DNA of 59,167 bases, counting the filler. It is 6 parts of 6 records of this genome, joined end to end, with 100 filler letters (N's around TTAATTAATTAA, not from the genome) between each part and the next. Parts side by side here need not be neighbours in the genome. Positions count along the whole stretch, not along the records: positions 1 to 12,856 come from DRR723986_14370; positions 12,957 to 17,993 come from DRR723986_14379; positions 18,094 to 23,969 come from DRR723986_14389; positions 24,070 to 33,383 come from DRR723986_14400; positions 33,484 to 42,340 come from DRR723986_14401; positions 42,441 to 59,167 come from DRR723986_14406. The stretch is one strand, 5' to 3'. The position numbers were made by a program, and so were the translations under genes. The notes beneath the pieces were generated by a model. That model was not told the DNA's origin and did not search any database. It worked only from the letters and a program-made list of their open reading frames with translations. Of this stretch, positions 1 to 59,167 are shown piece by piece (the stretch's first letter is position 1; every line of letters begins with the position of its first letter).

Positions 1-72
1 AGCCCTTAGGGCTCGACCCGGGTGTCTTTTAGACCCAAACCCCAAGAATCCCAGATAACAAACCAACATCCC

Positions 73-119
73 CAAAAAAAAACGAGGCCGCCCGCCTATG
101 CTTTCTGGGCAGCCTCGTT
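73..119 (-). terminator. Rho-independent terminator downstream of the 180..2945 gene
   Basis: Minus strand reads AACGAGGCTGCCC-loop-GGGCGGCCTCGTT followed by a T run (A-run on + strand from 73). Confidence 0.75.
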
Positions 120-179
120 GCCTTATAGCCGTGAGGTGAAGAGTGGTAACGTATTATCCAAATCGGAGCGTTGTAAACT

Positions 180-2945
180 CTACTGCTTTAACACAAAACG
201 CGTCGCACGTGAAGCGCCATGGCCATGAATTCGTAGGTAATACGTGCCGGAGACCAAAGTGCCGGCCGAATGTTCCCAAAGTAGTTCGCCGCCCTCATGT
301 AATATCTCTGTTGTTAACACAGGCCTGCCGGCAGCATCTACGATTTCAAGTGTGTACTTGCCGGGAGTGTTTAATAAGCCGCGCAGGCTGATTAACTCAT
401 TCGCCGGGTTCGGGCTGATTGCCAGCTTGCCATCAGCGACTTTGCTTGTGGACTCGTTAACCGCAACCGTGGCGGCACTTAACAGGCTTGTTTTCCAGAT
501 GCCGCGGCCAAAGGTGCCCGCGTACAATATGCCGGACGCGCTGTTAATCTCAAGGTCGTTAACCGGAATCTGCGGCAGCCCCTGTCCCAGCGGCTGCCAG
601 GCCAACATGTCATTCTTACGATAGAACACGCCAAAGTCGCTGCCAACATACGTGATGCCGCCATTGGGGCCGCTATGATGCTCAATCGCATTCATCGGAA
701 CATTCGGCAGGTCGTAAGAAATGTTTTCCCAGGTGGCGCCGCCGTCCTGACTTGTGTAGACTTTTTTGCCATCCGAAAGATGTGAACAAACCAGCCAAAT
801 GCGGTCTGCGTCATTGGCGTCAATTGCCATGTCGTTGTAAAAAACAAATGGCGGCAGATTGTCACTGTTAAGCTCTGTCCAGTTAACACCGCCATCCTGA
901 CTGCGATAAACCTGCGCGCTAATATTGAGTTCGGCAATTGGCCGCTTGCTCAAATACATCACGTCCGGATTGGAAGGCGCAATTACCATCGAGCGGATCG
1001 CCGGGGAAGGCACGTTGCTGCGTGCCGGCGGAAACGACGAGAGTTTAGTCCAGGTGTCACCAGTATTGTCACTGCGGTACAGATCGGAGAGAGGCGCAAA
1101 AACGACGTCGGCATCACCAGGATGTTCGTAGAGGTTCGTGAGAAAGGGTTTTTCCTGCAGCGGATCCTGCGCCCAGGCCTGGTTAACATTGCGATAGTTG
1201 CGCCCGGCGTCGCTTGTCTTTAAAACGCCGCCATACTGCAGCGTCACCAAAAAAGTGCTTGGCTTTTCGCGATGAATATAGCCGTCACCACCATCGCCTG
1301 GATAAACCAACTGCCAGCCTTCCATAGAATGCATGTATGAGCCGTTATCCTGCGCGCCACCAAGCACAATCTCGTCCTGGCCGGGGATTAACATAATGCG
1401 GTAGAATTCGGAAATTGCCAGGCCGCTGTTGAGATTTGTCCATTTGGTAGGCAATGTGTAACACTCTGAATTGGGCGAAAACAGCCCCGGCAGAGTACTT
1501 CCTTTAAAACACTTGGTCAACTCACTGGTGCTGCCAATTTCGAGTTCTTCGGTGACGTCCACGCCGCCGTCGTGCAAAACATAAACTTTGCCGTCGAGTG
1601 GATTGTGCGTGATTTCATGATGGTCATTGTTAACACTCTGCCCAAATGCGTCCTGCCAGAAGCTGCACATATTAAAGGTTTCGCCGCCGTCATCCGAGCC
1701 CCAGATATTGATTGCGCCAACAAAAACGCGTTCAGCATCCGCAGGGTCAACAAACAAGGCCAGATTGTAAAATGCCTGTCCGCTGGCCATATCGCTAAAC
1801 AGTGGGGAGCCATTGAAATAACCAAAGATGTTCACATTGTCGGCAATTGAGCTTTGCAGTACCCAGGAGAGCCCGCCATCGTCACTGCGTAGCAAAGAGT
1901 GGAATGCCGTGTTTTGTTGCGCACGCACCGCGTAAATAATATCTGGATTGGAGGGCGCCAGAGCCAACTCAATGCGCAGAACGCTGTTGTCCTGCAAGTT
2001 GCCAAGGTTGCGAAACTGCCACGTGCGGCCCGCATCAGTCGAATACATGATACGCCGAATACCAAAAGCTGTGGCGGCATGTAAAACGTTGCCATTGCGC
2101 GGATCGCGTTCCAGGTCAAAAACGGCCTGGTCGGAACTGCGCGTCCAGGTCTGGCCCGCATCTTCGCTGATGAAAACTCCGTTGCTGCCGGCTGCGGTCA
2201 GCAGGGCACTGTTGTCCGGATGGATCAGAATGCGTGACATCGTTCCAACCTCGGCTCCGCCCAGACTGGTACGTTCCCAGGTAATTCCCGCGTCCAGGCT
2301 ACGCCACAGGCCACTCGCAAAATTTGCATTGCCACCGTTGGCGGAGTGATTCAGGAGCATCAGATCCTTGTCCCCCGTGGCGGCATAGATGAGATTGGGG
2401 GTGCGTGGGTCTATCGCCAGGTCTCCCAGCCGCAGAGACGCTAGATCATCACCGCGCGGTGTCCAGCTCGCCCCGCCGGTGCGCGTCTCCCAGATACCGC
2501 CGCTGGAGGCACCAACCAGGAAGACGTCGGGATCCGTCGGGTGGAAAACAATGCAGTTCGTGCGTCCCATGCCCGAAACGGGCGCGTCGAGCAGCGAAGG
2601 CGGTTGATTCAGCGGCCCCACAGGCGTCCAGACGTCCTCAGCCAAAATACCATCCGGCCGCGCCTTGGCGCGTTTACTGTTAACATGCCGCTGCGCGGCG
2701 TCCAAATACTCAGCGCTGTAAATATTTCCATCTGCATCCATGCGCTGCTCGCCAAACCAAACGAGGCGCTTGTAGGGATTGGAGCGCTCCAGACCTGCGC
2801 GATATTCTGCGGACACAGCCGCATCAATGTGTGGCGCCGGCATTGGACTGCCGTCATTGCCGGCCTGCAGGCCCATATTTCCAAGTACACAGCATACAAA
2901 CAGACCTAAACACAGCCGACCTGTGTTCGTAAAAAATGCGTTCAT
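180..2945 (-). CDS. T9SS-secreted BNR/Asp-box (VPS10-like) beta-propeller protein
   Basis: Signal peptide, many SxDxGxTW Asp-box repeats (RSLDAGITW, SEDAGQTW, SDDGGLSW, SQDGGATW), and a C-terminal T9SS type A sorting domain (ISPNPANE...LVSGTYYLRI). Confidence 0.85.
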   Translation of the reverse strand: MNAFFTNTGRLCLGLFVCCVLGNMGLQAGNDGSPMPAPHIDAAVSAEYRAGLERSNPYKRLVWFGEQRMDADGNIYSAEYLDAAQRHVNSKRAKARPDGILAEDVWTPVGPLNQPPSLLDAPVSGMGRTNCIVFHPTDPDVFLVGASSGGIWETRTGGASWTPRGDDLASLRLGDLAIDPRTPNLIYAATGDKDLMLLNHSANGGNANFASGLWRSLDAGITWERTSLGGAEVGTMSRILIHPDNSALLTAAGSNGVFISEDAGQTWTRSSDQAVFDLERDPRNGNVLHAATAFGIRRIMYSTDAGRTWQFRNLGNLQDNSVLRIELALAPSNPDIIYAVRAQQNTAFHSLLRSDDGGLSWVLQSSIADNVNIFGYFNGSPLFSDMASGQAFYNLALFVDPADAERVFVGAINIWGSDDGGETFNMCSFWQDAFGQSVNNDHHEITHNPLDGKVYVLHDGGVDVTEELEIGSTSELTKCFKGSTLPGLFSPNSECYTLPTKWTNLNSGLAISEFYRIMLIPGQDEIVLGGAQDNGSYMHSMEGWQLVYPGDGGDGYIHREKPSTFLVTLQYGGVLKTSDAGRNYRNVNQAWAQDPLQEKPFLTNLYEHPGDADVVFAPLSDLYRSDNTGDTWTKLSSFPPARSNVPSPAIRSMVIAPSNPDVMYLSKRPIAELNISAQVYRSQDGGVNWTELNSDNLPPFVFYNDMAIDANDADRIWLVCSHLSDGKKVYTSQDGGATWENISYDLPNVPMNAIEHHSGPNGGITYVGSDFGVFYRKNDMLAWQPLGQGLPQIPVNDLEINSASGILYAGTFGRGIWKTSLLSAATVAVNESTSKVADGKLAISPNPANELISLRGLLNTPGKYTLEIVDAAGRPVLTTEILHEGGELLWEHSAGTLVSGTYYLRIHGHGASRATRFVLKQ

Positions 2946-3091
2946 GATATCTGACCTTTCTAATGAGTCAATTGACGGGATTCGAACCGGCGCTTGGTCG
3001 GCGAGCGGTTGCGCCCGGCGTTTGTGTGTGGAGCGTTACCGACTATACGTGCCAGGTGTGTGCAGTGAATTTACGTCCTGTGCCGTGCAGA

Positions 3092-4075
3092 TTAGTGGCA
3101 ATTCTTGCGAAATTGCAGCGGGCTCGTCCGATAAACGCGGCGGAAGGAGCGGCAGAAAGCCTGCAGGTCAGCAAAACCACTGTCGTGGGCTATGTCTGAG
3201 ATCGATTGTGTGCTGTGACGCAGGCGTAGCTCGGCCGCGGCCAGTCGGCGATGAATCAAGTACTGGTGCGGCGTCATGCCAAATGCATCTTTGAAAGTAC
3301 GCAGGAAGTGAAATTCAGATAACAGCGCTGTTGCGGCCAGAGTTTTTAAGTCGTGATCGGCAGTTGTATCATCGTCAATAAGCTCGCGTGCGCGGCGCAC
3401 GCGGCGGAACAACTCTTCCCGTGTGCCGCTGCGGCTTGCACTGATCGATTCCATGCTGGAGCGAATGTTAAGTTGTGTGCTGATTAACACGGACGCGGTT
3501 TCAACAAAAAATTCGGGCGGCAGGAAACAGCGCAAAGCGCCCTGGCGCTGAATTGCGAGTCCCAGGCCCTCCAGTATCTGACCGAGCTGATCATAACGCG
3601 TGCTGTAAATGTCTTCGTGCAAGCCGGGCAACTCGCTACTGCGGGCAGCATCTGGTCCACTATCCAGCAGGCTTTCGTGCGTGGCACGCAGGCCGTGATA
3701 AATACTGCGGGTCAATTCATTAGAGAAATATATACAGGCGCCGCGTGCCGTTTTTGTGTTGTGGAAATCAATGTCCAGCGCGCGGCCGGCATTCAGCAGG
3801 AGGTATCTGTTCTGCTTGACCTGCATGAGCTGATTGTTAACAATGTATTGTTCGCAGCCGTCCATCACCCATTTTAGTGAGAGACCGGCGTATTCTTCGC
3901 CGGCAGTTATCTGGTTAAACTCGGAGTAAATAACCGCATTGGTAGTCGCGGCCCAATTGCCGTTAAATGGGGTCGGATCCAGTGTCTGCAGCCTTGTGAC
4001 GGTCTGCGCCTGGAAGCGTCCACGGTCGAAATAGGTGCCGTAGTCATATCTGGGGTTGTCGGGTTTGGTCTGCAT
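3092..4075 (-). CDS. AraC family transcriptional regulator
   Basis: C-terminal double HTH (LSEFHFLRTFKDAFGMTPHQY...ISDIAHDSGFADLQAFCRSFRRVYRTSPLQFRK). Confidence 0.9.
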   Translation of the reverse strand: MQTKPDNPRYDYGTYFDRGRFQAQTVTRLQTLDPTPFNGNWAATTNAVIYSEFNQITAGEEYAGLSLKWVMDGCEQYIVNNQLMQVKQNRYLLLNAGRALDIDFHNTKTARGACIYFSNELTRSIYHGLRATHESLLDSGPDAARSSELPGLHEDIYSTRYDQLGQILEGLGLAIQRQGALRCFLPPEFFVETASVLISTQLNIRSSMESISASRSGTREELFRRVRRARELIDDDTTADHDLKTLAATALLSEFHFLRTFKDAFGMTPHQYLIHRRLAAAELRLRHSTQSISDIAHDSGFADLQAFCRSFRRVYRTSPLQFRKNCH

Positions 4076-4182
4076 AATGCATGCAGACAGAACCAGAGAC
4101 TGAAAAGTTACGGTCGTTTATGACGTGGCGAGCCGTGTCATGCATCGCAGCCGGATCTGTTGCGTCGGCAGCAAGGTCGTTT

Positions 4183-5649
4183 TCAGCGTTTTGCAGGTGC
4201 CACATATCTGGGGTTGGGCTGCTGCGGGATTTTAGCGCCGACTGATTTTAGCCAGGCGCGCAGTTTGTTGTTTAAGGAGTTTGCAGTGCTCCTTGACTGT
4301 TTGGCCAGGTCACGTGTTTCGGCAATGTCCTCGGCTAGATTGGCCAGGCGCAGCGAATTATCCTCAAAGTTTAGCGTTAACTTGTAGTCGCCGCGGCGGA
4401 TGACGGCTCCGGGCCTGCCGTTAAAGTTTCTGCCGGATTCCAGACTGCCTTCCACGTAAGCCGGAAAGAACCAATACAGTTCGCGTTCAGGTGAAGCTTC
4501 AGCACCAACCTCATTGAGTTTTAGGGCCTGTCCGTCGAGTTTTAATCTACCCGTCTTGAGATCTGCAATTGCGGCGACAGTTGGAAAAATGTCAATTCCA
4601 CTAATCGGCACGTCGCTTTTGCCGGGTGCAACAGTCCCCGGAAATGTTAAAACAAATGGCGTGCGCAGGCCACCTTCGTAGAGCGATCCTTTACCGCCGC
4701 GTAAAGGTCCAAGTGAGCTGTAGCGCGGATCACCACCGTTATCGGATGCCAGAATAATCAGCGTGTGTTCTGTTAAGTCAAGCCTGTCAAGTTCTGCGCG
4801 TATGCGCCCCACGCTTCTGTCTACGGCTTGCACCATAGCGGCATAAGCCAGTGTGAATTCATCTGCGTAAGGATAGCGTTTTTTGTACAAAGAATAAAGA
4901 TCATTGCGCGCAGCAAGTGGCGTACGCACGGCAAAATGTGAAAGATAGAGGAGAAATGGCGCCTTGCGGTTGGCGCGCATAAATAGCAGCGCCTCAGTTG
5001 TTAAACGGTCGGTTAAGTATTCGTCGGCCTGTCCGTCTTTGAGGTTCGGCAGTTTGTAAGGCGCAAAATAGGAAGTGACTTTTCCGCTGCTGTTGCCGCC
5101 AACGTTAAAGTTAAAACCCTGTGTTTTGGGGTCGTCGCCCAGGTGCCATTTGCCGATGCTGGCGCAGGTGTATCCGGCCTTTTGCAGGAACTCTGCGATT
5201 GTCACGGCTTCGGGAGCAAGTGTTCTGCGGCTCTGCGGCGTTAACAGTTTGCGCGCGTTATCTGGTCCGCGATCGGATTTGCCACTTGTTAATATTCCGT
5301 GGCGCGTCGTGTGCTGTCCCGTTAATAGAGAAGCGCGGCTGGGAGCGCCTACCGGAGCGTTTGCGTAGGCGTTTGTGAATATTCTGCCCGCAGCCGCCAG
5401 CTTGTCGATATGCGGCGTGCGTGTAAATTTATTGCCCATAAAACCCAGGTCCTGCCAGCCCAAATCGTCAACATAGATTATGATGACGTTCGGTTTGGGT
5501 TTGTTTTGGGCCTGTGTGCTGAGCGGCACAATGCCGAGGCCGAGGATTAACAGGAGGCAAAAATTGAGCCGGGCTCGCAGCTTGTGGATTGTGTCTAAAC
5601 AACTAACAAGATGGTTTTTGCAGGGAAGGGAGCATGTATGCGACCTCAT
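4183..5649 (-). CDS. Sulfatase-family protein with a non-canonical active site (true start may be slightly downstream)
   Basis: KPNVIIIYVDDLGW, GKWHLG, SDNGG and GKGSLYEGGLRTP motifs; the signature reads GAPSRASLLTG instead of C/S-x-P-x-R. Confidence 0.85.
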   Translation of the reverse strand: MRSHTCSLPCKNHLVSCLDTIHKLRARLNFCLLLILGLGIVPLSTQAQNKPKPNVIIIYVDDLGWQDLGFMGNKFTRTPHIDKLAAAGRIFTNAYANAPVGAPSRASLLTGQHTTRHGILTSGKSDRGPDNARKLLTPQSRRTLAPEAVTIAEFLQKAGYTCASIGKWHLGDDPKTQGFNFNVGGNSSGKVTSYFAPYKLPNLKDGQADEYLTDRLTTEALLFMRANRKAPFLLYLSHFAVRTPLAARNDLYSLYKKRYPYADEFTLAYAAMVQAVDRSVGRIRAELDRLDLTEHTLIILASDNGGDPRYSSLGPLRGGKGSLYEGGLRTPFVLTFPGTVAPGKSDVPISGIDIFPTVAAIADLKTGRLKLDGQALKLNEVGAEASPERELYWFFPAYVEGSLESGRNFNGRPGAVIRRGDYKLTLNFEDNSLRLANLAEDIAETRDLAKQSRSTANSLNNKLRAWLKSVGAKIPQQPNPRYVAPAKR

Positions 5650-5657
5650 GATCAGCT

Positions 5658-6590
5658 TCAGTCCTCCCTTGTCGGCCTGGCTTTTTCAGGCAGGTTTTTG
5701 TTAGTATCGCTGTTAACTTCCAAGGGCAGGGGCAATGGGCCACGAATGTTTAAGTCGCGCTGTGGGAATGGAATCTCAATGCTGTGTTTGCGGAATGAAC
5801 GAACAATTGCAATGTTGAGATCGGACTTCACAAACGGGTGACGCGTCGGGTCGTCAATCCAGCAGAGTAAACGCATGTCCCAGGACGAATCGCCAAAGCT
5901 TCTGAGTAAAACATCCGGTGCTGGTGCTTTTAACACTTCCGGGTGCTCCTCTGCTACCTCGCGCATTACACGTATCACCAGGTCTATGTCCGAGCTGTAA
6001 GACACTCCGACGTCCACGTTAAGGCGGATACGCGATTCATTGTACGACCAGTTAATAACGTGTTTTTGTACAAAATCCAGATTCGGCACGATGATCGAAA
6101 TATTGTCCAGCGACCGGATCGTGGTGGCACGCATCTTAATTTCCGTAACGTCACCTTCCAGATCGTTAACAGTTACGCGGTCGCCCACCTGCACCGGTCG
6201 TTCGAAAAGAATGATGAGGCCGGAGATAAAATTGGACGTAATATTCTGTAAACCAAAACCGATACCAACTGAGAGAGCACCGAATACGACTATTAAGCCA
6301 CTCAGGTCTATACCCACAAACTGGAAGGCGACGACCGCCCCAATTGTTAGGAAAAAATATGTGAACAGTCGCAGGTAGGTGTACTGGCGTCCTTCCTCAA
6401 TCCCGAGTCGCTGTAAAACACGCCGTAAAACGAGGCGTTTAATCAGGCGGTTTAACAGGAGGAAACCCGCAAAAACGCAGATATAAATCAGAACCGTCAG
6501 GAAGTTGATTGAAGTTTCGCCCAGCACAAAAAGCTCATCGGTCAAAAACTGAGAGCTCTCACTCAGTAGATCGGGAATATCGAGGTCCAT
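5658..6590 (-). CDS. Small-conductance mechanosensitive channel (MscS family)
   Basis: GALSVGIGFGLQNITSNFISGLIILFERPVQVGD and IEIPFPQRD motifs. Confidence 0.93.
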   Translation of the reverse strand: MDLDIPDLLSESSQFLTDELFVLGETSINFLTVLIYICVFAGFLLLNRLIKRLVLRRVLQRLGIEEGRQYTYLRLFTYFFLTIGAVVAFQFVGIDLSGLIVVFGALSVGIGFGLQNITSNFISGLIILFERPVQVGDRVTVNDLEGDVTEIKMRATTIRSLDNISIIVPNLDFVQKHVINWSYNESRIRLNVDVGVSYSSDIDLVIRVMREVAEEHPEVLKAPAPDVLLRSFGDSSWDMRLLCWIDDPTRHPFVKSDLNIAIVRSFRKHSIEIPFPQRDLNIRGPLPLPLEVNSDTNKNLPEKARPTRED

Positions 6591-6716
6591 GAATCTGTTG
6601 TATATCCTATATTTCTGATGCCGGTATGCTAGTGCTCAGGAGGCCAAAAACGACGCAGCCTGAAAAGCGCAAGAACGGTCAAGGTGACCGATAGGCAATT
6701 TAGCTAATTTGAGGGT

Positions 6717-7781
6717 ATGCGTAACAGTAGTCATTCAGTATATATGCAGCGTTTAGCGCAGGTGGAGCAGTTTATCGCTCAAAATCTGGATCGCGAATTC
6801 GATTTGGAGGAATTGGCGCGCCTGGCCTGCTTTTCGCCCTTTCATTTTCATCGGATTTTTGCAGCCGTCAAAGGCGTCAGCGTGGGCGACTACGTGCGCC
6901 GCCTGCGACTGGAGCGCGCTGCCCACATGTTGTTAACCAGTCGGCGTAGTGTGGCGGATATTGCGGAGGCGGCATGTTATGCCAACCACGAGTCGTTCAC
7001 ACGTGCCTTTGGGCGGCGTTATGGCATGTCGCCCGCTGCCTGGCGGCGCGCGGGAGTTGACAGCTCCGAACTCGAAGGCGGGCTGGGTGCTGCCTGGCTT
7101 GGCGCTGAGTCTGCCGGTGAAGAGGATTCCGCATCTCAGGTGATTCCCACGATTCCTGCACAGGCGGCGGGCCCGCCGCCACAGGAAAACGTGGAGTTCC
7201 CGAGTGCCATCATCCATCGTCCGGCCGCAACGATGTTTGCCATGCGGCACGTGGGGCCTTACTGGACGGTGGGGCAGACCTGGCAGGCTCTGTTTGCGCG
7301 TCTGCAGGAATGCAAAATTGATGTTGCCGCCTGCCGCTTATACGGCATGCCGCATGATGATCCGGCAGTAACCGAAGCGCAGGTTTGTCGCTACGACGCC
7401 TGTGTTGCACCCGGCGGAACTGACCGGCCTGCAGTTAGCGAAGCGCAGGCTGGTGGGGCAGAGGCAGCAAGCCGCCAGGTCGCCTGGCCCGAATGCGGCC
7501 TGGAGCGTATCGACATTCCTGCGGGTGAGTTTCTGGCGGTGGAGTTCCGCGGCCTGATCCAGCAAATCGCGCGCGCATATGTCTTCATGTTTGGCCAGTT
7601 GCTGCCCTCAATTGGCCGGGTTCCGGCTGACATTCCAGTGATCGAGGAATACCAGCAGGGAGCCGAAAATCCGCGTGGACCGATGACGGTGCAGATACTG
7701 TTGGCGCTGGAGCCGCTAAGCACAAAACGTGAATCAACAAGCAAAATAAAGGACCAATACGATGGAAACGACAATGCGTGA
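6717..7781 (+). CDS. AraC family regulator with C-terminal GyrI-like effector-binding domain
   Basis: N-terminal HTH (LARLACFSPFHFHRIF...FTRAFGRRYGMSP) and GyrI-like motifs (RHVGPY, HDDPAVT..CRYDACV). Confidence 0.9.
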   Translation: MRNSSHSVYMQRLAQVEQFIAQNLDREFDLEELARLACFSPFHFHRIFAAVKGVSVGDYVRRLRLERAAHMLLTSRRSVADIAEAACYANHESFTRAFGRRYGMSPAAWRRAGVDSSELEGGLGAAWLGAESAGEEDSASQVIPTIPAQAAGPPPQENVEFPSAIIHRPAATMFAMRHVGPYWTVGQTWQALFARLQECKIDVAACRLYGMPHDDPAVTEAQVCRYDACVAPGGTDRPAVSEAQAGGAEAASRQVAWPECGLERIDIPAGEFLAVEFRGLIQQIARAYVFMFGQLLPSIGRVPADIPVIEEYQQGAENPRGPMTVQILLALEPLSTKRESTSKIKDQYDGNDNA

Positions 7782-8400
7782 GAAAGTAGACTTTAAGAAG
7801 CGCGACAAACACCTGTACAAGGCAGTGGCCGATAAAATCACGGTGCTCGATGTACCCGAAATGTCCTTCCTGGCAGTCAACGGTTTTGGCGGTAACCCCG
7901 CTGAATCGGAAGTCTTTGCCGGAGCCATCGAGGCACTCTACGGCTATGCGTACACGCTCAAGTTCATGTTCAAAGAAATTGATGACCCGCACATCTACGA
8001 CTTTGTGGTGCCGCCGCTTGAATGCCTGTGGTGGAATACCGACGAAGAGCCCGACAACAACGATCCCTCCAAGATGTACTGGCAATTAATGGTGCGTCAG
8101 GCCGAGTTTGTCAACCAAGCCTTTGTAGATGAAGCTACCGAAAAATTGCGCGCCAAAGGTAAGCTGAACGAGAATATACAGGTGGCGTTGACGAGTTATG
8201 CCGATGGGAAGGCCGCACAGCTTCTGCATTTGGGCCCCTACAATAACGAGCTGGAAACGATCAAAAAACTCAGGGAACTCACCGCTGAGGCCGGCCTGGA
8301 GATGGGCTGTAAACACCATGAAATCTACCTTTCGGATCCGCGTCGCGTGGCACCCGAAAAACTCAAGACAATTATCAGATACCCGATAACTCCCGCCTGA
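7762..8400 (+). CDS. GyrI-like small-molecule-binding domain protein
   Basis: FVVPPLECLWW, LHLGPY and HHEIYLSDPRRVAPEKLKTIIRYP motifs; overlaps the end of the upstream gene. Confidence 0.88.
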   Translation: METTMREKVDFKKRDKHLYKAVADKITVLDVPEMSFLAVNGFGGNPAESEVFAGAIEALYGYAYTLKFMFKEIDDPHIYDFVVPPLECLWWNTDEEPDNNDPSKMYWQLMVRQAEFVNQAFVDEATEKLRAKGKLNENIQVALTSYADGKAAQLLHLGPYNNELETIKKLRELTAEAGLEMGCKHHEIYLSDPRRVAPEKLKTIIRYPITPA

Positions 8401-8843
8401 GCAGATTTGCAGATAGTTCGGCGGCAGCCAAACCCTTGAATCACATGATTTAAGGCTGCGGCCTGCCGCCTGCCTGTCTGAACAAACGCGCAAGCTCCCG
8501 GCAGCCGGCATTTAGTGGATTGGGGCACCGCTGACTTGACTGCCTAGAGTGGTTTACACACCTGTTAATGCCGAACTTTGCGCAGCCGTTCAGCTGCTGT
8601 TGAGGGCGCCGGTCCATAGAAGCAGCGATAACTACCACACTTTCTGGCCGCCTTCGCAAGACGGAATGTGGTTTTTAGGGTCTATACTTTCGTCCAGGTA
8701 AACCTTACCCTCGATTGCTTGCGGAAAACTCTGCTGCGGCGCCACGCCCTTGGATTGCCGTGATTGGAGTCTTCCGCGCCCCTTGCCACCCTATAGATGT
8801 CTTCTTGACGATGGGGTAGGCTGTCGGCACCCGTCTGCTTAGT

Positions 8844-11800
8844 TTGTCGGGATTCTCCATGCGAGTTCTACGTTGTTGTTTATTGAACACTCTATTGTGC
8901 TGCATTTTGTGCGTGGCCGATCTGCCCGCACAGAATAAAGCCAATAACCATTGGATTTTTGGCAATAACATTCGCCTCGATTTCAGCGGCGGCGTGCCAC
9001 GTGCCAGTGTTATAGATTCTTTTGTCACCTATGAAGCCGCCGCGAGTATCAGCGATCCGCGTAGTGGCAATCTGTTGTTGTACTCAAACGGCACGGATGT
9101 TTTTAACGGTTTGCTCCAGCAAATCAACGGCGACAAAACCCTGTTCGGCAATCAAAGCTCCACGCAGGGTGCGCTGATCATGCCCGAGTCCTGCAACCGC
9201 TACTACGTGTTTACCTCCGATGCCGGTGAGTATGAAGGTGTAAATGTTGGTGTGCATTACACACTGGTAGATATTACGATGTTAAATGGCCGTGGTGGCC
9301 TGGTACCCGACTTCATTAACGTTCCGATGCTCGACCAGGCAGCCGAAAAACTGACGGCTGCGCCGCATGCGGACGGTCGCAGCTTTTGGGTGCTGGCGCA
9401 TGGCATGCGCGACGGCAAGTTCCATGCCTTTCACGTAAGTCAGGACGGCGTGCAGCCACCGGTGGTAAGTGACGTCGGCTTTCCACATGGCTCGGGTCGC
9501 TCTACCGATGGCGTGGGCGCCATGAAGTTTTCGCCCGACGGCAAAAAGCTGGCGCTGGCGATGTTTACGAATGAAAAAATTGAACTCTACGACTTTAACA
9601 ATCAAACCGGCGATGTCCACAGCCGCGTGGACCTGGGGCAGGCGCTCGAGAGCTACGGGGTTGAGTTTTCACCCGATTCGCGTAAACTCTACGTCAGCAC
9701 CGTCCACGAGCGCAACAATGCCTCGCGCTTGTTTCAGTACGATCTGGACGCGCCCGACATCCGCGCCTCGCGATTAATTGTGTATGAGACCAGAGAAGAC
9801 TTAATGCGATTGAGCGGCATGCAGCTTGGTCCCGACAACAAGATTTACATTGCGCGCCTGGAAAACGAATTCATTCAGATAATCAACCAACCGAACCGCC
9901 GCGGCCGCAATTGTGATTTGACTGAGATGCAGTTGCCCTTTGGCGCGCGCTGCGGACTTGGGATTATGAATCTCTACACCTGTGCGCCGGTTAATCTCAT
10001 CGAACCAAATGCCAATGATCTTGTGGTTTCTGAAGACGCGACGATCTGCCCAGGTCAGTCCGTCCAGCTGACGGCCGAAAACGCGTTTGGCGGTAGTTTC
10101 CAGTGGTCACCGCGAGAAGGACTTTCAGATCCAAATTCGCAGTCGCCCACAGCCGCGCCGCAGCGCACAACCACATATATCATTTCAGTTGAGTCGAACT
10201 GCGGTGATGATACCGACAGTGTGACTGTATTTGTTCGGCCCGTGCCGGAAATGCAGGTAGAACCGGTCGGCACCATTTGTCCGGGTGAGTCTGTACAACT
10301 GCTGGCCAGTGGCGCAGACGAAGTACGCTGGGAGCCTGCCACCGGGCTGAGTGATCCGACAATTGTTAACCCAATGGCGAGTCCAAACGAAACGACAACT
10401 TACACGGTCATCGGGCGTTTTGCGGATGGCTGCGAAAGTCGCGCTGAAGTCACGGTGCGTGTGTTCCCCGGACCGGGTTTTGACCTGGGGCCGGATCAGA
10501 CAATCTGTGAGGGCCAGACGCTGCGCCTGCGTGCCGGCGGCGGAATTACGTATCGCTGGTGGCCTGATATTGAAATCTCTGCGACTGATGTCGCGCGCCC
10601 GACCGTCTCTCCGACTCAGTCCCGCACATACTTCGTGGAAGTCATTGATGATGTGGGCTGCTCCAAAATCGACTCCATTCAGGTGTTGGTCGGCGCCGGT
10701 TTAAGTTTGCCCGGCAATGGTGAACTGGATGTTTGTGCCGGTGAATCGATCCTGCTGGACATTGGTGGCCCCGATGGTGATTATCGCTGGACTCCGGCCG
10801 AGGGACTCGACGACCCGACACTTAAACAACCGACGGCAAGCCCCACACGCGATATCACGTATCGTGTCAGGTTAAATTCGACCTGTGGCCAGTCCACGGG
10901 TGAGGTCAGGGTTACGGTAAAAGAACTGCCTGAGTATGCGCTGGTCGATCTGCAAAGTTGCGAAGGCCTGCCGCTGGCATTAAACCCGAACGCCGCGCCC
11001 GATTTAACATATGCATGGGATGCGGATCAGGGAATTGAGGATCTGAACGCCGCCAACCCGCAAATCATTGCGTCTGCCGAACAGTACTATTATGTGACAA
11101 TCAGCAATGGCGGCTGTGCCGTCCGCGATAGTGTTAAAGTGTCGCTAAGCGCGGCACCTGAACTGGAACTCAGCCTGGATGCCGAAATCTGCGCCGGAAG
11201 CTCCGTACAGCTGCGCGTCTCCGGTGCCGACCAATATATCTGGTCACCAGACCTAAATATTGATGATGTTAACAGTGCCAACCCCACCGTTTCGCCGGGA
11301 GAAACTACAAGATATTATGTGCGTGGGTTAACCGGCGCTGACTGTGAACGCCTTGACTCTGTAACCGTAACTGTTAACCCCGCTCCCGTTTTACGTCTTG
11401 GTCCAATTGCGCCCCGCATTTGTGCCGGCGAATCAATTCAGGTTGTATCACCGGATGACGTGAACCTGCGGTCCGTACGCTGGAGTCCGGCTGCTGGTTT
11501 AAGTGATCCCAATATCCTCAATCCGCGGATCACCTTGTCTAACTCTCAGGTTTACACCGTTGAGTATGAATATGCGACGGGCTGTCGTGGCGAAGTTGAA
11601 TACCGTGTAGAAGTCAGCGCGCCGCCAACTGTTCGGCTGGATGAGCCATTTGTGCAACTTTGTGAAGGTGAAGTTTTAACGGTTAGGGCTTCCGGGGCGG
11701 ATGAATATTCCTGGTTTGACGCTGCCGGTGAATTGATTGGCACGGGTGAGGCACGCGAAGTTAAACATGACGCCGGCAGGATTCGGATTGTAGGCCGCAA

Positions 11801-12806
11801 CGCCGCTTTTTGTCGTGACACTGTCGAACTTGTGGTGCAGAATCTGGGGCGGCCGGACCTGCAGGCGCAGGCGGACTACGTGGTTTGTTACGGAGATACT
11901 GTTGCGCTTGAGGCATTGGGCGCCGAGCGTTACGAGTGGAGCCCGGCCGACGATCTTGCAGATCCGAATGCAGCGACAACTTTGGCCTGGCCCTTGTTAA
12001 ACACCACTTACACTTTGCGCGGCTTTAACGCGAATAATTGTGAAGTCGTCCAGAATGTTAATGTCCGACTTGTGCCGCGTGTTGATATTCTTCTGGCGGC
12101 CGAATCACCGGAAGGTGGCGCCTTGCCGGGCGACGAAATCATTTGCCGCCTCGACTTTGCCTTGCGTGAGGAATTGCGCGAGCTGCTGGATCAGCGTGCA
12201 TTTAGTGTAGTTGTTGAGCATGGGCTTAAAGACATGCGTGTGATTCCCAACTCGATTTTGCGCCTGGATGGTTTGCCAAGCTGGGAGTTCGGCATCGAAA
12301 ATGTTGATGAGCCAGGCCGCTTTAGGATAACTGGTGTCAGCTCGGATTCAGCGCCGCTGGAAAAACGTTTTGCGCTCGAGTTCCGCATGCAGATTCTTTT
12401 AACGGAATCCGATACAGAGTACATTAATATTAATGTAATTTCCAGTGACTTCGGTGCCAAGGTTGTGTGCGGTGATCTCGACAGCGCTACAGTTCGTCTC
12501 TCGCGATTCTGTTTACGCAGTCACCGCGGTGTGCTGTCTTCGGGTACCCAATTTGCCCTGCTGCAGAATCAACCAAATCCTGCGCGTGCGGCAACCGAAG
12601 TCTTGTACCGTTTGGGATTCGAAACCAATGTCTCTCTGCAGTTAACCGACAACCTGGGCCGTGTGATTCGCGAGCTTGTTGACGAACGCCAGGCCTCGGG
12701 TGTTTATCGCATTCAGCTTAACACTTCGGAGCTTGCGGCTGGTTCGTACCGTTATACTTTACGTGCCGGTCCATTTACGGAGAGTCATGTGCTGCTGGTG
12801 GAATAG
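8844..12806 (+). CDS. Large T9SS-secreted protein: beta-propeller, about 9 Cys-containing Ig-like repeats, T9SS C-terminal domain (start possibly 8859)
   Basis: NHWIFG...GNQSSTQ propeller region; repeats of ICxGxSVQL...WSPxxGLSDP...NPxASP..TTTY; C-terminal QNQPNP...GVYRIQLNTSELAAGSYRYTL. Confidence 0.85.
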   Translation: MSGFSMRVLRCCLLNTLLCCILCVADLPAQNKANNHWIFGNNIRLDFSGGVPRASVIDSFVTYEAAASISDPRSGNLLLYSNGTDVFNGLLQQINGDKTLFGNQSSTQGALIMPESCNRYYVFTSDAGEYEGVNVGVHYTLVDITMLNGRGGLVPDFINVPMLDQAAEKLTAAPHADGRSFWVLAHGMRDGKFHAFHVSQDGVQPPVVSDVGFPHGSGRSTDGVGAMKFSPDGKKLALAMFTNEKIELYDFNNQTGDVHSRVDLGQALESYGVEFSPDSRKLYVSTVHERNNASRLFQYDLDAPDIRASRLIVYETREDLMRLSGMQLGPDNKIYIARLENEFIQIINQPNRRGRNCDLTEMQLPFGARCGLGIMNLYTCAPVNLIEPNANDLVVSEDATICPGQSVQLTAENAFGGSFQWSPREGLSDPNSQSPTAAPQRTTTYIISVESNCGDDTDSVTVFVRPVPEMQVEPVGTICPGESVQLLASGADEVRWEPATGLSDPTIVNPMASPNETTTYTVIGRFADGCESRAEVTVRVFPGPGFDLGPDQTICEGQTLRLRAGGGITYRWWPDIEISATDVARPTVSPTQSRTYFVEVIDDVGCSKIDSIQVLVGAGLSLPGNGELDVCAGESILLDIGGPDGDYRWTPAEGLDDPTLKQPTASPTRDITYRVRLNSTCGQSTGEVRVTVKELPEYALVDLQSCEGLPLALNPNAAPDLTYAWDADQGIEDLNAANPQIIASAEQYYYVTISNGGCAVRDSVKVSLSAAPELELSLDAEICAGSSVQLRVSGADQYIWSPDLNIDDVNSANPTVSPGETTRYYVRGLTGADCERLDSVTVTVNPAPVLRLGPIAPRICAGESIQVVSPDDVNLRSVRWSPAAGLSDPNILNPRITLSNSQVYTVEYEYATGCRGEVEYRVEVSAPPTVRLDEPFVQLCEGEVLTVRASGADEYSWFDAAGELIGTGEAREVKHDAGRIRIVGRNAAFCRDTVELVVQNLGRPDLQAQADYVVCYGDTVALEALGAERYEWSPADDLADPNAATTLAWPLLNTTYTLRGFNANNCEVVQNVNVRLVPRVDILLAAESPEGGALPGDEIICRLDFALREELRELLDQRAFSVVVEHGLKDMRVIPNSILRLDGLPSWEFGIENVDEPGRFRITGVSSDSAPLEKRFALEFRMQILLTESDTEYININVISSDFGAKVVCGDLDSATVRLSRFCLRSHRGVLSSGTQFALLQNQPNPARAATEVLYRLGFETNVSLQLTDNLGRVIRELVDERQASGVYRIQLNTSELAAGSYRYTLRAGPFTESHVLLVE

Positions 12807-12856
12807 TGTTTTTGGGGTGGGTTTCTTGAGCGCTTCGCCCCTTGCGCCTGCGGCTT

Positions 12857-12956
12857 NNNNNNNNNNNNNNNNNNNNNNNNNNNNNNNNNNNNNNNNNNNN
12901 TTAATTAATTAANNNNNNNNNNNNNNNNNNNNNNNNNNNNNNNNNNNNNNNNNNNN
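12857..12956. other. Artificial contig linker
   Basis: N-run flanking TTAATTAATTAA (stops in all six frames). Confidence 0.99.
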
Positions 12957-13334
12957 ATCCCGGAATTCGTCGGCCGTCTGCCGGTGATCGCGACGCTGGA
13001 AGATCTGGACGAAGATGCGCTTGTCACTATCCTGACCCAGCCCAAGAACGCTCTGGTCAAACAGTATCAGCGGCTCTTTGAACTGGAAGACGCCAAGCTC
13101 AAGTTCACGGACGACGCGTTGAACGCCATCGCCAAGCGTGCCATTGAACGCAAGACCGGCGCGCGTGGCCTGCGCTCGATCATGGAAGACATCCTGCTCG
13201 ATACCATGTTCGAACTGCCTGGAACCGATGGTGTCGAAGAGGTCGTGGTGAACGAAGAGGCCGTCACCTCTGACGCGCAGCCCCTGCTCATCTACACCGA
13301 GCGCAAGAAGGAAGAGCCCAAGACCGCGGGCTGA
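12957..13334 (+). CDS. clpX: ATP-dependent Clp protease ATP-binding subunit ClpX, C-terminal fragment
   Basis: [14 protein letters not shown]...[12 protein letters not shown]...[12 protein letters not shown]; truncated by the contig start. Confidence 0.96.
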
Positions 13335-13340
13335 TCCCAA

Positions 13341-14171
13341 GTGCATTTTACACGCGGCAAACCGGTCTGGCGTCGTTGGGCGGATGGTTATGCACGTCTG
13401 CTGAAATACGGTGCGATGGCCCCGGTCCTGTCGCAGGTGGTGCAGCATACCGGATGGCTCGATGGCGGTGACGCGCCGCCAAGGCTGCTGAACTACGCTG
13501 CCGATGGTGATTTCGTGGCACAGGGTGACGCGCTCGTGCGCGATATCTCTCGGGATATTCCGCTTGAACCGGGGGTGCGGCTGCTCGACATCGGCTGCGG
13601 CATCGGGCGGCTGGCGACGGCACTGGCGCGCAACCGGCCGGGCCTGAACTATGCCGGGTTCGATGTGGTGCGCTATGGCGTGCTGTGGTGCGGCAAGGCG
13701 ATCCCGGCGGATGCGGGATGCTACCGGTTCGACCATGTGGATGTGCAGAACCGCTTCTACAACCCATTCGGCAAGATCGTGCCGGAACGCTTTGTTTTCC
13801 CGTATGAAACCGACAGTTTCGATCTTGCTGTCGCGATCTCGGTCTTCACCCATCTGCTGGAAGATGACACCCGCCGCTATTTCGCGGAAGGCATCCGCTG
13901 CCTTGCCCCCGGCGGGCGCGCCTATTTCACCACCTTCCTGACCCCGGATCGCGTCCCCGAAGCAGCCCATTTCGAATTTCGCCACAAGATCGGCGCGGCA
14001 GCGGTCGAGCGGCGCGAAGAGCCAGAGCTTGCGGTCTCTTACACGCGGGCCTTCTGGGAAGGGTTGGCTGCAGCGAACGGGGCCAGGCTGGAACAGGTGA
14101 ACGAGGGCAGTTGGACCGGGGCTGAACGCCCCGACTATCAAGATGTTCTGCTCTTTCGCAAACTCGGGTGA
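13341..14171 (+). CDS. Class I SAM-dependent methyltransferase
   Basis: LLDIGCGIGR motif I; FDLAVAISVFTHL; LAPGGRAY. Confidence 0.9.
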   Translation: MHFTRGKPVWRRWADGYARLLKYGAMAPVLSQVVQHTGWLDGGDAPPRLLNYAADGDFVAQGDALVRDISRDIPLEPGVRLLDIGCGIGRLATALARNRPGLNYAGFDVVRYGVLWCGKAIPADAGCYRFDHVDVQNRFYNPFGKIVPERFVFPYETDSFDLAVAISVFTHLLEDDTRRYFAEGIRCLAPGGRAYFTTFLTPDRVPEAAHFEFRHKIGAAAVERREEPELAVSYTRAFWEGLAAANGARLEQVNEGSWTGAERPDYQDVLLFRKLG

Positions 14172-14290
14172 CAGTCCGGCGGCGGGCCGGCCACTCGATT
14201 TCTCGATTCCCATGTTATTTTCGAAATCGGCGGGCAATGGCGGGGCAGTATGCCTATCTTGCTCTGACCGATACTGATCCGAGATCCGCC

Positions 14291-15379
14291 ATGATCCTAC
14301 TCGACCTGTCCATTCGCGGTGCGGCCATTGCCGTGGCGATCCTGTGTGGCGTGGCGCTGCTGCTCAACCGCGACACGCGGCCGATTGGCCGCCCGGTCAT
14401 GGCAGTGGCCGTGACGCTGACCTGCTATATCCTGCTCTCGGGCCTGTCGGCCGAGATGCTGCCACCTGCGCTGTTTCCTGTGCTGATTTCGGGGGCAATT
14501 TTCGTGCCTCTTGCCGTCTGCTGGCTGGTAGTGACCGTGTTCATCGACGAGGCGCGCGACCGCAGTCCGTGGCTGGCGGCGGCGGGGTTGGGGGTCGTTC
14601 TGTGCATTGCCAGCATCTGGGCGCCGGGCCTGGAACCGGTGCGCGGGGCGGTCATGTTGGGGTTCTTCGCGGCGCTTCTGGGGATGGCTGTGCTAACCGC
14701 GAAAGAGGATCTTGTGGTTGCGCGGATGCGCTTTCGCCCCGCGTTCTTGTCCGCGATGGCCGTTCTGGGCGTGTCGATCTCCGGGACTGAGCTGTTCTAT
14801 GGCTATCGCAACGTGCCCGATCCGGTGATCGTGATGCAGGGGGCGGCGTTTCTGGCGCTGGCGTTTTCCTATGCGCTTTGGGTGCTGAAGGCGGAGCCAA
14901 AGGCCTGCATCGCCTGCGAGGTGCGCCTCGCCCCGCCACCAGTGGTCGACCGGCGGGCAGACGCGGTGGACGCGGCCATGGTCGGGGCGTTGAACGCAGC
15001 GCTGGAGGCCGGGATCTGGCGGCGCGAGGGTCTGACCATTGCCGCGCTCGGGGCCGAGATCGGGGTGCCGGAACATCGCCTGCGCGGTGTCATCAACCAA
15101 CGGCTTGGCTTTCGCAACTTCCCGACCTTCATCAACAGCTACCGGATTGCCGCCGCGAAAGAGGTTCTGGCCGATCCAGGCGAGGCGCGGCGCACCATTC
15201 TGGAGATCGCCTATGATGTGGGGTTCGCCTCTCTCGGGCCGTTCAACAAGGCCTTCCGCGATCAGGCTGGCGAAAGCCCGTCCGAGTTTCGCCGGCGGGC
15301 GCTTGATTCCGGTCAATCACACTCTGGATTCGAAAAATCACCCTCACTTCCGGAATCAGCGCGCCTGAGACCGCATTAG
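14291..15379 (+). CDS. Membrane-bound AraC family regulator (multi-TM N-terminus)
   Basis: About 7 hydrophobic segments followed by an AraC HTH (EHRLRGVINQRLGFRNFPTFINSYRI...ILEIAYDVGFASLGPFNKAFR); ATG at 14291 is in frame with ORF 14168. Confidence 0.87.
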   Translation: MILLDLSIRGAAIAVAILCGVALLLNRDTRPIGRPVMAVAVTLTCYILLSGLSAEMLPPALFPVLISGAIFVPLAVCWLVVTVFIDEARDRSPWLAAAGLGVVLCIASIWAPGLEPVRGAVMLGFFAALLGMAVLTAKEDLVVARMRFRPAFLSAMAVLGVSISGTELFYGYRNVPDPVIVMQGAAFLALAFSYALWVLKAEPKACIACEVRLAPPPVVDRRADAVDAAMVGALNAALEAGIWRREGLTIAALGAEIGVPEHRLRGVINQRLGFRNFPTFINSYRIAAAKEVLADPGEARRTILEIAYDVGFASLGPFNKAFRDQAGESPSEFRRRALDSGQSHSGFEKSPSLPESARLRPH

Positions 15380-15426
15380 CAGCCAACTGAGGGTCATCGC
15401 GTTTCATCCAAGAAGGAGACATACCG

Positions 15427-15576
15427 ATGACCCGACTGACCCTTGCTGCCCTCATCACGCTTGCCAGCCTGACCGCTGCGATGGCGCAGACCATCCCGTT
15501 CTTCCCGACCCATTGGCCGCAGCCCGGCAGTTTCGACGGCCCTGCTATCGTGACACAGGACGATCAGGAAAACTGA
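15427..15576 (+). CDS. Small secreted peptide, 49 aa (MTRLTLAALITLASLTAAMAQTIPFFPTHWPQPGSFDGPAIVTQDDQEN)
   Basis: Translated by hand; strong SD (AAGGAGA) upstream; Sec signal peptide with AMA|Q cleavage site; fills the gap between convergent genes. Confidence 0.7.
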   Translation: MTRLTLAALITLASLTAAMAQTIPFFPTHWPQPGSFDGPAIVTQDDQEN

Positions 15577-15579
15577 CGC

Positions 15580-16572
15580 CTAGCGCAGCCACAGCTTTTC
15601 GCGCTTCAACTGATTGCGGATGGCCTGCTCTCGCCGGGGCAGGTTATCCCGATCAAACAGCGCGCGGGCTTTGGCGCCCTTGCCCTGATAGATCATCCGG
15701 CGCATCGGCTCGTATTCCTTGAGCACTTTCTTGACCCAGTTGGGCGCGGCAACCTCTTCCAGCACGTCCACCACCCGCTGATCCTCTCGCGCATAAAGCA
15801 GCGGCAGAAAGCGATAGTGGCAGCTGCTGCGCCCATCCAGCCAACCCGGTTCCAGCGCATCGCGCCCGCCGCCAAGGGAATGGATCACAAGCGGAAGGGC
15901 CACCTGATCGAGCCATGGATCCATGGTCTGGCAGATGATCTCTTCTGGCGGATCATCGCGGATCGCGGTGGCGTAGTCGAGGAACCGTTGGCCAAATTCA
16001 TGAGGGCATTTGTAATAGAAGAACCCGGCATTGAAATAGAGATGGCGGCGCCAGTATTCATCAGGCTGGCCAAGGTCGAGCGAACTGTCAAAATCCAGCC
16101 CGAACTTGTCATAGAGCGCTTTCCAGGTGGCGGTGTAGCCGGGGCCGTAAAGTTCGATCTGCGGCCATGTGCCTTCCACCTTCAGGCTGGCAGAGGGCCG
16201 ATCGAAATCGAACGGCACCTTGGTCAGATCGTCCAGAATAAGCGTGTCGGTGTCGAAAAAGACGAAGGGTTCGCCCTTGGGCAGGGCCCGCAGCATCTCG
16301 ATCTTGTTGCCATATGGGTAGTCCTTGCCGAAATGCTGGTTCTCGAACGGTGCGATCTCGGCCTTCAGCCGGTCCAGCAATTCCTTGACGCCGGCATCCC
16401 CCATGCGTGGGTCACCCTGCCAGCGGGGGCCGGGTTGCGGTTCGGCAATGAAAAGCTTGCCCGGAAACTTGGGGTTCTTGGCCCGTAAACTAGCGGCGAA
16501 CAGTGCCGCTTCATATTGCAACCGACCGTTCTGGCCCACGATCACGATGTTAAACGCCTGTTTGCTTACCAT
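15580..16572 (-). CDS. Conserved alphaproteobacterial protein, GT-A glycosyltransferase-like
   Basis: FVFFDTDTLI (DxD), YFNAGFF and DQVALPL motifs reminiscent of GT8-type folds. Confidence 0.6.
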   Translation of the reverse strand: MVSKQAFNIVIVGQNGRLQYEAALFAASLRAKNPKFPGKLFIAEPQPGPRWQGDPRMGDAGVKELLDRLKAEIAPFENQHFGKDYPYGNKIEMLRALPKGEPFVFFDTDTLILDDLTKVPFDFDRPSASLKVEGTWPQIELYGPGYTATWKALYDKFGLDFDSSLDLGQPDEYWRRHLYFNAGFFYYKCPHEFGQRFLDYATAIRDDPPEEIICQTMDPWLDQVALPLVIHSLGGGRDALEPGWLDGRSSCHYRFLPLLYAREDQRVVDVLEEVAAPNWVKKVLKEYEPMRRMIYQGKGAKARALFDRDNLPRREQAIRNQLKREKLWLR

Positions 16573-16665
16573 ACCGCCGATTGCCCCATTCGGACCCTGT
16601 TGGGTGCAGTCTAGCGAGGCCGGGGGACCAGTGCCATCCCGAAGCCGGGTCTTGGACAGTCGGTT

Positions 16666-17763
16666 TCACACATGCGCGGCGATCGTGCTTTGGGCGGATT
16701 CGGACAGCAGGAACGCCTCCCATTGCTTCAGCAGGGGCCGCGCCGGTGGTAAGGGTCCCGAGCCGCTGCGGGCAAGGCATGGAAACAGGTGCAGCAATTC
16801 CCGCCGGCTGTCCTCGCACAAGGCGGGCATCGTCATCGGTCCGGGCCGAAAGCTTTCCGCCCAGATCCCATCGGCGCACACAATCTCGTGCTGATCGAAC
16901 ATGAAGTGAATATAGGTCACGCCGGTTTGCGGGGCGACGCTGGTGATGGTGCTGCCATTAACCAGATCACGGGCCGCGATCAGCATCTCGGGTTCTCCGA
17001 ACAGCAGCGTGGTCTGGGTGCCCGACAGCAACAGCCGGTGCTGCGGGGACAACAGCATGTCGCGCATGGGCCGGGCCGGGCCGAAGGCCTGCGCGCGAAG
17101 CAGAATGGGCTGCAAGGCCGGCGACAGGGCCAACTGCTCCGCTGTCAGGGTCACGGAGCCTATCCAGCGAATGGGCTGTTGACCGCGATCCATGGTCAGA
17201 ACCAGATCGCCCACTGACAACGCTTCGACCGCAACCGGGCCATCGGGTGTGTCGATCCGGGTGCCTGGGGTAAAACAGGGGACGACCAGATCGGTCACGT
17301 CGATAGTTGCCTGCCCGGAGCTGCCCGGTCCTTCCGTTGTCTGCACAACGGTCAGCGGCTCTCCCACCGGGGGCCAGGCCTGCGGGGGGCCGACGAAGGC
17401 CAGACCCTCATTCGTCGCGTAGGCGGGTGAAGAATTTCGGACGTTTACAGCAACGATCTCATAAGTATTGGAGTTGGAATCCATGACAACGATGCGATAT
17501 TCGGCCTCGATCTGGGTTCCGTCCGAATAGGTCGTGCCGTCGATGCTTTGCGCACCGTCGAGCCGTTGATTGCCATCGTTGTCATCGAAACTGCTGTCCG
17601 AGCCGCTGTCGGTGATGTCGACTTCAATCCAGTTATTGTTGTTGAGGGTAATCGTTTCGCCAAGCAGGTGGCTGCCGTCGCCTTGCGTGATCCCGTCAAG
17701 CGACAGCCCGCCGCTGACGGTGATGTTTGATTCTTCCAACATCCAGATGGAATAATCGGCCAT
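16666..17763 (-). CDS. Hint-domain (bacterial intein-like) protein
   Basis: VVPCFTPGTRIDTPDG...LLSPQHRLL...YIHFMFDQHEIVCADGIWAESF; Asp/Asn-rich N-terminal domain; ATG at 17763. Confidence 0.88.
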   Translation of the reverse strand: MADYSIWMLEESNITVSGGLSLDGITQGDGSHLLGETITLNNNNWIEVDITDSGSDSSFDDNDGNQRLDGAQSIDGTTYSDGTQIEAEYRIVVMDSNSNTYEIVAVNVRNSSPAYATNEGLAFVGPPQAWPPVGEPLTVVQTTEGPGSSGQATIDVTDLVVPCFTPGTRIDTPDGPVAVEALSVGDLVLTMDRGQQPIRWIGSVTLTAEQLALSPALQPILLRAQAFGPARPMRDMLLSPQHRLLLSGTQTTLLFGEPEMLIAARDLVNGSTITSVAPQTGVTYIHFMFDQHEIVCADGIWAESFRPGPMTMPALCEDSRRELLHLFPCLARSGSGPLPPARPLLKQWEAFLLSESAQSTIAAHV

Positions 17764-17965
17764 GATACACTGCTCGCTACTTGCCACGGTCCTCTGGCGC
17801 GCCGTCTTGGTGCGACGCTGCCGGATGCGGCCATGATAGACGACTTCGATTGCGAAGTTAACTGCCCAAGACCGATCACGGCTGCGCGCGCCCGGATCAG
17901 GCGCATGGGGCCAGCACGCGCCTTTGCAAGGCATGTCGCGTTTGGCGCTGTCACGGGGAGGAGAG

Positions 17966-17993
17966 TGGTGGGCGACCCTGGAATCGAACCAGG
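17966..17993 (-). tRNA. tRNA 3' end (T-arm, acceptor stem, CCA), probably tRNA-Tyr; truncated by the contig end
   Basis: Minus strand CCTGGTTCGATTCCAGGGTCGCCCACCA; isotype is recalled from Rhodobacteraceae tRNA-Tyr, and the anticodon is not visible. Confidence 0.75.
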
Positions 17994-18093
17994 NNNNNNN
18001 NNNNNNNNNNNNNNNNNNNNNNNNNNNNNNNNNNNNNTTAATTAATTAANNNNNNNNNNNNNNNNNNNNNNNNNNNNNNNNNNNNNNNNNNNN
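17994..18093. other. Artificial contig linker
   Basis: N-run + TTAATTAATTAA. Confidence 0.99.
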
Positions 18094-18590
18094 TTGGTCA
18101 TCAGCAACTCAAATGTTGGATCCTTCATTTCCCGGGCCGCCATAACCTGCTCCAGCCGATTGAGGCTCTTGATGCCAGACAGGAGTGGATTGACCGTCAA
18201 CGGTACCCGGGAGAAGTCCACCATGACCCCGGTTTCGGGCGGCAGCGGAGGAAGAACGGAATGGAACAGATACAGATGAGGGCTGACATCAGCTGCCGGC
18301 CGATACCCGCGGCCACCGCTGCCACGGGTTACCACCAGCTTGAGCACCCAATGGCTGCCGCCATGAATGGCCCCATAGCGCTGCATTGCGCCGGCAACCG
18401 CAGACTCAAGTTCGGGCCGACTCAGAGAAATACCCAGGCGCCCGGCATCCCGCACCAACCGGTCAAGGTGATAGACCAGCAAAGGCGCGGAATCCCCGTT
18501 CACCCTGATGGTTTCGAACAGGCCATCTCCATATGCCAGCCCCCGGTCACCAGGGAGCAGGCAGTCGTCTGCCCAGTAGAGCTTCAGCAC
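18094..18590 (-). CDS. pabC: Aminodeoxychorismate lyase, partial
   Basis: DRGLAYGDGLFETIR, TRGSGGRGY and GIKSLNRLEQV motifs; position after fabF. Confidence 0.92.
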
Positions 18591-18596
18591 CCGGGC

Positions 18597-19844
18597 TCAA
18601 CCCTCGTAGCGGCTGACGATCAGGGTCCCGTTGGTGCCGCCAAAGCCGAACGAATTCGACAGCGCGACCTTCACATCGGCATCTCTGGATTTGTGCGCCA
18701 CAAAGTCCAGATCACAACCTTCATCCGGATGATCAAGGTTGATGGTGGGCGGCAACACCCCGTCCCGGACTGCCAACACCGAGAATATAGCTTCAACGGC
18801 ACCCGCGGCGCCCAGCAGATGTCCGGTCATGGATTTGGTGCTGCTCATGGCCAGTTTTTCCGCATGGCTGCCAAACACCGATTTGACTGCAGCCACCTCA
18901 GCCACATCGCCAACCTGAGTAGAGGTTCCATGGGCATTGATGTATCCGACCAGATCCGGGCTGATGCCGGCATCGCGGATGGCATTTCGCATGGAGCGCG
19001 CCGCGCCCTCACCATCGGCCGGGGGGGCCGTGATGTGATGGGCGTCATCGCTCATGCCAAAGCCGATGACTTCGCCGTAAATGGTTGCTCCTCGCGCCCT
19101 GGCGTGTTCCAGCTCTTCCAGAACCACAACGCCGGCGCCATCACTGAGTACAAAGCCGTCACGGTCACGATCCCAGGGGCGACTGGCCTTTTCCGGCTCA
19201 TCATTGCGCGTCGACAGGGCACGGGCGGAGGAAAACGCCGCCACGCCGCTGCGTGTGGTCGCCATTTCAGAGCCGCCGGCCAGCATGACATCGGCATCGC
19301 CGTAGGCGATGGTTCTGGCGGCATAGCCGATATTGTGTGTTCCGGTGGTACAGGCGGTCACGATCGCAATATTCGGCCCCTTGTAGCCGAAACGGATCGC
19401 CGCATTTCCGGAAATCATATTGATGACGGATGCCGGCACAAAAAACGGCGAAACCTTGCGCGGGCCGGCCTTATCCATCTGAAGAACGTTCTTTTCGATG
19501 TATTCCAGGCCACCGATACCTGAACCTATGGCAATCCCTACCCGCTCCTTGTCGAGCTTGCTGTATTGCTCAAGGCCGCTGTCATCTACCGCCTGCTGCG
19601 CTGCAATCAGACCATAGTGAATAAAGGCATCCAGCTTTCGTGCTTCCTTGCTGGACAACCAGGGCTCGATATCAAGATCCTTGACGGCACCACCAATGCG
19701 AGTGGTGTACTCGGATGCGTCAAAGCGATCAATCAGTCCGATGCCACTGCGCCCGGCACGAATGGCTTCCCAGGAAGACGTCACATCATTCCCCACCGGA
19801 GAAAGCATACCCATTCCCGTGATGACAACCCGTCGCTTGCTCAT
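18597..19844 (-). CDS. fabF: 3-oxoacyl-ACP synthase II
   Basis: [42 protein letters not shown]. Confidence 0.97.
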
Positions 19845-19905
19845 ATCCCCAATCACCCGATTGTTCCGTCTCTGATGGCTCACTGCTGGCCAATGTCCGA
19901 CCAAT

Positions 19906-19944
19906 AAAAAAGCCGTCCTTCAATAAGCCCAAAGGACGGCTTTT
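19906..19944 (-). terminator. Intrinsic terminator between acpP and fabF
   Basis: AAAAGCCGTCCTT...AAGGACGGCTTTT inverted repeat with T tail on the minus strand. Confidence 0.8.
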
Positions 19945-19969
19945 GCCTGGCTATCTGATTAGCAGGGTA

Positions 19970-20203
19970 TCAGGTGTGCGCGACAATGTAGTCGATCGCG
20001 TCCTGAACGGTGCCCAGCTTTTCGGCCTCTTCGTCAGGAATCTCTGTCTCGAATTCCTCTTCCAGGGCCATAACCAGCTCAACAGTGTCCAGTGAGTCAG
20101 CGCCAAGATCCTCTACAAAAGAAGATGTGTTCTGAACTTCGGACTCTTTCACGCCCAACTGCTCACAAACAATCTTCTTAACGCGCTCTTCAACTGTACT
20201 CAT
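19970..20203 (-). CDS. acpP: Acyl carrier protein
   Basis: [20 protein letters not shown]. Confidence 0.99.
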
Positions 20204-20335
20204 AATGTCCTCACTTTATGTGTCAACCAAGCAACTCTATGGCTGCCAGTTTAGTTTAAACCCCACCTGCAAACAAGCAGGGATTCTGTCAAACATGTTG
20301 TGCGACAAGGGGTTGCACACCAGCCCGGAACGGAC

Positions 20336-21079
20336 TTAACCCATGTACATGCCGCCATTCACATGAATGGTTTCTCCGGTTACGTAAGCGGCGCCGTCCG
20401 ATGCCAGGAAAGCCACCACAGCGGCAACCTCCTCCGGCGACCCCAGGCGACCAGCCGGTATGATTTCCAGCATAGCCTCACGCTGCTTATCGTCCAGTTT
20501 TTTGGTCATGTCTGTGTCAATAAAACCAGGTGCCACGCAGTTCGCCGTGATACCGCGGTTAGACATTTCCTTGGCCAGGCTACGGGTAAAACCCTCAACA
20601 CCGGCCTTCGCCGCACAGTAATTGCCCTGCCCGGGATTTCCCATACCAGCAACCACTGAGCTGATATTGATGATTCTGCCCCAACGGGCTTTCGCCATAC
20701 CACGCAATACCGCCTTGCTGGTGCGATAGACGCTGGACAGGTTGGTTTCCAGAACCTCAGACCAGTCATCGTCTTTCAAGCGCATCAGAAGGTTATCACG
20801 GGTGATGCCGGCATTATTGACCAGAATCAGGGGCGCACCTGATTGCTCGGCAAGCTGCTTGAGGCCAGCCTCGATGCTCTCGGGCTCTGCCACATTCATA
20901 ACAATGCCATAGCCACTGAAACCCGCTTCTTTCAGGCCATCGGTAATGGCCTGGGCCCCCTCGGCACTGGTCGCGGTACCCACCACTTCGGCTCCCTGCC
21001 GGGCAAGTTCATGAGCAATGGCATTGCCAATGCCTCGACTGGCGCCGGTTACCAATGCAACTTTGCCTTCCAAAGACAT
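20336..21079 (-). CDS. fabG: 3-oxoacyl-ACP reductase
   Basis: TGASRGIG, NNAGITRDNL, NYCAAK, VNGGMYM. Confidence 0.97.
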   Translation of the reverse strand: MSLEGKVALVTGASRGIGNAIAHELARQGAEVVGTATSAEGAQAITDGLKEAGFSGYGIVMNVAEPESIEAGLKQLAEQSGAPLILVNNAGITRDNLLMRLKDDDWSEVLETNLSSVYRTSKAVLRGMAKARWGRIINISSVVAGMGNPGQGNYCAAKAGVEGFTRSLAKEMSNRGITANCVAPGFIDTDMTKKLDDKQREAMLEIIPAGRLGSPEEVAAVVAFLASDGAAYVTGETIHVNGGMYMG

Positions 21080-21095
21080 AATTCACTCCGTGTAA

Positions 21096-22034
21096 TCAGG
21101 ACTGACCAAAGGCCTTAAGGGCTTCAGCCAGAGAATCAGGACTCTCGATGCCGTGAACCGGCAGAGAACGATCGATACGTTTGATCAAACCGGCCAGTAC
21201 CTTGCCGGCGCCACACTCAACAGCCACACCCACCCCTTCGGTAGACAGCCGCTGTACCGAGTTTGTCCACAGCACCGGTGAGTATAGCTGCTTGAGCAGA
21301 TTAGCTTTCAGCACCTCTGCATCCCTTGCCGGCTCAGCATTGACATTCTGGACAACAGGAATGACAGCATCGTTAAACCGAATATCCTCAAGGGCTTCAG
21401 CCAACTGTTCCGCCGCCCCCTTCATGAGCGCACAGTGGGAGGGAACCGAAACCGGCAACGGCATGGCCTTGCGGGCACCTTTGGCTTTGCAGGCTTCAAT
21501 GGCCCTTTCAACGGCCGCTGCGCTACCGGCAATAACCACCTGGCCCGGCGCGTTAAAATTCACTGCGGCAACCACATCACCTTCAGCAGACTCCTCACAC
21601 GCCGACACCACATCCGAGTCCTCAAGACCCAGAATGGCCGCCATACGCCCCTGCCCTTCAGGCACGGCATCCTGCATCAGTTCACCGCGCAGCTGAACCA
21701 GCTTTACAGCTTCAATAAAATCCAGGCTTTCCGCCGCCACCAGGGCGCTGTATTCACCCAGACTGTGGCCAGCAACAAAATCCGGCCGGGGGCCGTCAGA
21801 TACACACCACTGCCGCCACAGCGCAACACTTGCGGTCAGCAGAGCAGGCTGAGTAACCATGGTTTTATTGAGCTCTTCGGCGGGGCCATGCTGACAAAGA
21901 TGCCACAGGTCATAGCCAAGAACGTTGGACGCCTCGTCAAACGTTTCGGTGATCATCGGCCACGCTTCAGCGGCAGCAGATAACATGCCGAGTGACTGGG
22001 AGCCTTGTCCGGGAAAAACAAACGCTGATTTCAT
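21096..22034 (-). CDS. fabD: Malonyl-CoA:ACP transacylase
   Basis: FPGQGSQ, GHSLGEY, VSVPSH. Confidence 0.97.
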   Translation of the reverse strand: MKSAFVFPGQGSQSLGMLSAAAEAWPMITETFDEASNVLGYDLWHLCQHGPAEELNKTMVTQPALLTASVALWRQWCVSDGPRPDFVAGHSLGEYSALVAAESLDFIEAVKLVQLRGELMQDAVPEGQGRMAAILGLEDSDVVSACEESAEGDVVAAVNFNAPGQVVIAGSAAAVERAIEACKAKGARKAMPLPVSVPSHCALMKGAAEQLAEALEDIRFNDAVIPVVQNVNAEPARDAEVLKANLLKQLYSPVLWTNSVQRLSTEGVGVAVECGAGKVLAGLIKRIDRSLPVHGIESPDSLAEALKAFGQS

Positions 22035-22161
22035 AAGCGGAATCTTATCGTCATTGAAGGGTTACTGAAGATTAGCCAATAGTACAATCAGGGCCAATTA
22101 TCCGCGAATAAGAGCCGGGATGCGGGACGACTTTAGTCGCGCTCCCGGTAACGAGGAGGGA

Positions 22162-23184
22162 TCATAACATCAGATCATCGAGTCTTTCGTTGATCCTTCG
22201 TGGCACTTCCAGCTGAACCTCACGAACGGCCTGCCGGATCGCCGCCAGCATCGCCCGCTCATTGGCGTTGCCGTGACTCTTGATGACCACACCCTGCAAC
22301 CCGAGCAGACTGGCGCCATTGTGCCTGGAAGGGTCCATCAATTGCAGAAGTCGCCCGATAATCGGCCTGGCCAGCAAGCCCACAAAACGACCGTACATGG
22401 AGCGTGTGAATGCCTGCTCCAGCAATTCGATCAACAGGCCGGCAACCCCCTCTCCGGTCTTGAGGGCTATATTGCCCACGAAACCGTCACACACTACAAC
22501 ATCGGCGACATCGCGAAAAAGGTCACTTCCCTCGACATAACCGATGTAGTTGATGGTGTCGCACTGGGCCAGCATGTGTGATGCGAGCCGGACCTGTTCA
22601 TTACCCTTGATTTCTTCCTCACCGACATTCAGCAGTGCCACCCGTGGCTCGGACTGGCGGCAGATAGCGGATGCCATCAGGGACCCCATCAGGGCGTACT
22701 GGTAGAGATTCTCCGCTGTGGAATCGACGTTGGCACCAAGATCCAGGACATGGCAACGGCCACGCAGAGAGGGGATCAGCTTTGCGATGGCAGGACGTTC
22801 AATCCCGGGATACATCCGAATGATCGAGCGACCGAATGCCATCAGCGCACCGGTATTTCCGGCACTGACACAGCCCTGCGCTTCTCCGTCCCGCACGAGA
22901 CTGAGCGCAATGGCCATAGAGGAGTTTTTCTTGTGGCGGAGGGCATGGGAAGGCCGCTCGTTCATACGAACGACGTCGGCAGCCTCAACAATGCGAATAC
23001 GGGCATGCCCCTCATGCAACAAAGCCTCGAGCTCGCTCCGGATTCCCACCAGAACAAGACTCAAGGCTTCGTTTTCACGCACTGCTTCCAGCGCAGCATG
23101 GACGACAACCGCGGCACCGCGATCACCGCTCATAGCATCAATGGCAATGGTGACCGGCGTGTTCACCACTCGTCCATGCGGCAC
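22162..23184 (-). CDS. plsX: Phosphate acyltransferase
   Basis: IAIDAMSGD, SAGNTGAL, DLGAN, DGFVGNIALK, KSHG. Confidence 0.96.
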   Translation of the reverse strand: MPHGRVVNTPVTIAIDAMSGDRGAAVVVHAALEAVRENEALSLVLVGIRSELEALLHEGHARIRIVEAADVVRMNERPSHALRHKKNSSMAIALSLVRDGEAQGCVSAGNTGALMAFGRSIIRMYPGIERPAIAKLIPSLRGRCHVLDLGANVDSTAENLYQYALMGSLMASAICRQSEPRVALLNVGEEEIKGNEQVRLASHMLAQCDTINYIGYVEGSDLFRDVADVVVCDGFVGNIALKTGEGVAGLLIELLEQAFTRSMYGRFVGLLARPIIGRLLQLMDPSRHNGASLLGLQGVVIKSHGNANERAMLAAIRQAVREVQLEVPRRINERLDDLML

Positions 23185-23208
23185 AGGTCAGAAGAAATTC
23201 CCGACGAA

Positions 23209-23388
23209 TTACTCGTCGCGAGCCTCAACTACCTGCTTGCCACGGTAGAAACCGTCTGGAGATACGTGATGGCGACGATGAACTTCACCAGTTGTTGCGT
23301 CGGTAGACAGAGCAGCAGCACTCAGTGCGTCGTGTGAACGGCGCATGCCACGCTTTGAACGAGTTTTGCGATTTTGCTGTACAGCCAT
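23209..23388 (-). CDS. rpmF: 50S ribosomal protein L32 (not in the ORF track)
   Basis: Hand translation: [59 protein letters not shown]. Confidence 0.97.
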
Positions 23389-23418
23389 GGTTATGCTCCT
23401 GACCTATTTTCGAATACG

Positions 23419-23969
23419 TTAATGCTTTGTCGTCTTAAGTCCCGCCAGAACACTGAACGGGTTCTCTTTTCTTTGCTCTGTCTCGGGCTCTTCGGTAGCC
23501 TCGGGCACTTCGAGCGCTTCAAGATCTTCTTTTGCCGGACACTCTTCCCGCTCGTGGAGCGGAAATGGCGGCAGCACCAGAAGCAACTCGTCTTCCACCA
23601 TTGCCCAGAGATCGGCGTTGAAATCTTCTACCAGAAATGGCTCCAACGCTTTCGGCAACCGCTGCGCCTGCTCATCACTGATGACCAGACCGAGATCAAA
23701 ACGGGATTCCAGAGTCACCTGCATGTCACCCATGCAGCGCTGGCATTCCAGAATGACCGGCGCAGACAACTCACCCGACACTATCCGGCGACGCTCCCCA
23801 TCCCGATAGAAAGACAGCTTTACGCTGCACTCACCATCTTCTGGCAGTCCCGGCACAGCTTCACGAAAACGAGAAAGCCCCCTGAAAGGAATCACCCCTT
23901 CAAGCGTTGTGTTCTGCTCTGCCAACTTGTTTGGGTCGACAGATCTGGGCAGTTCGACGATCGGCGCTT
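23419..23969 (-). CDS. yceD: YceD/DUF177 family protein, 5' truncated
   Basis: LECQRCM, VEDELLLVLP, ENPFSVLAGLK; upstream of rpmF. Confidence 0.92.
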
Positions 23970-24069
23970 NNNNNNNNNNNNNNNNNNNNNNNNNNNNNNN
24001 NNNNNNNNNNNNNTTAATTAATTAANNNNNNNNNNNNNNNNNNNNNNNNNNNNNNNNNNNNNNNNNNNN
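23970..24069. other. Artificial contig linker
   Basis: N-run + TTAATTAATTAA. Confidence 0.99.
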
Positions 24070-24907
24070 CCCGCCACTCAAGAAAACCAAAGGACTCAGC
24101 GCCTTCCCCCATCTCCCGGTGGGGCGGCCGCATCAACATTCGCGGTACTGCCAAGCCGAGAAAACGGGCATCTTCAACTTCCCGGACCGCCCGCCAGGAT
24201 GTCAGTTCAGCCTGGGAAAAGTGGCTTTCCAGTTCCCGAACACCGGTCAGTTCCGAATAGTGATCAACACCAAAGAAACTAGGGGCCGCATTCAGAATGA
24301 GGGGGGCAAAAGCCGCTGCCGCAACCTGCGAAAGCTCCTTCAGGGTATCCAGATTCGCGGCACCACCCCGTGTACGGTGGCTGATGGAATAGGTGCCAAG
24401 CAGTAACCCAAAGGGCTCGCCCCCGGGCGTACCGAATTCATCCGAGTAGACTTTCGCAAAAAGCCGGGACTGGTCGAATTCGATGGCTCGAGCCATATCC
24501 GCCGACAAAAGCTCCCAAGAAGCATCAAGCACTTTGATGCGCACCTGTTCCTGATGGTCGTCCTGAGCTGCCTGATCCACCAGTAAAGCAACCCCGCGCC
24601 AGTTGGCCTCCAGGTCTTTCAGTTCCTGATGGTGCAGGATGGCGTTGAGCTGGGCGTTAAGCAGCCTGTCAATGCGCAGAATGTTATCGGACAGTACCGC
24701 CCGGATCTGGTTCCGCGTCCACTTCGAACGGCCCGGATACTGGCTCAGAAACAGCATCAAAGCCTGGAGCTCATCAACCTCGGCAATCAGCCGCTCAGCC
24801 AGCCCCCTGTGCAAGGCGCGCACAGGAGACTGACCAGCGTTCTGATGCCGGCGACGGATGTAGTCCTGATCGACAAAAGCCAATGCGGAACTCATACCTG
24901 CATCCAT
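24070..24907 (-). CDS. tssC: Second T6SS sheath large subunit paralog, partial
   Basis: QLNAILHH...LEANWRG...[25 protein letters not shown]. Confidence 0.88.
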
Positions 24908-24935
24908 GCTCTACAAGGCGCCCGACAAGCGCTGA

Positions 24936-26432
24936 TTAGTTGCCAACTTCAGGAATCTTGGCAACAAGACGCAGAGAGGTTGTCAGCTCTTCCATCTGCA
25001 ACCAGGGGCGCATCCATGCAATGGCATTGTAGGAACCGGGACTGCCCGGCACTTCACGCACCTGCACTTTCGCATCCGCCAATGGGAACTTGGCCCGGAT
25101 TTCCTGACCACCGCCTTCAGCGGCGTTCACATAGCTCAGAATCCAGCGGTTTAGCCAGCTTTCCACATCTTCAGCTTCCATGAACGAGCCGATCTTGTCG
25201 CGGGCCATAACCTTCAGATAGTGAGCAAATCTCGAGGTTGCCATCAGATAAGGCAGACGGGCCGAAATCGCGGCGTTTGCCGTGGCGTCCGGGTTGTCAT
25301 AGATCGCCGGTTTCTGGCACGTCTGGGCACCGAAGAATACCGCGTAGTCGGTATTTTTGTAGTGACACAGCGGCAAAAAGCCCAGCTTGCTCAGTTCCGC
25401 CTCTCGACGGTCGGTAATACCAATCTCGGTCGGACACTTGAGGTCAGGGTCACCATCGTCACTGCGGAAGATATGGGCAGGGAGACCCTCAACCTTACCA
25501 CCACCCTCGGCACCACGAATGGCGGTGCAGAAACCGTATTTGGAGAAGGCGTTGGTCAAACGGCTACCAAGCACATAAGAAGCGTTCATCCAGCAATAAT
25601 CGTCATGCTTTGGCTTCACCGCCATACCGGTTTCTGAATCCACTTCAAACTCTTCAAAACGGAACTCTTCCACTGGCTTGGTTGCCATCCCATACGGCAA
25701 GCGGGCAAGTACCCTGGGCATTGTGAGTGTTACGAATCGGGAATCTTCGCTTTCACGGAACGAGCGCCATTTGGTGTACTCAATGGATTCGAAGATTTTC
25801 TCCAGGTCACGGGGTTTTGACAGCTCAGTCCATTCATCAAAGCCGAACATGCCGGAAGCACCTGCCGAAATAAACGGGCAGAAACCAGCGGCTGCCACGT
25901 TGGACATCAGACTGAGCGTCTCAACATCGTTCGGGTGACTGCTGAACTCATAGTCGCCAATCAGAGCTCCGTAGGGCTCTCCACCCGGAGTGCCAAATTC
26001 GGATTCATAGACCTTTTTAAAAATCTGGCTCTGATCAAATTCGACCGCTTTCGACAAGTCTTTGTGAAGCTCGGTCTTGCTGAGATTCAGCATCCGGATC
26101 TTCAGCGTCGCACTGGTTTCCGAGTTCATGATCAGGTGGTGCATACCTCGCCAGGAGCCTTCCAGTTTCTGGAACTCCTCCTGGTGCATAATCTCCGATA
26201 GCTGGCCGGAAATCATCTGGTCCAGACGCGCAATGGCCTCGCTGAAGGTGATAGACAGGTTCTTGTTCCAGGTGACCGTCCCTTTCATGGCCTCCTCAGC
26301 CAGAGTGCGGATCAGTTCTTCAGCGCGACTGCTTTCGGTTTGCTTCGTCGCACCAATTGCCTGATCAAGCAGACTGAAGGAGCCAGATTCCTGTTCAAGT
26401 ACTGCGTCTTCCGTTTGCGTTTCAAGGCTCAT
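24936..26432 (-). CDS. tssC: T6SS contractile sheath large subunit
   Basis: [56 protein letters not shown]. Confidence 0.97.
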
Positions 26433-26938
26433 TCCTTGTCCTCCTCTGCACTGGTCAGTTCTTTATTCAATGCCTGAAGATCGTCCGAATTATTCAGCAC
26501 TCGCTCCAGCAATTCCTCAAGCTCTTCCGAACGATCAACCTTAGTCAGCAAATCCCGAAGTTTATTACGGGTTTCCATCAGGTTTCGAAGTGGCTCCACC
26601 TGGTTAACAATGGCTGCAGGCTCAAAATCATCCATCGAATTGAAGGCCAGCTCTACCGACATCTGCGAACCATCGTTGGCAAGCTTATTATCTACTTTCA
26701 GCCGCAGACTGGGGCTCATCCGACGCATCACGTCACCAAAGTTATCCCGGTCGATCTGAATAAACCGACGATCCTTCAGGGGCTTGAGATCGGTATTATT
26801 GTTGCCGGTAAAATCCCCCATCACCCCGACCACAAATGGCAACTCCTTCTTAACCAGAGCTCCCTCTGTTTCCACATCGTAAGTTATATGCACCCGGGGC
26901 TTGCGAACCCGGGACAGTTTGTTGTGGATGCTTTCCAT
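26429..26938 (-). CDS. tssB: T6SS contractile sheath small subunit
   Basis: [27 protein letters not shown]. Confidence 0.97.
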
Positions 26939-26980
26939 ATTACTGTCTCCTTTTGAGCGTCACTGTTGATTTGCCAGTGG

Positions 26981-28132
26981 TCATTCCTGCTGCTCGGGGG
27001 CAGGCACACCGGTTAGTTTGAAGAACCCATCCCGGGCTCCCTGGTCAGATATCAACTCATCCATAAGCTCCGGCAATGACAGCTCACTCCATCGAACTGC
27101 CCGTAAAATCGCATAGGAAACCGGTGAATGGGGCTCTGTACTGTGGAAGAACTCCGATAGTTTCCTTAGTTGCACCAACGCGTCCTTTCGGCTCTCGATG
27201 GCCACTTTTACCGGGTCAACCCGCCGCCCTTCCGCGGCCAAGGCTACTTCGCTGGCCGCTTCCAAAGCACCTGTTTCGTCCACCTCTTCCGATTCTTGCG
27301 CCAGGGCATGGGCAGCAAGATAATCATCAATTCGCTGGCCGGCATGGTGATTCAACGCAAGCTGGCAACGATCGAGAGCCTTTCGTATGTTGGAGGTGGG
27401 CTGCAGGTCACCCTCCATGGCCTGATCCATCGTGTCCGACAGCGCAGCAAACGCAGATTTACACCGTTCAATCGACAAACGCATAGTGACCAAGTGCTCT
27501 GTGGGCGCTTCCCGAACAGCTTTTTCAAGAACTTCAAGAGACATCGCTCCGCTGCGGATACGCGCTTCGGCCCTCGCAGAATCCAGCCGTGCGACGTCCG
27601 CAGCCTGCTCCGCGTGCCAGGTTGCATACGAGGTAGAGCCGTCACCGTCGAAGAAGAGAGGCACCGAAATAATCGGTTTGATCAGCGTGCCTTCACCATC
27701 CAACCCGTTCAGTCCAACCAGTGGCGCAATTCGGGTTTCCTGGCCTTCCTCATCCGGCAGTGGATAGATCTGTGTCCAGAAGTTTTCAATCAGCTCCCGG
27801 GCCAGATTAAAGCCGTCAGTCAGACCGTCGAACCCCCGCTCACGGCACAGGGCTTCAATTAGCCAGGCCACGAACTCCAGATCTTTGGAGCGGGTTTCCA
27901 GCACGTCCGGAATTTCTTCCATGAGTTGACGCCATTGGGGGATCTGCGGAGGCTCATCATCAGCTAATACCTGGCGCTCCTGCGCCCGAGCCTGGTTTCT
28001 GAGATCTTTGAGAGTAAAGTACGGCGACGCAGGCGATGCATCCTCCCGGGTATCATCTCCACAAGGAGAGGATTCCGAAATGTCCGCAAGCAACCGATCC
28101 ATGGGCAACTGGCTGATGTACTCTTCACTCAT
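26981..28132 (-). CDS. tssA: T6SS ImpA/TssA
   Basis: SKDLEFVAWLIEAL (ImpA_N) and C-terminal EPHSPVSY; SD-preceded ATG at 28132. Confidence 0.92.
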   Translation of the reverse strand: MSEEYISQLPMDRLLADISESSPCGDDTREDASPASPYFTLKDLRNQARAQERQVLADDEPPQIPQWRQLMEEIPDVLETRSKDLEFVAWLIEALCRERGFDGLTDGFNLARELIENFWTQIYPLPDEEGQETRIAPLVGLNGLDGEGTLIKPIISVPLFFDGDGSTSYATWHAEQAADVARLDSARAEARIRSGAMSLEVLEKAVREAPTEHLVTMRLSIERCKSAFAALSDTMDQAMEGDLQPTSNIRKALDRCQLALNHHAGQRIDDYLAAHALAQESEEVDETGALEAASEVALAAEGRRVDPVKVAIESRKDALVQLRKLSEFFHSTEPHSPVSYAILRAVRWSELSLPELMDELISDQGARDGFFKLTGVPAPEQQE

Positions 28133-28152
28133 AACGTCTCCGATTGCTTCCA

Positions 28153-28932
28153 TCACTGAATCCACTGCCAAACCGGAAGTGTTGAATCACTGCGATCAAG
28201 GGTTTCCCCGGCTGCCAGATGATCGATCTGAACAATGACCGAGGTAATATTGTCTTGGCAGCCCTTAACCAACGCCTCATGCCGCAGTGCCCTGCTGATA
28301 TCCTCGATTGGCTCATTCGACAGCAGCGCTTCCAGCTCGCGAAGGGCGAATTCCCTACTGATACCGTCACTGCAAAGTAAAAAGCGGTCACCGGGCATAA
28401 CGTCCCCTTCCACCTGATCAATTCGAGGCTCAGCTTCAACCCCTAGCGCACGGGTAATCACGTTTGACAACGGGTGCGTTTCAGCCTCTTCCTCCGATAA
28501 CAGGCCCTTTTCAACCAGCTCCGCCACCTGACTGTGATCCCTGGACAGACACCGCAACCGGCCGTTTCGCAAAAGGTAGGCACGACTGTCACCAATCCAG
28601 TGCACACAATACCGGCCATCGATAATATTCAGCGCCACCATGGTCGAACCCAACGTGCTACCGGGCAATGTCTCTTCCCCGTATTGTCGAATGCGGCGGT
28701 TTGCCAGTTCGAAAGCCGCCTGAAGTTGGAGGTTATCCAGACTCCCTCCGCAGCGGTGCCACTCCGAACTGACGGTATCGCAGATCAGACCACTGGCAAT
28801 TTCCCCAGCCTGGTGCCCACCCATGCCATCGGCAACAATCCACAGCGCATCCTCCGGAAAGGCCAGAAAAGCGTCTTCGTTGTGATCACGAACGGTTCCG
28901 ATGTCCGTGAACTCGGCAGATGAACAGCGCAT
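28153..28932 (-). CDS. pppA: T6SS-associated PP2C Ser/Thr phosphatase
   Basis: RDHNEDAF, VADGMGGH, GDSRAY, LLCSDG, DNIT. Confidence 0.88.
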   Translation of the reverse strand: MRCSSAEFTDIGTVRDHNEDAFLAFPEDALWIVADGMGGHQAGEIASGLICDTVSSEWHRCGGSLDNLQLQAAFELANRRIRQYGEETLPGSTLGSTMVALNIIDGRYCVHWIGDSRAYLLRNGRLRCLSRDHSQVAELVEKGLLSEEEAETHPLSNVITRALGVEAEPRIDQVEGDVMPGDRFLLCSDGISREFALRELEALLSNEPIEDISRALRHEALVKGCQDNITSVIVQIDHLAAGETLDRSDSTLPVWQWIQ

Positions 28933-28933
28933 A

Positions 28934-29611
28934 TCAGGCTTGCTCTCCGACAACGGCCGCCTCAAGCCAGCCATGATTGCGCCACTGACCAACCATCATG
29001 GAAACAAACTGTCCAATCTTTGGAAGCCCCTCGGTTAACAGAGTGACCGGCTCCACAAACGCAGAGCCCTGGGTCCACCAGATAACCGTGCGATTGTCCT
29101 TGCGAAGCATGGCCTCCAGCCAGTCGGCTTCGCTGCTGGCTGTAGATAGGACGAGATTGCCCTCGGACCTCGGCCAATGCATACGTGCACTGGTGGGCTC
29201 GGGCGCCTGCAGTGCGGTCAATTGCTGACGCCAGCTTTCTTCGCGCCAATCGTCTTCAAGCACCGCCAGAATGTAGTCCTCCATGGAAGAAGCCCATTGG
29301 GGGCTGCGCCAACCATCCAGTGCTTGCCCTCCAAACTCCCTGACTACCAGAAACGGAAAATGGCGACCTACCCGATCAACAGACGGAATCAGCGTGCCCA
29401 CCAGTCCGGCATCAAAAATGCCGCCAGGCGAGGCAGAAAAATGCCAGATCGGAGACGTCAGGTAAGCATCCATCCAGCCGTCCGCAAGCTGATCCCGACT
29501 GACCGCCAGAGCCCCCTGAAACCACTCGAAAAACAGATCGCGCACTTCCGGCCGGATATCCGCGGCCACAAAATCTCCTCTGGCGGGCACCTTGCCCATA
29601 TAACCCCACAT
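28934..29611 (-). CDS. tagF: T6SS-associated protein TagF
   Basis: GKVPARGDFV and PSVDRVGRHFP. Confidence 0.92.
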   Translation of the reverse strand: MWGYMGKVPARGDFVAADIRPEVRDLFFEWFQGALAVSRDQLADGWMDAYLTSPIWHFSASPGGIFDAGLVGTLIPSVDRVGRHFPFLVVREFGGQALDGWRSPQWASSMEDYILAVLEDDWREESWRQQLTALQAPEPTSARMHWPRSEGNLVLSTASSEADWLEAMLRKDNRTVIWWTQGSAFVEPVTLLTEGLPKIGQFVSMMVGQWRNHGWLEAAVVGEQA

Positions 29612-29627
29612 GACCTTATCTCCCGAT

Positions 29628-32600
29628 TTACAGCCTGGCCGGCAGGGTGAAGTTTTCGATCAGGCCCTCAGCGAACGGGTGCCGCACAGAGGCGGGTTCG
29701 ATACGCAAACGAGCCAGATAATCACTGAGCATGATTTCCAGGGTAAGGTCACGACCATCACCCTTCACGCCGTCATAGGCTCTCAGCATTCGGAATAGCC
29801 CCCAGTCACCCGGAAAATTACGCTGAACTACAGCATCGGTGGTAGAGCCCGGATTCACTGCTATGCGCACCAGACCGGGGCTCTCGCCAGGCCACTCAAA
29901 CTGGTGTTTTCGCGCCGGCCCATGGCGATAGACCATTTCAGAACCACCGGCTTCGACACTGAACTGGGTCACGCGATTGTCCAGGTATACCGGCTGCACA
30001 GCGTAGGGGACTTTCAGATTCTTTGTGCCATCTTCGAAAAAGGCATTACGGATCCGGTTGGCTCTCTGAAAGAACCTCAGACTGTCACGGCGGATGTTGA
30101 GATCCGTTGACAGCTTCCAGGGGTTGGTGGACGTATCGACGTGGTCGGCCAGATAAGTGTTAAAAAAGGAATCAATAGTGCCGCCATGACCAAAGAACTG
30201 GCTGAAGTCCGCCAACCCGACTTCCTCACTGGCTTCCGGGTTAAGGGGATAAAGGCCGGCCAGCGCAGACTGGAACTCACGGTATACCTGGTTACGCCAC
30301 AGTCCATTAATTTTCTGGGTTGCAGAGGAACGAACCAGGCCTCTGGATTCGCGCGCAAAATCAGCGACAATCGATTCCAGATGCGCCGACTGGGTATTCC
30401 CCACCGTCGCATAGAAGCTCGTAACAGCAGTATTGAATTCACTCCGGGTGACCGTCTGAAAACGATTGGCGCCCCCCGACTGCTCAGCAAAATACCGGGA
30501 CATGATGCGAGCACTGTCCTGCAACGACAGGAAGGTTTCTTCTTTGATGTTGTGCAGAACCTTGAAGGCATCGTCCACCATGGTGGTCTCTACCGGCTCT
30601 TCACCAGCCAACGGAAGAATGCGGTTGAGACGATCCAGCGCTCGGCTATTTCGGGTTACCTCCCGCACCGCCTGACCTTTCGCCGCATCGGCAGCCTCTG
30701 ACGTCTTGTCAGGCGCTACCGCTAACTGGGTATTGTATTTGACGGCAGAGACCAACCTGTTGAGGGGGGCATCCGGTCCACTGATCAGGCTGGTCAGATA
30801 ACGCCCCTGGTCAGGGCTCTGGAATGAGCGGATCTTGAGATCCGACATCAGTGAATCCCATGCATGCACGTAGTCACGGAAATAGTGATCTTCAACTAGC
30901 GCCTTGATACGCTCTTCATCAAGGTTCCTGTAAGCCGCCGAGTCTTCACCATAAACCCAGGAGTCTTCCAGAAGATGGCTTACGATCTGATCACGCTCAG
31001 GCTCAAACACCCCCTGATAGCCAGCTTTCGTATACAGCGCCGGAATACCATCGTGCAGGCTCCGACCAGAACGGCGCTCAAACACTTCAGCCGCCACTGT
31101 TCCAAGAACCATTGGTAGCCGGAACTCCGGCAGACCCGCCGCCTGGGCGTCCAGTCGAATACGCTGGTAGGCGCGTTCGGATAACGGAACAGAGGTGAGT
31201 TCATTGCGGGCCACTTCAATCAGGCCCGGAGTAATACGCAGAGGCTGCTCAAGCGCCAGATAACTCTCAATATGACGGAGCAGGGACTCGCGCTGTGGCC
31301 TGTTGATTTCGCCGGGAAGTTGGTTCTGGAGCATGAACGAAATCCACAGGGTTACCTGATCACCGTCGAACCGGTTCCGGTCACCCAGCATAAGGTAGCT
31401 TTTCAGGGCCTCGTAAAGATACTCGGGATTATCCAGATGTTGCTGGATGTCGGCTTCCAGAGTGTCCTTCAGGGTAGTTGCCAGACGGTACTGCAACACC
31501 CGACCGTGTACCCCCAGAGCCGCCTGCTGAAGCGCTTCCAGCTGGAAATATCCAAGAGAGGAAACACCATGCTCCCGGGGCTCCTGTACGCCGCCAGTCA
31601 GCTCAGAGGACTCGTTGAGTACCGTTTCGATAGCCAGCCAGTCTGCGTCTTTGGGTACCCTGTGCAGGGTATCCCTGAGCCCCTCTGCACGGGTTTCAAA
31701 AGTTGCAATCAGGTCTCTGGCGCGAGCGTAGTCAGTGTACCAGGTCACTGATAGCGCCAGTGTCAGAACGGCCATCGCGGAAAACGCGAACCGGCGGGCC
31801 ATCATCCGCTGGCGAGCCTTGCCACTGTCTGTGACCGCCAGGCCATGCTCGGAAAAAATGATCCGGTCAAACAGTTTATGTTGGAAATACCCCCCACTGG
31901 GCAGGCTCTGGGTTTCCCGGGAGGCTTTGGGTGAGCGCAAGCGGAATTGCTGGTCAACAATACCGGAGACCTTATCGTAACCTGCCTGCCCCTGTTCGGA
32001 AGAGACCAGATACACACCCCGGAGCAACGGAACTTCCTCGTACGCGGAAGGGAAAAATACATCTTTGACGAGGTTCCATAAAGGTGTACGCAACAAAGCC
32101 ACCTGTTTGGGAAACTCGTAGATTCTATGGCGTGTTGCCGGAGCCCTCTCCTGCTTCAAACGGTGCAACAGGAAACCGCTAAGACGGTTGAGCAGCTGAT
32201 CAAACTCCTGCTCGAAGATCTTCGGCAGCTTCTCTGCATCACGCACCGTATCGAGATCAAAGGTGATACCCAGAACCTCTTCCCGCTCCTGTTCGGACAG
32301 CATTCCGAAGGTGTCAACGAAGCCCTCCAGCAAGTCAAACTTGGTGAGCATCACGTAGACAGGAAACACCACTCCAAGGCGATTCCGAAGCTCCTGCACC
32401 CGCTGCTTGATCGCTCTGGCGTGTATCGCCTGCTCGGTCGGCGTCTGCTCCAGCAAATCCGCTACGCTTACGGCAACGATAACGCCGTTGATCGGCTGTC
32501 GGGAACGGTACTTCTTGAGCAACCCCAGAAATGAATTCCAGCCCTTGGCATCGCGCTTGTCACCGGACTCCTGGGTGGTGTAACGCCCAGCGGTATCGAT

Positions 32601-33137
32601 GATTACAGCACGGTTGGTAAACCACCAGTCGCAATAACGGGTGCCCCCCAGGCCTTTAACCGGGTCAAGACCCATCTCGCTTTTCAGAGGGAATTCGAGG
32701 CCGGAGTTAAGCAGAGCCGTGGATTTGCCGGAGCCAGGTGCACCAACAATCATGTACCAGGGCAACTGGTACACCGAACTGAAACGCCCGGACTTCCACT
32801 TCTTGACCAGCGTAAGCGCCTTGCGCATATTGCTCCGCTGAGTTGCCAGTTCTTCCTGAAGCAGCTCATCGCCTTCGTCGGTGGCCATCATTTCCTCGAC
32901 GACCCGCTCATTGTCACGCCGCTCCTTTCGGGACCGCCAGAGCTCCAGCGCAAGATAGATGATGATCAGGATCAGCAGAAACGAGACCCGCGCTATGCCC
33001 GAGGCCAGCGGCTTCCAGTCAGCGATAGCAAGGAACGGCCCCCCGAACCAGACAAGTACGGTAAGCGCAACGAACCCGAGCACCACGAATACGGCTCTCA
33101 ATGTCATCCGGGACAGCATCCGGCGAATCCATGCCAT
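29628..33137 (-). CDS. tssM: T6SS membrane complex subunit TssM/IcmF
   Basis: LPWYMIVGAPGSGKST, CDWWFT, IDTAGRY, WGLFRML. Confidence 0.96.
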   Translation of the reverse strand: MAWIRRMLSRMTLRAVFVVLGFVALTVLVWFGGPFLAIADWKPLASGIARVSFLLILIIIYLALELWRSRKERRDNERVVEEMMATDEGDELLQEELATQRSNMRKALTLVKKWKSGRFSSVYQLPWYMIVGAPGSGKSTALLNSGLEFPLKSEMGLDPVKGLGGTRYCDWWFTNRAVIIDTAGRYTTQESGDKRDAKGWNSFLGLLKKYRSRQPINGVIVAVSVADLLEQTPTEQAIHARAIKQRVQELRNRLGVVFPVYVMLTKFDLLEGFVDTFGMLSEQEREEVLGITFDLDTVRDAEKLPKIFEQEFDQLLNRLSGFLLHRLKQERAPATRHRIYEFPKQVALLRTPLWNLVKDVFFPSAYEEVPLLRGVYLVSSEQGQAGYDKVSGIVDQQFRLRSPKASRETQSLPSGGYFQHKLFDRIIFSEHGLAVTDSGKARQRMMARRFAFSAMAVLTLALSVTWYTDYARARDLIATFETRAEGLRDTLHRVPKDADWLAIETVLNESSELTGGVQEPREHGVSSLGYFQLEALQQAALGVHGRVLQYRLATTLKDTLEADIQQHLDNPEYLYEALKSYLMLGDRNRFDGDQVTLWISFMLQNQLPGEINRPQRESLLRHIESYLALEQPLRITPGLIEVARNELTSVPLSERAYQRIRLDAQAAGLPEFRLPMVLGTVAAEVFERRSGRSLHDGIPALYTKAGYQGVFEPERDQIVSHLLEDSWVYGEDSAAYRNLDEERIKALVEDHYFRDYVHAWDSLMSDLKIRSFQSPDQGRYLTSLISGPDAPLNRLVSAVKYNTQLAVAPDKTSEAADAAKGQAVREVTRNSRALDRLNRILPLAGEEPVETTMVDDAFKVLHNIKEETFLSLQDSARIMSRYFAEQSGGANRFQTVTRSEFNTAVTSFYATVGNTQSAHLESIVADFARESRGLVRSSATQKINGLWRNQVYREFQSALAGLYPLNPEASEEVGLADFSQFFGHGGTIDSFFNTYLADHVDTSTNPWKLSTDLNIRRDSLRFFQRANRIRNAFFEDGTKNLKVPYAVQPVYLDNRVTQFSVEAGGSEMVYRHGPARKHQFEWPGESPGLVRIAVNPGSTTDAVVQRNFPGDWGLFRMLRAYDGVKGDGRDLTLEIMLSDYLARLRIEPASVRHPFAEGLIENFTLPARL

Positions 33138-33168
33138 GTGTTTACCTCAACTACTCGTAAGTCCGTTT

Positions 33169-33383
33169 TCAGGGAATCAGACTGATTTCGACCCGCCTGT
33201 TCCGGGCCCGATTCTCAGCAGATGAATTGTCGAATCTTGGCTCGGTATCGCCCCGGCCCTCCGGCCACAGGCGGCCTTTCAAGGCAGCCGAGCCCGCAAG
33301 CTCATCCGATACCGACGTCGCTCGGGCCAATGACAGGTGCCAGTTGGAAGGGTATCGGCTGGTGGCTATCGGCTGGCTGTCGG
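33169..33383 (-). CDS. tssL: TssL with OmpA/MotB C-terminal domain, 3' fragment
   Basis: Hand translation: DSQPIATSRYPSNWHLSLARATSV...EGRGDTEP...NRARNRRVEISLIP*; directly upstream of tssM. Confidence 0.8.
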
Positions 33384-33483
33384 NNNNNNNNNNNNNNNNN
33401 NNNNNNNNNNNNNNNNNNNNNNNNNNNTTAATTAATTAANNNNNNNNNNNNNNNNNNNNNNNNNNNNNNNNNNNNNNNNNNNN
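33384..33483. other. Artificial contig linker
   Basis: N-run + TTAATTAATTAA. Confidence 0.99.
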
Positions 33484-33601
33484 TCTTCGGGTGGTGCAGA
33501 TGCTGTTGGGGCACAGTGATCTCACCACCACCCAGATCTATACCCATGTCGCACGGCAGCGGATGCAGGAACTGCACTCGCAGCATCACCCGCGCGGCTA
33601 G
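33484..33601 (+). CDS. xerD: Tyrosine recombinase XerD, C-terminal fragment
   Basis: [23 protein letters not shown]...HHPRG*; upstream of dsbC. Confidence 0.93.
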
Positions 33602-33694
33602 GGAACTAAAGTAGGCTTGCCTGTTCCAAGCGTGACATAATTGCACCCCGGGCCGGCGGATCAGCCGCCGACGTACTTCCGAGACAGAGGACCC

Positions 33695-34447
33695 ATGATG
33701 AGTTATCAACGAGTTACACTGGCGCTGCTGGGCTGCCTGGTATTGCTGGCATCCTTCGCCCGGGCCGCGGAGCCAGTGGCGACCGAGGTGGTGGAGAAGT
33801 TGCGCATCGCGTTGGAAAACCCAGCTATGGGCCTGAAGGTCGACACGGTCGCCGAGAGTGCGGTCCCGGGGATGTACGAAGTGCAGTTCACTAACGGTCC
33901 GCTGGTCTATGCCACGCCCGATGGCAGTCATTTCCTGGTCGGCGACCTGTTTGCCGTCACCTCCGATGGTTTCGTTAACCTTGCCGAACAGCGTCGCGAC
34001 AAGCAGCGGATGGAGCGCATTGACAGTGTTCCGGTGGAAGACATGATTGTATTCGCCGCCGAGGGGGAAACGCGTGCCCACATCTCCGTGTTTACCGATG
34101 TGACCTGCTTCTACTGCCAGAAACTGCACCGGGAAGTGCCGGAGCTGAACAAGCGTGGGGTGGAAGTACGCTACCTCGCCTACCCGCGTGCCGGTATCGG
34201 CTCCGATGGTTACCGGCAGCTGGCCAGCGCCTGGTGTGCGGATAATCCGCAGGATACGCTGACCCGGCTCAAGAACCGAGAAACCGTGCCGGACAAGGTC
34301 TGTCCCGGTAACCCGATTTCCGACCAGTACGCGCTGGGCCAGGAGATGGGCGTGCGCGGAACCCCGGCCATCATCACCGAGTCCGGACGCATGATTCCGG
34401 GCTACCAGTCCGCCGATGACCTGATGGTCACCCTGGGCCTTAAGTAG
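33695..34447 (+). CDS. dsbC: Thiol:disulfide interchange protein
   Basis: Signal peptide, VFTDVTCFYCQKLH, GVRGTPAI. Confidence 0.93.
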   Translation: MMSYQRVTLALLGCLVLLASFARAAEPVATEVVEKLRIALENPAMGLKVDTVAESAVPGMYEVQFTNGPLVYATPDGSHFLVGDLFAVTSDGFVNLAEQRRDKQRMERIDSVPVEDMIVFAAEGETRAHISVFTDVTCFYCQKLHREVPELNKRGVEVRYLAYPRAGIGSDGYRQLASAWCADNPQDTLTRLKNRETVPDKVCPGNPISDQYALGQEMGVRGTPAIITESGRMIPGYQSADDLMVTLGLK

Positions 34448-34565
34448 AGCACAACTATTACCCGCCGGGGCCGTGCTGCGTTGACAGCGCGGGCCGGCGC
34501 CAGTACTGTTTGCCACCTTTTTTACCGTTCCCGCGCCCGTCGCGGCGCCGCAGGTCTAGCACAGC

Positions 34566-35753
34566 GTGGAAGACAATTTTCAGCGCATTCAGCGCCTCCC
34601 TCCCTATGTATTTAACATCATCGGTGACCTGAAGCAGAAGGCCCGGGCGGCAGGTGAGGACATCATCGATTTTGGCATGGGTAATCCGGATCAACCCACG
34701 CCGGGGCATATCGTGGACAAGATGGTGGAGACCGCCCGTCGAGGTGATACCCACCGCTATTCCCAGTCCAAGGGGATTCCGCGTCTGCGCAAGGCGATCT
34801 GTGACTGGTACCAGCGCCGCTATGACGTCACCCTGGACCCGGAGACCGAGGCCATCGTGACCCTGGGCTCCAAGGAAGGCCTGGCGCACCTGGCGCTGGC
34901 GACCACCGGGCCGGGTGATGCGATTCTGGTGCCGAACCCGTCCTACCCGATCCATCCCTACGGCTTCGTGATATCCGGCGCCGACATCCGACACGTGCCG
35001 ATGTCGGACGAGAGCACGTTTTTCGACGAACTTGAAAACGCGATCCGCAACAGCTGGCCCAAGCCCAAAATGCTGGTGCTGAATTTTCCCTCCAACCCCA
35101 CGGCCCACTGTGTGGAACTCGATTTCTTCGAGAAAGTTATCAGCATTGCCCGGGAGCACCAGATCTGGGTGGTGCAGGACCTGGCCTATGCAGACCTGTG
35201 CTTCGACGGCTACGTCGCGCCGTCTATCCTGCAGGTGCCCGATGCCCGGGAAGTGGCGGTCGAGTTTTTCAGTATGTCCAAGAGCTACAACATGCCAGGC
35301 TGGCGGGTTGGGTTCTGTTGCGGCAACCGGCAACTGATTGGCGCGCTGGCGCGCATGAAGTCCTACCTCGACTACGGTATGTTTACCCCGATCCAGGTTG
35401 CGGCGATCGCCGCGCTGGAAGGCGACCAGTCCTGTGTCAGCGAGATTAACGCGATGTACGCCTCCCGCCGGGATGTGTTGTGCAAGGGCCTGGCAGAAGC
35501 CGGCTGGCCGGTGACGCCGCCGAAGGCGACCATGTTCGTCTGGGCGGAGATTCCTGCTTTTTACCGGGACCTCGGCTCGCTGGAGTTCAGCAAGAAGTTG
35601 CTGGTGGACGCCAAGGTCGCGGTATCGCCAGGGCTGGGTTTTGGCGAGTATGGCGAGGGCTATGTGCGGTTTGGCCTGATCGAGAACGAGCACCGGACAC
35701 GGCAGGCTATCCGCAGTATCAGGCGGATGTTTCGCCAGGATGGGGCCGCGTGA
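34566..35753 (+). CDS. alaC: PLP-dependent alanine aminotransferase (AlaC-like)
   Basis: [30 protein letters not shown]. Confidence 0.88.
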
Positions 35754-35784
35754 GGATCGACCGAGTGAGCGAGGGGAATAAGCA

Positions 35785-37092
35785 GTGAAGCCGGTTACAG
35801 TAGGAATTTGCGGCCTGGGTACGGTAGGGGGTGGAGCGTTTCGCCTGCTGCGCGATAACGCCGAGCTGATCGCCGGGCGGGCCCAGGTGCCTGTGCTTGT
35901 CTCCCACGTCGGTGCCCGCCGCGACAACCCGGATTGCCCGACGGGAGATGTGCCGGTCAGCCGCGATATCTTCGCCGTCGCCAGAGATCCGGAGGTACAG
36001 GTGCTGGTTGAGCTCATCGGCGGCACAACGGTTGCGCGCGACCTGGTCGAGACGGCCATTCGTAACGGCAAGCACGTGGTTACCGCGAATAAGGCGCTGA
36101 TCGCGGAGGCGGGTAACGAACTATTCGCCCTGGCAGCAGAGCACCAGGTAACACTGCGCTATGAGGCCGCCGTGGCTGGAGGGATTCCGATCATCAAGGC
36201 CCTGCGCGAGGGTTTGGCAGCCAACCGTATCGCCTGGCTGGCAGGTATCATCAACGGTACCGGCAATTTCATCCTGACTGAAATGCGCGACAAGGGGACC
36301 CCGTTCGCGGAGGTGCTGGCAGAGGCGCAGGACCTGGGTTACGCCGAGGCGGACCCGACCTTTGATATCGAGGGGATAGACGCGGCCCACAAGCTGGTCA
36401 TCCTGGCGTCGCTGGCCTTTGGCATACCGCTGGCCATAGACGCGGTCTATGCAGAGGGCATTACCGGACTGACGCCTCAGGACCTGCGCTATGCCGAGGA
36501 GCTGGGTTACCGAATCAAGCATCTGGGCATTGCCAAGCAGGGCCCGGAGGGCGTGCAGCTCAGGGTGCATCCCACCCTGGTCCCGCAGGAGCGCCTGCTG
36601 GCCAACGTCAACGGGGTGATGAATGCGGTGCTGGTCGAGGGGGACGCGGTTGGTCCCACCTTGTACTACGGCCCCGGTGCCGGCGCCCAGCCTACAGCGT
36701 CCGCGGTCATTGCGGATGTTATCGACCTGGCCAGGGAACTCGGAGCGGGGCAGCGTTGCCCTGTGCCGGCGCTGGGCCTGGCTGCGGATAAGCTGCAGGC
36801 GCAGCCCTTCGTGCCAATGGATGACGTGGTCACGGCCTGGTATCTGCGGATGGAAGCGGACGATCGGCCGGGTGTCATGTCGCGGGTTACCAGCCTGTTG
36901 GGTGAGCAGGGCATCAGTATCGAGGCCCTTATCCAGAAAGCGCCAAGACGTGGGCAGACCCGGGTTCCGGTCATTGTGCTTACCAACGAGGCGCGCCAGG
37001 GCAACCTGGAAATGGCGGTACAGGCCATTGAGGCACTGGACAGCATCGGCAGCAGGATCACCCGTATCCGGGTGGAAACGCTGGACGGCTAG
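35785..37092 (+). CDS. hom: Homoserine dehydrogenase with ACT domain
   Basis: GLGTVGGG, VTANKA, EAAVAGGIP, GYAEADPTFD. Confidence 0.96.
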   Translation: MKPVTVGICGLGTVGGGAFRLLRDNAELIAGRAQVPVLVSHVGARRDNPDCPTGDVPVSRDIFAVARDPEVQVLVELIGGTTVARDLVETAIRNGKHVVTANKALIAEAGNELFALAAEHQVTLRYEAAVAGGIPIIKALREGLAANRIAWLAGIINGTGNFILTEMRDKGTPFAEVLAEAQDLGYAEADPTFDIEGIDAAHKLVILASLAFGIPLAIDAVYAEGITGLTPQDLRYAEELGYRIKHLGIAKQGPEGVQLRVHPTLVPQERLLANVNGVMNAVLVEGDAVGPTLYYGPGAGAQPTASAVIADVIDLARELGAGQRCPVPALGLAADKLQAQPFVPMDDVVTAWYLRMEADDRPGVMSRVTSLLGEQGISIEALIQKAPRRGQTRVPVIVLTNEARQGNLEMAVQAIEALDSIGSRITRIRVETLDG

Positions 37093-37104
37093 GAAGAGGA
37101 TTCG

Positions 37105-38502
37105 ATGAAATACATCAGTACGCGCGGCGCCGCACCGGCCCTGAACTTCGAGCAAGTCCTGCTGACCGGGCTGGCCTCCGACGGCGGACTTTACGTACCG
37201 GAGTCTCTGCCGCAGTTTTCCGCCGAGGACATTGCCGGCATGGCCGGCCTTGACTACCCCGAACTCGCCCGGCGAATCATCACGCCGTTTGTTGGTGACT
37301 GCATCCCGGAGGCTGACCTGGAGACCATCCTGGTCGATACCTATGCCGGATTTCGCCACGATGCGGTGGCACCGCTGGTCCAGATAGCCCCCAACCAGTG
37401 GGTGCTGGAGCTGTTTCACGGGCCGACCCTGGCATTCAAGGATTTCGCCCTGCAGTTGCTCGGGCGCCTGCTGGACTACGTGCTCGAACGGGAGCACCGC
37501 AAAGTCGTGATCATGGGCGCCACGTCAGGCGATACTGGCTCGGCTGCGATTGAAGGTTGCCGTCGCTGCCGCAACATCGACATCTTTATCCTGCACCCGC
37601 ACCAGCGGGTCTCCGAGGTCCAGCGGCGCCAGATGACGACCGTGGCTGGGGCCAATATCCATAACCTCGCGGTCGAGGGCAACTTTGACGACTGCCAGGC
37701 CATGGTCAAGGCCAGTTTCAACAACCGCGAATTCCTGGCCGGTGATCGGGACCTGGTGGCGGTGAACTCGATCAACTGGGCGCGGATCATGGCCCAGATC
37801 GTGTACTACTTCTACGCTGCGGTGGCCCTGGGGGCGCCGGCCCGGCCGGTGGCCTTCTCAGTGCCCACGGGTAACTTCGGCGATATTTTTGCCGGCTACC
37901 TGGCGCGCCAGATGGGCCTGCCGGTAGAGCGGCTGATCATCGCAACCAACCGCAACGATGTCCTGCACCGGGTTATGACCACCGATACCTATGGCCGCCA
38001 GCCACTGGAGCACTCGCTGTCACCGAGCATGGATATCAGTGTGTCGAGCAACTTCGAGCGCCTGCTGTTTGACCTGTATGACCGCGATGGCGGCGCAATT
38101 GCCGACCTGATGCGGCGCTTCGACGAGGGTGATATCCGCTTCACGGAAACGGCAATGGCCCGCGCCCGGTCGCTGTTCAGCAGTCGCTGCGTTTCCGACG
38201 AGGAGACCTGTGCCCAGATAGCCGATACCTGGGAGCACTGTGAGTACCTGCTCGATCCGCATAGCGCGATCGGGGTCAAGGCGGCGGGGGATGCAGGCGT
38301 GGACCCTGCGGTGCCTGTCGTCACCCTCGCCACGGCGCATCCGGCCAAGTTCCCTGACGCGATCCAGGCTTCGGGGGTGGCATGCGAACCGGCGCTGCCG
38401 CTGCACCTGAAGGACCTTTACGAGCGCGAGGAGCGTTACCAGGTGCTGCCCAACGACCTCGCCGCGGTGCAGGCCTTCATGGCAGAGAACATCAACGCCT
38501 GA
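37105..38502 (+). CDS. thrC: Threonine synthase
   Basis: MKYISTRG, ELFHGPTLAFKD, ATSGDTG, NSINWARI, TAHPAKF. Confidence 0.97.
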   Translation: MKYISTRGAAPALNFEQVLLTGLASDGGLYVPESLPQFSAEDIAGMAGLDYPELARRIITPFVGDCIPEADLETILVDTYAGFRHDAVAPLVQIAPNQWVLELFHGPTLAFKDFALQLLGRLLDYVLEREHRKVVIMGATSGDTGSAAIEGCRRCRNIDIFILHPHQRVSEVQRRQMTTVAGANIHNLAVEGNFDDCQAMVKASFNNREFLAGDRDLVAVNSINWARIMAQIVYYFYAAVALGAPARPVAFSVPTGNFGDIFAGYLARQMGLPVERLIIATNRNDVLHRVMTTDTYGRQPLEHSLSPSMDISVSSNFERLLFDLYDRDGGAIADLMRRFDEGDIRFTETAMARARSLFSSRCVSDEETCAQIADTWEHCEYLLDPHSAIGVKAAGDAGVDPAVPVVTLATAHPAKFPDAIQASGVACEPALPLHLKDLYEREERYQVLPNDLAAVQAFMAENINA

Positions 38503-38509
38503 GGGCGCC

Positions 38510-40240
38510 GTGGATAAAATCATTCGCAGGCGCGAAGCGCCATCGCAGGCCCTGCAGGGCACCGGTCTGCACCCTCTGTTGGAGCGCGTTTATGCGGCTC
38601 GCGGGGTGGCATCTGCGGATGAACTGGCACTGGGTGCCGAGCACCTTATTCCACCTGAGCAACTGACCCATTGCACGACGGCAGCCACTCTTCTGGCGGA
38701 TGCCCTGCAGAATCGTTTGCGCATCCTGGTGGTGGGGGACTACGACGCCGATGGGGCCACCAGCAGTGCGCTGGCGGTCAGTGCGCTGCGCGAACTGGGA
38801 GCGCAGGCGGTCGACTACCTGGTCCCCAATCGCTTTGAATACGGCTACGGCCTGACTCCCGAAATCGTCGCTCTGGCGGCGGAGCGCGCTCCCGACCTGA
38901 TTATCACCGTCGACAACGGGATTTCCAGTATCGATGGTGTGTTGGCCGCGCGCACGGCGGGTATTGCCACCCTGGTGACTGACCACCATCTTGCAGGGGA
39001 AGAACTGCCCGCAGCCGATGTCATCGTCAATCCCAATCAACCGGGCTGCCCATTTCCCAGCAAGGCCCTGGCCGGGGTTGGGGTCATCTTCTACATCATG
39101 CTGGCGCTGCGCGCGGAGCTGCGCTCGCGCGGCTGGTTCGCCAGCGGCCGCAGCGAACCCAACCTGGGGCATTACCTGGACCTGGTGGCACTGGGCACCG
39201 TGGCAGACGTGGTGCCGCTGGATCGCAATAACCGGATCCTGGTGGAGGGCGGACTGCGCCGCATCCGTTCGGGGCGGGCGCGCCCCGGTATCCTGGCGCT
39301 GCTGGAGGTGGCCGGGCGCAATCACACGCGGGTAGTGGCCTCCGACCTCGGTTTCACAGTCGGTCCACGGCTGAATGCGGCGGGCCGACTCGATGATATG
39401 GCGATCGGCATCGAGTGCCTGTTGTGTGAGGATCAGCACCGCGCCCGCGCCTTTGCCAGTCGTCTGCACCAGTTCAACCAGGAGCGCCGATCCATCGAGC
39501 GAGAGATGCAGGATACAGCGCTGGCGCTGCTGGACGAGATGCCTCTCGCTGATGATGGCGAGGTCCCGCTGGCAATTGCCCTGCACGATCCGCGTTGGCA
39601 CGAAGGCGTTATCGGCATCCTCGCCTCACGGATTAAGGACCGGCTGCACCGCCCGACCATCGCTTTTGCCGATGCTGCGGACGGCTCGATAAAAGGATCG
39701 GCGCGCTCGATACCCGGGATCCATATCCGCGACATCCTCGATGCGGTTGCCAGCCGCAACCCGGGTTTGATCAGCAAGTTTGGTGGTCACGCGATGGCGG
39801 CGGGTCTCAGCCTGGGTCGTGACGACCTGCCGGCGTTTCGCGAGGCGTTCCTGGCGGAAGTCAGCCGCCACGCTGATGATGTGCAGCTGCAGGCGGTGGT
39901 TGATTCTGACGGCGAACTCGCGGCGACCGATTTTGACCTGGCGGTAGCGGAGGCACTGCGCTTTGCCGGTCCCTGGGGGCAGCATTTCCCGGAGCCCGTG
40001 TTCGATGGCCGTTTCGGCGTAGTGCAGCAGCGCATTGTCGGTGAGCGGCATCTCAAGCTGGTGCTGTCGGTACCGGCCAGCGGCGCCGTGGTGGATGCGA
40101 TCGCCTTCAATATTGATCCGGACTGTTGGCCCAAGCCCGAGGTCACCGAGCTCGAGCTCGCCTATCGGCTGGATATCAACGACTTCCGTGGTCAGCAATC
40201 CGTGCAACTGGTCGTGGAGCAGCTGCAAATACCCGCTTGA
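38510..40240 (+). CDS. recJ: ssDNA-specific exonuclease RecJ
   Basis: GDYDADG, TVDNG, TDHH, FGGHAMAAG. Confidence 0.97.
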   Translation: MDKIIRRREAPSQALQGTGLHPLLERVYAARGVASADELALGAEHLIPPEQLTHCTTAATLLADALQNRLRILVVGDYDADGATSSALAVSALRELGAQAVDYLVPNRFEYGYGLTPEIVALAAERAPDLIITVDNGISSIDGVLAARTAGIATLVTDHHLAGEELPAADVIVNPNQPGCPFPSKALAGVGVIFYIMLALRAELRSRGWFASGRSEPNLGHYLDLVALGTVADVVPLDRNNRILVEGGLRRIRSGRARPGILALLEVAGRNHTRVVASDLGFTVGPRLNAAGRLDDMAIGIECLLCEDQHRARAFASRLHQFNQERRSIEREMQDTALALLDEMPLADDGEVPLAIALHDPRWHEGVIGILASRIKDRLHRPTIAFADAADGSIKGSARSIPGIHIRDILDAVASRNPGLISKFGGHAMAAGLSLGRDDLPAFREAFLAEVSRHADDVQLQAVVDSDGELAATDFDLAVAEALRFAGPWGQHFPEPVFDGRFGVVQQRIVGERHLKLVLSVPASGAVVDAIAFNIDPDCWPKPEVTELELAYRLDINDFRGQQSVQLVVEQLQIPA

Positions 40241-40267
40241 CCTTCCAGTGACTGTAAGGTTTACATT
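40237..40267 (+). promoter_or_regulatory. CueR-type promoter/operator
   Basis: -35 TTGACC (40237-42), 19-bp spacer, -10 TACATT (40262-67); dyad ACCTTCCAGTGACTGTAAGGT (40240-60) resembles the CueR box. Confidence 0.85.
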
Positions 40268-40291
40268 GGCCCTGTCTACCCGGAGGGTCAG

Positions 40292-40699
40292 GTGATGAAT
40301 ATTTCCGGGGCCGCCCGTGCCAGCGGCCTGAGCAGTAAAACCATCCGTTACTACGAATCCATCGGCTTGATCGAGCCGGCCAAACGGAGCGCCAACGGTT
40401 ATCGCCATTACGATGATCGCGCCCTCGCGGAGCTGCAGTTCCTCGGCCGGGCGCGAGACGTCGGCTTCAATCTGGAAGAGTGCCGCCAGCTGCTGGACCT
40501 GCTCCACGATGCCGGACGCCAGAGTGCTCATGCGCGCAACCTGGTGCTGGCCAAGAGCCAGCAGCTGCAGGCACGTATCGATCAGCTGCAGGCGATGCAG
40601 GCAACCCTGCAGACCATGGCGGCTCGGTGTCGGGGTGATGAAGGCCCGGATTGCGCGATCCTCGACGACCTGGTTTCCGGTGGGAGCAGCGCCGCATGA
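40292..40699 (+). CDS. cueR: Cu(I)-responsive MerR-family regulator
   Basis: KTIRYYESIGLI..RSANGYRHY; C-terminal CRGDEGPDC (Cx7C). Confidence 0.9.
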   Translation: MMNISGAARASGLSSKTIRYYESIGLIEPAKRSANGYRHYDDRALAELQFLGRARDVGFNLEECRQLLDLLHDAGRQSAHARNLVLAKSQQLQARIDQLQAMQATLQTMAARCRGDEGPDCAILDDLVSGGSSAA

Positions 40700-41853
40700 G
40701 CTCACCGCCTGACCATAGCTGCCATCCCCAGGACCCGCCGACGCCGGCCTGCCACAAGAAAGAGAAGGACGCGGCCGCGCCTTGCCACAGTGAGCCTGGT
40801 GCCGCTTGTCATACCACGGAGTCCGCTGACGCCTGCTGTGACACGCCGGCGCGCACCGACTGGCTGCTGTGGGGCAGTGGGATTATTGTTGCGCTGTCCT
40901 GGACCTGGGCCTTGCTCACCGGCGCCCATCAGCACGATTCCATTCCCGGCGTCTTCACCGGGGGCATCTTCGAATTGTTCAACCGTATGTGGTGGGGGCT
41001 TGCCCTCGGGGTGCTGTTCGTCGGCATGCTGTCCCGTATTCCCCGCGACCTGGTGATGGGGGTGCTCGGGCGCAGGGCCGGTATCGGCGGGCTGCTGCGG
41101 GCAACGCTTGCCGGTGTGTTTCTCGATCTTTGCAGTCACGGCATTCTGGCTGTGGGCATGAAACTCTATGAGCGTGGCGCCAGCGCCGGGCAGGTCATGG
41201 CTTTCCTGCTCGCCAGCCCCTGGAATTCCCTGTCCCTGACCCTCATTCTGTTCGGCCTGATTGGTGTTGGCTGGACCTTGCTGTTCATTCTCCTGTCCCT
41301 GGTCATCGGCGTCATCACCGGCCTGGTGTTCGATCGGCTGGTGGCGAGCGAACGCCTGCCCGATAACCCCTGGCGCGCGACGCTGGGCGAGGAACGGCCC
41401 CTGGGCGAACTCTGGACGGAATTTCGGGCGTCGATCAAGCTGTCTGCACGCGGGGGGCTTGGCCTGCTGCGCGACGGGGTCGCCGGATCCCGCGTGGTGC
41501 TCCGTTGGGCGCTGTTTGGCCTGGTGCTGGCCGCGCTGATTCGCGCGCTGGTGCCGGCGGAGGCCTTCGCCACCTGGTTTGGCGCCTCCATGCTGGGACT
41601 CTGGCTGACCCTGCTGGCGGCCACGGTGATCGAGGTGTGCTCCGAGGGAGCCACCCCGATTGCGGCGGACCTGATGAACCGCGCCGCAGCGCCGGGCAAC
41701 AGCTTCACCTTCCTCATGGCGGGTGTCGCCACGGACTACACCGAGCTGATGTCGATCAAGGACACCACCCGCTCCTGGCGGATCGCCCTGTGCCTGCCCC
41801 TGGTGGCGGTTCCGCAGGTGATGGTCATCGGCTTCCTGCTGAATCAGGTGTGA
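40696..41853 (+). CDS. Predicted permease (DUF318/ArsP-like) with Cys/His-rich N-terminus
   Basis: DLCSHGIL, AFLLASPW, EVCSEG and FLMAGVATD motifs; ATGA overlap with cueR. Confidence 0.8.
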   Translation: MSSPPDHSCHPQDPPTPACHKKEKDAAAPCHSEPGAACHTTESADACCDTPARTDWLLWGSGIIVALSWTWALLTGAHQHDSIPGVFTGGIFELFNRMWWGLALGVLFVGMLSRIPRDLVMGVLGRRAGIGGLLRATLAGVFLDLCSHGILAVGMKLYERGASAGQVMAFLLASPWNSLSLTLILFGLIGVGWTLLFILLSLVIGVITGLVFDRLVASERLPDNPWRATLGEERPLGELWTEFRASIKLSARGGLGLLRDGVAGSRVVLRWALFGLVLAALIRALVPAEAFATWFGASMLGLWLTLLAATVIEVCSEGATPIAADLMNRAAAPGNSFTFLMAGVATDYTELMSIKDTTRSWRIALCLPLVAVPQVMVIGFLLNQV

Positions 41854-41928
41854 CCGGCAATGTTTCGCATTCCCTGGCGCCGGCGGCTGCGCTAAAATGC
41901 GCGCCTTTTGACAGGAACATCGTCCATC

Positions 41929-42340
41929 ATGTTGGAAATCAACCCGCTGCTGCAGGCCATCAAGGATATCGAGGCGCGCACCGACGTGCTTAGGGGGTAT
42001 CTTTGACTTCGCCAATCGCAAGGATCGCCTCGCCGAGGTAGAACTGGAACTGGCCGAGCCCAGCGTCTGGGAGGAGCCCGAGCGCGCCCAGGAGCTGGGT
42101 CGTGAGCGCGCGTCGCTGGAAAATATTGTCCACACGATTGAGAGCCTCACCAGCGGCTCAGCCGATATCCACGACCTGCTGGAAATGGCGGCCGCCGAGG
42201 ATGATGAGGATAGCGTCGAGGAACTGCGGCAGGAACTGGAAGGCCTGACCCGCCAGCTTGAGCAGCTGGAATTCCGGCGCATGTTCAATGGCGAGATGGA
42301 CGCCAACAATGCCTACCTGGATATCCAGGCCGGCTCCGGC
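41929..42340 (+). CDS. prfB: Peptide chain release factor 2 with programmed +1 frameshift, partial
   Basis: MLEINPLL...LRGYL, then CTT TGA C at 42001-42007 preceded by internal SD AGGGGG; continues in +1 frame to ...YLDIQAGSG. Confidence 0.96.
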
Positions 42341-42440
42341 NNNNNNNNNNNNNNNNNNNNNNNNNNNNNNNNNNNNNNNNNNNNTTAATTAATTAANNNN
42401 NNNNNNNNNNNNNNNNNNNNNNNNNNNNNNNNNNNNNNNN
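42341..42440. other. Artificial contig linker
   Basis: N-run + TTAATTAATTAA. Confidence 0.99.
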
Positions 42441-42804
42441 AGCCTTGCAGCACTATTTCAATCGTCACACGCGCCTGCGCAAGGATTCGCGATTTCGGCG
42501 CGTTCGCACGTTTGTACACATGTTGGTTGTCATGCAGCGCTCAGAATTCGCGGCAGATCGGACGAAGGAACGAGTCGCCGAGGAATTGGAATACCTGTGC
42601 GAGTTCGGGCCTACCTCTGGTAATGAGGCGATAGCAGACCAAATCCAAAGCGTCCAGGTTGAAGAAATTGTACCCTATCATTTGATATGGGAAAACATCG
42701 AACTGGAACTACAGAAAATTGACGACGCACGTCTGATCGTGCGCACGCTCAAGCCAAGCCGGACCAATAATTCTCGGCGCGGAATAAAGGTTTCGGGGCA
42801 GTAA
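42441..42804 (+). CDS. Hypothetical protein, C-terminal fragment
   Basis: Open frame from the contig start; protein-like helical composition with an EIVPYHLIWE motif. Confidence 0.55.
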
Positions 42805-43284
42805 TGCGAAAGAGACTTTCGCTCTGTCCAACAAACAGTGGGAACATGAAGATAGCTCGTTTCTTTGTGGTACTCAATGCAGTCTGATGAGAAATATCAG
42901 GCACACCGCACGGGCTCCGTGCTGCTTTTTGAACGTAATTGGTGTTAGTCCAATAATCACAGAGAGACAATTTCTGCAGCGAGTGTAGCCACCAGGGTAG
43001 GTAGAAGTTACTGGTAAATAATGCACACTATTTACAACGATCCTCCTTAGGATGGTAGGGATAGTGCATGTCAAAACTTCACGTAAGCAACCTGGAATTG
43101 GCATTAGATGGGGCTCTCTACCCACTGGTGAGATATAGCAAAACGTAACGGTCAACAATGGCTGTGTTGACTGATACAAGTGGTGCAGGCCGCACTGGAC
43201 GTGCTGGTTTGGCAGCGGCCGCACTGCGTTTTTTTTTAACAGGTGGTAATTTGTTTAACCACGTGGTTTTGAGTAGAACAATAT

Positions 43285-43668
43285 ATGAATCACGCCGAGA
43301 GCAGGTTATTTGCCTTGATAGACAAGCTCGAAAAGCTGCAGGCCTCAATTGATACGTCGAACTTATCTATTGACGACGTCAGCGCAATTTGCGAAGTCAT
43401 TGACGGTGTGTTCGCCTACCTGGAAGCCGGTTTATTGTTTGCCGATGAGTTAAACAATACCGAAGAATTGCAAGAGTTCCTGCAGCAGTTCTCGCACGCA
43501 AGCAGAATATTCAATGCAGTTAAACATTTGCATGAACGATTCGTGCAATTTGCACGTAAACGAATGCAAGATCTTGATGTTAACATATCAAGGCAGGGCC
43601 AACTGGACCAGGCTATTTCGGAACTGGAGCGGCTAAACCTTGTTTGCGGTACAACTCAGGAGCAGTAG
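43285..43668 (+). CDS. Hypothetical helical protein
   Basis: 127-aa ORF with amphipathic-helix composition. Confidence 0.6.
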   Translation: MNHAESRLFALIDKLEKLQASIDTSNLSIDDVSAICEVIDGVFAYLEAGLLFADELNNTEELQEFLQQFSHASRIFNAVKHLHERFVQFARKRMQDLDVNISRQGQLDQAISELERLNLVCGTTQEQ

Positions 43669-44163
43669 AGACCTAACAGCGAGTACAAAGCTGTTTGGGC
43701 ATAGAGTTAAACAGTATTGCAGAACAACAATAGTATTCCGAAAGATTGTCAGCCGGTGGCTCTTCGCTCGGGCTGCACCCTTGCAGGGTCTGCGCTTTCT
43801 CCAAAGATCGCGCCGACCAGGAGTAGCGCAGCCCCTGCATTTTATTGATTCCAGGGAACACCGCCGGTGTGAGTGCGTACTGGCTGCCGTTAACCTGGTT
43901 GACCCAGCAAGTGCGATTGTACTGTTGAAGGTTATACGTTGGAAGCGGAGCTTCATCTAGTACGTCGCATTGCTGGAGTTAACTACAAGAGCATGCTTGT
44001 GCATGTTTTCTTTTCGGTCGTTTTTCACAATCGGCAAATCCTTCTCCAGCCGGGGGTGTGTTACACTCCCCGGCCAGGAGAACTTTTGCCGGAACGCGCT
44101 TGGTGCTTCGCTTTGGATGGCAGGCACGTTCACTAAACATCTCTATCATAACAGAAGAACATC

Positions 44164-44577
44164 ATGTCGAAATTCGAGATAAAAGACCCTGAGTTGCGCA
44201 GGCTATTGCATGGTCAAATAGACCAAATGCGACTATTGGACGAAGACAGCTACGCAAGTGCCAGAACTATTCACCGCTATATTACAGATCGTAGGGAAGC
44301 AGGGATGTACTTGCCGGCTGGAGCGCGGCCCTATTTTGATTGTTTCGGCCGCTTTCTGAACGACTCTGTCAAGGCGTATGCGCCGAAGCATCCGGCATAC
44401 ATTGATAGTACTGTCCTGCTCATAGCGAGTTTTCAGCGTCACCCTGATCTAGCAGATTCGGAGCGTGCCAGGGTAATCTATGCCTGCGGCAATCTCTTCG
44501 AAATGAACCGTATCCTGATTGACATTGCCAATGCAATGCACCACAAAGACGACACATTATACATGATGGATATCTAA
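44164..44577 (+). CDS. Hypothetical protein (paralog of 44581..45180)
   Basis: ERARVIYACGNLFEM matches ERVTAIYAAGNLLYM in the next gene. Confidence 0.7.
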   Translation: MSKFEIKDPELRRLLHGQIDQMRLLDEDSYASARTIHRYITDRREAGMYLPAGARPYFDCFGRFLNDSVKAYAPKHPAYIDSTVLLIASFQRHPDLADSERARVIYACGNLFEMNRILIDIANAMHHKDDTLYMMDI

Positions 44578-44580
44578 TAT

Positions 44581-45180
44581 ATGAGTACACATCCGTCCGG
44601 CCGCTGGAGCTGTCCGCACTGCGGCAATGTCAAGTTTTTGTTAAACGACATTGCCGCGTCCGGAAAACAAAAACACCACTGCACACGCTGTGAAACATTT
44701 GCCAAAATGGCCCACGAAGACCTATCAATTCGGTCAGTGTTATCGCGCATGCAAAACACACCAGCAATCCGCGCGGAAAAGCTCCTGCACCCTGAGATTC
44801 GCGCGATTGTGCGCACCAAATTCCGCGATGACTTAACCCCAATTGCCGTGCCGACGGCTTACGCGCAGATGTTGTTCAACTTTATTGCCTTCAATGATGC
44901 AGAGCGTTACATGCGCGTACTGCCGCCACAGTCCTGGCGAATGATCGAACTCTGGAAACCATTCTTTAGCTATATCACGCGTTATGGTCTGGTTGACGAT
45001 AGCCGCTGGTTTAACGAATTGATTTCGCTTGAGCTGATGAAGGTATTTGCCGATGACGGGCTCGATCCGCAAGAGCGTGTCACAGCTATCTATGCGGCGG
45101 GGAATCTGCTATACATGATTCAGTTGCTGGAAGATTTTGCGGATTATCCTTTTCGGAATATGGCCGGAGGAAAACAGTGA
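44581..45180 (+). CDS. Hypothetical protein with N-terminal zinc ribbon
   Basis: CPHC-x16-CTRC; paralogous C-terminal helical domain; coupled to the downstream methyltransferase gene. Confidence 0.7.
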   Translation: MSTHPSGRWSCPHCGNVKFLLNDIAASGKQKHHCTRCETFAKMAHEDLSIRSVLSRMQNTPAIRAEKLLHPEIRAIVRTKFRDDLTPIAVPTAYAQMLFNFIAFNDAERYMRVLPPQSWRMIELWKPFFSYITRYGLVDDSRWFNELISLELMKVFADDGLDPQERVTAIYAAGNLLYMIQLLEDFADYPFRNMAGGKQ

Positions 45181-45881
45181 GCATACAAGCAGATAGCAGC
45201 AGACGTAACATGTTGGACTTTCAAACTGAAACAGCCGGCCACCTGCATGCAACCCTAAACGGCATAGTCAGCTGCGAAATGGGACACAAAGAACTGTTTG
45301 ACATATTCTTGCAATTGATGATTCGCCGCTGTGCAGGCCAGGAACCTAAACACATGCCAAGAGGGCAGGGTACAATTTCCTCTCTTGATAGTGCCACTAT
45401 GGATAGTTTGTGTGACGCCGCCGTGTTCTGCACACGTGGTATACTCCGAGAGGAGGTAGACGTTCTGGGTGACTACTACGAGCAAGCTGGGTTTGGCTGT
45501 AAGAGCAGGGGACAAACGCTGACACCGCAGGCGCTGGCGGACGCTGTGGCTCGTCAGACAATAGGCCCGATGCGCGCGCAGGCAACACTTAACATTTGTG
45601 ATCCCTGTTGCGGGTCAGGGCGTTTCCTTTTGGCTGCGGGACGTTACGCTCCAAATGCAACCTTGTATGGTGTGGATATTGATCGTAGTATGGCACGCAT
45701 GAGCGCGATTAACGTCACCCTGTTCGGTTTGCGCGGACTTGTGGTCTGCGCAGACGTCTTTGACTTCGCACCCGGCAGTTTGGACCAGACCAACTATGTG
45801 TGTGCCTATGAAATAGGCAAAGATGTAGCAGGCACGCTACGGGTGATTACGCCAGGCGTTAAAACAATAACATCCGAATGA
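45177..45881 (+). CDS. N6-adenine DNA methyltransferase-like protein, SAM-binding half
   Basis: GQTLTPQALAD (motif X), ICDPCCGSGRFLL (motif I), LYGVDID (motif II); no NPPY/F motif. Confidence 0.8.
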   Translation: MSIQADSSRRNMLDFQTETAGHLHATLNGIVSCEMGHKELFDIFLQLMIRRCAGQEPKHMPRGQGTISSLDSATMDSLCDAAVFCTRGILREEVDVLGDYYEQAGFGCKSRGQTLTPQALADAVARQTIGPMRAQATLNICDPCCGSGRFLLAAGRYAPNATLYGVDIDRSMARMSAINVTLFGLRGLVVCADVFDFAPGSLDQTNYVCAYEIGKDVAGTLRVITPGVKTITSE

Positions 45882-47383
45882 TGAATGCTGCGATACCACA
45901 AACTGGAAATACCGAGGTAGCGATTCCGCAGATGCAGGTACTCGTTACAAACCTGCCATTTATCCGCTCCGGTGTTAGAGCGATCCCAACGAAACACAGT
46001 GCGACACTGCCCAGATATTCGCTGGCGGGTAATGCCGATAGTTCGGCGTATATCCTTGTCAATCTTACAAATCTGTTGGTAGCCGGTGCGCGTACTGGTG
46101 TGATTGGCCCGTACTCCTGGCTGTGCGCCGGGTATGCCATGGGATTGCAGTCACAGCTTTTGGAGCACTACCGAATTGAAGCTGTACAAACATCGTGGAT
46201 CGAAAAATGGTTTACTGCAGGCAATGGCGCTGAGGTTCGCGCTGTGATTCTCATTTTGCAGAAGAAATCAATAACTTCCGCTGTTAACAAGCCGTGCCGG
46301 TTTGCAATGTTGCTTATACCGCTGCTAAATTCTAAGCAGTGTGTTGCCAATCCGCGCGTCTTAAGCAGCGCTATGGCGCGTCAGCGCTACGTCTCGCAGT
46401 CTGAGCTGAGTAGTGTGGCAAGAGGAGCCACAGCGCCAGGCGTCTGGAATCGCTATCTGCGCGCACCGAACGTCTACTTTGACATTCTGAGTTCATGCGG
46501 GGACAGCTTAACAGCACTCAAGAACGTCGCAACGGTTAACACTGGTGTTAAGTCGGGCATTAACGCGTTTTTTTATGTGCGACTTGTGCCTGCGAACCAC
46601 AGCCCTTACCGCAATAACAAGGTGCTGATTGAAACGCAAAACAAGCGGCGTTTTTACATAGAGTCGGAGTTTCTGAAGCCGCTGGTACGCAGCCCGCGCG
46701 AGTTAAATACGATTACCGCACCTAATGCGGACGCACAGCCATATCGCGCATTTGTTTGTAGCGTGAGCCGCGAAACCTTGTACAGGCGCAGGTGTGCCGG
46801 AGCTTTGGAGTACATCGAGTGGGGCACGGCGCAGGTTTCCAAATCGGGCGTTCCCTGGCCACTGGTGCCGTCGGTGCGCGGGCGACGTAGTTGGTGGAAC
46901 CTGCCTGCGCAGCCAGAAAGTGATGTCTTACTTCCGATGAGCACAGGTAATCGTTTTGCCGTCTTTGAATCACCGCCAGGTGCTGTGATTGACCACAACC
47001 TGTTTACCTGCACACTTTACGATCCGGCACACAAGAGCGCAATGTTATGGTATATGAACTCTACACTGTTTGCGCTATTCCGCGAAGTGCATGCCCGCGT
47101 GGGGCTGGGTGGTGGAGCGGCGAAACTGGAACTATTGGATTGGCAGTATGTGCCGGTGCCGCGCGAGCTACCGGCACTACCGATCAGGAATCCGGCATGG
47201 TTTGATTTGGGCGTAGAGTCTATTGGCGTTGAGATGTCCAGGGATGCACGCCAGGAGCTTGATGAGGTGGTCTTGGGTGCACTGGGACTGGATTCCAGTG
47301 AGTGTCTGGGGCAGATGCGAGTGGCGCTGCGTCGCCTGATAACTGAGCGGACGAAATGCACGGGAAATCTCAGGGCTATGTAA
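45878..47383 (+). CDS. Type IIG/Eco57I-like methyltransferase catalytic and target-recognition half
   Basis: N-terminal VLVTNLPFIR (motif IV variant); SWLCAGYA, GVKSGINAFFY, IESEFLKPLVRSPRE, ALEYIEWG, MNSTLFAL..E...R..LGGG motifs; ATGA overlap with the previous gene. Confidence 0.7.
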   Translation: MMNAAIPQTGNTEVAIPQMQVLVTNLPFIRSGVRAIPTKHSATLPRYSLAGNADSSAYILVNLTNLLVAGARTGVIGPYSWLCAGYAMGLQSQLLEHYRIEAVQTSWIEKWFTAGNGAEVRAVILILQKKSITSAVNKPCRFAMLLIPLLNSKQCVANPRVLSSAMARQRYVSQSELSSVARGATAPGVWNRYLRAPNVYFDILSSCGDSLTALKNVATVNTGVKSGINAFFYVRLVPANHSPYRNNKVLIETQNKRRFYIESEFLKPLVRSPRELNTITAPNADAQPYRAFVCSVSRETLYRRRCAGALEYIEWGTAQVSKSGVPWPLVPSVRGRRSWWNLPAQPESDVLLPMSTGNRFAVFESPPGAVIDHNLFTCTLYDPAHKSAMLWYMNSTLFALFREVHARVGLGGGAAKLELLDWQYVPVPRELPALPIRNPAWFDLGVESIGVEMSRDARQELDEVVLGALGLDSSECLGQMRVALRRLITERTKCTGNLRAM

Positions 47384-47551
47384 TGTAATTATTGAACGTA
47401 AAAATCATTGAGGTTCACCGGCGGCTTATCCTGGCACACGGAGACAAACAAGAAGCTCAAAAAAGCCTGAGACCAAGCGGAGCGACGGGCTCAAAGCGAT
47501 CTGATATAGACAAGGCAAACTGTTTAACTGGGGGAGCACCGGCTGGAACTG

Positions 47552-47755
47552 TTAACTGTGAACTGTTGACGACAAAACGCGCCGCCCGGCCATGATGACC
47601 GCGTAAGGACGGCTTCCAGTAGTGCATCTGCAAGCGCTCCCTGCGTTAAGATATCTGTCCAGAATCAGCTCGCGAATGCGGGAAGGTGATAAGCCGCAAT
47701 CCTTCGCCAGTTCCGGAACGCTGATCTCGCTGCGCTGCTTCAACTTCTGCTCCAT
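47552..47755 (-). CDS. Possible small HTH (excisionase-like) protein overlapping the integrase 3' end
   Basis: ISVPELAKDCGLSPSRIRELI resembles an HTH; about 110-nt overlap lowers confidence. Confidence 0.4.
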   Translation of the reverse strand: MEQKLKQRSEISVPELAKDCGLSPSRIRELILDRYLNAGSACRCTTGSRPYAVIMAGRRVLSSTVHS

Positions 47756-48680
47756 AGGTCACTCGTGCCAGCGGTTGCCATATATCCGGTGCATTGAGGT
47801 ATGCTGCTGTCGTACCTCTCATGCTATGTCCGATTACGCGATTCGCAACGTTTTCACCGTAGATTTCTTGTACCTTTTGAGCGATGCGGTGACGCATGGC
47901 GTGGGGATTCATTCCGCGTTCGCCCGGCGATAGTTTAATTTGGTCCAACCAGTGCTGCAGGCTGCGTGCCGTCAGCGGCGCGCCGTTCGGCTTCTGGAAC
48001 AGGTTGCTCTCAGGTCTTGCCCGCACCAGCAAAAACTGCATAACCACGTCGCGGCTACGTGCATCCAGTGGGCACCACGTTTCTTCTGTTCGCGGCGTTA
48101 CCTGTTTGGCAACATCGTACAAGACGCGGAGTGCGGGGTGCCACCGCCCCCGGTACTCTTTGACCAGCAAGGTGACGTCCTTGCGTTTAAGCGCCAGGGC
48201 TTCGCATTTGCGCATGCCCGTCATTGCCAGGATGCGCAGGAGAACCATCTGCTGCAGACGCTGCTCCGGCTCTCCCATCCCGTGCCATGCGACGACGCGT
48301 GCATGCTGCTCGTCAGACATGGCGACAGCCTTGTTGTTGCCGCGCGGCTGATGTTTCTTTAGAGTGCGAAACACTTTCTCTGTCACGACTCCGGCGTCAC
48401 GCAACTGCGCGCCAATGCTATTGATCCAGAACCGTACCGTTGAGGCTTCAGCGAACTGGGCACGCCAAGAAATCCAGCACAAAAATTCCGCTTCAATGCT
48501 GCCGCCTTCATAGTACTCAGCGAACTGCCGAAACGACGTGGCGATATGGCCGGCATAGCTGTCAGAAACCTGCGCTATGGCCATCAGCTCTGCTATGCGT
48601 GTCCGGCAGGCTTTCAGCTTGGTGCCGTGTTTATACAGCCCCAGGTCAATGTCGCGTAATTGATCAATACTCATTCGCAC
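47646..48680 (-). CDS. Tyrosine recombinase/integrase
   Basis: TGMRKCEALAL (R), HAMRH (HxxR), IGHS...TTAAY (H, Y) catalytic residues. Confidence 0.88.
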   Translation of the reverse strand: MRMSIDQLRDIDLGLYKHGTKLKACRTRIAELMAIAQVSDSYAGHIATSFRQFAEYYEGGSIEAEFLCWISWRAQFAEASTVRFWINSIGAQLRDAGVVTEKVFRTLKKHQPRGNNKAVAMSDEQHARVVAWHGMGEPEQRLQQMVLLRILAMTGMRKCEALALKRKDVTLLVKEYRGRWHPALRVLYDVAKQVTPRTEETWCPLDARSRDVVMQFLLVRARPESNLFQKPNGAPLTARSLQHWLDQIKLSPGERGMNPHAMRHRIAQKVQEIYGENVANRVIGHSMRGTTAAYLNAPDIWQPLARVTYGAEVEAAQRDQRSGTGEGLRLITFPHSRADSGQIS

Positions 48681-48701
48681 TTCCGGTTAACAGTGAAGAA
48701 T

Positions 48702-48715
48702 TGTTTAATTAAACA
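48702..48715. promoter_or_regulatory. 14-bp palindrome TGTTTAATTAAACA, putative operator, copy 1
   Basis: Perfect palindrome just upstream of the integrase; identical copy at 50110-50123. Confidence 0.5.
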
Positions 48716-48858
48716 CCTGCCCGCCGAACAACGATAAAGGCTATTCGGCGGGCACAGTTTTACACTTCCTGCTTCAGATATTCCGGCACGCGCGGGCATA
48801 CGTTTTTACCCGTAATGCGTCACACTCGCCGCTTACGCACGCGGGAAGGGTGATAGCA

Positions 48859-49221
48859 TCATTTTTTGGGAATCATGTTCAATGCCGACTCGCAGAGTGC
48901 CTGCGGATACAGGCGGGTTAGAACGCGGGCCAAGCCGCCAATAACACGGTCTGCAGTCCCTGGGATATCTTGTACACTATTACCCAACGTATAACGGCAC
49001 AGCGCAACGAACAGGCAGTCCCTGCGGTCACAGCTATAATCATAGTGGATAATGAAGTCTCGTAAATCGAGCACGATCAAGCCTGCCGGAACAGTAAAGA
49101 GCGTGCCGGCGGGGCATACATTATCATCGATGTACGTTAAGACATCATCCCGCAGAGCCGAAAGCTCATTGTGGCCAACCATGACCTGCAAGTCCCACCG
49201 GCGTAGTTCGTTTGTTGTCAT
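48859..49221 (-). CDS. Hypothetical protein
   Basis: 120-aa ORF with an SD-like GGAG upstream, co-oriented with the array. Confidence 0.6.
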   Translation of the reverse strand: MTTNELRRWDLQVMVGHNELSALRDDVLTYIDDNVCPAGTLFTVPAGLIVLDLRDFIIHYDYSCDRRDCLFVALCRYTLGNSVQDIPGTADRVIGGLARVLTRLYPQALCESALNMIPKK

Positions 49222-49336
49222 GTATCAGCGTCTCCCTATGGTAATAATATTCAAGCTGGGTACTGTTTGTTTTAACGAGTGCATGCTTACGTTTACGGGG
49301 CCGAATACCACTGCCCAGGGGCCGGAGCTTGCCGCA

Positions 49337-50080
49337 TTACGTGCCGAGCAGGCTGTTAACCCGCTGCTCGGCATATCGCGTCATTGCTTCTACCATGTCA
49401 TTCTGCCAGTCCGGCGTAAACATTCCCTCAGGACGCTCGGCGATGGTGTGAAGCTCAAGGAATTGATCTTCACATACAGTTAACAGAACATACTTGTACA
49501 CAGGCCGATCCCAACGTCCCGCATATGCCAGGCATGCCAGATAGAAACAATGTTCATCGTACTGGTCAGAATCGGAGTTAAGTTGTTCTCCAACAAAATG
49601 ACTAACTCCAACCCCACCCAAAACCCGGTCCCTAACTCGCAGAACATTAATTATCAGTACGCCAGGGTACTGCTTGCGCAGACTTAAGCGCGCAGGCTTG
49701 TGAATGATATCCTGCCTGCTTTCCTCATGGACTATTTCAATGTCGGTTGACATAGCGAGTATAAAACGAACGGTGCCACTCAAATTCTCTATCCATTGGC
49801 TCCCGCACGATTCTTCGGTTCCGAAATCAACGTCTTCGGTCCAGTCATGCAGCGTCACACGGTTTTCTACAACTGAGAAGAACCGGTAAACCGAGATTGA
49901 TTCAGTGAGAGATACACACATGATGTATAGCCCTCCATCTTGCATGTCCTCACCACCTGGGTCAAGGTCTCGGCCAACAAAGTAGTCTTTATCATGTTTC
50001 GTTTCATCGACGCCTGTAACATGGCGTACCCACGTGATTGTTCCGGTTTCGAGGCCGGTGTCCAGTTGCGACGTGTTCAT
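49337..50080 (-). CDS. Hypothetical protein with two copies of an unknown domain
   Basis: Both halves align by eye with 50225..50644. Confidence 0.7.
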   Translation of the reverse strand: MNTSQLDTGLETGTITWVRHVTGVDETKHDKDYFVGRDLDPGGEDMQDGGLYIMCVSLTESISVYRFFSVVENRVTLHDWTEDVDFGTEESCGSQWIENLSGTVRFILAMSTDIEIVHEESRQDIIHKPARLSLRKQYPGVLIINVLRVRDRVLGGVGVSHFVGEQLNSDSDQYDEHCFYLACLAYAGRWDRPVYKYVLLTVCEDQFLELHTIAERPEGMFTPDWQNDMVEAMTRYAEQRVNSLLGT

Positions 50081-50109
50081 TGTATCTCTTCCAAGTGTTA
50101 ATGGGTTGT

Positions 50110-50123
50110 TGTTTAATTAAACA
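50110..50123. promoter_or_regulatory. 14-bp palindrome TGTTTAATTAAACA, putative operator, copy 2
   Basis: About 30 nt upstream of the ATG at 50080. Confidence 0.5.
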
Positions 50124-50224
50124 GCGTGTAGTGTGCAGGCATGGCTGGGATAGAGCGCGGACGTGTTTACGTGCTGGCCGCATGGCCGAGTTGTGGAATG
50201 CCGCACGTTGGCACTCCGGCAGCG

Positions 50225-50644
50225 TTAACCTTCCCGGTCCAGAAACTCACTGGCAGCGGCGGCAATAGCGAGGTGCCACTGAGCATTAAACTTCATGCCG
50301 GGTCCAATGAATTCCGACTCGCAGGCGATTTTGTTTAACATGCCATTTTCTGCTGTGAAGAGTACATACCTGAATTCAGGCCGCGCCCATGTTCCCGGCT
50401 TGCCTGCGCATGCCAGATAAAGCGTGTTACCGGTAAACCATGTTGTATCTATGCAAACAGGACTACCCTGGAAGTGTGCCGCTCCCACCTTGCGCTCGTC
50501 AATACCTGTTAACTCGATAATGCTCAGGTGGCCCAGGTCACCAAAGGTGTTAAGGAGTATGTCGGCTTGCACCTTCAGGTCCAGTTCCTCGTGCGGCTGC
50601 GCTCGTTCACTCGAATCAATGAATCGGTTTCCCATAGTACACAT
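50225..50644 (-). CDS. Hypothetical protein, single-domain paralog of 49337..50080
   Basis: AGGAGA SD before the ATG at 50644; LYLACAGKPGTWARPEFRYVLFT vs FYLACLAYAGRWDRPVYKYVLLT. Confidence 0.7.
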   Translation of the reverse strand: MCTMGNRFIDSSERAQPHEELDLKVQADILLNTFGDLGHLSIIELTGIDERKVGAAHFQGSPVCIDTTWFTGNTLYLACAGKPGTWARPEFRYVLFTAENGMLNKIACESEFIGPGMKFNAQWHLAIAAAASEFLDREG

Positions 50645-50748
50645 TCTCCTATATGTTCTGCGTGGATGCAGATGTTGTGTAGCCTTGCTGCCAATCTTCA
50701 TTCGCGCTCATGGAGTACACCAATCGCATATGGTAAGCCCGTGGAAGT

Positions 50749-50834
50749 GGCGGGACCGCACCATGCCGTGCAGTGTGGCACGGCACGGCCCGCCCGCTCC
50801 TAGCTGGAGTAGATTATTCCTGTGTTATGTTAAC
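50749..50834 (-). repeat. Structured upstream element, copy 1
   Basis: Ungapped 57-nt match to 51583-51639 plus a conserved hairpin. Confidence 0.65.
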
Positions 50835-51068
50835 ATTCTGTGTAGTCTGTCAAGTAAGCAGATGCACCAACTGGCGCTGCGACCGGGCGTCGATCTCTAT
50901 CATCGTGACATTGTCGGCACCGCTGCGTACCGCGAACACAGGGTTCGAATGCATGCGTGCCTGGGCATAACAGTAGAATTGTTAAGCGATTGTGTTTTCT
51001 TCATAGATTCACCGTGTTTAAGTGCTAAGGCCGATTTGTTGGCAGCACCGCTGCTGCGGGGTAACGCC

Positions 51069-51470
51069 TTAGTGCTGGTCTTTCGGCAGCCAGCGGTTCC
51101 AGAACTCAGCGTACTCGCGCATGAAATACGTTAGTTGCCGGTGAATCTGACTGTCGTCCTCCGGGATATCCGGCAGAGCCAGAATGGTTGCATTAGACAT
51201 CAGGCCACGGCTGCAGTGAGCGTAGCCTGTCCAAATCAGCGCGCAGGGCAGTCCACCGTCAAACGTTCCGATTGTCATGACCCTGCCCTCGTCGTCCTTG
51301 AGCGTCAGGAACACCGTTTGGTCGCCCGCGTCCGCCGCCTCGATCACGGCACTGGAATCCACCTTGCGAAACGCGCTGGACTCCGGGGTTTCACGCACGA
51401 GGCGCAGCAGGCGCTCTGCCATTTGCCGTCGCTGAACTTCTGGAACGTCGTTTGATTCACTCTTCTGCAT
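51069..51470 (-). CDS. Hypothetical protein
   Basis: ATG at 51470 (MQKSESND...) with GGGGA upstream. Confidence 0.6.
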   Translation of the reverse strand: MQKSESNDVPEVQRRQMAERLLRLVRETPESSAFRKVDSSAVIEAADAGDQTVFLTLKDDEGRVMTIGTFDGGLPCALIWTGYAHCSRGLMSNATILALPDIPEDDSQIHRQLTYFMREYAEFWNRWLPKDQH

Positions 51471-51554
51471 ATTCTTGTCCCCGCGAATGTGTTGTTGTAC
51501 TGTCACTACGGTGCAGGCGGAAGTCTCCGCCGCCCCATGCCGAGTAAAGCCACG

Positions 51555-51639
51555 GACCAGGCCGCACCACAACCACAAAAGGGCACGGCGCAGCCTGCCG
51601 GCTCACTATTGGAGTGGATTAATCCTACATTGTGTTAAC
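51555..51639 (-). repeat. Structured upstream element, copy 2
   Basis: Matches 50749-50834. Confidence 0.65.
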
Positions 51640-51680
51640 TACATCAGAATGTAATCAGGGGCGTGCAATATCCAGTGTTG

Positions 51681-52268
51681 TCATACTGCTGTTTCCTTCC
51701 TTGTAGTTGCGCACATTCTATCGATCAGTTGTACCGCCGAAGGACCGATTGGTATCGGTACTTCCAGCTCGGCACGCCCATTGGGCTTGACATCAATGCC
51801 AACGTCTGTACTCTCAATCCGGAAGCAAAAGTATTTCCGTTCATTGTGCCGACGGTCGGTCATGTTGCTGGAATCAGCCGAAACAACGTGTAGCCAGTGT
51901 AAGCAGCGTAGATGCTCTACCGGAATTGGCGCGGGTTCGGGTTCCGGCAGCGGGCTGCTCAGTACATGGCGAGCATATGACCTGAACCGGCGGAGTATTT
52001 CCTTCAGGATTCGTTCTGCGCCGAGCGCAATCGGGATGCTGACATCGACGGAACGATCCTCTTCTTCCGGCAGGGTAACCTGCACCCGGAGCATGTATCC
52101 GCCACGGATGGACAAAACACGGAACTCCGCCCCCGTACGCACGAGGGCGACCTCCGACAGACATGTGGAGACTGCCGGTATCCAATCTGTGCCCGTCTCT
52201 GCATCGCACTGTGATAATAGTGCGTTGAGGCAGGCCTCCGCCGTCAGGCCAATATTCGTGAAGCTCAT
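51681..52268 (-). CDS. Hypothetical protein, family D copy 2
   Basis: IPIALGAERILKEILRRFRSYARHVLSSP vs LPLFAGPEVVRDTIIERFSEFAQRPLPSP in 54793..55443. Confidence 0.7.
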   Translation of the reverse strand: MSFTNIGLTAEACLNALLSQCDAETGTDWIPAVSTCLSEVALVRTGAEFRVLSIRGGYMLRVQVTLPEEEDRSVDVSIPIALGAERILKEILRRFRSYARHVLSSPLPEPEPAPIPVEHLRCLHWLHVVSADSSNMTDRRHNERKYFCFRIESTDVGIDVKPNGRAELEVPIPIGPSAVQLIDRMCATTRKETAV

Positions 52269-53099
52269 CTATTTCACTCCTGTAGGTCGTTGCGATTCGG
52301 CAAGCAAGGCATGAACCAATTGCAGCATGATGCTATCGGGAGATTCACACGCCTCAGGCGCCACTCCTTCGGTCTGCCATGTGCGCAACTTGCCAAGGGT
52401 ATACTCAAGAGACGGCGGCCGATTCGTGCCGGGGTACTGCACATAGAATTTCAGGTTGCATACCACATCCACGACAGTGCCGATACCGCCATACATTGCC
52501 TCGACGTATGCTTTTGCCGCCGCCGGGTCCGGCGCGGGGCTCTCAGAATCGCACTCCTCGCTCAGGAACATGGGAGCTGCTTCCTGCGGTGCCGCCGGGC
52601 TTTCTACTACGTCATCCAGTATGATTGGAAGCGGACTGCGTACCTGCAGATAGAACCGTCCGTCGCGCTCTTCCCAGGCAAATACCTGCTCCGGGCATGG
52701 CTTCATGGTCAACCGCTGCAGGAACTGGTATGGACCTTCGGGCGTATCGGGCGCGCGCTCTATGTCGCGATGGACGCCTTCGGCCCACCGGATGTGTCGC
52801 AGGAAACTCTCACGCCCCGCTTCGCCTCGAAGGTCACATTCCAGCGGCGGAACCACGTGGCAAGTATCGATGACACTGCCGCTGCGGCAGAACACCTTCA
52901 CGATGACCCGCCAGGAGAGCAAGTCATCGTGAAACGCATCAATTACCACGCGCGCTCCTGACGGCACATCCCAGAGTGCCAGTGAGTCTTCATACCCATC
53001 GTCTGTAGCAGAGCGAGCTTCAAGGCGCTCACGCAGAACGTCCAGTGCTGCGTCCAGTTGTTCGGGTGTCGGAACGAGCGTTCCCATTATCGTTGCCAT
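52269..53099 (-). CDS. Hypothetical protein, family B copy 2
   Basis: LVPTPEQLDAAL / DLRGEAGRESFLRHIR / PSLEYTLGKLRTWQTEGV match 55440..56237. Confidence 0.75.
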   Translation of the reverse strand: MATIMGTLVPTPEQLDAALDVLRERLEARSATDDGYEDSLALWDVPSGARVVIDAFHDDLLSWRVIVKVFCRSGSVIDTCHVVPPLECDLRGEAGRESFLRHIRWAEGVHRDIERAPDTPEGPYQFLQRLTMKPCPEQVFAWEERDGRFYLQVRSPLPIILDDVVESPAAPQEAAPMFLSEECDSESPAPDPAAAKAYVEAMYGGIGTVVDVVCNLKFYVQYPGTNRPPSLEYTLGKLRTWQTEGVAPEACESPDSIMLQLVHALLAESQRPTGVK

Positions 53100-53769
53100 T
53101 GGCAGGTTTCTCCGTGTGTGTTTGTAGTCCCAGTTCAGCGATAGTGCCTACCTCATGCAGCAGTTCAGCTCCGCCGCAGATTTCCACTATCAGGTGATTA
53201 CCTGAAGTGCAGCGCCTTCCGGATATCTCTATTCCGTCGCCCGTCATCGTGAAGGTGCCGGTGTTGCCTTTCAGCTCAAAACCCTGCCTGCGTGCCACGG
53301 CATGCAGCTGTTTCCAGAAGAGTGCTTTCCGGACCAGATGTTCAATGTCGGTCCACAGAATTGTTTCCACTTCGCTGTACTGCTGATGCTCGCCCTTGTT
53401 TTTTGCCTCACCCAGGATGAAGCGCTTTACATGGTAGCGCAGCTGGCCGGGAGTTCTGGCTGGTTTTAACTCCTTGCGCGCCCTCCACCGCGGAGACTGT
53501 GTGAATCCCAACATACGTTCACCCTCGTACTCGATTTCAATGAAGTTCCCAGCCGAATGCAGGGCCGAACGACTGTGCCGAACCCTGAAGAGAGCCGGTC
53601 CCGCCGACAGGTAGAATACTGTATCACCGGGAGCCACTGAAATCGAATTGGAACGCGCCGGGAACGCTTCATCAGCAGCTGCAAGACAGATAGTTGCCAA
53701 CTCGTGCAACTTATCCGGCGTGCTGCCATAACTGACTATCATGCTTTCGATCATCTCATTGGCAGACAT
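53029..53769 (-). CDS. Hypothetical protein, family C copy 2 (start MSANEM at 53769)
   Basis: GAGGAGG SD; GQLRYHVKRFI and GTFTMTGDGIEISGR..NHLIVEI match 56234..56929. Confidence 0.75.
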   Translation of the reverse strand: MSANEMIESMIVSYGSTPDKLHELATICLAAADEAFPARSNSISVAPGDTVFYLSAGPALFRVRHSRSALHSAGNFIEIEYEGERMLGFTQSPRWRARKELKPARTPGQLRYHVKRFILGEAKNKGEHQQYSEVETILWTDIEHLVRKALFWKQLHAVARRQGFELKGNTGTFTMTGDGIEISGRRCTSGNHLIVEICGGAELLHEVGTIAELGLQTHTEKPANGNDNGNARSDTRTTGRSTGRSA

Positions 53770-54649
53770 GTGCAGCCTCCTCGGTCGTCTGGTCGTTCCA
53801 TGTAGCAATGGATGCATACATCGAAGCCATTGCCAGGTATCCCAGCGTCTGCACGCGCCGCGCCGCCACACCTGTGTCGTACTGCTCCGGCAGTACGGCG
53901 CGGTACGCATCGGCATGCATCGACAGTGATTCAAATTCAGCGAAATTGAGCCACCATGCCGGGGTTGACCATAGGCAGTAGAACAGCATGCCGACATCCG
54001 CTGCGTTTGCATCCAGCACTTCGGTCAGTAGCTCGGCGGCCTTATCTGCGTGCTCAGCAGCAGCTGTGCCTGGGCTGCCGCTCGTCTCGGCGCTCACCGC
54101 AGTGTCCTGCTCACCATAGGCAAGGGTAAGCAGGTCACCTGCGCAGTTGCGAGTGCGCAGAGAGTAGCGGCCGTCGCCGGACTGCTCATACTGAAAAAAC
54201 GCAGTGGGCATCGAGAGCAGACGCTGGAAAAACACGTGCTGCACCAGATGCAGACTACTGCGGTTCAGCTCCTTGCGTGCCAGACGCAGGCACAGCGTGT
54301 GGAAGGGGTAGAGAAACTGCCGGCGGAATTGCGGCAGCGTCGGGGCATGCCCGGCTTTGAACGTGCACGCATGAATCGAACGCTCTTCGCTGCCATGGCT
54401 CGACGCATAGACAGGCCGCAATCCGGCAACGTGCACATCGCCATTCTCCAGAAGGTCTATCACGACAATCAGGCAGCCTCCGGCAAGGTAGCGCAAGCGC
54501 CGCAGTTCCAGGTGCCCAGGTGTAAGCTGAGCAGACAGGCGGTCATAATTGCCCGCCGTTGATGGCTCATACATTCCTAGCTGCCGCATGACATCCGAGA
54601 AATGCAACGCCGATACCTCCCAGGCGGGGGGGGCTTCCATCGTTTGCAT
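53756..54649 (-). CDS. Hypothetical protein, family A copy 3
   Basis: FLYPFH, FFQYEQSGDGRY, LFYCLWSTPAWW, HADAY. Confidence 0.75.
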   Translation of the reverse strand: MQTMEAPPAWEVSALHFSDVMRQLGMYEPSTAGNYDRLSAQLTPGHLELRRLRYLAGGCLIVVIDLLENGDVHVAGLRPVYASSHGSEERSIHACTFKAGHAPTLPQFRRQFLYPFHTLCLRLARKELNRSSLHLVQHVFFQRLLSMPTAFFQYEQSGDGRYSLRTRNCAGDLLTLAYGEQDTAVSAETSGSPGTAAAEHADKAAELLTEVLDANAADVGMLFYCLWSTPAWWLNFAEFESLSMHADAYRAVLPEQYDTGVAARRVQTLGYLAMASMYASIATWNDQTTEEAAHVCQ

Positions 54650-54792
54650 ACTATCCTCACAAAATGATGATTGGAATATTGCCCGGTACTATGGGCCGTT
54701 TTATTGAAACGCGGCATGCCGCGACCGGGCATACTACAATAGCAGTATGCTTGTATCCGGCGCAGGTGCTGCCGTTGAACTGATGGTAATTC

Positions 54793-55443
54793 CTATGCTG
54801 CAGGGGGCTCGGTCGCCTGCAAAAGACGCTGCAGAAGAGCGCCTGCAAGTGCCGGGTCTGCAAGCGTAACGGTAGCTCTAATAGACTCACTGGTGCCCAT
54901 CACCAGTTCAGCAAAACCACCGGCGACAGGTAGAGAACATGTAATTGCCCGGCCGGTGTCGCACTGCCATCCTTCCCGAGTGCGTCTGAATCGCTTGCCG
55001 AGTGCTGTGTGAAACTGTTCATCGCCGCGATGCAGCAGCGTGTGCATGACTCCAATCGGCATGAATCCGCCGACCTGCAACTCATTCCGGTGGGAGTACC
55101 GGCCCGCTGCGCTATCGCGCAACGGGGCATCAGGACTGGGCAGGGGGCGCTGCGCGAATTCCGAGAAGCGCTCAATGATCGTGTCACGGACTACTTCCGG
55201 GCCCGCAAACAAGGGCAGAGCTTGTTGTGGGACTATTTCGTTGCGTGCGTTCCGTTCTGTTGTATACACTTCCTCGTCAAACACTGCCGTGATATACTCA
55301 CCGCCATCGGGAGCACTGAGACCGACCGCTTTGTCCTGACGTGATAGCATAGGCACCCAGGTTTCGCACCCAAGACTGGAGAGTCTCTGATGCAGAAGCG
55401 GGAAGAACGACAGCTCGGCATCCAGTAATTGGGATAGCGTCAT
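54793..55443 (-). CDS. Hypothetical protein, family D copy 1
   Basis: 4-nt overlap with family B copy 1; paralog of 51681..52268. Confidence 0.7.
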   Translation of the reverse strand: MTLSQLLDAELSFFPLLHQRLSSLGCETWVPMLSRQDKAVGLSAPDGGEYITAVFDEEVYTTERNARNEIVPQQALPLFAGPEVVRDTIIERFSEFAQRPLPSPDAPLRDSAAGRYSHRNELQVGGFMPIGVMHTLLHRGDEQFHTALGKRFRRTREGWQCDTGRAITCSLPVAGGFAELVMGTSESIRATVTLADPALAGALLQRLLQATEPPAA

Positions 55444-56237
55444 ATCTGCACCTGCCCTTCGAGTTCTCCGGCCAGTAAGAGGCGGCTGGTGATCATGTGA
55501 ACCAGCTCAGTGGGCTGCGGAAGACTGCCTGTGCCAACTCCGCCGGTAGCCCACAGATGCAACTTCTGGCCCAGAGAGCGTAACGACGGAATCCGGTCCC
55601 AGGCTGCAGGTACGCTGTTTAACCGTTCAAACGCAACCATAGCCTCGCAGATCATCGCGCTCATTCCGCTCACAGTTTGCAGCATGTACAGCGAGGTGTC
55701 CTGCGCTGTGTCCAGGTTCTGAGCCTGCAGCGCTTCGGCGGTAAAGAATGCCGCATGCTCGCCAAGGATCAGCTCACTCATTGGTCCAAGGTGGAGTTTC
55801 GATGTGTCACCATGTTGGTTCCACTGAACCAGTGCTTGGGGATTGTCAAGCAGTGGCTTAAACAGCGTTGCTGCGGAAACCGGCCACGCGGCAGCACCCT
55901 GTAAACTCGCCCAGAGTTCTTCCTGCAACCTGATATGTGTTATGAGCTGCTGCCTGCCGTGCATGTCCCGCAGGGAGAGCGGTTTTTCCTCACCCAGCTC
56001 CAAGCCGCTGAACACACTGTTTTCCGGCCCGGAAATCCGAATGCGCATTGACCACGAGTACCAGCCGAAGTGCAAGGGCAGAATATCCACGACCAGGCCA
56101 TACCGCATGCGCCACCGCACAAATGCCATTGTATTACGTTCTACTGCGAGCGGTTCCGCTGCCAGCTCACGTGCGCAGAATTCCAGAGCGGCGGCCATTT
56201 CCAGAGGCGTAGGAACGATACTTGCCGAGAGTTTCAT
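55440..56237 (-). CDS. Hypothetical protein, family B copy 1
   Basis: IVPTPLEMAAAL / SLRDMHGRQQLITHIR / PSLRSLGQKLHLWATGGV. Confidence 0.75.
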   Translation of the reverse strand: MKLSASIVPTPLEMAAALEFCARELAAEPLAVERNTMAFVRWRMRYGLVVDILPLHFGWYSWSMRIRISGPENSVFSGLELGEEKPLSLRDMHGRQQLITHIRLQEELWASLQGAAAWPVSAATLFKPLLDNPQALVQWNQHGDTSKLHLGPMSELILGEHAAFFTAEALQAQNLDTAQDTSLYMLQTVSGMSAMICEAMVAFERLNSVPAAWDRIPSLRSLGQKLHLWATGGVGTGSLPQPTELVHMITSRLLLAGELEGQVQI

Positions 56238-56929
56238 CGTTGCTCCTTGTCACCTGGTTTGTAGCAGTTTGACCTGTTAACATTGGGCAGGAGAGCCTTT
56301 ATCAGCTCTTCACCCTTGCCGTCCAGCTCTACCGTAAGTTGATTGTTCGCATCCCAACGGCCGGAGATATCATACCCACGCCCGGTCAGCGTAAAGGACT
56401 TCCCGCTGCAAGTAAAACGTACGTTGTTGGTTGCCGCAAAGCCATGTACTTGCTGCAATGTTAACAGCATCGGTATATGCTCAACTACAGGGCTGGCGGA
56501 GCGCTCCTTCAGCGTGTAATGCAAGTTGCGATGTAAGGCTGGAACATGTTTTTTCAGGTACAAACGCATACTATGTCGCAGCTGCCCGGCGCTCCGTTTA
56601 AGATAGAGAACCTCAGATTTCATGCCGCCTGATCGTGACATGAGCGTATCGTCCGCATCCAGGTGTTTGCATTCATTACGGGCCCGCACAAATGCTACCT
56701 GCAGTTCGGATGAGTATGGCAGATGTTCGACCACGGTCAGATGATTTTCGATTAACAGAAAGCGGCGGTTGGTTTCGTGAAGTGGTTTTGCCACTTCAAC
56801 ATACCTGTCCGGAAATACCTGCAGTGCTGCTTCAAGCAGTAACTGTTCAATCGGCTTCCACCGGCTTTCTGTTGCACCGCCGGACACGTACGCGCCGCCG
56901 GTGCTGCTTGCGTCGTCAGTCTGTATCAC
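56234..56929 (-). CDS. Hypothetical protein, family C copy 1
   Basis: LLEAALQVFPDR, GQLRHSMRLYL, KSFTLTGRGYDISGR..NQLTVEL. Confidence 0.75.
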   Translation of the reverse strand: MIQTDDASSTGGAYVSGGATESRWKPIEQLLLEAALQVFPDRYVEVAKPLHETNRRFLLIENHLTVVEHLPYSSELQVAFVRARNECKHLDADDTLMSRSGGMKSEVLYLKRSAGQLRHSMRLYLKKHVPALHRNLHYTLKERSASPVVEHIPMLLTLQQVHGFAATNNVRFTCSGKSFTLTGRGYDISGRWDANNQLTVELDGKGEELIKALLPNVNRSNCYKPGDKEQR

Positions 56930-57842
56930 CGGTTTCCTCCGTCAATGTTGTTGAAGCTGTAACTGCAGAACACCGCAGCACGTCGGTGTTGGCTGTCAGA
57001 ATCGAAGTGATTGCTGCCTGATACAGCTGCGCCAGTACGAGCACACGTTCTGTCTCACGTGCCGTACCTGCTGCGCCATGATGGGACTGAGTGTAGGCTT
57101 CGGCATGCGCGTGCAGGGGACGCAGCGGCACAAACTGCGGCCACCAGGCCCGGTTACACAGCAGTTCGTATGCAATCCGCCCAGCGGTAGAATTTTCTGG
57201 CTGCCCGATCGCATGGTCGAACAGCTTCCACTCTGCTACCGGCTTATCAAGCCCTGCTATCTTGTGCGCCCGCTGCGCATCAGGAGCATCCCACACAGGA
57301 AACTCCAGCGGGTACTGCAGGCGCAGAAGCTGAAGGCAAGGATTTGCATGCAGCAAATGCACCCGGCCATTGTCCCGGCACTCAAAGCCAAAGAATTCAC
57401 TCGGTTGATGCAGCATCCGCCGCCCCAACGCAAGCAGCGCAGCTTCGGGAATCACAAGTGACTCCTGCAACCTGCAGAGAATCGCTGCATGGAATTTCGT
57501 GAGAAACGTGTTAACAAACTCCTGCGGCGTAACAGTATGGCAGTTAAAACTCCATTCCGCAAGCGGTGCCGGTTGCTGCACGGCACTAAGGTGAGTAATG
57601 CGTGTTAACCTGCCTCCAACATGTACCATCGAATTCGGAGCCCATGAGAACGTTACCGGACACAGCCCGGCAGCATCATAACAGACGTGATGCTGCGTAA
57701 AGTCACGATGGACGTCAAGCGTGTCCAGGGTGAGCGGGGCAGAAGTATCAGCGGCAGAATACATCGGTATGGGGGCCATCAATTCCGCAATTTTCTCCGT
57801 TGTGTGCTTCCAGTTTGAACGGTCCTTGTCAGCTTGTGTCAT
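56916..57842 (-). CDS. Hypothetical protein, family A copy 2
   Basis: FLTKFH, FFGFECRDNGRV, IAYELLCNRAWW, HAEAY; AGGAGA SD. Confidence 0.75.
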   Translation of the reverse strand: MTQADKDRSNWKHTTEKIAELMAPIPMYSAADTSAPLTLDTLDVHRDFTQHHVCYDAAGLCPVTFSWAPNSMVHVGGRLTRITHLSAVQQPAPLAEWSFNCHTVTPQEFVNTFLTKFHAAILCRLQESLVIPEAALLALGRRMLHQPSEFFGFECRDNGRVHLLHANPCLQLLRLQYPLEFPVWDAPDAQRAHKIAGLDKPVAEWKLFDHAIGQPENSTAGRIAYELLCNRAWWPQFVPLRPLHAHAEAYTQSHHGAAGTARETERVLVLAQLYQAAITSILTANTDVLRCSAVTASTTLTEETGDTD

Positions 57843-57940
57843 AGAGCGGGTTCTCCTATTGTTTAACTGTGTTGTTTAACCGAATGTTTCCGCAATTGAT
57901 CGTCGTACTGCATCAGCGCCTGGGCCGTCCGGAGACGCGC

Positions 57941-58837
57941 TCAGATAGTTGTGTTAATGACAGCTTGCATGGTAAGTGCGCGCAGACTGGCCAGATTGCG
58001 TTCACACGTCGTCACCTGATCGGGGCCACATGGAACGACCTGCGAAAACTCAATCATAGCCTGCGCAGGCTGAAACGGTCGTATCAGGTGCCACCATGAA
58101 TGGTCACTAAGCCAGTAGTAAAGCAGTGTGGCGTGATGCGGCTTCAGCGATTCGCCGTTGCCGGCCAGAATACGCCCGAGAACATACCAGTGTTGTTGAG
58201 CACCATACTTTACGGTCCTTACCTCGCAGTCCGGGCTCGTATCCCCGGGCGCAGGGGCATACCCTTCAACCGTTAGGAACTCATGTACCAGGTTCTTGCA
58301 GTGGAGATATGCTCCATCGGACTTAAACTCGTACGAGCACAAATTTGCTGATGGCTTGCACAGATATTGAAGTAGTGCGACAGTACTGTCTTTTGCATAC
58401 TCCGGCTGGGACACCTGTATGTCATTTATTATGCTATCATGGAACGTTAACAGACCTTCCATCAACTGCTCTTGAGCACTGCCGGACAGCAGGTCAAGTT
58501 CAAAAGAGTGTTGTAACCACCGTTTAAGCGTAGGTTCCGTCTCTTCGGCACCCTCGAACCTGCATTCTTCTTCCAAAGAGTAACACTCTACCGTTGCGAT
58601 GTCTTCTCCTTCGGGCATATGAAACTCAATGAGTAGGCAGGTAGGCGCCTGGTAACAGAGTTTTGCTGTTGGAGTTGTTGTTAACTCGCACTGTAAAGAG
58701 ACACCCAGCATGCGTGAGTCTTCCGGCTTAATCGCTCCATTCTGTGAATAGACTGATGAGTACCGCTCCATGAGTTGTTGTACCTTCGCAGTTGATTTCA
58801 CCGTATAATTATCGGCACTGTTAGTCTGCATAGTCAC
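57941..58837 (-). CDS. Hypothetical protein, family A copy 1
   Basis: LLTFH, LCSYEFKSDGAY, LLYYWLSDHSWW. Confidence 0.7.
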   Translation of the reverse strand: MTMQTNSADNYTVKSTAKVQQLMERYSSVYSQNGAIKPEDSRMLGVSLQCELTTTPTAKLCYQAPTCLLIEFHMPEGEDIATVECYSLEEECRFEGAEETEPTLKRWLQHSFELDLLSGSAQEQLMEGLLTFHDSIINDIQVSQPEYAKDSTVALLQYLCKPSANLCSYEFKSDGAYLHCKNLVHEFLTVEGYAPAPGDTSPDCEVRTVKYGAQQHWYVLGRILAGNGESLKPHHATLLYYWLSDHSWWHLIRPFQPAQAMIEFSQVVPCGPDQVTTCERNLASLRALTMQAVINTTI

Positions 58838-59080
58838 CCTGGGATTATGCTCACTGGCCGGGCATGCGCCCTACGTGAACGAATGGAAAATTGTAATGCG
58901 CGGCACCCTGATTACGCGCTGACTGGATTAAACACCTATGCTGCCTTCGCTCCGGCACATACCGCCTGCATACCGTCGCCTGCACCAGCGCACCGCTACG
59001 GGTGGCCGTAGTTGTTGCCGTGTACCGTTGTGTCTGCGCGATTAGTAGTAGTATTGATAGGAAGAATGGCACGCGGCGCA

Positions 59081-59167
59081 CCGTCCAAGCATGCAGCGCG
59101 CCGTCAGGACGCATTGAACGCCGTCAGGACGCACTGAACGCCGCCCAAGGCATGCAGCACGCCGCCC
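59081..59167. repeat. Degenerate tandem repeat, period about 20 bp, running off the contig end
   Basis: CCGTCCAAGCATGCAGCGCG / CCGTCAGGACGCATTGAACG / CCGTCAGGACGCACTGAACG / CCGCCCAAGGCATGCAGCACG / CCGCCC. Confidence 0.8.

Follow-up and report, generated by a model that had tools for sequence, protein, structure and literature searches.

Genes and origin of the contigs

The window, i.e., the whole stretch of 59,167 nucleotides that was analyzed, consists of six contigs joined by N spacers (positions 1 to 12856, 12957 to 17993, 18094 to 23969, 24070 to 33383, 33484 to 42340, and 42441 to 59167). Contigs 1 and 6 amount to 29,583 bases and contigs 2 to 5 to 29,084 bases. The taxonomic anchor of contig 1 (Bacteroidota type) is a 921-aa BNR/sortilin-repeat protein (180 to 2945, minus strand; profile matches to Sortilin-Vps10, 7e-28, and BNR) with a predicted C-terminal T9SS type A sorting domain (residues 843 to 920; TIGR04183, 26.5 bits versus a curated cutoff of 23); its gene contains seven GTTAAC sites. 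Five further sites lie within the gene of a 1320-aa surface protein (8844 to 12806, plus strand) with a predicted CHU_C-associated Ig domain (Ig_7, 1.3e-30). With these two domains, contig 1 looks Bacteroidota-like, and its best sulfatase relatives are mostly from Bacteroidota (37 to 47% identity). No relatives above 47% protein identity were found in the genome, metagenome, or viral collections searched.

Nearly all genes of contig 6 are without a family match. A gamma-class N6-adenine methyltransferase, the sole methyltransferase found on contigs 1 and 6, is predicted at 45177 to 47383 (plus strand) and is encoded by two ORFs (45177 to 45881 and 45878 to 47383) with an ATGA stop/start overlap. 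The motif DPCCGSGRF is located in the first ORF, which is similar to mad2 (3.3e-13), and TNLPF is located at the start of the second ORF, which is similar to positions 449 to 847 of the 935 positions of PADLOC REase_MTase_IIG (2.2e-20). The predicted enzyme resembles type IIG enzymes, which usually recognize asymmetric sites. A predicted tyrosine recombinase/integrase (47646 to 48680, minus strand; Phage_integrase, 8.3e-8; phrog_1 integrase, 9.9e-11) makes contig 6 a probable integrative element.

Contigs 2 to 5 (12957 to 42340) carry proteobacterial-type genes, among them those for the T6SS proteins VipA, VipB, ImpA, TagF, and IcmF, for FabF, FabG, FabD, and PlsX, for Hom-ThrC-RecJ, and for Hint_2, and therefore, the window is a mix of organisms. 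The tetranucleotide z-score correlation of contigs 1 and 6 (0.60) is the highest of all contig pairs, and TTAA occurs 4 to 6 times per kb in contigs 1 and 6 (6.3 per kb in contig 1) versus 0.6 to 1.4 times per kb in contigs 2 to 5. By composition alone, contig 6 would thus be placed in the organism of contig 1. The original prediction had assigned both contigs to one host of the FCB group. The common compositional signature, absent from contigs 2 to 5, and the Bacteroidota-like nature of contig 1 speak for this assignment, but contig 6 is not uniform. Its left part (43579 to 51639) bears the signature, with 13 GTTAAC sites and a tetranucleotide correlation to contig 1 of 0.61, and its right part (56276 to 58685) has six sites by position. 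The 4.6-kb block between them (51640 to 56275; GC content, 0.571) has no GTTAAC and only three TTAA, its correlation to contig 1 is only 0.28, and TTA makes up 0.047 of its Leu codons. All six ORFs of the block are on the minus strand and without a match in Pfam, PHROGs, or NCBIfam. The amount of DNA bearing the signature is ~25 kb.

Overrepresentation of GTTAAC in contigs 1 and 6

The window contains 41 GTTAAC sites, with 18, 1, 0, 2, 1, and 19 sites in contigs 1 to 6, respectively. In 100 dinucleotide-preserving shuffles of the window, the mean was 6.8 and the largest count 15, and none of the 100 reached 41. The original prediction had given the same counts for contig 1, contig 6, and contigs 2 to 5 (18, 19, and 4), and the coordinates it listed are correct; contigs 3 and 4, which it had proposed as a control, indeed show no enrichment (0 and 2 sites). 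Contigs 2 to 5 as a whole serve as an internal control without enrichment, with 4 sites in 29,084 bases versus 2.2 to 5.1 expected. The 37 sites in contigs 1 and 6 (1.25 per kb) stand against 5.5 to 7.6 sites expected from Markov models of orders 0 to 2 (5.5 at order 1 and 7.61 at order 2, the latter giving an observed/expected ratio [O/E] of 4.9), and GTTAAC ranks first among all hexamers (z, 19). From base composition, one site per 4 to 5 kb had been anticipated, and the computed value is 6.08 sites in 29,583 bases, or one per 4.9 kb. In contig 1 alone, the 18 sites (313 to 12646) compare with a first-order expectation of 2.5 (z, 9.7).

Codon usage does not account for these numbers. Synonymous-codon shuffling of contig 1 gave a mean of 4.7 and a maximum of 10 versus 18 seen, codon-aware shuffling of contig 6 gave 2.3 versus 13 seen, and 0 of 300 synonymous-codon and codon-order shuffles reached the observed count in either contig. 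As had been noted before, the sites fall in more than one reading frame and between genes: 31 of the 37 are within called genes, in both feasible phases (18 as GTT-AAC and 13 as G-TTA-AC), and 6 are outside; the third phase is empty because it would create a TAA stop. Noncoding DNA of contigs 1 and 6 (3,141 bases) contains 5 sites versus 0.83 expected. Val-Asn pairs are spelled GTTAAC in 18 of 27 cases, and Leu-Thr pairs use TTA in 26 of 58, although TTA makes up just 9 to 14% of the Leu codons. The pairs themselves occur at expected numbers (27 Val-Asn pairs versus 21.3), without a shift at the amino acid level. Hence, the excess is a DNA-level effect, confined to synonymous and noncoding positions, and not an effect of codons or dipeptides. 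With ~7-fold at silent positions, it is a real but moderate lineage signature. In the codon and Markov controls that had been proposed for it, the excess survives the codon shuffles and Markov orders 0 to 2, but order 3 halves it (19.8 expected versus 37) and order 4 absorbs it (35.3 expected versus 37), the latter because the 5-mers GTTAA and TTAAC are themselves enriched.

Anatomy and spacing of the word

The preference is for (T)GTTAAC(A); it is graded and two-fold symmetric, and its TTAA core is obligatory. TTAA with 0, 1, and 2 of the G/C flanks is found at 1.03, 2.67, and 7.12 times expectation in contig 1 and at 0.78, 1.89, and 6.56 times in contig 6, i.e., each G/C flank multiplies the frequency ~2.5-fold. 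An outer T/A flank adds a weaker preference: T precedes 21 and A follows 19 of the 37 sites (each 12 of 18 in the GTT-AAC phase). The tetranucleotide TTAA itself is at 1.9-fold. Inner one-off variants of GTTAAC are at ~1-fold and outer ones at 1.6- to 3.4-fold, in line with the earlier remark that one-off variants are common (GTTAAA/TTTAAC, 3.4-fold; GTTAAT/ATTAAC, 1.6-fold first-order expectation). Other members of GTWWAC are not alike enriched (GTATAC, 0.93-fold; GTAAAC/GTTTAC, 1.93-fold).

Measured against its own 5-mers (maximal-order expectation), GTTAAC is not in excess (74 versus 70.6), and therefore, a palindrome-specific reader is not required by the data; no 7- or 8-mer is in excess either. 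A hexamer-only model was rejected (0 of 200 simulations compatible), and an additive 5-mer model gave 27.3 ± 3.9 sites versus 37 (1 of 200 simulations). The spacing looks random: the coefficients of variation (CV) of the gaps in contigs 1 and 6 are 1.07 and 1.27, respectively, versus ~0.92 for random placement, at the low power of 37 sites.

Occurrence in other genomes

Among 401 Bacteroidota genomes, none exceeds ~0.35 GTTAAC per kb, versus 1.25 per kb in contigs 1 and 6, and GTTAAC outnumbers the reversed control word CAATTG in only 6 of them. In 401 Cytophagales genomes, TGTTAACA reaches at most ~0.04 per kb versus 0.37 per kb in contigs 1 and 6. In loci of other genomes, the O/E of GTTAAC does not go beyond 3.55 (median, 0.55), and further loci gave values of up to 3.1. 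In sum, the signature was not seen in the 401 Bacteroidota genomes, the 401 Cytophagales genomes, and ~2.7 Mb of loci. The size of the effect is not unique: the best palindromic hexamer in 136 loci of at least 10 kb from other genomes had a z of 9.7 and an O/E of 6.3, and other palindromes reach 5- to 6-fold in comparable loci (e.g., TCCGGA, 18 versus 3.1). Our literature search found no description of GTTAAC enrichment, in agreement with the original prediction, which knew of none for this group.

Discussion

We lean, without great confidence, toward the explanation that one uncultured organism of the Bacteroidota type, with a lineage-specific word bias, is the source of contig 1 and of the larger part of contig 6, and that contigs 2 to 5 stem from Proteobacteria; GTTAAC would then be overrepresented because of the bias of this one organism. 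A symmetric, log-additive pattern over 6 to 8 bases is the trace that would be expected of a sequence-specific protein reading both half-sites. Such a reader, presumably encoded outside the window, may act genome-wide and over long times, with silent sites being under weak selection or subject to biased fixation. Recently arrived DNA would have yet to acquire the bias, and the 4.6-kb block of contig 6 would be an example. Our first but tentative guess for this reader is a stably maintained type II N6-adenine methyltransferase with HpaI-type specificity, be it an orphan or accompanied by a nuclease. Another dimeric DNA-binding protein is a weaker guess, as is a pure mutational bias without any protein reader, and the remainder falls to something else.

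It is imaginable, but in our view rather doubtful, that (T)GTTAAC(A) is an iterated palindrome throughout the genome of an uncultured Bacteroidota lineage, kept at ~1 site per 0.7 to 0.8 kb by a dedicated, two-fold symmetric reader. This reader could be, e.g., a stably inherited HpaI-type adenine methyltransferase whose mark on the chromosome needs a raised density of sites. If so, mobile elements residing in the host would come under the same force and be rewritten, the density of GTTAAC would date the residence of DNA in the host, and a hexamer-based HIP-like system would exist outside cyanobacteria.

A strictly HIP1-like palindrome, for which a methyltransferase of GTTAAC or its core drives a one-way ratchet via methyl-directed repair so that sites accumulate, is unlikely. 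The palindromic word, its enrichment in all feasible phases and in noncoding DNA, and the presence of a methyltransferase gene on contig 6 would fit, but this enzyme is of the type IIG-like kind with its usually asymmetric sites, the whole word has no excess over its subwords, the gaps are random, and the one-off neighbors have not been consumed, the inner ones being at about expectation and the outer ones enriched. Passages of PMC5861425 cite such a ratchet for HIP1, and GTTAAC and GTWWAC are known m6A motifs in other bacteria (Ralstonia in passages of PMC11460718; GTTAAC-type methyltransferases in passages of PMC8919816), which also would be in favor of a ratchet. However, the second-order O/E of 4.9 is far from the 15 to 300 given for HIP1 under a second-order Markov model and from the threshold of ~16 for HIP1-rich genomes (passages of PMC5861425).

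Equally unlikely is a mutation bias that makes TTAA in a G..C context without a reader, by C-to-T changes along the route GCTAGC to GTTAGC/GCTAAC to GTTAAC. Only silent positions are touched, the amino acid level is unshifted, the signal begins at the tetranucleotide TTAA, and the precursors are close to zero (both-strand counts: GCTAGC, 0 versus 12.1, corresponding to 0 versus 6 sites; GCTAAC/GTTAGC, 1 versus 11.1; CTAG, 0.14-fold). Given that CTAG-type words are this rare, mutation could have contributed in part. Contrary to a full explanation, the mass balance fails, since the precursor deficits sum up to ~22 versus a GTTAAC excess of ~64 (both-strand), and depletion of CTAG/CTAA is generic, as it is also found in contigs 2 to 5 and in 41 control loci, all without an excess of TTAA. 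A route via CpG is excluded (GTTGAC/GTCAAC, 1.00-fold). Furthermore, the mutational contexts known to us span 2 to 4 bases, and we know of no symmetric 6- to 8-base pattern with log-additive half-sites that arises from them.

It is highly improbable that the signal stems from codon usage, from a repeat, or from errors of assembly or base calling that write GTTAAC for another word: the splitting of the methyltransferase region into several ORFs could hint at indel errors and GTCGAC is absent from contigs 1 and 6 (0 versus 6.6 sites expected), but codon-aware nulls leave the excess unexplained, the unrelated flanks of the 37 sites argue against a repeat family, errors that create GTTAAC would alter proteins, yet neither Val-Asn nor Leu-Thr pairs deviate from their expected numbers, ~6.6 missing GTCGAC cannot supply 31 extra GTTAAC, and the large genes of contig 1 (921, 488, and 1320 aa) are intact.

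If the bias of the Bacteroidota-type organism is genome-wide, this organism would be a Bacteroidota addition to the few lineages in which a palindrome is enriched rather than avoided, and the bias would point to a protein reading GTTAAC. Of practical use, GTTAAC separates contigs of differing origin in this mixed bin and may mark DNA that a mobile element has acquired recently; this value is limited by the ~25 kb of sequence, the moderate effect size, and the comparable 5- to 6-fold palindrome enrichments in other genomes.

Comparison with known systems

Three kinds of dispersed words do not match the data. DNA uptake sequences (USS/DUS) are nonpalindromic words of 9 to 12 bases, whereas GTTAAC has no flank consensus beyond the weak T/A and no 7- or 8-mer excess. 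A dispersed repeat of the REP/MITE type is at odds with the unrelated flanks and with the location of 31 of the 37 sites within called genes. An oriented chromosome signal (Chi/KOPS) does not fit a palindrome, and the 5-mer halves outside the hexamer show no clear sense/antisense bias relative to genes (26 versus 36).

Skewed word frequencies in E. coli, with CCWGG up and CTWGG/CTAG down, are ascribed to very-short-patch (VSP) repair. The likeness would be that a repair or modification enzyme acting on a short word shifts the frequencies of words at silent sites genome-wide by a few fold. However, the VSP model predicts the depletion of one transition neighbor in favor of the C-containing word, whereas here the T-containing word is enriched, and the precursor deficits cover just about a third of the GTTAAC excess.

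Orphan m6A systems have the same word as their target, and hence, bacterial readers of GTTAAC exist: passages of PMC11460718 cover the orphan m6A methylation motifs GTWWAC/GTTAAC in Ralstonia, and GTTAAC-type (REBASE-type) methyltransferases are mentioned in a passage of PMC8919816. These passages report no enrichment of the word, whereas in contigs 1 and 6, GTTAAC is enriched without a like enrichment of the rest of GTWWAC.

HIP1 (GCGATCGC) and its variant highly iterated palindromes are cyanobacterial (PMC4390886; passages of PMC5861425). HIP1 is a hyperabundant octamer, is reported to be quasi-periodic and conserved, and has known cognate methyltransferases, whereas GTTAAC is a hexamer below such abundance, randomly spaced as far as 37 sites can tell, without excess of the full palindrome over its subwords, and accompanied on its contigs only by the type IIG-like enzyme. 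With this, and with rival palindromes at 5- to 6-fold, the term "HIP1-like" in the original prediction was an overstatement; the likeness is loose, and the signature is much weaker than HIP1. What the two have in common is a short palindrome with a lineage-specific, DNA-level excess that extends over every feasible coding phase and noncoding DNA and goes beyond codon usage.

Results

The hexamer GTTAAC occurs 41 times in the window, a count that none of 100 dinucleotide-preserving shuffles reached; these averaged 6.8 sites and never exceeded 15. The six contigs (1-12856, 12957-17993, 18094-23969, 24070-33383, 33484-42340, and 42441-59167), which are separated by spacers of 44 N, TTAATTAATTAA, and again 44 N, contain 18, 1, 0, 2, 1, and 19 sites, respectively, exactly as counted by hand in the original prediction. 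Contigs 1 and 6 together (29,583 bases) hold 37 sites, with 6.08, 5.45, and 7.61 expected under Markov models of orders 0, 1, and 2; contigs 2 to 5 (29,084 bases) hold 4, with 2.2 to 5.1 expected. Indeed, GTTAAC has the highest z-score of any hexamer in contigs 1 and 6 (z 19), and its observed/expected (O/E) ratio of 6.8 is the largest among the 64 palindromes (runner-up, 2.6). The over-representation is thus confirmed and robust. The excess stands over orders 0 to 2, but higher-order nulls absorb it (19.8 expected under order 3 and 35.3 under order 4, compared to 37 observed) because the sub-words of GTTAAC are themselves enriched. Counted on both strands, TTAA is found 298 times (178 in the maximal-order expectation; z 12.4) and GTTAA/TTAAC 145 times (108.6 in the maximal-order expectation; z 6.0), and the full word, with 74 counts against 70.6 predicted from its own sub-words, adds no further excess.

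Closer inspection of the flanks of TTAA, G before and C after, revealed a ladder that is alike in both contigs: TTAA with neither flank is found at 1.03 times expectation in contig 1 and 0.78 times in contig 6, with one flank at 2.67 and 1.89 times, and with both at 7.12 and 6.56 times. Variants with one inner base changed are not enriched (GTCAAC, 1.00; GTGAAC, 0.94; GATAAC, 1.18; GGTAAC, 0.96; GTAAAC, 1.93), in contrast to those with one outer base changed (GTTAAA, 3.4; GTTAAG, 1.6; GTTAAT, 1.6). A log-additive, two-fold symmetric preference fits these data best. Additive creation of the five-mers is nearly rejected, since simulations gave 27.3 ± 3.9 hexamers and reached the observed 37 in only 1 of 200 runs. 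A process acting on the hexamer only leaves 105 ± 5 five-mers instead of 145 and matched the hexamer-to-sub-word ratio in 0 of 200 runs. The longer motif TGTTAACA, suggested by the TGTTAA count, can be dismissed because no 7- or 8-mer rises above its own sub-words.

T precedes 21 of the 37 sites and A follows 19, a preference that persists in the GTT-AAC phase (12 of 18 each). Beyond this preference the outer flanks are unrelated, and therefore, the sites are not a repeat family. Their spacing is random (coefficient of variation of the gaps, 1.07 and 1.27, compared to about 0.92 for random placement), and the five-mer halves have no clear bias with respect to gene direction (26 versus 36).

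The enrichment acts on DNA; neither codon usage nor dipeptide content accounts for it. When synonymous codons were shuffled gene by gene, 4.70 ± 1.86 sites (maximum, 10) resulted in the genes of contig 1, where 18 are observed, and 2.31 ± 1.45 (maximum, 7) in those of contig 6, where 13 are observed; 3.45 and 2.37 sites are expected from shuffles of codon order. The observed count was reached in 0 of 300 shuffles of either type in either contig, and the excess thus outlasts the codon controls as well. In genes, 18 sites lie in the phase GTT-AAC and 13 in G-TTA-AC, that is, in both phases without an in-frame TAA. GTTAAC spells 18 of the 27 Val-Asn pairs, whose number is as predicted from amino acid frequencies (21.3), and TTA is used in 26 of 58 Leu-Thr pairs, yet in only 9 to 14% of Leu codons. 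Six sites lie outside called genes, and these 3,141 bases contain 5 complete GTTAAC with 0.83 expected, although the coding/non-coding split is approximate for contig 6, whose gene calls are ORFs of our own choice, mostly without a family match.

The window, or the bin, is a mixture of at least two organisms, with contigs 1 and 6 Bacteroidota-like and contigs 2 to 5 proteobacterial, and this is why the enrichment is confined to contigs 1 and 6. The gene content of contig 1 points to Bacteroidota: it encodes a 921-amino-acid BNR/sortilin-repeat protein (180-2945, minus strand) whose T9SS type A sorting domain scores 26.5 bits against a cut-off of 23, a 1320-amino-acid protein with a CHU_C-associated Ig domain, a sulfatase, an MscS channel, and AraC regulators. 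Contig 6 resembles an integrative element: besides a tyrosine integrase and a methyltransferase, it encodes many ORFs that match no family, and a search of 23 of its ORFs against PHROGs and NCBIfam matched nothing beyond the methyltransferase and the integrase. Judged by gene content, contigs 2 to 5 (12957-42340) are proteobacterial, with a Hint_2 protein (contig 2), fabF-fabG-fabD-plsX (contig 3), a T6SS cluster of VipA, two VipB, ImpA, PP2C, TagF, and IcmF/TssM (contig 4), and aminotransferase-hom-thrC-recJ (contig 5). The two VipB/TssC-type sheath ORFs of contig 4 are adjacent (24014-26432), and because the contig ends within the first (24014-24907), a duplicated or split tssC is indistinguishable from a truncated gene. 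By tetranucleotide profile, the contigs may form three groups (1 and 6, 3 and 4, and 2 and 5). The z-score profiles of contigs 1 and 6 are the closest of any pair (r 0.60), which, together with the Bacteroidota-type genes of contig 1, favors the single FCB-group host originally predicted for both, but a block of contig 6 (51640-56275) does not carry the signature. It has no GTTAAC, 3 TTAA, a GC content of 0.571, and TTA as only 4.7% of its Leu codons, and its six ORFs, all on the minus strand within 4.6 kb, have no family match. Its tetranucleotide correlation with contig 1 is 0.28, compared to 0.61 for the left part of contig 6. The block has the look of DNA that was inserted recently into the element, and the signature tracks the history of the DNA rather than the contig.

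Relatives of this DNA are distant. In genome contigs, the closest relative of the BNR protein has 29% identity and that of the sulfatase 47%; in metagenome contigs, the BNR protein reaches 33%. The integrase and the block ORF 53029-54012 had no relatives in viral contigs. Loci of at least 5 kb around distant homologues (2.09 Mb) had a median first-order O/E of GTTAAC of 0.55 and a maximum of 3.55 (over the 109 loci with an expectation of at least 1), and 54 further metagenome loci (0.59 Mb) had a maximum of 3.1, compared to 6.8 in the window contigs. Among 401 evenly drawn Bacteroidota genomes, none exceeded about 0.35 GTTAAC per kb as read from the table (here, 1.25), and GTTAAC outnumbered its reversed control CAATTG in only 6 of the 401 (here, 37 versus 17). 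In 401 Cytophagales genomes, TGTTAACA reached at most about 0.04 per kb (here, 0.37). In a few of the surveyed genomes the word outnumbers its reversed control, though always at a density far below that of the window: G206, with 1231 GTTAAC and 782 CAATTG in 3.9 Mb; G398, with 71 and 36; and G752, with 18 TGTTAACA and 2 of the control word in 1.9 Mb. The best palindromic hexamer per locus in 136 loci of at least 10 kb from other genomes reached a z of up to 9.7 and an O/E of 6.3; in the same test, GTTAAC had a z of 9.7 in contig 1 and 9.5 in contig 6. The enrichment is extreme but still within the ordinary range. Other palindromic hexamers are also enriched elsewhere: TCCGGA exceeds its first-order expectation 5- to 6-fold in three low-GC MAG loci from Bacteroidota (L059, 17 versus 3.3; L067, 18 versus 3.1; L097, 13 versus 2.1), and GCCGGC is over-represented in a Sedimentisphaerales locus (L068, 27 versus 5.1). 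No previous account of GTTAAC enrichment turned up in a literature search.

Discussion

In sum, the original interpretation is partly supported. What contigs 1 and 6 show, over about 25 kb of DNA with the signature, is a symmetric word bias that acts at the DNA level and is specific to the lineage, carried by a Bacteroidota-type organism and a mobile element resident in it. How could such a bias arise? A C-to-T route from CTAG-type words remains a partial contributor only. It fits the near absence of these words (GCTAGC, 0 versus 12.1; GCTAAC, 1 versus 11.1), but it supplies only about 22 of 64 excess counts, at most about one-third, and the depletion is generic, being found also in contigs 2 to 5 and in 41 control loci without TTAA excess. 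CpG deamination from GTCGAC through GTTGAC/GTCAAC to GTTAAC is rejected, with intermediates at exactly 1.00 times expectation and CpG undepleted (rho 1.09). GTCGAC is absent from contigs 1 and 6 (0 versus 2.9 and 0 versus 3.7) and at expectation in contigs 2 to 5 (7 versus 7.3), perhaps because one host of contigs 1 and 6 avoids a SalI-type restriction site; GTGCAC, GAGCTC, and CGATCG are also low in these two contigs.

The sole methyltransferase within contigs 1 and 6 is a two-ORF enzyme on the plus strand (45177-45881 and 45878-47383, overlapping by ATGA). The first ORF carries the AdoMet motif DPCCGSGRF and matches mad2 (3.3e-13); the second opens with TNLPF, aligns with a type IIG restriction-methyltransferase model over the C-terminal two-thirds of that model (2.2e-20), has one match in genome contigs (26% identity), and has none among solved-structure sequences at E values up to 1. 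Type IIG-like enzymes usually recognise asymmetric words, and therefore, this enzyme is no obvious GTTAAC methyltransferase. Its two halves, with a frame shift at each, follow ORFs 44164-44577 and 44581-45180, which share a frame, are separated by one stop, and have no family match; these four consecutive plus-strand ORFs (about 1070 codons; 44164-47383) could represent a single type IIG restriction-methyltransferase gene that is broken into pieces, or else a naturally multi-part system. The m6A motifs of other bacteria include GTTAAC and GTWWAC, according to PMC11460718 and PMC8919816, and proteins suited to read the word thus exist in bacteria.

Compared with HIP1, the highly iterated palindrome of cyanobacteria to which GTTAAC had been likened, the resemblance is loose. 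According to PMC5861425, HIP1 exceeds its expectation under a second-order Markov model 15- to 300-fold, is quasi-periodic, and is conserved from genome to genome, and a methylation-linked mutational ratchet, cited there, has been proposed for it. GTTAAC is 4.9 times over the same null and randomly spaced, and, unlike a word of the strict HIP1 type, it is not in excess of its own sub-words; what it shares with HIP1 is that a palindrome is enriched at the level of the DNA.
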